This document shows positions 1 to 20,000 of a DNA stretch of 20,000 nucleotides, piece by piece. A model generated the notes under the pieces. The model made no database searches. It was not told the DNA's origin and saw only the letters and a list, made by a program, of their open reading frames with translations. The number at the start of each line of letters is the position of its first letter. Position 1 is the first letter of the stretch. The DNA comes from Trichoplax sp. H2. Lineage: Eukaryota. Location of the stretch: positions 240,175-260,174 of the forward strand of contig NOWV01000105.1 in the NCBI GenBank assembly GCA_003344405.1. Direction: 5' to 3'. A program made the position numbers and the translations under genes.

Positions 1-748
1 ACGCTAATGCTAGACTATCCAATATTCAAGTTAAAAGATACACTTCAAAATTAAACAAATACTACTACAGTAAAGAGTACATCGAAGCACCATGACTTCT
101 ATTAATTTGTTATTACGCAGAAATTACGGACATAAGGCAAATGAATCATATTTTTAAATTACAATAGCTGTTTCTGCTTCTTAGTTAGCGGCTTTATACA
201 ATACTATGCCATTCTTGTTATAAAAAATCAAATGAAGTTAAATTTCGAACTATTTATACATCATGTAATACTTCAACATTTCACGTCTAATGGCGATAAA
301 ACTGCAACATAGAAAATATAGCCATTCTAGTTTATTGATTATTGTAAGCAAGCCAACAAGAAATTAAATTAGGACTATCGATCAATTAAAAATTTTTTAA
401 TTTTTAGTATTTAATTGACATTTTTAATACTATAGTATAACGCTGTGTAAAACTGACAACCATCTATAAAATTAAGAATGTTAATCCAAATTACTATTAG
501 TTTGCTGGGAAGTTTAAAGTCTACTTGTAAAATTATCGTAAGCTGAAAAGTAAATAAGCTTGTATTGTATTCCCTGTTTTTGAAGGGTTATCTGTTAGGA
601 TAGTTAAATTAATTTAGAAGAGTAATTTAAGAAGGTAAAGGCATTCTATAATAATTTTGTCTTGGCGCATATTTTATAAGTTCAATTTAAATGTACGATA
701 AATTATAAGCTGTATTGAAGATGGCTTTGAGGATAGGCTGTTTGCACT

Positions 749-1011
749 CTAGAAATTTTGTTCGTTGTTTTCTGACAGAATGATGTCATTCCTACCAATA
801 GTTTGCAAAGCCCGCTGCAATCGGCTAATGCTAACATTGGGATGTGCCTTTTTGTACCAGTAATTGAGCAATTCCATTGCCTGGTTAAAGACATGGTCGC
901 GATTTTGTTCCATTATAACCTTAACACAAATCGTTGGATCTAGGATGGCCGCTAACTGTGGCCAGTCTGTGCCAATAGAGCTTGCAATAGGGTAAAAATA
1001 CTTCCTAGGAT
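749..1011 (-). CDS. Gene A terminal exon: Death domain
   Basis: Acceptor ATGTAG|AT at 1012/1011 is in frame with the micro-exon. Translation DPRKYFYPIASSIGTDWPQLAAILD...AMELLNYWYKK...LQRALQTIGRNDII matches the Death-domain pattern (IG.DW..LA..L, L..W, L..AL..IGR.DI). TAG stop at 749..751. Confidence 0.87.
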
Positions 1012-1631
1012 CTACATAGTACAAGTAGAAACTTTACTATGAAGTACTATACGAGTATGTTGTAACAATTTCAATTGCAAATAAATTACTTGATTTTACA
1101 TGATATAAAGTACAATATTTACATAATGAGCTCTTATGTCGCAATTAGAGTTGAATAATCATCTGGTTCGCTATAATTATTTATGTAATGGTAATAATGG
1201 CATTAGCGATAGCACAGGTGGAACTGTACTTCTATTGTAAGACTAATAGAAATAAATGGCTCTAATTCGAATTTGAATAACTCTGTAAACGAACTACTTA
1301 CTGGACAAACAATGTACAAATAAATTAAGATTGAATATTTTTTAATTCATAAATCATTATTTATTATGTCAAGTAGCTTACTAGTAGCTAGAATATTCTA
1401 ATGACGATCTTAAAAATTCGTCAGTGATATCATTATCTAGTAAAACTGTATGCGATCATATCATCAGTGGCAAACGTAGCTTAAAGAATTACATCCATTG
1501 ACGAGGTAAGGTATTCCTATGTTAGAATTTACAAGGAGTAATTGCTCTTAATCATATTTGAATCGATCTACAATTGGATTACTAAATGCAATTGAGAATG
1601 ATTGATAGATATCAATTCAATAGAGGTTTAC

Positions 1632-1658
1632 CTTCATCTTTGGTATCTTTCCATCGGT
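1632..1658 (-). CDS. Gene A 27-nt micro-exon, linker peptide (D)RWKDTKDE
   Basis: Reads CTTTAG|ACCGATGGAAAGATACCAAAGATGAAG|GTAAAC. It is phase 1-1 and frame-preserving, and the same 27-nt exon is present in genes B and C. Confidence 0.85.
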
Positions 1659-1922
1659 CTAAAGTAGTGGAATAAAAATAGCAATAATCGATTAATAGTT
1701 CTATCGTTTAAGTAATCAATGCAGTAGATTAGTGCCCATAATTTTTGATAATAATCAACTATTGTTTACGCTATTACAAAATCACCTTACATTAAATAGT
1801 AAAATAGCTATGATACAGTACATTTATGTCTCTTTGCTTGCTCTAGCGTATGACTTTAGTTTATTATATCATAAAAAGTGATAATATAAGAATGAAGCTG
1901 CTGTTTATTCTCACATGCTTAC

Positions 1923-3947
1923 CTATCAAGAATTTTTCATTATAAATAATCCAATCGTTTAAAGATTGACTGGCAAATTCCATCTTACAATGCTTACATC
2001 GAATCCAATTTTGATCTTCTTCCTTGTATTCTTCAGTTATACTTGTTTGTGTATTACATTCACTACATTTGACGAAATATCGACAATCGGCCCCTTTAAA
2101 CTTAACCATCCTATCATTGACAGTAGAGATGAGTTTATTCTTGACAATTTCGTGTGGCCGTTTGACAAATATAGAATTTGTAACTTTATCGATAATCGAT
2201 TGACTCCTCTCGGGCTCATTTATTTTCTGATAGCAATATTGTAAACCAATATGAGATTCCTCTTTCTTGACTACAAGATAATGATTGTCATTTGCTAAAT
2301 AATATTTGGCACATTGATAGTATAATTCTACGTCCGTATTATTCCATTCCTTTAAACATGAAGATAACAAGCAATAATAAATTCCATCTGGAAGATATGG
2401 AATATCTGTATGCTCGTATCCGATGTAGAGCCAATCTGATTGATGATATTTTGATAAATCAAATGGCTTAACATCATATCGTAACAAATATGGAACAAAG
2501 TATTGACATTCTTCGCCGTTGTCGTTCTTCTCATTTGTAATTGAACATAGAATATCATAAGCATGCATGAGTGCCAATATAGTTTGCTTACTATTGTCAT
2601 CTAAATTAAATTTATAAATAGCATGATCAATGTATGATCTTGATAATTTTCCTCTTTGGCTTGCTATCTCATAGTCACGTTTTATCTGTGCACCTCCTTG
2701 TACAAAATCTTGTAATTGAATAATAGAACGAAATATATTTAATAACCAATCGACATTAGTTATAATAATTCCGTCGTCGCCTACTTTATCACAGTAGATG
2801 ACTTCTCCTAAATCGTGTAGATACATTAGCATAGCGATTAATTCATCATGGTTTTCATATAATCCGTATTGTTGAGACAAGTTTACTATTTGTTGCATTG
2901 TCATAATATTATGCACTTGAGAATGTCTAATTTGATTGATAATAGAAGATGCGGGTTGATTGTTACTGTTAGTAGGGAGCGATTTATTTAATATTCTAGC
3001 CATGATATACCATCGAATAGGTATAGGATTCGTAATAAATGGCAGCGATTGTACAAATGCCTTAATGATACCATGTAAACGAAGACAACATTGTCGACGC
3101 TGCTCTAGTGTCGACGGAGTACTATCAAGAGGATTGCAATTAAAAATAATACCAGAAGAATAGATATGATTGGCATAAGAAGGCATGCGAGACGTCAATG
3201 TAGACACAAATTGATTGAATCGAGTACGTCCATTTTCTTCATTGATAATACAATCGCCATGAGAAGCTACTAAAATAATAATAGGTAATGAATGCTGTGA
3301 AGGTGGTAAATGCTGTTCATCTTCACTTTTAATGTTGACATTGATGGTACTTTGGCTTGTATGGCCAGCTATGATTGATGTAAGCCATTCTTGCATAGCT
3401 TGTAAATACGTCGTTTTGAGTAATTGGTTGTTCCTTGTTGTTACCTTGTCGTTAATGTCTTGATTAATATTAAATACTAAAATATAAATACTATTGACGG
3501 AGATAAAGGGATAATGAGTAAGATGATAGACGGCATGACCTGCGAAATCCCATATTTTAACATACTGATTGTTTTCGTCTTTGTCTGCATTTTGATTTTC
3601 TATTGGATCTATGTCGGTTACTTGCTGACTGATGTTATCTTGACTATTGATACTTGTTTGGGCTAACTGTTGTATGACTGTCTTGACTTTATCGTCTAGT
3701 ATTTCAGTCCAATCACAACCCTCTAAGTTACGAATATTATAATATTCGGTCTCTACCATAATATCCAAATTCTCAGCCACTTGTGTCGGAGATGGATTGT
3801 CTAGTGGTTGCTTGGTAAATATTTTTCGAACAGAAGTTTTGCCCACATTGCGAGGACCAATGAACATGCCTCGTATTAAATGATTAAAGCAATGACCATG
3901 TTTTAATGCTTTGCTATATGCATTGTAATATTTCTTTTCTTGCAAAG
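1923..3947 (-). CDS. Gene A coding exon 2: Roc (Ras of complex proteins) GTPase + COR region + C-terminal CxxC-x19-CxxC motif
   Basis: The acceptor TTCTACAG|CT at 3948/3947 joins in frame after an 80-nt intron (3948..4027). Motifs: P-loop GPRNVGKTS (3832..3858), G3 WDFAG (3538..3552), G4-like VASHGD, COR-like MLMYLHDLGEVIY, ITNVDWL and YFVPYLL. Donor ATAG|GTAAGC at 1923/1922 is phase 1. Confidence 0.9.
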
Positions 3948-4027
3948 CTGTAGAACAACAAAATACAGAATAGGGTTACGGTTATCCATCGCTCTCTCGT
4001 CTACTACTGTATTAAAACTCCAATTAC

Positions 4028-6146
4028 CTTTCTCTTGTACGTGTTGATTGTTATGACTGCCGTCAATAGTATTTGCTGGCGCTGTAACGTTGTTGATTTG
4101 ATTCGGTTGAAACCGTTCAACGGTACTTTTGATCCAATTTCTCGCTGTTGATGTCGACGATTTCGGCTTCCGGAGAGTGATATCGATATTCTTTTTGGTC
4201 CATTTAACTAGGCGATCATTTCCGCTTAAGGTTGCGATATACAGTGACTTCTTAAAGTTATCCACAGCCTGATCGTACTTGCCTTGGCGACGATAGACAA
4301 GTCCTATGTTGTTATATGACTTCGCAACGTGGGGATGATTGTGACCAAGGACTGACAATCGAATTTGCAGTGATTTGTCATACATATCCACAGCCTGATC
4401 GTACTTGCCTTGGCTTTTATAGACATTGCCTATGTTGTTATATGAGTTGGCAACATCAGGATGATTATGACCAAGGACTGACAATCGAATTTGCAGTGAT
4501 TTGTCATACATATCCACAGCCTGATCGTACTTGCCATGGTGACGATAGACAACTCCTATGTCGTTATATGAGTTGGCAACATCAGGATGATTATAATCAA
4601 GGACAGCCAATCCAATTTGCAGTGACTTGTGATACATATCCACAGCCTGATCGTACTTGCCTTGGCTTTTATAGACATTGCCTATGTTGTTATATGAGTT
4701 GGCAACATCAGGATGATTGTGACCAAGAACTGACAATCGAATTTGCAGAGATTTGTCATAAATATCCACAGCCTGATCGTACTTGCCTTGGTCATCATAG
4801 ACAAGTCCTATGTTGTTATATGAGTTGGCAACATCAGGATGATTATGACCAAGGACAGCCAATCCAATTTGCAGTGATTTGTCATACATATCCACAGCCT
4901 GATCGTACTTGCCTTGGCTTTTATAGACATTGCCTATTTTGTTATATGAGCTGGCAACATCAGGATGATTGTGACCATGGACTGCCAATCCAATTTGCAG
5001 TGATTTGTCATACATATCCACAGCCTGATCGTACTTGCGTTGGCTTTTATAGACATTGCCTATGTTTTTATATGACTTCACAACATCAGGATGATTGTGA
5101 CCAAGGACTGACAATCCAATTTGTAGTGACTTGTCATACATATCCACAGCCTGATCGTACTTGCCTTGGTCATGATAAACAAGTCCTATGTTGTAATATG
5201 AGTTGGCAACATGGGGATGATTGTGACCAAGGACTGCCAATCCAATTTGCAGTGACTTGTGCAACATATCCACAGCCTGATCGTACTTGCCTTGGTGACG
5301 ATAGATAACTCCTATGTTGTTATATGAATTGGCAACATCAGGATGATTGTGACCAAGAACTGCCAATCGAATTTGCAGCGACTTGTCATACATATCCACA
5401 GCCTGATCGTACTTGCACAAGCGATCATAGACAACTCCTATGTTATTGTATGACCACGCAACATCGGGATGATTATGACCTAGGACTGACAATCGAATTT
5501 GCAGCGACTTATCATACATATCCATAGCCTGATCGATCTTGGCTTGGTCATGATAGACAATTCCTATGTTGTTATATGACTTCGCAACATGGGGATGATT
5601 GTGACCAAGAACTGACAATCCAATTTGCAGTGACTTGTTATGCATATCCACAGCCTGTTCGTACTTGCACAAGTCCCAGTAGACGCACCCAATTTGATGA
5701 TAACTATCGGCAAGACGAGCATCCTTTTCGTCTAACCATTTTAATTTCATTTCCAACGATTTCTTACCGTCTTCCAGTGCTCCGTTGAAATCCCCTTGGC
5801 GTCTCTTAATCTCGCTTTCTCTTTGTAAACATTGAGCCATGCTCACTTCATCTTGCAGTTTAGTAGCCACAGTTTGTCCCTTATCACTCCATTCAACAGC
5901 TTCCTTGAATTGATATTGTAAAGTGTAAATGTCACAAAGACCAAGATAAATATCACATGCAAGTCGATCAATATCCGCACTAGGATTCGACAACGAAGCA
6001 ATCGCATCGACAGCTTGTGTATAACAAGATAGTCCGTCCACCAACTGGAAGGCAGTCTTGCATGAGATGCCCTTTTCGTACAGTGATTGTATACGGGTAT
6101 GGTGAGGAAGCACACTCGTAGAACAGACAGATTCATCATCAGCCAT
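4028..6146 (-). CDS. Gene A coding exon 1: TPR-repeat domain (about 3 divergent N-terminal TPR-like units plus 12 x 42-aa kinesin-light-chain/nephrocystin-3-like TPR units) of a TPR-Roc-COR-Death protein
   Basis: Lies within ORF 3903..6158. The ATG at 6146 (MADDESV) follows an acceptor-like TGCAG|GAAAAG at 6153/6152. Repeat consensus is VANSYNNIGxVYxxQGKYDQAVDMYDKSLQIxLxVLGHNHPD. The donor GAAAG|GTAATT at 4028/4027 is phase 1 and sits at the same position as the donor in gene B. The start codon is uncertain because an upstream exon is likely. Confidence 0.88.
4230..5740 (-). repeat. Intragenic tandem repeat: 12 near-identical 126-bp units encoding 42-aa TPRs
   Basis: The anchor 'tccacagcctg' (one variant 'tccatagcctg') recurs at 4261, 4387, 4513, 4639, 4765, 4891, 5017, 5143, 5269, 5395, 5521 and 5647. 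The period is exactly 126 with no indels. Outer boundaries are approximate. Confidence 0.97.
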
Positions 6147-8934
6147 CTTTTCCTGCACTCAATTCAAAAATATGTTAGTTAAAGGCTTGAACGACAGGTT
6201 AGAGACAAATAAGATTCAAATCAAGCTTCGTTGCAACCATTAATTGCTAATCATCGGATCGATATTATCTCTGCGTATTAATGAGGTTATGTCGGAATAG
6301 TTGTACTTGCGTGCCAGTCGTAGTTCAACAGAACAACATCAATTATTCCATTATACACAATTTTCAAGCATCAATAAATCAACTTCTACAATATTGCCTA
6401 TCTATTCCGCATGGAAGATTATCCGAAAATCATTCAATCAATCTCTGTAGATAATTACTGAAGACAACGCTATCGGACAATCGTGTGCTTACGTGTACAT
6501 TAACAAAATGCACTCCAGCTTACAAATAGATTATACTCATAATCATAATAACCATCAAACAACAATCTTTTTATTCTAATAGACAACGGTAAATAAATGC
6601 TAGCCACATCAATGATAGTGTAAAATAAGAAAGGATGCTTGCAATACAGTTTCGTTGGCGTCGTTTACCTATCTTTAATTTCTATTTTTACTTGAAATAC
6701 AATGTATAATGATGGATACCTAACGAAATAGGTTACTTACCAATGGATGTTTTAAAAATCGGCTAATAACAACTTGATGATTTTGCTGTTACGTAGATTT
6801 AATCCTACCAATCCGACTGCGCGCTGCTTATTGCAACAGGAGCTAATGGATAAAAAGAGAACGACAGGTGACATAAAACTCTACTCGGCTAAACAGCTCT
6901 ATCCAACTGCATATACACTAAATACACGCACTGATCAGCACATCTAAATACTACAGTGTATCAGCGATTACAGACTACTAACTCATTGGTTATTTCCTAA
7001 CTATAAAAACTCCTTGCAAAGTCCTGCACGAGGAAGGGCACTATTGGTAACCATGAAGCTTGCTTGCTAGAAATCCCAGTTAAACCTGCGGCTATGACAC
7101 GCTTTTATTCGTAAGTAGTCCCTATGTGGATGATGCGATAGCCGACGGATAAAGGTAAATAAATAAAATGAAGGTAAGGTAAATAAATAAATTAGGTTTC
7201 TTTGCAATGATTTGTGCATAGTCATAAGACCTTATGAAATTAGAACAGCTCTAATTTGTATTAGTTTATTAAATACGAGTTTAAGATTAACCTACGAGTA
7301 TCTTCCCTACCGAATTTCTTATGTCTTGTTAGCTTAGTAAGCCGTCAATCATATTATTTGCTAAAGTTTGATGCCAATGAACTATTGCATGGGTAGATAC
7401 AAGTTACCAACAAAATATCGTTCTCTCTAAGTAAGGATAGTTGACATATTATCCTTATCCATTTTCTTCTATTACAGTCTATCAATAAAGCTATCATTTT
7501 ATCAACAATTTGATTGCAGTCTACCGTACGCTATTTATTGTCGTGGCTCCGCAGTCTGTGTTCATTGCAATTCAATTTGATAATGAGCTTGTTACTGCCA
7601 TATAAAACTCTCAAATTATCAACTATGAAATTCATCAAGTAATAACTTAAAGGAGCGACTGTTCAGGATAGGTTTCTGATAGTAAACTGCAAGAAAGAAT
7701 AGCGATGAATATTATATAACATACTGTAGAGACATAGAGAAATGATAGCAGTCTATTTCAATATACATCATTGACATTATCCGATCCATTGAATCTACTG
7801 TAGCTCAACAAAGAATGCCATAAATTTAATAAAAGATATTGCTTGTAACAAATATTATCATTTTGTATACAACGTTCGTAGTCCGATGATGAATTAATGA
7901 TAGACATTTGCATGGTCAAATTGTAAGCCATACTAATAAAGATTGTACAATCGCAATCATGAATTTTTTAGACTAACCAGATACATCAACAACGGATTAC
8001 AACATTGGATATGCAATAAAACGGATCAATCACTTGACTGATCAGCAGTAGCATATTCTACTTTAATTGGCAACAGCCATCCAATACAGGCATTGCTGTA
8101 CAACAAGGCACTATCCTCTCAGCACTTACGCTCGCTGCATTCTCGCGCCAAAGAAGCTTCTTAGTCAACAAGTTCAGCTTCGATCCATGCTCACAGAACT
8201 CATTCTCAAGGATAGGTAATCATTTCTACGAGCATATCTCAACAGTTTTCAACAAACAAGAAGTATTTTATGATCGGTATTGTGTATGAACTAACTAGAG
8301 TTGATACTCCAACCGTATGTAAAGTTCGGATCACTCTGACTAGTTTTCGAATACTGACAAAGCTAAGTCCTTACTACCACTCATTCGTTTATTGATAATT
8401 ACAACGGCTTTTATATGTGCGCCGTCAACACTTACAGTGTAACGTTGTACAATACATAGTTTATGATATCCATATCTAGAATTAGGTAGACTTGTAAATT
8501 GTAAATTAGTCACGATAATTGATTCTATAATTATACAGCGTAAGTTAACTATCAATATGGACTGTAGATAATAACGCAGTTATCATCCATCCATCTTAAG
8601 CGTAGCATTACAAAATACATATATAGAAATACTGTAAGACATATCAATCGGAATAGAGTAAAGTAAGATCAAATTAAAATCTCCTGACAGGGTTGGCGTG
8701 AGTACTGTTTGGCCTGATTGCAAATTGCATGCTATCGATACAAGATGTAACCCTTCATACATACTGGAAGTACTGCAATCCATAGCAATTCCATATGATT
8801 ACTACCTTAATTTTATTCAATAATTAACAATCAATGAGTTGTTAATATACACCATTTAAAGAAAATTTTTAGTATACTTTTATAAACTGTTTGACAAATG
8901 ACAGTAAAAAATCAACGGAATACAGTAGCGCACG

Positions 8935-10062
8935 ATGAAGATGATATCAAGCGATTCAGCAGATGGCTTAGTTATTGGACTCATCGTCGATGATGATCGC
9001 CAATTAAACAGTGGCCAACAGTAATTTCTGCTATCGGAAGAACAATCTTCATATTAATTCAAGGAGGCTAAAAGATGTAACATAAAAAGAATCATCTACG
9101 CTTACTTCTCGTATGCACTAATTTGCACTACTTTAACATAAAAAGAAACATCTATGCTTACTTCTCGTATGCACTAATTTGCACTACTTTAACATAGATG
9201 TCGAAGGCACGCTAATGTTGGCTTCAGACGATAGAGCTAAAATGGACATGGTTAGTACTTTCATCAACTACATGGAGGAGAATTGCCAAGTCTATGCTAT
9301 ACATGCATGCTTACAAATTATTTCTAGTCAAAATAATATACCAATCTCAGCTCTAAAATGCTGAACAGTGCAAAATGGAACAGAGAATTTGGACAGTCTC
9401 CACGCTGTACTATGTAATTTTAAGTAAACTACTTCTTAAAGCTTCCTAAACTGTTTCTACATGAAGTTGATACCAATGCAATAAGTTCAAAACCAATATT
9501 GAGCGGTTAACTGGTAATATCAGGGTAACTTGCTCAACTCTGGTTAAATCAGGTGATGACATTTTACAGGTGCACTAGCTGTACTACCATCTTGTACCAA
9601 GTACTAACTCGTCTAAAATAATCAAGACAGGAGCATTCTCGTGGAAGCTGATATGCTATCGAAACTGCGATTTGATGCAGTACACTAATGTATTCTAGCT
9701 TATAAACTGTCCGTTTACTGTACAAGACTAATCAATTTCTCCATGAGGAGTACTAGAGTAGCTTCTCAAACTTGGGTAGTAACAACAAAGGTTGTACCCA
9801 CTCCATGAGCAGTAGCGCTCGACGATTACAGGAAAGGTACCGATGGTGCAATTTTAAACGAACCATAGACGGACTCTACTTGATTTTATTCATTTGATCT
9901 ACCATTGACTCAAATTATTCAAGAGTCTTTTGCTCGTTTTAGCTCATACTGTCTTGATGAAATGTCGTACAAATTGGCAGGACAAGCCTGGAGCGAGATG
10001 GAAAGTTCAAATACAGTAAAGCAATTTCGTCTTAATTTCGTACTTCGTAGCAATCATGACTA
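8935..10062 (+). pseudogene. Possible decayed plus-strand gene relic of uncertain identity
   Basis: Coding-like stretches are broken by stops (GLVIGLIVDDDRQ..., VEGTLMLASDDRAKMDMVSTFINYMEENCQVYAIHACLQ..., MLSKLRFDAVH*CILAY...). An intron-like segment GTAAC...CACTAAT...TTTAACATAG (9077..9197) would join the flanking frames in phase 1. Confidence 0.25.
9078..9196. repeat. 56-bp direct tandem duplication (about 2.1 copies, 2 mismatches)
   Basis: The unit taacataaaaagaa(t/a)catcta(c/t)gcttacttctcgtatgcactaatttgcactactt starts at 9078 and 9134, and a partial 'taacata' starts at 9190. Confidence 0.95.
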
Positions 10063-10524
10063 GAAGCTATTCACAGTCGATAACTGGCAATTAACTAGCT
10101 CTTCTTACAATTCATTATAGCAAAAGATTTCTTTATTGTCAGGATCTTTATAACTTTCATAAAAGTAGGTTAATTTTACCGTCTGAAATAACGCCACTTT
10201 GCATAAAATAGTACAGCATGAACAAGTTTAACTCACGATTAGTACAAGCAAAAATGAATAGAAACCGTAATTAACAAACGCTTTAGAATACTTTACAATT
10301 ATAAATGTTTATCCTTCACCAGCAATTTGTGAGTGCTTCATAAGTATTTAAAGTAAATTTACGATGCTTATAATGTTGTCATTTCGTTGTGCACAGGAAT
10401 AAAATGTTAAAAACTTAATTTTTACATCAGCAGATTCTTACACAAAACGTGATTGTGATGGCAAAGCTGAAAGATTGAAATCAATAACATTAAGCATTGC
10501 TAATATTGTCCATTAAATTGTTGG

Positions 10525-10530
10525 TTTATT
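10525..10530 (-). terminator. Candidate polyadenylation signal AATAAA for gene B
   Basis: AATAAA on the minus strand about 135 nt after the gene B stop. A similar spacing occurs for gene C (17115..17120). This is weak evidence in AT-rich DNA. Confidence 0.3.
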
Positions 10531-10663
10531 TCAATCAAGGCGAAATAAAACATTATTTTCTTATAACGCTAATTATTTTGATCTTGAAAAAATGCAAATA
10601 AGCACAAATAGACCATCAATAAATTAGAATCTACACTATAGTAGACGAAAGAAGATTAGTCCT

Positions 10664-10920
10664 CTAGGAATTTTGTTCTTTTGGGATAATAATATCATTT
10701 CTGTCAATCGTTTCCAAAGCGTTCCGCAATAGATTAAGAGTAGCATTTGGGTATTTCCTTCTGTACCACTGATTAAGCGATTGGATGGCACTGTTATAGG
10801 TATGACCACGATGTTTTGCTTCGATAACCTCAGTATCAATCGTTGGATCTAGGACTGTAGCTAATTTTGTCCAGTCTATACCAACACAACTAGCGATCGA
10901 GTGAAAATAGTTTCTAGGAT
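10664..10920 (-). CDS. Gene B terminal exon: Death domain (not shown in the supplied ORF track)
   Basis: Acceptor TTATAG|AT at 10921/10920. Manual translation is DPRNYFHSIASCVGIDWTKLATVLDPTIDTEVIEAKHRGHTYNSAIQSLNQWYRRKYPNATLNLLRNALETIDRNDIIIPKEQNS*. About half of the residues are identical to the gene A Death exon by hand alignment. TAG stop at 10664..10666. Confidence 0.87.
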
Positions 10921-11315
10921 CTATAAGGCACGAATGAATATATTACCACATACGTCATCTTAAAATTACTAATTGAAATTATCTTATCATGGACTAGCCG
11001 AACCCGCATACCCAGTTGTGTGCTATCAATATAACTCAATAATATAAGGAAGTACCACATGATTTAAATGTAGATACATTTGTTTTAATTTAACCTAATT
11101 CATTTCACGTATTGTTGGATACTCGCAAGTAAAGTAGTGGAGTAGTAGTTTATATGTTCTAATTATAATCTGAAATATTCGTTGGCATTCTAATTAGCTA
11201 GCAGAACTTTTTGCGATAATATCATACATAATAATCACTTCTAGTCACTATTATAATTAAATGGGTAAATTAATTACTATAATTATGAATAGAAAACGGT
11301 TTAATTGACACTTAC

Positions 11316-11342
11316 CGTCATCTCTCACATCTATCCATCGCT
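11316..11342 (-). CDS. Gene B 27-nt micro-exon, linker peptide (E)RWIDVRDD
   Basis: Reads CCTTTAG|AGCGATGGATAGATGTGAGAGATGACG|GTAAGT and is homologous to 1632..1658 and 18090..18116. Confidence 0.85.
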
Positions 11343-12042
11343 CTAAAGGAATGAAATAAAGAATAGGAATAATAAATTGGCAGTTCTATGGTAGTTGAAT
11401 TGAAGCAAATAGTAAAAGTGATGCACAGTAAAATGAAATGTACACCTAGAAACGGTTTACAGAGAATGCTCTCTTCCTCTTTCTCTATTTATGCGCTCTA
11501 AAACCTCTATATATGCGTGTCCTATAAAGCTATGGAACTGATTAGCTACGATCTAAAATTAAGAACATTCTCATACTTCTGATGGTAATGAATACTTTTG
11601 ATGTTACAAAGCAATTGCGGAAAAAATTCAACGAGTTCTATATTGCCAAGTAAACAGACTATAATAGATGAACTGGCTATACCGAAAGATTGCTATCTAT
11701 TTATTATTAATAAGAAATATATGTAAATTATAATTAGTAAATACTACCACTTCATCAACTATTATAGATTGTACAATAATTATTGTAATTTGAGAACTAA
11801 ATTAAGATGGAGATCATTGCCACTCTACTTAATCTCGGATGTGATTGAGCTCGATTGCATTAGTGTTTTGCTACAGATTAAGCAAAGGTGATGTTGTAAT
11901 AATCTTATTGTAGTGTGTAGGAACGTTTTAACCATCGAACACTTGATATTACGAATAACTTAGGCTAGCGCTCTTATCAGATACATGACGGTAAAAAAAG
12001 ACGTGGCAATAACAAAGCTACTGGCTGATTTTATATCCTTAC

Positions 12043-14193
12043 CTATCGATAACTCTTTATTATAAATCATCCAATCGTGGAGAGATTGACTAGCAAATTG
12101 CTGAGTACAATACTCGCATCGAATCCAATTGCTGTCTTCTTCTCCATATTCTTCGGCTATACTTATTTCTTCATTACACTCGTTACATTTAACGTAAAAT
12201 CGGCAACGAGCCCCTTGAAATTTTATCATCCTTTTATCCACAATGGAGATAAGCTTATTCTTGACAATATCGTGCGGCCGCTTGTTAAATATAGAATTCT
12301 TAACTTTGTCGATCACCAATTTACCAATGTCCAGCTGATTGATTTTCTGATAGCAATATTGTAAACCAATGTAAGGCCCTTCTTTCTTAATTATCAGGTA
12401 ATGATCATCATTTGCTAAATAATATTTAGCGCATTGATAATATAATTCTACAACCTTGTTATTCCATTGTATTAAACAAGATGATAGCAGGCTGTGATAA
12501 ATTCCATATGGAATATCTCCTTTCTCGTATCCGATGTAAAGCCAATCTGAGGCATGATATTTACGCAAATCAAAGGGCTTAACATTACGTGGTAACAAGT
12601 ACGGAACAAAATATTGCCACTCTTCTGTAGTATCATCCAGTTCAATTCTAATACAAAATAGGATATCATAAGATTCCATGAGTTTCAATATAATTTCCTT
12701 ACTATTTTCATCTAAATTAAATCGATTAAGGGCGTTATCAACGTATCTTCTTGGTAATTTTCCTGTTTTATAGGCTATATTATAATCTAGCTTTGCTTGT
12801 AGACTTCCTTGTCGATGATCTTTCAATTGAATAATGGCACGAAATATATTTAATAACCAGTCGACATTAGTTATAACCATCCCGTTATCGCCTATTTTAT
12901 CACAGTAGATTACCTCTCCTAATTCGTGTAGATACATTAGCACTGCTCTCAATTCATCATAACTGTCATATAATCCACATTCTTGTGATAAGGTTACTAT
13001 TTGTTGCATAGTCATAATATTACGTACTTGAGTGTCTTGAATTTGGTTAATAATAGAAGACATGCCTTGATTATGATGACTACGGATACATTTATTCAGT
13101 ATTGTAGCCATAATATATCGTCGAAAAGGAAATGGTTCATGAATAAATTGTAATGAAAACGAAAATGTCTTAATAATATGATGTAAACGATTGCAACATT
13201 CTCGGCGCTGATCTACTGCTGATGGGCTGCTATCATTAAGATTGCAATTGAAAATAATATTAGAAGAGTAGATGCTACTCGTATAAGACGGCATAGAAGA
13301 GATCAATTCATCGACATACTCATCATATCGACGATTTCGTTCTTCTACTTCTGTTGTACAATCACTGTGAGAAGCTACCAGAATAATGATAGGTAAGGAA
13401 AATTCTGCATCCCTGTCGTCAATATTAACGTAAACTTGATTTCGACTGCTGTGGCAACATATTATTGATACCAGCAATTCTTGAATAGCTTGCGAATAGG
13501 TCATATTGAGTAATTGCCCTTCTCTTGTCTTAACTAGATCTTTGACACCTTGCTCAATACTAAATACAAGAAAATAAATACTATTGGAAGACCTAAATAG
13601 ATATTGACAAACGTGGTAAATAGCTGGATCACTGAAATCCCATACTTTCACATATTGATTATCTTCAAATTTGTCTTTATTTTCGTTTATTCTAGGCGCA
13701 TAAGATTCTGCAAAACTAAATTTAGACTCAGTCTTATTAGAAGCATCTGCTATATTATCACTACTCATAGAAGACTGCTTATCGTCATCCTTTACAATGG
13801 TTAAAGATAGATTATCTGCCATTGTTAGCTGATCTTGTTGACTTTTATTTGATTTTTGCATGTCGTTATTTTGTTGACTTTCTAGCTCTGCTACGGAAAA
13901 TTCCCTTATAGCGGTCTTGATTTTATCATCTAACACCTCAGTAAAATTATATGTCTTTGAATTTTGAAGACAATAAAATTGATTGAATTCAGTTTTCAAT
14001 ATGCCATCAGAATGATTAACAACTTTATCTGGAGGTTTATTCTTGTTTGATTCTTGTTGAGTAAACACTTTCGCAATAGATGATTTGCCAATACTAGGTG
14101 GGCCAATAAACTTACCATGTATCAAATCATTAAAGCAGTAGCAATTATTCAAGGCTTTATTGTATACATTATAATATTTCTTTTCTCCTAAAA
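12043..14193 (-). CDS. Gene B coding exon 2: Roc-like GTPase (degenerate G3) + COR + CxxC-x19-CxxC motif
   Basis: Acceptor TTTACAG|TT at 14194/14193 (104-nt intron) gives VLGEKKYYNVYNKAL, matching gene A ALQEKKYYNAYSKAL. Motifs: P-loop GPPSIGKSS (14078..14104), WDFSD (13628..13642), VASHSD, LMYLHELGEVIY and YFVPYLL. Donor ATAG|GTAAGG at 12043/12042. Confidence 0.9.
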
Positions 14194-14297
14194 CTGTAAA
14201 TTGAAACGGAAGTTAGAAGAATGATACACAGATTAGACAGTATTTATTTATATTGGCTATGTAAATTAACATACTAAAAAATCAACTACAAGTTTAC

Positions 14298-15816
14298 CTT
14301 CATCTTCTGTGTGTCGAATAATATCACTATCAGGATTGCTACCGTTACTATTCCTATTTGTTAACGTTGTAAGATTGTTAGCATCGGTGCCTGTAAACAC
14401 TCCAAACCATCTAACCAAATCGTTGAAATATCTTTCAGCTAGTGTTGTACTTTGATAATAATGTGCTTGTTGCTGCTGACGAGTTGTTGCGACATGATTT
14501 CTAGTCATCTTAACGTAGGGATGATTCTCGCCTAAAGCCGGTAGGATAGCTTTAATTGTCTTGTGAAACATAGAAAGTGCCTCATCGTACTTGCCCTGTT
14601 CCTTATAGATAACCCCTTGGCCGTTATATAATTCAGCAATAAAGCTATAATCGAAATCGACGGCTGACGGTCGAATTTGCATGGATTTATTATATATCGA
14701 AAGAGCGTCTTCATACCTGTTTAGATCTATATATATTTTTGCTATACCAAATAATGTCTTTGCAATTTCGGGATGATCGCGATTAAGCGTTGATAGTTGC
14801 ATTTGAAGTGATTTCTCAAGGATACCACTGGCAAGATTGTATTGGCCTTGTTTGACATAGACATTTCCAAATTTGCGATATGCTCGAGCAATAGCAAAAT
14901 GATTTTTTTGGGGAAAGATTGTATGTCTCATATCTAGTGACAAGTTATATTTAGAAATAGCCTGTTGATAGTCCCCATTATTGCTACCAACATCCCCCAT
15001 ATGCTCATAAGTGTCCGCAATATGGGCATGATTTTTAGAAAGGAGTGCTAATCGAATGTATAATACATTATTTAGCATCGTAAAAGCCACTTTATGCTGG
15101 CCAAGATATGAGCGACAAACTGCCATTATCTGAAGTGAATTCGCTATAAGAAGATGACGATTACCGAATAAGCGCAATCGAATTTTGTGAGCAATATTTA
15201 GCATAGAAAGTGCCTTTTTAAAATTGCCTTGCCGCACATAAAAAATTCCTTCCGTATGATAGGAGTATGCGATATCGGGATGGTTTTCATCCAATACCTT
15301 CAATCGGATTTCTCGTGCTTTTCGAATCATAGCCAGCGATTCTTGATATTTGCCGCCATCGTCGTAAATACGTGCAAGTTGATGATAGGAATGAGCAACA
15401 TCTGTATGGAGGTATGTACCTAGGTAGTTTATTTTTATATCCAGAGATTTGCCACAGCATTCGAGCGCTTTATCGAAATCACCTTGCCATCTTAAAATTA
15501 AAGCTTGCTTATCTAAATAATGGGCTATTCTGATTTTATCTTGCAGTTTGTCAGCTAGATATTTCCCTATATCGTAGTATGATTTAGCTGTTTCCCATTG
15601 ATTTTTTAACGTGTAAATATAACAAATATGAAGATAGATATCACATCGAAGTCGATCAATATTATCGCAAGGAGTAGATATCGATTCAATATGATCTAAG
15701 GCTTGTCTATAGTGAATTAGACCTTCCTCTAGATTATAAAAAGTAACATATTCTTGGCCCTTTTCGCAAAGTGATTGTATATCATTCGGAAACTGTGTTA
15801 ATAGATCTGCATCCAT
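14298..15816 (-). CDS. Gene B coding exon 1: TPR-repeat domain (divergent N-terminal units plus about 7 diverged 42-43-aa TPRs)
   Basis: Lies within ORF 14266..15846. An acceptor-like AAACAG is immediately followed by ATG at 15816. The N-terminus is homologous to gene A (IQSL.EKG, IDRL.CDIYL, A.KLQD, QGDF..ALE..KSL). Repeats follow H..IA.SY...G..Y..QG.Y..AL. Donor GAAG|GTAAAC at 14298/14297 is phase 1. Confidence 0.87.
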
Positions 15817-17114
15817 CTGTTTCAATTTGATGTGAAGAAAAAGCAATCAATAGGTATATTAAAAGAGATTAGCTACTCTAGCTTATAATATCAAAACTGA
15901 ATCGATTCTAGACTCTAAGGAAAGTTAGAAGAACGATAATTAAATTAGACTTAGTTGTATTGCAATGCACACCAAATTATATCGTACTTCACAACAATTG
16001 CCAGACTATAATATCATTTTATTTTCGATCTAATTTTATGCTAATATATATACATACGTAACATATATATATTAATAATGGTCAGCATCTATTCTATTAC
16101 CTCTATTGTCAATATCAGTGAAAGAGTAGGTAGTAATGATTGACGAGTAAAGATTACCATAGTAACTTGAACGACAGATAATTGTTAAACAAAATCATTG
16201 GTGAGTATTTAAATCTAGAGCTCCTCCTATATAGGAGAAAATCAATGATGGTTCATGCTTCTACTAAAAGTCTTCTACTTAATTGGGTCTTTGGTAATTT
16301 ATTCAATAATTACTTTTTACGAATTCATCGTTATCTTGTAAGGGCGCTCGGATCTATCTATAATATTTTATTTACATATTTTTAATCAAATTTGAGTTTT
16401 TATTCATGGTCTCTGTTGTCATTACTTTGGATCAAAGTTTAAGCATTGGGCTATCGACAGCAAAACTTACATAAGTCATTCTAAATGCGTATACTTTAGT
16501 CATCAGCTGTTGTTACACAGAAAGTTTTCAATTTACCTTCAATAAGATTTTGCTTCAGTAACATACTGCAAAACCAAGTAGGATACGTTAAAAATTTATT
16601 GCACGCAAGTACGCTCTATAAAAGTATGTAGAACAGGTTTAAAGTCAATCCGCTGTCTTTATAACACTTGCCCTGTAGCATAAGATCATTTTATCATCTA
16701 GTGAACTACATCCAGGATTGATAATAAATTGACAGTATATCATGCCGTTAATATTCTAAAGTTTTTCTACTTTTCATAGACATGGATAAACTACTTGTCC
16801 TGTAACGATTTTTTTTATGATTATCATAAGATTTTACCCACAGTCAATTTGGTTATAAGCTCACTGTTGTACGCGTGAACTGAAAATAAAATTACGTGCT
16901 ATCTAAATTAGCTGAATAATAATTGCAATATTAAACGACAAATGAACGAGCTAACTAGCCACTACTGATGTAGTTAATTCTACATATGAGTACATACATC
17001 TAAAACTTGACTTCAAATACCTGTTATATCAATTATTGCAAAGTTAATAAATTTTAAAATACCAGTAGCTATGAAAATAACAAACGTAGATATTACTTGA
17101 TTATGAATTTCTAT

Positions 17115-17120
17115 TTTATT
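17115..17120 (-). terminator. Candidate polyadenylation signal AATAAA for gene C
   Basis: AATAAA on the minus strand about 145 nt after the gene C stop. This is weak evidence in AT-rich DNA. Confidence 0.3.
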
Positions 17121-17264
17121 CGTTAACATTTGAAGCATTCGAAAGTGTACTTTACAGCATATCAAATATCAGAGTTTTACATTGACAAGATCTAATTCTG
17201 AGCTCTATTATTTTGCAATTACAAATGTGTCTCGGTTAGTAAACCGCAAGAGAAGTTTGTATAT

Positions 17265-17542
17265 TTAGCAATTTTCGACCATTTTTTCTTCGACTTGGTT
17301 AGCTATAGTATTGATTTTCATCTTACGTAAAGCTGCAATAACTACAGAGATATCTGCATTTTGACCAGCGCTATTTTTCCACAATATTAGAACTTTATAC
17401 ACCTTATCGTAGCGACTATGTTCCCGATTTAATTTAATTTCATCAATTTCTATGCTGGATAAATGCAGCAAGACTCCTAAACGAAATAAATCATTTATAT
17501 GGAGTTGCTTAGCTATGATGTCGAAGTACACAGTATCCATTT
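17265..17542 (-). CDS. Gene C terminal exon: Death domain of a different subtype
   Basis: Acceptor AATATAG|AA at 17543/17542 (phase 1) joins in frame. Translation EMDTVYFDIIAKQLHINDLFRLGVLLHLSSIEIDEIKLNREHSRYDKVYKVLILWKNSAGQNADISVVIAALRKMKINTIANQVEEKMVENC* has Death-fold features (LG..L.L...EID.I, L..WK...G..A, AL..M). Confidence 0.8.
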
Positions 17543-18089
17543 CTATATTGAAATAAAATTTAAAATATTAGCCACACTCCAAGTCTTTAGGGTTGTATCT
17601 GATCTGTGATGTAAATCTAATACTAATCTTGAGCAATTCTTTTTCAGAACAACTGTAATTTTAATACTACTTATGCAGGGTTTATCAAAATAAAACTGGA
17701 ACTAATACTACTTGCTAGTATGGTCTTTTTAATAATCAATATTGGGTTAATTCAATTTTATTATTTTCATGAATTCTTACAAAAGTTTGTCCAAAAAATT
17801 CTTAAAGTAAATTAAATCAAAGAGTTTATTCATGGTTGACTGATTATTTTACAGAGTAGATCACTAATAGTTTGAATATTTTACTTGCAATTCTCTAAAA
17901 CTAGTTTGTGTTATCGTTAACTAGCAGAACTTTATGCAATGATGTCAAAGACTAGATGAAAGTATTACATTTACTTAAGGTAGAATTCTTATAGAGAATA
18001 TGCTCTCAATATTACTTCAATAATTCCAAAATTAATCACTGTAAACAATTTTGAAAGAATTAAATGATAATAATTTAGTAGAAGCTTAC

Positions 18090-18116
18090 CATTATCTTTT
18101 ACATCTTTCCATCGCT
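18090..18116 (-). CDS. Gene C 27-nt micro-exon, linker peptide (E)RWKDVKDN
   Basis: Reads GTTTAG|AGCGATGGAAAGATGTAAAAGATAATG|GTAAGC and is homologous to the micro-exons of genes A and B. Confidence 0.85.
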
Positions 18117-18844
18117 CTAAACAAGTAAAATAAAACAAGAACAATCGATTAATAGTTTTGTAGTTGCTTTGATAGAAAGAGATTGTAAAATCATAAGCAT
18201 GTCAATGAAATGTATCACGTATATTTAGAAATAATTTATAAAAAGCTCTCTCTCTCTTTCTCTGCAGGTACCTATACATGCAGATATGCTATAGTAAGTT
18301 TTATATCCTGTACAAAGCTGAGGAATGAATTGGCTGTCATTTGATTTTAAACGGTGTTCTCATTTACTAACATAGAAGAATATAATATGCTTCAAAGTAA
18401 TGATGGATAAAATCTAGCCATTACTATTTAACACATAAATGAATACAGCAGGATTAAATTCTCACCTCGAAATAGTACAAAATTATAATACGTTTTTAGT
18501 CACATGAAATATACATAAATTAGAAAATTTTTATAATTAATCCAGTGCAGCACACAAAGCGATAATTAAGGTAATCTTCTAAATTACCTACATGATAGCA
18601 TACATTTCCTTTGCTTTAATTACTTCAGCACATAATTCTGCTTATTTATATCAATGTTTTTATATATAAATAAGATAATCAAAAATAGAGTCATGATAAT
18701 CACGATGTAAAAATAAATGTGCTAATTATTAAGAATACAGTAAAAGGAATGCGTAATGGAAGAGCTCTTGCTTATAGTACATTGCAATCGTAATAATGAT
18801 AATAAAAAGAATATAAAAGCTATAAATTGTGTTCACATCCTTAC

Positions 18845-20000
18845 CTATCCATAATTTTTCATTATAAATCATCCAGTCGAGAAGAGATTGACTAGAAAAC
18901 TGCATACTGCAATATTCACATCGAATCCAATTTATATCTTTTTCGTTATATTTATCGGCGATACTTGTCTCTTCACCACATTCACTACATTTAATGTAAA
19001 ATCGACAACAAGCTCCTTTAAGCCTTACCATCCTACCATCGACAATCGAGATTAGTTTATTCTTAACAATATCTTGTGGTCTGTTATGAAATATAGAATT
19101 CTTAACTTTGTCAATAACCGATTTGCCGATTTGTGGATGATTTATTTTCTGATAGCAATATTGCAAAGCGATGTGAGATTTCTCTTTCTTAACTATAAGA
19201 TAGTAATCATCATCTACTAAATAATATTTGGCACATTGATAGTATAATTGTACTTTTGTGTTATTCCACTCTTTTAAACAAGAGGATAACAGACAATAAT
19301 AAATTCCATCAGGAAGGTATGGAAGATCGATATGTGTGTATCCAATGTACAGCCAATCTGATACATGATATTTTGATAAATCAAATGGCTTTACATCATA
19401 ATGCAACAGGTATGGAACAAAATATTGGCAGTCCTCTCCATTATTACCCTTTTCATTTCTAACAGAGCAAAGAATATCATAAGCTTCCATCACTTTTAAT
19501 ATGGTTTCTTTACTAGTTTCATCTAAATTAAATTTTTTAATAGCATAATCGATGTATATTCTTGATAATTTTCCTGTTTGGCTGGCTATCTCATATTCAC
19601 GTTTTATTTGTAGACTTCCTTCTAGACGATCTTGTAATTGAATAACTGAACGAAATATATTTAATAACCAATCGACGTTAGTTATAATAATTCCGTTATC
19701 GCCTACTTTATCACAGTATATTACTTCTCCTAAATCATGCAGATATATTAGCATTGCTTTTAATTCGTCATCACTTTCATATAATCCACATTCCTGAGAC
19801 AAAGTTACTATTTGTTGCATTGTCATAATATCATGTACTCGAGAAGCTCGAATTTGATTCATAACAACCGAGATCGCATGATTATGATGGTAACGGATAG
19901 ATTTGTTTAATATTGTAGCCATAATATACCATCGAATAGGAATAGGATTACGAATAAATGGCAATAATTGTACAAATGTCTTAATAATATAATGCAAGCG
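18845..20000 (-). CDS. Gene C (partial, truncated by window edge): COR region + CxxC-x19-CxxC motif of a third paralog
   Basis: The frame is open from the window edge (RLHYIIKTF...) and strongly similar to genes A and B (PIPIRWYIMA, YLHDLGEVIYCDKVG, YFVPYLL, PYLPDGIYYCLLSSCLKEWNN). Donor ATAG|GTAAGG at 18845/18844 is at the homologous position. Confidence 0.9.

Follow-up and report, generated by a model that had tools for sequence, protein, structure and literature searches.

Tandem TPR-Roc-COR-Death genes of the placozoan ROCO family with Death exons exchanged between genes

Introduction

LRRK1, LRRK2 and the bacterial Roco proteins of C. tepidum and M. barkeri carry an N-terminal repeat followed by Roc and COR domains. 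Their repeats are of the LRR, ANK or ARM type, and the outputs of the LRRK proteins are a kinase and WD40; LRRK2 is a Parkinson gene. DAPK1, which is linked to cell death, also has Roc, COR and a C-terminal Death domain, preceded by a Ca/calmodulin kinase and ankyrin repeats at the N-terminus. The three Trichoplax genes described here (A, B and C) have the repeat, Roc and COR of the former and the Roc, COR and terminal Death of DAPK1. However, their repeat is a TPR array, their output is Death, and they have no kinase. DAPK1 was not among the sequence or fold matches listed for them.

The placozoan TPR-Roco-Death family has appeared in print before. At least 17 ROCO genes were listed for T. 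adhaerens by Civiero et al. (2014, Chem Biol, PMC4104024), the domains next to Roc-COR being TPR, LRR, CARD, death and AAA; this is the Trichoplax Roco family to which the preliminary description of the locus had pointed as noted without functional work. Genes A-C belong to the same family, and T. adhaerens members were among our matches. The part of that report dealing with the family shows domain cartoons only, without mention of gene structure, tandem arrays, zinc ribbon, Death types or partners; chemotaxis and phagocytosis are its speculated roles, and NLR-like sensing is not discussed there. CARD-caspases are described in H2 by Kamm et al. (2019, PMC6321704), in which the term Roc has 0 occurrences. 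No paper tying placozoan ROCOs to immunity was found in our literature search.

Three immune-type systems are comparable in their logic. Brown-algal LRR-ROCOs were reportedly put forward as candidate immune receptors by Zambounis et al. in 2012. Teng et al. (2024, PMC11378527) describe them as an expanded family of proposed immune receptors with exon-level repeat diversification; as presented there, each LRR occupies one exon and a Death domain is absent, whereas in genes A-C the whole TPR array lies in one exon and the Death exon is what shuffles. Prokaryotic AP-GTPase/COR proteins, interpreted as conflict systems by Kaur et al. (2021, eLife, PMC8195603), have a repeat at the N-terminus that evolves fast, then an AP-GTPase (Roc) and COR, and end in an effector or effector-associated adaptor domain that varies. 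Several copies per genome are described, with differing C-termini and adaptors closely matched within a genome. These systems are bacterial, with LRRs and many enzymatic effectors, whereas genes A-C are animal and intron-bearing, with TPRs and with Death domains that are truly metazoan and are exchanged as exons. NLR/STAND receptors share with genes A-C a repeat sensor, an NTP switch and a death-fold adaptor, and placozoan NB-ARC/NACHT NLRs also use TPR or WD40 with CARD, DLD or DD, as described by Kamm et al. (2019). However, genes A-C have a Ras-like GTPase with COR in place of a STAND ATPase, with the sensor N-terminal and the adaptor C-terminal. This order had been called inverted relative to NLRs; it is the ordinary Roco order (repeat, Roc, COR, output), already called immune-type in the reports on AP-GTPase/COR (PMC8195603) and brown-algal LRR-ROCOs (PMC11378527).

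Results and Discussion

The window, the whole stretch of 20,000 nt of Trichoplax sp. H2 DNA that was analysed, contained three paralogues arranged head to tail on the minus strand. Two are complete, genes A (749-6146) and B (10664-15816); the third, gene C (17265-20000), is partial, its 5' end lying beyond the window edge. The domain order is TPR array, Roc GTPase, COR, CxxC..CxxC zinc ribbon, micro-exon and Death. The nine introns, as read from the sequence, are all GT-AG, in phase 1 and at homologous positions. A micro-exon of 27 nt is conserved between the Roc-COR and Death exons in all three genes, and the frame is kept whether it is included or skipped. Genes A and B were 30-38% identical in the TPR region and 54% in Roc-COR (tblastn with P0001). 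Nucleotide identity to gene A was 73.6% over 1683 nt for gene B and 80.5% over 1171 nt for gene C.

These results bear out the preliminary description of an array of at least three copies, in which separate TPR, Roc-COR and Death ORFs join through in-frame GT-AG introns at homologous places (the models equal P0001 and P0181) into kinase-less proteins of 1.3-1.5 kaa. Its exons and domains stood; what it had overlooked was that there are two unrelated Death types, a micro-exon and a zinc ribbon. Its analogy with NLRs is reasonable, and is strengthened by the Roc-COR/death-fold fusions of other invertebrates given below. A Pfam search, however, found no NACHT or NB-ARC in genes A-C, and they are therefore analogues of NLRs, not members. 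Genes A-C are Rocos, tandem paralogues within the placozoan ROCO family.

The coding sequence of gene A (6146..4028, 3947..1923, 1658..1632 and 1011..749, minus strand) encodes 1477 aa and corresponds letter for letter to the public model P0001. Exon 1 (4028..6146, with ATG at 6146) encodes an N-terminal cap and a KLC/NPHP3-type TPR array, and its ORF (3903-6158) matched Pfam TPR_12 (1e-212) and TPR_10 (5e-148). Exon 2 (1923..3947) encodes Roc, COR-A/COR-B and the zinc ribbon (ORF 1864-3975; Pfam Roc 1e-10, COR-A 5e-11). The micro-exon (1632..1658), placed from the sequence and an RNA joint, encodes the short charged linker DRWKDTKDE. Exon 4 (749..1011, stop codon 751-749) encodes a Death domain designated type 1 (ORF 749-1033; Pfam Death 4e-10).

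Contigs from one RNA-Seq run (X15) supported splicing of gene A. The intron between TPR and Roc-COR (3948..4027, 80 nt, phase 1, GT-AG) was spanned by a joint 3947/4028 with 80 nt skipped. Of the two phase-1 introns around the micro-exon (1659-1922 and 1012-1631), the former was spanned by a joint 1658/1923 with 264 nt skipped. Both joints had CT..AC ends and a short side, of 20 and 27 letters, respectively. The contigs also had loose ends at 1632 and 1017, which continued into Death-exon and micro-exon sequence. A further joint, 6151->6740 with 588 nt skipped, marked a 5' UTR intron (6153..6740, minus strand; GT 6740-6739, AG 6154-6153), and a non-coding upstream exon begins above 6740.

Structure prediction agreed with the profile matches for Roc and COR-A. 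An AlphaFold2 model of gene A exon 2 (pLDDT 79.4, pTM 0.83) had a Roc-COR fold, and its best Foldseek matches were LRRK1 (3e-17), C. tepidum Roco (5e-16) and LRRK2 (the three within 3e-17 to 1e-14), at sequence identities of 11-14%. The best PDB sequence match was LRRK2 Roc (7e-5). Gene A retains the G1, G3 and G4 motifs. The P-loop GPRNVGKT (3835..3858, minus strand, as are the motifs below) is conserved in the family and was present in 20/22 alignment rows covering it. The G3 motif DFAG (DxxG, 3538..3549) aligns with WDFAG, which is common to LRRK2 Roc and gene A; its Gly was found in 20 of 25 rows. The G4-like SHGD (3253..3264) corresponds to [ST]H[GA]D in 24/24 aligned relatives. C-terminal to COR-B lies a zinc-ribbon-like CxxC-x19-CxxC motif (1987..2067), with C627, C630, C650 and C653 nearly invariant (alignment A1) and four short strands in the AlphaFold2 model. 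This ribbon is present in genes A-C; the consulted descriptions of LRRK and bacterial Roco proteins mention none.

Gene B (15816..14298, 14193..12043, 11342..11316 and 10920..10664, minus strand) encodes 1317 aa and is identical to P0181 (RDD40335.1). Its TPR exon (14298..15816; Pfam TPR_12 4e-59) is diverged and non-repetitive. Exon 2 (12043..14193) encodes a Roc whose low-complexity insert is longer, COR (COR-A 1.5e-11) and the zinc ribbon (12107-12187), and is followed by the micro-exon (11316..11342) and a Death exon designated type 1b (10664..10920; Pfam Death 2e-7). The Gly of its DxxG motif is replaced by Asp (DFSD, 13628..13639), and Roc was matched at 9e-5 and 23.1 bits, under the 27-bit cut-off. 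Together with the enlarged insert, this would fit a protein that no longer works as a switch, such as a pseudo-GTPase, a decoy, a regulator of its neighbours or the product of a decaying gene. We regard this as improbable. The 1317-codon frame is intact across four exons, the P-loop and SHSD are also intact, and the T. adhaerens orthologue P0069 retains DFSD. Asp is fixed at the same G3 place in the subfamily P0044, P0045 and P0048, which indicates that the DFSD of gene B may be a tolerated variant. Between H2 and T. adhaerens the protein is 99% identical (7 differences in 790 aa and 5 in 418), so that, in this copy at least, no rapid evolution is visible between these lineages.

Gene C (20000..18845, 18116..18090 and 17542..17265, minus strand) has an open frame in the window, comprising part of exon 2 (18845..20000) with COR (Pfam COR-A 3e-11) and the zinc ribbon, the micro-exon (18090..18116, 27 nt) and a Death exon (17265..17542; Pfam Death 1e-10). 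Its Death domain, designated type 2, had no detectable similarity to that of gene A. The closest solved relative of gene A Death was the ankyrin-1 death domain (7e-5), and that of gene C Death was the FADD death domain (1.6e-6).

Comparison of COR and Death trees showed that the Death exons, bounded by phase-1 introns, have been swapped between genes like cassettes. Gene A, P0002 and P0017 formed one COR clade (92-94% identical, SH-aLRT 99), and the Death data rejected this clade (AU p 1.4e-25, delta lnL 174). The Death of gene B was 89% identical to that of P0178, a ZU5-UPA-Death protein (tree support 100/99). For the Death of gene C, identity was 74-76% with the corresponding domains of P0002, P0179 (ZU5-UPA-DD) and P0180 (CARD-DD, CRADD-like), and the Death domains of gene C and P0002 were 74-85% identical to those of P0179 and P0180. 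The CARD of P0180 (residues 1-110, atlas score 0.92, with CRADD among structural neighbours) and the ZU5/UPA region of P0179 (residues 1-290, atlas score 0.97) were called from a language-model/structure atlas, because Pfam gave no match for either at E 0.01. In addition, in an X15 contig with a loose end at 10921, a gene-B-like Death exon was preceded by a foreign exon of ZU5-UPA type (...PTKDDSVLAD), joined to it in the same phase.

The common Death cassettes suggest, from sequence likeness, an output via PIDDosome-like partners to CARD-caspases. The 74-89% Death identity may reflect mere recent exon exchange rather than partnership; known interacting Death pairs have identities far below this range. 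We tentatively propose, at a little under an even chance, that the products of genes A-C act in the cytosol as switch-scaffolds in a cell-death or innate-immune pathway and are NLR-like and AP-GTPase-like in their working. By analogy, a candidate immune role is plausible. The TPR array would keep the protein closed, or would bind a ligand or a guarded host protein. Roc-COR, as known for bacterial Roco, could turn the state of the array into a nucleotide-dependent conformation or a monomer/dimer change. The exposed Death domain would then assemble homotypically with proteins of matching Death type, the putative partner of gene B being a ZU5-UPA-Death (PIDD-like) protein, and those of gene C a ZU5-UPA-Death protein together with a CRADD-like CARD-Death adaptor. 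The signal would be handed to CARD-caspases. Since a phase-1-bounded Death exon is swapped between genes, sensors could be rewired to different output hubs. What is new here is the exchange of Death exons with caspase-adaptor proteins, which yields a testable wiring diagram.

The same partners would also suit regulators of homeostatic or stress apoptosis comparable to DAPK1 and PIDD1, responding to endogenous signals (damage, detachment, cell-cycle errors), with an autoinhibitory or scaffolding TPR array and no recognition of non-self. DAPK1 too ends in Roc-COR-Death, the Pfam Roc entry is named 'Roc, domain of DAPkinase', the partners look PIDDosome-like, and the gene B proteins of H1 and H2 are 99% identical. 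Core apoptosis modules are found in the nearest relatives from other animals, namely Bcl-2 and caspase in Owenia, and DED and Death in Anneissia. However, a big tandem family with divergent TPRs, in-gene TPR amplification and swapped outputs fits diversified receptors better, and we consider this alternative rather unlikely.

The switch-scaffold reading draws support from the wider family. Trichoplax proteins made up 12 of the 14 long search matches, and a second search gave 36 matches, 17 of which were named Trichoplax. Among the 16 top relatives scanned, 13 of them from named non-placozoan animals, eight had Death, DED, CARD, caspase, Bcl-2 or ZU5 and two had NACHT. In invertebrates other than Trichoplax, Roc-COR occurs in fusion with Death, DED, CARD, caspase, Bcl-2 or NACHT. 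In T. adhaerens P0052, NB-ARC and APAF1_C are fused to Roc-COR.

The tandem array in exon 1 of gene A (4259..5668, minus strand; 126-bp unit, 11.2 copies) consists of 11 near-identical TPR units of 42 aa (86% matches, no indels; TRF). Variation falls mainly on seven of the 42 unit positions (2, 5, 6, 7, 8, 18 and 37); pN/pS at these positions, which were picked after the data had been seen, was only 1.06. P0002, a gene A paralogue with 92% COR identity, is 231 aa shorter. The near-identical units, the focused variation and this length difference point to a fast-changing sensor part and favour the switch-scaffold reading; the pN/pS value weighs against it. KLC-type TPR arrays also bind cargo in kinesin light chain. 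The genes could accordingly be read as trafficking or cytoskeletal scaffolds, in which TPR binds cargo or ciliary proteins, Roc-COR governs membrane or microtubule association and Death is a generic interaction module. Database names for the family are Nephrocystin-3 and Kinesin light chain, TPR_NPHP3 scored 365.6 bits in gene A and 115.3 in gene B (cut-off 100), the best Roc-COR structural matches were LRRK1 and LRRK2, which function in trafficking, and one cnidarian relative has a CAP-Gly domain. But these names derive solely from the TPR part, and a Pfam search of genes A, B and C found no kinase, NPHP3_N or motor-binding region. Moreover, 9 of the 12 long Trichoplax members have a terminal Death (Pfam), matching the Deaths of CARD and ZU5-UPA proteins. 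A scaffold of this kind is hardly probable.

Genes A and B are separated by a unique spacer of 4.5 kb (6160..10660, no strand assigned). No family remnants were detected in it by tblastn with P0001, and its 10 ORFs had no Pfam match at or above the cut-off; no Rfam match was obtained. RNA contigs mapped to the spacer at 8004-9295.

Gene models and splicing

The window is AT-rich (GC 27-41%), and in the stop-to-stop ORF list its large ORFs were almost confined to the minus strand. As shown by the Pfam scan, one ORF series was repeated three times along it: TPR_12/TPR_10 ORFs at 3903-6158 and 14266-15846, Roc and COR-A ORFs at 1864-3975, 11960-14212 and 18729-20000 (open-ended), and Death ORFs at 749-1033, 10664-10942 and 17265-17567, all on the minus strand. 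Three same-strand series, the third of them partial, bear out the preliminary description of at least three head-to-tail copies, here called genes A, B and C.

Junctions were read from the sequence and gave four coding exons per gene. The coding exons of gene A were located at 6146..4028, 3947..1923, 1658..1632 and 1011..749 on the minus strand, and their translation was exactly P0001 (RDD40336.1, 1477 aa, named 'Nephrocystin-3'), the protein that was 100% identical to the gene A Roc-COR ORF in a protein search; the match assigns the window to Trichoplax sp. H2. Those of gene B (15816..14298, 14193..12043, 11342..11316 and 10920..10664, minus strand) gave a stop-free translation of 1317 aa identical to the public model RDD40335.1 (P0181). 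Gene C comprised 20000..18845, 18116..18090 and 17542..17265 on the minus strand, with the frame open to the window edge. The identity of models A and B to the public proteins supports splicing of the TPR, Roc-COR and Death ORFs into one protein. All introns of A, B and C were GT-AG and at homologous positions, also as described earlier, and were in phase 1. The joins between the three parts were as claimed, but a conserved 27-nt micro-exon between the Roc-COR and Death exons had been overlooked; it encodes DRWKDTKDE in A, ERWIDVRDD in B and ERWKDVKDN in C. No alternative Death exons were found within the window, each gene having one.

Contigs of X15, a true RNA-Seq run, contained the joints 3947/4028 and 1658/1923 of gene A, and loose ends led out of the micro-exon into the Death exon, and in the reverse direction. 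Because the sides of the joints were short (20 and 27 letters), RNA mapping of the junctions is supportive rather than conclusive, and for gene A only. The same contigs indicated a GT-AG intron at 6153-6740 (minus strand) that ended 6 nt before the ATG of gene A. It lies in the 5' UTR, and gene A therefore has a first, non-coding exon above 6740, in the spacer. Next to no X15 contigs covered 11340-14674 and 15342-20000 (genes B and C), which is not evidence of silence, and the RNA depth figures cannot rank the genes. Contigs of runs X1 and X2 continued through introns and spacers and thus behaved as DNA, and both were left out of the splicing evidence. Their summed depth was high over gene A; it is not a copy number and may come from close paralogues.

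One X15 contig joined 1658 in the gene A micro-exon to 18845 at the end of the gene C COR exon, across a gap of 17186 nt bounded by CT..AC. Splicing in trans or over a long range was set aside as the less likely reading, since the side was 27 letters long and a paralogue resembling P0002, a related protein, fits both places. The contig most likely represents such a P0002-like paralogue elsewhere, with an A-like micro-exon, a C-type Death exon and a C-like neighbourhood.

Roc-COR switch and zinc ribbon

The Roc domain of gene A was recognized by Pfam at 1e-10 (42.3 bits, the cut-off being 27). That of gene B scored 23.1 bits, under the cut-off, yet aligned throughout, and the Roc part of gene C lies beyond the window. 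COR-A was above the cut-off in all three genes, so that the Roc and COR assignments stood, with the Roc of B as the one sub-threshold case. An AlphaFold2 model of gene A exon 2, made from a 25-sequence alignment (pLDDT 79.4, pTM 0.83), agreed with the assignment: it had the Roc-COR fold and matched LRRK1, the Roc-COR tandem of C. tepidum Roco and LRRK2 (Foldseek E 3e-17 to 1e-14). The best solved relative by sequence was the LRRK2 Roc domain (7e-5).

The G motifs of gene A were intact, with a P-loop GPRNVGKT (G1), DFAG (G3) and SHGD (G4). Gene B had GPPSIGKS, the G3 variant DFSD, and SHSD. The G3 Gly was kept in 20 of 25 relatives, and all 24 aligned at G4 had [ST]H[GA]D. With Roc followed by COR and the G1, G3 and G4 motifs (G3 variant in B), A and B are classed by sequence as Roco proteins. 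The variant bears on the idea that some copies are inactive, which we consider improbable. The DFSD change is also present in the T. adhaerens orthologue of gene B, and Asp at the same G3 place is fixed in the CARD-bearing subfamily P0044/45/48; gene B is therefore not called dead.

Translation also revealed a zinc-ribbon-like motif, CxxC-x19-CxxC, following COR-B on the minus strand at 1987-2067 in A and 12107-12187 in B. Its four cysteines were nearly invariant across the family alignment. In P0015, a partial H2 protein (488-aa model on a 2252-bp contig), the ribbon segment occurred twice in tandem, which could be a real duplication or an artefact of assembly or annotation.

Neither kinase nor NACHT nor NB-ARC was found by Pfam (E 0.01) in any exon of A, B and C. 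The earlier claim of NLR-analogous receptors holds as analogy only, because NLR/STAND receptors have a central STAND ATPase and genes A-C do not. DAPK1 differs in its N-terminal Ca/CaM-regulated kinase and ankyrin repeats; no Pkinase or Ank was found in A-C, which have a TPR array instead. For bacterial Roco proteins, a cycle between dimer and monomer with GTP is described in the available text of PMC5714945 and PMC11052575.

TPR array

Exon 1 of gene A encodes eleven TPR units of 42 aa, and at DNA level these are a tandem array with 11.2 copies of a 126-bp unit, 86% matching and free of indels. Differences between the units cluster at seven positions, where pN/pS was 1.06 (positions picked post hoc) versus 0.25 elsewhere. 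The TPR part of gene B had diverged, with 30-38% identity to that of gene A versus 54% in Roc-COR.

Only TPR models matched this part (TPR_NPHP3, TPR_10 and TPR_12 in Pfam), and NPHP3_N had no Pfam match in genes A-C. The parts of Nephrocystin-3 and kinesin light chain that are specific to those proteins and lie outside the TPRs, namely the NPHP3 N-terminal NTPase and the KLC heptad region, gave no match here, and the names reflect TPR type only. That these proteins are trafficking scaffolds, as such names might suggest, has in our view little probability. No literature pairing Trichoplax with nephrocystin-3 was found.

Death exons in Roco and non-Roco proteins

The Death exons matched the Pfam Death profile, as the preliminary description had it, with E-values of 4e-10 for A, 2e-7 for B and 1e-10 for C and every score over 22.6 bits, and their PDB relatives included the ankyrin DD (7e-5, A) and the FADD DD (1.6e-6, C). 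Two Death types were present in the window, A/B versus C, with 24-28% identity and no BLAST match at 1e-3. The closest COR relatives of gene A, namely P0002 (92%), P0017 (94%) and gene C (73%), carried the other Death type, and the type of gene A recurred in gene B, P0003 and P0026, the COR of which was only 57-66% identical. In the COR tree A, P0002 and P0017 formed a clade (SH-aLRT 99), which the Death alignment rejected (AU p 1.4e-25, delta lnL 174).

A profile search with the three Death exons found near-identical Death domains on non-Roco Trichoplax proteins. The Death domain of P0178 (H2, 456 aa) was 89% identical to that of gene B and its sister with 100/99 support, and P0184 (H2, 103 aa) was 91% identical to the gene B Death domain. 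Those of P0179 (T. adhaerens, 394 aa) and P0180 (H2, 225 aa) were 76% and 74% identical to that of gene C, and 85% and 84% to that of P0002, respectively. Pfam identified only Death in P0178-P0180, and by sequence nothing but Death domains was matched in the PDB; CARD and ZU5-UPA were read from a language-model/structure atlas. Residues 1-110 of P0180 were CARD-like there (score 0.92), the ten best named clusters being all CARD and CRADD being among the structural neighbours. Residues 1-290 of P0179 were ZU5-UPA-like (score 0.97) and included an SHFS motif, which we take to resemble the PIDD/UNC5 cleavage site.

One X15 contig ended at 10921 with letters that encode ...PTKDDSVLAD, and in the same phase-1 position these ran on into a Death exon 95% or more like that of gene B. 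The letters upstream of the joint were absent from the window, and they fit the boundary ...PTKD(D/H)S(V/A)L(S/P)D of the ZU5-UPA proteins. Unrelated genes thus share one Death-exon boundary, and the exon has moved or been homogenised between them.

P0178 and P0179 had almost the same N-terminal body with different Death types (1b versus 2a); possible causes of this mismatch are paralogy, the use of alternative terminal exons, or the exchange of an exon between two very close lineages. A predicted complex of the gene C and P0180 Death domains, made without controls, gave a score of 0.13 and a mark of 0.34, figures that neither support binding nor count against it.

Relatives in Trichoplax and other animals

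Family size was taken from protein databases only. A search with the gene A Roc-COR exon gave 14 long proteins, 12 from Trichoplax (10 H2 and 2 T. adhaerens), and nine of these 12 had Pfam Death. Shorter proteins gave 36 matches: 17 from Trichoplax, 17 ENA/Logan predictions, one from the window and one weak JGI match. The C-termini of the Trichoplax relatives included Death type 1, Death type 2 and CARD, and some relatives had none of these. Four H2 proteins were 82-94% identical to the gene A Roc-COR, and no T. adhaerens protein above 58% was found in the protein databases. The relatives found only in H2 may be lineage-specific copies, or may reflect the poorer annotation of T. adhaerens indicated in the available text of Kamm 2019 (PMC6321704).

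In the H2 proteins P0009, P0010 and P0011, a home-made Death profile placed a Death domain at about residues 514-684, after the TPR array and before Roc; P0010 has the C-terminal Death domain as well. In the hybrid proteins P0052 (TRIADDRAFT_62071) and P0186 (H2, 'Apaf-1, partial'), Roc and COR-A came after NB-ARC and APAF1_C, which puts a STAND ATPase and a Roco GTPase into a single chain.

A profile search against 1.84 billion representatives found 5106 matches at E 1e-3 and 166 at 1e-30, with the score falling sharply past the placozoan set. Sixteen of the next-best matches were scanned with Pfam, and 13 of the 14 named among them were from non-placozoan animals: Glandiceps, Amphiura (three), Anneissia, Strongylocentrotus, Owenia, Actinia (two), Lingula, Branchiostoma (two) and Montipora. 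Among the architectures seen were Ank-Roc-COR-Death, DED-Macro-Roc-COR-Death, Bcl-2-Roc-COR-caspase, Roc-COR-caspase, Roc-COR-CARD, Roc-COR-kinase-ZU5 and NACHT-Roc-COR-trypsin. Death-fold, caspase, Bcl-2 or ZU5 modules were present in eight of the 16 and NACHT in two, and Pfam found no TPRs in any. To judge from these 16 proteins, TPR-Roc-COR-Death appears to be the form taken in placozoans by a broader coupling of Roc-COR to death machinery in animals. Database sequences also show that the combination of repeat, Roc-COR and death fold recurs in hemichordates, echinoderms, amphioxus, annelids, brachiopods and cnidarians. GTPase-switched death platforms would then be an overlooked theme across animals rather than a DAPK1 curiosity.

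Individual fusions joined Roc-COR to Bcl-2 and caspase (P0089, Owenia fusiformis), to caspase (P0109, Lingula anatina), to DED, Macro and Death (P0084, Anneissia japonica), and to NACHT and a trypsin-like protease (P0094, Actinia tenebrosa). The available text of Civiero 2014, Teng 2024, Kaur 2021 and PMC11463336 does not describe these four.

Possible signalling role

Death domains signal via homotypic assembly. In the proposed mechanism, a TPR-controlled Roc-COR switch would expose or cluster the Death domain, which would recruit matching PIDD-like or CRADD-like proteins and hence caspases; the input might be a microbe, a symbiont, a foreign clone or self damage. Two CARD-caspase genes are recorded for H2 in the available text of Kamm 2019. 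That the ROCO-Death genes encode such cytosolic NLR-like sensors is possible, at somewhat short of an even chance. Gene B differed from its T. adhaerens orthologue, which is split into TRIADDRAFT_59496 and TRIADDRAFT_59495, at 12 of 1208 aligned residues. This counts against a fast arms race, and a purely homeostatic role in apoptosis, with which such conservation would be consistent, appears to us rather unlikely.

The sensor reading can be extended to a placozoan GTPase-based counterpart of the apoptosome/inflammasome, a model which is doubtful as a whole. Diversified TPR-ROCO sensors would be wired by Death 'address labels' to a few PIDDosome-like hubs, formed by ZU5-UPA-Death proteins and a CRADD-like CARD-Death adaptor and followed by CARD-caspases. 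The labels would be kept matched and re-assigned through exchange of the phase-1 Death exon between otherwise unrelated genes. If true, the prokaryotic 'effector-associated domain' principle would be at work in the genome of an animal, by means of exon shuffling or gene conversion. Concrete candidate partners follow from the shared Death cassettes, namely TrispH2_011725 (CARD-Death) and two ZU5-UPA-Death proteins, TrispH2_011919 and TRIADDRAFT_52843, and the idea is therefore directly testable.

To our knowledge, work on Roco GTPases has dealt almost solely with LRRK2, known from Parkinson's disease, and with a small number of bacterial models; we know of no sensed input that has been established. 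For T. adhaerens, the available text of Civiero 2014 (PMC4104024) reports at least 17 ROCO genes, with TPR, LRR, CARD, death and AAA domains, so that the family mentioned in the preliminary description is in print; Teng 2024 (PMC11378527) repeats the count in the part available. Proteins with repeats, Roc-COR and a variable output are treated as immune devices of bacteria in the accessible part of Kaur 2021 (PMC8195603), and that of Teng 2024 has ROCOs proposed as such for brown algae. The AP-GTPase/COR conflict-system architecture of Kaur 2021 (N-terminal repeats, AP-GTPase-COR, variable C-terminus, multicopy) is found here, as judged from genes alone. LRR-type NLRs, RIG-I-like receptors and cGAS-STING are absent from Placozoa according to the available text of Kamm 2019, a placozoan immunity survey in which Roc has no occurrence; the large ROCO-Death family could therefore be a main intracellular alarm system of an early-branching animal. 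In searches of running text, no publication was found on the tandem array, the micro-exon or the zinc ribbon, nor on Death-exon exchange or the matching CARD-Death/ZU5-UPA-Death proteins. Trichoplax with death domain and ZU5 gave unrelated papers only, and Trichoplax with PIDD, CRADD or RAIDD gave only PMC11463336, where its sole mention concerns Bcl-2. The family is already known; what merits further work is the cassette finding.

Array, spacers and strain differences

DNA identity was 80.5% over 1171 nt (A-C), 73.6% over 1683 nt (A-B) and 77.7% over 1164 nt (B-C), and the intron DNA flanking the micro-exon was still about 67% alike between copies. A, B and C are old tandem duplicates. The 4.5-kb A-B spacer contained no remnant of the ROCO family and no ZU5-UPA gene, and none of its 10 ORFs matched a Pfam family at or above the cut-off. 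Rfam found no family in the window, and the repeat search only trivial repeats.

RNA contigs (X15 and the run X4) covered 8004-9295 on the minus strand of the spacer despite the lack of a Pfam-family ORF. Splice signals were absent from the spacer 'joints' 8261/8647 (13 replaced letters) and 9099/9156, which look like indel differences between strains. X1 and X2 had an in-frame 3-nt deletion at 13340, in the Roc insert of gene B, and a 4-nt deletion and 28-nt insertion at 16050-16070 in the B-C spacer. Over gene B, long contigs differed from the window at 59 of 3319 letters (1.8%), but across the B-C spacer and gene C the difference was 0.2-0.4%. A 56-bp unit at 9078-9196 occurred twice in the window and once in X15.

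Follow-up and report, generated by a model that had tools for sequence, protein, structure and literature searches.

A placozoan Roco gene whose TPR array appears to evolve like the repeats of fungal HiC NLRs

Can an animal gene that does not encode an NLR diversify a binding surface in the manner of the repeats of fungal HiC (high internal conservation) NLRs, for which proteins such as Podospora Pa_2_10340 provide the precedent (Dyrka et al. 2014, PMC4986451)? The question is raised by a tandem array of TPR units in a 20,000-nucleotide stretch of Trichoplax sp. H2 (contig NOWV01000105.1, positions 240,175 to 260,174; this whole stretch is referred to below as the window, and positions are counted from its first letter). 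We consider it probable that the array is the diversifying ligand-binding solenoid of a young placozoan TPR-Roc-COR-Death subfamily, that it evolves like fungal HiC NLR repeats, and that the protein is a putative sensor. The evolutionary part of this proposal, re-dealing of units coupled with selection on the groove, is one in which we have good confidence; toward an immune role, predicted from the architecture, we lean only slightly.

A database protein of 1477 aa (P0001, source name 'Nephrocystin-3 [Trichoplax sp. H2]') maps to four exons of the window. These exons, the units of the array and a neighboring gene that serves as an internal control are as follows.

4028..6146, minus strand: exon 1 (aa 1-706), comprising the N-terminal helical region, the TPR array and a linker (P0001 exon map and open frame)
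5598..5723, minus strand: TPR unit 1, a divergent N-side cap, the first unit in all seven arrays
4338..5597, minus strand: ten inner 42-aa TPR units with 87% DNA identity and variable groove codons 6, 13, 16 and 17 (plus 9 and 10)
4212..4337, minus strand: TPR unit 12, a divergent C-side cap
3948..4027, minus strand: 80-nt GT-AG intron between the TPR exon and Roc (P0001 map; joint 3947-4028 in RNA run X19)
1923..3947, minus strand: exon 2, Roc GTPase and COR (Pfam Roc 5e-11, COR-A 4.8e-11)
1632..1658, minus strand: exon 3, 27 nt (P0001 map; joint 1658-1923 in RNA run X19)
749..1011, minus strand: exon 4, Death domain and stop (Pfam Death 2.9e-10; P0001 map)
10667..15816, minus strand: neighboring gene of the TPR-Roc-COR-Death type whose TPRs are degenerate and not homogenised (internal control)

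The Pfam domains of the gene are TPR_10/TPR_12, Roc, COR-A (above cut-off) and Death, and Roc carries a G1 P-loop, a DxxG (G3) motif and a G4-like motif as read from the sequence. Roc is followed directly by COR in one polypeptide and one exon, and by this domain order we assign the gene to the Roco proteins; the Roc, COR-A and Death matches, together with the P0001 exon map, bear out the proposal of an initial sequence-only reading that this is an animal Roco gene. No NACHT or NB-ARC ATPase is among the domains found; the switch is Roc-COR, and hence the protein is not an NLR of the STAND class. The TPR units are of the 42-residue kinesin-light-chain type, as indicated by their 42-aa period, their two-helix structure and the TPR_10/TPR_12 match. 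The genome holds 55 COR-A matches, 42 of them over the cut-off, and for T. adhaerens the published record contains at least 17 ROCO genes, whose domains include TPR, LRR, CARD and Death (PMC4104024). Two CxxC pairs follow COR near the end of its exon (about 1980-2070) and are found in each of the three Roco frames that the window contains; they form a possible zinc ribbon before Death.

Evidence for splicing comes from contigs of four runs (one RNA, three DNA) of the 24 listed, compared over positions 600-4200 of the window only. Contigs of the RNA run skip 3948-4027 and 1659-1922, in each case with GT-AG ends, and those of the three DNA runs do not (0/3). The sequences of the RNA contigs depart from the window by several percent, and a Roc insert absent here is present in one of them; these contigs fit sister copies or alleles rather than the window copy exactly, so the splicing they record is that of the subfamily and not necessarily that of the window copy. 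Of this insert, which the sisters share with the RNA contig, about 165 nt are missing at 3599-3607 of the window, where the frame is open.

Tandem Repeats Finder places a 126-bp repeat at 4259-5668, with 11.2 copies and 86% matches. Read in frame, the array consists of 12 units of 42 codons at exact spacing, the first beginning at 5723 and the last ending at 4212 (minus strand), all inside a 751-codon open frame. The 12 units of 126 bp described by the sequence-only reading are confirmed, and its three lists of residues (unit position 6; position 13; positions 16-17) agree with ours letter for letter. Its statement that the units are nearly identical even at synonymous sites was too strong: pairwise differences among the ten inner units are 6-25 of 126 nt (mean 16.4, 87% identity), pS is 0.21 per site, and cap units 1 and 12 differ by 33-57 nt. 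Homogenisation of the array is moderate. Identity to the consensus is 87.1% for the inner ten units and 82.9% for all 12 (our own calculation, not T-REKS), and with the former value the array lies above the threshold for high internal conservation, at least 85% internal identity over at least 100 aa (PMC4986451). Mean differences of 14.6-17.3 at lags 1-6 give no support to a two-unit higher-order period in the window array. A stop-free antisense frame of 350 codons over the array (4256-5308, plus strand) is most likely a by-product of the repeat.

Variation among the ten inner units is concentrated. Columns 6, 13, 16 and 17 are the top four of 42 in variability (entropy 1.6-1.9 bits), the residues leading at these sites are H, D, N, R, V, W and S, and the patch N13-K16-S17 occurs four times in the array. 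The claim that variation falls at a few positions of helix A holds for these four columns; weaker variation at positions 9, 10, 19, 35 and 37 had been overlooked. The exposed helix-B columns 20, 22-24 and 30-34 are nearly invariant.

Aligned with the designed consensus TPR, the units need no shift, and hence their positions 6, 9, 10, 13, 16 and 17 correspond to TPR positions 2, 5, 6, 9, 12 and 13. These six are the ligand contacts of HOP, and positions 2, 5, 9, 12, 13, 33 and 34 are the most variable, concave-face positions of TPRs (PMC1261162). The six-site groove set was taken from the literature and is independent of the window data; within the inner units of the window array these positions hold 54% of the nonsynonymous differences (permutation P 1e-5), and the 31 inner units from six other arrays predict how the sites rank in variability (Spearman 0.77). 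We infer, with the support of these observations, that the variable sites sit on the concave ligand groove, the face being assigned by register and not by model coordinates. The register agrees with the earlier proposal of a concave binding groove: the variable sites are TPR positions 2, 9, 12 and 13 and, more weakly, 5 and 6. A single-sequence model (pLDDT 84.7, pTM 0.63) assigns unit residues 2-17 to helix A and 21-39 to helix B. Among natural proteins of solved structure the nearest are kinesin light chains (E 1.9e-39; rmsd 2.2 Å to 7ai4 over 240 columns), and the Podospora repeat structures 4y6w and 4y6c are matched with E values of 6e-25 and 3e-23.

Statistics on selection were computed from 41 inner units of the 55 in the family, the 14 caps being dropped. 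In pairwise counts the groove pN/pS is 1.8 in the window array, 3.7 in the 31 other units and 2.9 overall; the other 36 codons give 0.28-0.69, and groove dN/dS is about 3-4 for the family. With codon models of our own implementation, M2a is preferred over M1a in the other arrays (2dL 53-59), where sites 6, 13, 16 and 17 reach posteriors of at least 0.999 and sites such as 25 are flagged too; in the window array alone the comparison is not significant (P 0.56-0.66). When the four sites were preset from the other arrays and tested in the window array, omega was about 3 (P 0.007 and 0.001), and the six-site set gave omega about 2 (P 0.09 and 0.02). Since tree-based tests are inflated by recombination, we obtained a null distribution for a groove omega of 1 by coalescent simulation, with the tree replaced at intervals of 1-42 codons. 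Against this null the window array yields P 0.04-0.07 for six sites and 0.014-0.023 for four, the other arrays 0.007-0.016, and all 41 units 0.003-0.006. If only synonymous sites from within the local patch serve as the reference, P becomes 0.08-0.18, and with all 41 units 0.04-0.06; an allele-count statistic over the 41 units gives P of about 0.02. Diversifying selection on the groove codons of the subfamily is well supported, and for the window array taken alone the evidence is suggestive. The excess of per-codon dN/dS foreseen by the sequence-only reading is thus present at the groove of the 41-unit family and borderline in the single array.

How much of this is peculiar to the subfamily can be judged from other TPR genes. 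We looked at 14 other long TPR frames of the genome, each with 23-44 units: in 12 of the 14 all four of these sites rank within the top six for variability, and groove pN/pS is 0.70-1.49, mostly at or below about 1. Since the same sites lead in most of the long TPR arrays sampled, the location of the variation is generic, and it is the excess over pS that marks the subfamily. The neighboring gene provides a stable control: its TPR exon and a T. adhaerens model are 99.2% identical and align collinearly over 506 aa. The 14 frames are themselves single-frame genes of 42-aa TPR units, with no other frame of at least 250 aa in the 7-10 kb fetched. Two of them (C708:165032-168865, locus L050, 27 units; C426:17477-23749, locus L059, 44 units) show 87% internal identity, groove pN/pS of 1.4-1.5 and the same variable sites, and could possibly represent a second, switch-less repertoire.

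Turnover of the units is best seen by comparing gene copies. Sister arrays were drawn from a search in which 150 of 1481 candidates were scored, and their flanks were then fetched. At least six further arrays belong to the subfamily, with 8, 6, 10, 5, 8 and about 7 units versus 12 in the window. Their flanks are close to those of the window copy: identity is 95-97% over the N-terminal 420 nt, 93-97% in Roc-COR and 81-93% in the linker, with an N-terminal pS of 0.03-0.05 in four of five comparisons (0.10 in the fifth) and a COR pS of 0.04-0.11. Across arrays the caps hold their positions, and the inner units show no diagonal of best matches, the best sister unit for any window inner unit being 8-17 nt away. 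The positional caps themselves differ by 8-27 nt between copies and the linker is only 81-93% identical, so it is unit number and order, not distance, that show turnover. Distances between window and sister units (16.0-19.5) are about those within the window array (16.4), which argues for a single pool of units, and 40 distinct groove sextets occur among the 41 inner units. These comparisons support the view that close gene copies in one assembly differ in the number and order of their units and probably in the patches exchanged.

Exchange of short patches is suggested by the pattern of association within units. In a PHI-like test, incompatibility between sites grows with their distance (P 5e-5 for the 41 units; 0.016 and 0.08 for the window array). 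Positions 10, 13, 16 and 17 are mutually associated, and positions 6 and 9 show no association with other groove sites, which points to exchange of short patches. Against this, the longest exact tracts common to the window array and a sister array measure 38-54 nt, and shared ancestry could also account for the pattern. We suspect that patches are exchanged within and between genes by unequal crossing-over and gene conversion. All 12 TPRs lie in one exon, so only recombination at the DNA level can re-deal the units.

Some of the sister arrays may be haplotypes and not separate genes, since the copy on contig C190 shares its downstream flank with the window and includes a 20-N junction. On that contig (L032:5084-5103) a spacer of 20 N, and no Roc-COR, separates a 10-unit from a 6-unit array; the two may be haplotypes of one locus, which would amount to allelic polymorphism in repeat number. 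The copies are not all alleles, because four of them share an upstream 5-kb cassette, more than two alleles explain. The contig ends of family members showed no exact overlap. The array of about 7 units is frameshifted after unit 1 (contig C345, L035:5003-5131, in the second unit), and this gene is either a pseudogene or an assembly error. Homologue searches restricted to proteins of 1218-3475 and 410-1306 aa, and a search of representatives, gave only Trichoplax sp. H2 proteins as members of the subfamily, a result that does not imply absence of the array from a second strain; the T. adhaerens models recovered are 38-40% relatives or belong to the neighbor gene.

The nearest known counterparts are the fungal HiC TPR NLRs (PMC4986451; Ament-Velasquez and Saupe 2026, PMC13449251). 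Like the window gene, they have units of the kinesin-light-chain type with high mutual identity, and like its family they have selected sites on the concave face and variation in repeat number, with exchange between genes a probable further point in common. The analogy appears exact at the level of repeat evolution. The architectures are different: the switch is a Roc-COR GTPase in the window gene versus NACHT or NB-ARC in the fungal proteins, the order is sensor-switch-Death rather than effector-NOD-sensor, the host is an animal, and variation in number is seen between copies in one assembly rather than between isolates. The earlier suggestion of a fungal-type mechanism of repeat shuffling with selection holds for the differences in unit number and order between copies, probably for the exchange of patches, and for the groove excess of the family; selection within the single array is borderline.

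The brown-algal LRR-ROCO and NB-ARC-TPR candidates (Zambounis et al. 2012, PMC3341825; Teng et al. 2024, PMC11378527) share with the present family the expansion of Roco genes, a repeat sensor at the N terminus, positively selected sites on the concave face, reshuffled repeats and a proposed role in immunity. In the algae each exon holds one repeat, exon shuffling and alternative splicing take place, and the Roco sensor is an LRR; the window gene, unlike these, has its 12 TPRs in one exon and carries a Death domain. The expansion of ROCO genes in Trichoplax has been described, for the same family and the same set of TPR, Roc-COR and Death domains (Civiero et al. 2014, PMC4104024), in an account that lists domains; in the sections drawn on here, homogenisation of the repeats, selection on the groove and shuffling are not taken up. 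Animals, too, have HiC NLRs (PMC13449251), and the main text of that survey does not refer to Trichoplax, placozoans or GTPases. Diversity in TPR length is known from coral TPR-CHAT genes (PMC12314368), and the portion of PMC8195603 that concerns us has nothing on placozoans. We found no account of repeat evolution in placozoan TPR-Roco genes in the open-access literature, although the supplementary survey of animal HiC genes in PMC13449251 could include them. The protein belongs to the Roco family and not to the NLRs, and in an animal host its array appears to evolve as the sensors of fungal HiC NLRs do; the mechanism is already known from fungi and brown algae, and the advance therefore lies in the host and the architecture.

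We envision that unequal crossing-over and gene conversion, acting within and between single-exon arrays, re-deal units and patches, and that diversifying selection on about four groove codons would retain new binding surfaces, as in fungal HiC NLRs. The architecture suggests that the protein could be a cytosolic non-self sensor in which a ligand bound in the TPR groove would shift the nucleotide or dimer switch of Roc-COR and the Death domain would recruit a cell-death or defence adaptor. Recognition would depend on a composite groove and not on a residue-by-residue cipher. A bolder version of the proposal, which we regard as unlikely, is that placozoans run an anticipatory non-self repertoire on Roco GTPases, with units re-dealt fast, possibly mitotically within clones or single animals, to give clone-specific sensors coupled to Death-domain killing in the service of symbiont control or allorecognition, the composition of the units predicting the ligand.

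Several other explanations deserve consideration. Similar 126-bp units might simply expand, contract and convert under neutral turnover while the framework is purified and the groove merely drifts, as in all TPRs. Groove positions are the most variable ones in TPRs generally (PMC1261162) and in 12 of 14 other arrays, M2a is not significant in the window array, P against patch-only pS is about 0.05-0.18, and one sister array is frameshifted, all of which fit such drift; it is made improbable by the rejection of omega 1 at the family groove under the recombining null (P 0.003-0.006 pairwise, about 0.02 for allele counts) and by the near invariance of the exposed helix-B columns 20, 22-24 and 30-34. 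Slightly less probable again is a fast-evolving, paralogue-specific adaptor of the kinesin-light-chain kind that serves endogenous partners (cargo, cytoskeleton, phagocytosis) and has no non-self role. A conserved host partner does not predict arrays of 5-12 units or 40 sextets in copies 3-5% apart, nor does the C-terminal Death domain sit well with such a function, even though kinesin light chains are the nearest natural solved structures (E 1.9e-39; 7ai4) and chemotaxis and phagocytosis have been speculated for placozoan ROCOs (PMC4104024).

The variation in order and number could also be largely a product of the assembly, with repeats collapsed or chimeric and haplotypes scaffolded as paralogues. 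Family members do lie at contig ends, a stretch of 20 N connects two sister arrays, 578 of 1482 31-mers recur in the window array or its sisters, and the read contigs were compared over 600-4200, outside the array. Yet the window array contains no N, its frame is open and its period exact; its longest exact internal repeat is 87 nt, and none of 1414 99-mers recurs in the window or sister arrays. The linker adjoining unit 12 is letter-identical in contigs of all three DNA runs, one of which is possibly the source of the assembly. The 5-kb upstream cassette is present in four copies, beyond two alleles, and per-codon allele diversity is independent of order. We judge an assembly origin to be quite unlikely. 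TAL effectors, whose fold is different from that of TPRs, consist of similar repeats with few variable residues that form the RVD code. A TALE-like code had been suggested for the array. A modular cipher of this TALE or PPR sort, in which every unit would recognise a single element of a linear polymer (nucleic acid, glycan or peptide) by means of two to four residues, would account for a near-identical scaffold with few variable polar, charged or aromatic residues and for recurring patches such as the fourfold N13-K16-S17. Of the alternatives it is the one we find hardest to credit: the 41 inner units carry 37 different four-site words, so the family, in contrast to TAL effectors, has no small alphabet, and the variable sites are those of an ordinary peptide-binding TPR groove.

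If the array is indeed a diversifying solenoid of re-dealt units under groove selection, the fungal route of repeat shuffling to receptor diversity would exist in an early-branching animal, on a GTPase switch of the LRRK2 family. Candidate intracellular sensors would also be named for an animal whose published immune inventory includes no LRR-type NLRs, RIG-I or cGAS-STING and, in the part relevant here, does not mention Roco (PMC6321704). The finding bears on how clonal placozoans diversify recognition and on whether Roco proteins act as pattern receptors.

The surroundings of the gene show further features. Two more TPR/Roc-COR/Death genes stand in tandem with it, at 10667-15816 and 17265-20000; the third of the series is cut off where the contig stops, and a 94-95% identical copy of it lies on contig C506. 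About 370 bp upstream of the window copy (8278-8646) are missing from three of the sister cassettes, and a 56-bp repeat of 2.1 copies is found at 9078-9196.

What the first reader, a model, noticed from the sequence alone, without database searches (positions are those of the whole stretch)
17265..18116. Effector swap: gene C has a highly divergent Death-domain exon despite closely related COR, micro-exon and introns
Seen in sequence: the Death exons of A and B align almost without gaps at about 50% identity, whereas that of C shares only generic Death-fold residues. Yet the C COR region is very similar to A and B. C even shares intronic sequence with B on both sides of the micro-exon (ctagcagaacttt.tgc at about 11198 and 17921; gctctct..ctct.tctct at about 11468 and 18245). 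Inference: the terminal exon was exchanged via the phase-1 intron, with a breakpoint between about 17543 and 17900. This would rewire the same switch module to a different downstream adaptor, as with effector-domain swapping in NLR families.
Basis: partly seen in the sequence, partly recalled or inferred. Interest (0 to 1): 0.7.

Follow-up and report, generated by a model that had tools for sequence, protein, structure and literature searches.

The report
Swappable death-domain tail exons in Trichoplax
In the simple animal Trichoplax, the last exon of a family of immune-receptor-like genes, which encodes a death domain, has been exchanged repeatedly and recently between these genes and even passed to two unrelated adaptor-type genes, which could rewire cell-death signalling, although that function is untested.

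Summary
Swapping is real: COR and Death (DD) trees of 17 placozoan TPR-Roc-COR-DD genes conflict strongly (AU p<1e-34).

But gene C is not the fresh recombinant. Its tail is colinear with other 'C-type' genes, so the switch relative to gene B (17543-17855) is old. The fresh chimeras are gene A (junction at about 1297) and its near-twins: COR 91-97% identical, DD 24-27%.

The exchange goes beyond the family. A C-type DD tail 94-96% identical to a Roco gene's now ends a CARD gene, whose T. adhaerens counterpart keeps its own DD, and a ZU5-UPA gene. Gene B's tail sits on another ZU5 gene.

Junctions show microhomology or filler. 42 of 45 DD exons start in phase 1, so swaps stay in frame. Four of eight mapped junctions are unproductive, so this is a rearrangement hot zone, not a targeted mechanism.

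The family is known (Civiero 2014) and earlier scan notes describe its architecture. I found no report of the tail traffic. Signalling rewiring is inferred only.

The parts
17265..17542 (-). Gene C terminal Death-domain exon (C type, FADD-like; phase-1 acceptor; stop at 17265-17267)
   Evidence: Pfam, RNA joint 18090-17542, model and fold search
17543..18089 (-). Gene C intron 2; colinear with other C-type genes. The old B/C switch lies in 17543-17855
17855..17947 (-). Intron-2 homology box shared with B (11129-11225) and A (about 1368-1464)
18090..18116 (-). Gene C 27-nt phase 1-1 micro-exon
18117..18844 (-). Gene C intron 1, colinear with B and C156 intron 1
18845..20000 (-). Gene C COR-coding exon (cut by the contig end; Roc P-loop and TPR part not in the contig)
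10664..10920 (-). Gene B DD exon (A type). The same tail occurs at 92-96% DNA identity on C802 (ZU5-UPA gene), C325 and C345
11316..11342 (-). Gene B micro-exon
12043..15816 (-). Gene B TPR exon (about 14298-15816) and Roc-COR exon (12043-14193)
6200..10663 (.). Spacer between B's stop and gene A's start; travels with B's tail and an A-like gene body at C325, C345 and C250
1923..6146 (-). Gene A TPR and Roc-COR exons; COR 92-96% identical to genes with C-type tails
1632..1658 (-). Gene A micro-exon
1290..1300 (-). Recent junction in gene A intron 2 (about 1297): 95% identity to the C250 gene ends abruptly
749..1011 (-). Gene A DD exon (A type, ankyrin-DD-like), foreign to its COR; donor not found

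Best explanation
These are placozoan TPR-Roc-COR-DD (ROCO) genes whose DD is a single terminal exon with a phase-1 acceptor. The clusters are a rearrangement hot zone. Breaks in the AT-rich tail introns are rejoined by microhomology or with filler DNA, often as segmental copies of the block [upstream gene's tail - spacer - next gene's body]. Any such join that puts a body in front of a DD exon is in frame. This has repeatedly exchanged two deeply diverged DD classes (A type, ankyrin-DD-like; C type, FADD-DD-like) among ROCO paralogs, and exported ROCO tails to CARD-DD and ZU5-UPA-DD genes. Gene C carries a C-type tail gained once, long ago, by the common ancestor of C, C250 and C156 (switch within 17543-17855 relative to B; direction inferred, about 65%). 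Gene A is a recent reverse chimera. SHOWN: splicing of C, incongruence, junction positions, phase, cross-family copies. INFERRED (about 40%): TPR sensing triggers Roc-COR dimerisation, the DD nucleates a DD-DD assembly with a CARD-DD adaptor of the matching class and then a CARD-caspase, so a tail swap changes the output.
For: COR 91-97% identical among five genes whose DDs fall into three groups 24-47% apart. DD class split 100/100. Class needs 6 changes on the COR tree (at least 4 forced by starred branches; shuffled mean 5.8); AU p 2.6e-38 and 1.5e-35. Step changes in identity: A~C250 falls from 95% to background at +626; C345 switches from A (97%) to C156 (92-96%) at +132. C448 is a CARD gene 93-94% like C459, with its own DD exon deleted and a C250-type tail (94%) joined; T. 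adhaerens P0031 has the same CARD (98%) with the native DD (41% to C448's). ZU5-UPA paralogs (83-86% alike) carry three different DDs: C985 native A type, C945 C type, C802 B type. T. adhaerens P0002 has a DD 100% identical to C945's. 42 of 45 DD acceptors score best as phase 1. Junctions show 0-9 nt overlap or 15-16 nt filler. J1, J2, J4 and J5 each occur in two or more contigs; the C654 junction is also a loose end in run X11.
Against: Four of eight mapped junctions give no intact chimera (C654 joins into a TPR exon; C250 upstream lacks the DD; C325 has no upstream gene in 12 kb; C802 has a stop and C345 is an orphan). DD exons show pN about equal to pS (0.053/0.051), against 0.027/0.085 for COR, which fits relaxed constraint. 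The C448 junction is in one contig only and was not checked in reads. Expression of the A, C448, C945 and C345 chimeras was not tested. The donor of A's tail was not found. The order of B, C and C156 on the COR tree is unresolved, so the direction of the B/C switch is uncertain. Apart from B and C, COR-to-DD links rest on adjacency and gene models.
Confidence: 0.75

Rival explanations
1. Same rearrangements, but neutral churn: the chimeras are by-products of an unstable tandem cluster, and DD class does not matter for function.
For: Half of the mapped junctions are unproductive. There are orphan and broken DD exons, for example C58:236962 with two stops. DD pN is about equal to pS. I searched from DD exons, which favours finding DD-bearing joins.
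Against: All 14 DD exons compared among recent copies are open frames. C448 lost its own DD exon and gained another in frame. The ZU5 + C-type DD combination is present in both G000 and the T. adhaerens protein set. Genes B and C, with different classes, are both spliced and keep constrained CORs.
Confidence: 0.35
2. One reading: gene C itself recently received a foreign exon, while A and B keep the native one.
For: B/C homology ends at about 17855. The genes branching outside (C186, C486, C1007, C280) are A type, so C type is probably derived in this clade.
Against: C's tail is colinear with C250 and C156 with no step in identity. No donor above 77% exists apart from the 96% sister copy C506. 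A's intron 2 is C-type sequence up to 1297, so A is the recent chimera.
Confidence: 0.07
3. Homologous recombination or gene conversion in the shared intron-2 box or the COR exon, rather than end-joining, produces the chimeras.
For: A roughly 95-nt box is shared by A, B, C and C-type paralogs just 5' of the switch points. A's 3' flank resembles C250's 3' flank (73%, z 14.9). Breakpoints recur near +132/+137 and +622/+626.
Against: Recent junctions join non-homologous positions (A +132 to C156 +298-305; CARD downstream flank to C250 +822) with at most 9 nt overlap or filler.
Confidence: 0.15
4. Assembly artefact: collapsed paralogs were mis-joined.
For: The assembly is fragmented, many copies lie at contig ends, and C34 and C190 have gap-flanked duplications.
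Against: The junctions have no N gap or long overlap. They recur in separately assembled contigs 93-98% alike. One is seen in run X11, and one combination in a second assembly. Three C-type tails are mutually 94-96% alike, more than two alleles.
Confidence: 0.05
5. Rapid divergence of gene C's DD with no exchange.
For: DD exons are less constrained than COR.
Against: DD classes are monophyletic across CORs only about 40% alike, while CORs 92-96% alike carry different classes.
Confidence: 0.01

Closest known systems
Trichoplax ROCO expansion (Civiero et al. 2014, PMC4104024; passages seen). Deposited models P0004 and P0005 are named 'Kinesin light chain' and 'Nephrocystin-3'
   Same: At least 17 ROCO genes with TPR, CARD and death domains around Roc-COR; these genes belong to that set.
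   Different: The passages list architectures only: no DD classes, no incongruence, no junctions, no traffic to CARD or ZU5 genes.
Brown-algal ROCO exon shuffling (PMC11378527; passages seen)
   Same: ROCO genes diversified by phase-compatible exon shuffling and proposed as immune receptors.
   Different: There the LRR sensor exons shuffle. Here the terminal output domain is exchanged, and across protein families.
Effector-domain turnover in fungal NLRs (PMC13449251) and domain grafting in lophotrochozoan RLRs (PMC8998645); passages seen
   Same: Sister genes with different effector or death-fold domains, inferred from tree conflict.
   Different: The switch here is a Roco GTPase with a C-terminal DD, and donors and recipients are 92-96% alike with base-level junctions, some differing between Trichoplax assemblies.
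Bacterial 'EAD principle' (Kaur et al. 2021, PMC8195603; passages and section 5 seen)
   Same: Closely related copies of a small death-like adaptor domain on core and effector proteins, proposed to link them homotypically.
   Different: That is a bacterial, operon-based prediction. Here copies arise by intronic rearrangement in an animal, and binding is untested.
PIDDosome: PIDD (ZU5-UPA-DD) with RAIDD (CARD-DD) (architecture recalled; abstract starts in search listing)
   Same: The recipients have ZU5-UPA-DD and CARD-DD layouts.
   Different: No orthology shown. The DD profiles match FADD or ankyrin best, and the CARD call is weak.

Membership tests
ROCO proteins | COR domain | tested here: met
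   COR-A above cut-off in A, B and C
ROCO proteins | Roc GTPase domain directly before COR | tested here: inconclusive
   Met for A (above cut-off). B scores below cut-off but has G1 and G3 motifs. For C the contig ends; the 99% sister C506 shows the G3 region but not the P-loop
Death domain (PF00531) | Profile match and six-helix bundle | tested here: met
NLR (STAND) receptors | NACHT or NB-ARC ATPase core | tested here: not met
   The core is Roc-COR; no NACHT or NB-ARC hit in the 8 window ORFs
NLR (STAND) receptors | Repeat sensor + nucleotide switch + death-fold output | tested here: met
   Met for A and B, in reversed order (TPR first, DD last); a resemblance of layout only
Exon shuffling by intronic recombination | Breakpoints in introns | tested here: met
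   All four productive junctions are intronic; an unproductive one enters an exon
Exon shuffling by intronic recombination | Compatible intron phase | tested here: met
   42 of 45 DD exons with a candidate acceptor score best as phase 1 (46 examined); RNA-confirmed only for B and C
Exon shuffling by intronic recombination | Incongruent domain trees | tested here: met
PIDDosome-like receptor/adaptor pair | ZU5-UPA-DD and CARD-DD architectures | tested here: inconclusive
   ZU5/UPA by Atlas features 0.97 and structure, no Pfam hit. CARD below Pfam cut-off (E 0.003-0.03); its profile's best PDB hits are CARDs, Apaf-1 E 0.007
PIDDosome-like receptor/adaptor pair | DD-DD binding and caspase activation | not testable with these tools
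   Needs biochemistry
Transposon-borne cassette (Helitron or Pack-MULE type; features recalled) | Fixed ends, terminal inverted repeats or hairpin, transposase | tested here: inconclusive
   No strong inverted repeats in the two spacers; ends vary; far ends mostly run off contigs

The most novel reading that the evidence does not exclude
The phase-1 DD exon is a selected 'wiring plug'. Copying a receptor's DD onto a CARD or ZU5-UPA gene creates matched receptor-adaptor pairs that assemble homotypically, so placozoan lineages carry different, still-changing death-signalling circuits. This would be an animal counterpart of the bacterial EAD principle, with recurrent breakpoints acting as preferred exchange sites.
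Probability: 0.25. Interest if true: 0.85.

Novelty: new variant of a known kind. Interest (0 to 1): 0.62.

Why it matters
Domain shuffling in animal death-fold networks is usually inferred from old tree conflicts. Here donors, recipients and junctions are still 92-96% alike, and one swap differs between two Trichoplax assemblies. That gives natural matched pairs (same sensor and switch with a different DD; same CARD with a different DD). They allow direct tests of how DD specificity is rewired and of what kinase-less Roco proteins signal to.

Tried and rejected
Complex prediction of gene C's DD with the C448 DD gave no verdict (score 0.07, controls not folded); it is not used either way.

The metagenome contig scan with C's DD found no relative. 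Pfam and PDB sequence searches did not name the ZU5-UPA exon; only the Atlas did.

No near-identical donor was found for gene A's tail among fetched loci or among the 50 A-type matches. None was found for C's 3' flank beyond C506. No gene was found upstream of the C325 tail.

A loose end in run X1 joins an A-clade-like micro-exon to a B-type DD. No such locus appeared among 5 pattern matches, so it is left as a lead. Run X11 showed no joint for gene C, with little cover there.

The excess of replacement changes between C448 and C945 (17 against 1) is not significant (p 0.14).

The 25-gene tree includes one doubtful COR-DD link (C585: a T. adhaerens model puts that DD at the start of the next gene), so the counts rest on the 17-gene set. 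That set left out 6 of 23 pairs: four with other DD classes, one partial COR and one long branch.

The careful 44-row COR tree did not finish; only its quick tree was seen. Upstream context of most A-type DD exons outside ROCO loci was not examined.

Ten literature searches found no report of DD tail exchange in placozoans. Subscription papers are not covered and no supplements were read; Kamm 2019 Dataset S3 could bear on this.

Full report
1. What is in the window. The window is G000:C58:240175-260174 and ends at the contig end. Matching deposited proteins are labelled Trichoplax. Three minus-strand genes share the plan TPR exon, Roc-COR exon, 27-nt micro-exon, terminal Death-domain (DD) exon; for C only the COR end onward is in the contig. 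The quoted intron motifs are real homology.

2. The exon belongs to gene C. I laid 4 of the 20 listed runs on 6200-20000. Their type is a guess by the tool, but they hold GT-AG joints. 18845-18116 is seen in 3 of 4 runs and 18090-17542 in 2 of 4. One X6 contig spans COR, micro-exon, DD and flank. B's two tail joints are seen in 3 of 4. The deposited model of C uses an internal acceptor and loses the start of the DD; the RNA supports 17542. The exon folds as a six-helix DD nearest FADD. Profiles of the two classes match FADD/Fas best (C type) and ankyrin best (A type); they are homologous but distant.

3. Family test. Genome searches gave 59 COR, 22 C-type and 50 A-type matches (lower bounds). 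I fetched the DNA around most COR hits and paired 23 CORs with a downstream DD. I used 17 with A- or C-type DD. The DD tree splits A from C type at 100/100. On the COR tree the class needs 6 changes, at least 4 forced by starred branches, no fewer than for shuffled labels (mean 5.8). Forcing the COR clade of gene A onto the DD tree, or the C-tail genes onto the COR tree, is rejected at p 2.6e-38 and 1.5e-35 (groups were chosen after seeing the data, so the p values are indicative). The identities alone suffice: A, C190:164k, C190:182k, C345:13.9k and C250 have CORs 91-97% alike, but their DDs fall into three groups 24-47% apart.

4. Who is the recombinant. Positions are counted from the last COR base. 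Gene C's tail aligns colinearly with C250 (intron 2 z 22.5) and C156 (z 25.3; intron 1 z 37), with no step in identity. So C's COR-DD link is as old as these paralogs. B's DD groups with that of the earlier-branching C186 gene (94/93), and the other outgroups are A type, so a single gain of C type is the simplest reading. The B/C/C156 order is unresolved. Gene A is 95% like C250 to +626 (window 1297) and then falls to background, while C250 continues with C-type homologs; A and its copy on C190 are therefore the recent chimera. C345:13.9k and C190:182k are A-like to +132 and then 92% like C156.

5. Tails leave the family. The C250 tail recurs at 94-96% DNA identity on C448 and C945. C448 is a CARD-like gene 93-94% like the CARD-DD gene at C459:22-24k. 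It lacks the roughly 450-bp segment holding the native DD exon, and 850 bp further on is joined to the ROCO intron at +822, in frame by the deposited model and my reading of the splice sites. T. adhaerens P0031 has the same CARD (98%) with the native DD. C945 (and C112) is a ZU5-UPA gene joined just after its own micro-exon donor to ROCO intron 1 at +137, with a 9-nt overlap. Its paralog C985 keeps a native A-type DD, and C802 carries gene B's tail at 95%. T. adhaerens P0002 has a ZU5 body 90% like C802 and a DD identical to C945's. B's tail plus spacer also precedes A-like gene bodies on C325 and C345, and the spacer alone does so on C250, with different left ends. This suggests that the copied block is [tail - spacer - next body]. 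The micro-exon of C325 is seen joined to a B-type DD in 2 of 4 runs.

6. Mechanism. Junctions show 0-9 nt overlap or 15-16 nt of filler, which fits end-joining (inference). Of 46 DD exons examined, 45 had a candidate acceptor and 42 score best as phase 1, so a body-to-tail join is in frame by default. The process is not targeted: 4 of 8 mapped junctions yield no intact chimera. C654 joins an A-clade micro-exon into B's TPR exon at 15214, a join also seen as a loose end in run X11; this shows that such junctions are real DNA. Breaks recur at +132/+137 and +622/+626, which I cannot explain. All 14 DD exons compared are open, but pooled pN is about equal to pS (0.053/0.051, five pairs), against 0.027/0.085 for COR (three pairs). 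That fits relaxed or mixed selection.

7. Function (inferred). By general knowledge of death-fold signalling (recalled), DDs assemble homotypically with adaptor DDs. Both DD classes occur on receptor-like (TPR-Roc-COR, ZU5-UPA) and CARD-like genes, and Kamm 2019 (PMC6321704, passages) reports CARD-caspase genes and no mention of Roc. A swap would therefore plausibly change the adaptor, and an exported DD would match adaptor to receptor, as proposed for bacterial EADs (PMC8195603, section 5). Nothing here shows binding.

8. Known and new. The ROCO expansion is known (PMC4104024, passages). Effector turnover and exon shuffling are known in other receptor families (PMC11378527, PMC13449251, PMC8998645; passages). 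Earlier scan notes describe the architecture, and none of those shown mentions tail exchange. Ten searches found no report of this traffic, within a library that lacks subscription papers; supplements were not read. Verdict: observation confirmed, swap real but old for gene C, and part of a recent cross-family exchange of DD tails. New variant of a known kind; interest 0.62.

Noticed in passing
G000:C58:236962-237216 (L084), 3.7 kb 3' of gene A's DD: Orphan C-type DD pseudo-exon with two stops and its own intron-2 box (78% like C250)
   Followed up: partly
window 17478-17542: Deposited model P0001 uses an internal acceptor and drops the start of the DD; RNA contigs use 17542
   Followed up: yes
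window 4240-5670 and A-like copies: TPR 'NHP' unit number varies among near-identical bodies: 11 (gene A), 4 (C250), 7 (two on C345)
   Followed up: partly
window 15214 / G000:C654:694-1083: A-clade micro-exon and donor joined into gene B's TPR exon; the same join is a loose end in run X11
   Followed up: yes
window 10922 (run X1): Loose end resembling an A-clade micro-exon joined to a B-type DD, a combination not found in G000
   Followed up: partly
A-clade intron 1 +132/+137 (window about 1790) and intron 2 +622/+626 (window about 1297): Independent junctions reuse nearly the same sites from opposite sides; a short AAGCTT-containing motif recurs near the second
   Followed up: partly
window 405-705 (A +1219..+1518): Gene A's 3' flank is 73% like the 3' flank of C-type tails on C250, C448 and C945
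   Followed up: partly
window 6200-10600: Spacer has a 56-nt tandem duplication (9078-9189), many variant contigs, and a minus-strand GT-AG joint 9067-9433 in run X7
   Followed up: no
G000:C186:7-36 kb, C579, C585, C318/C570: Other ROCO subclades also mix DD classes; C318 and C570 are 90% alike upstream but 76% in the DD
   Followed up: partly
G000:C247, C483, C426, C651, C158 (L034, L038-L041): Five copies of another A-type DD region at 92-95% identity; C483 has a TPR exon upstream
   Followed up: no
P0026 (T. adhaerens) / G000:C527, C585: A model joining DD, NB-ARC and Roc-COR in one protein
   Followed up: no
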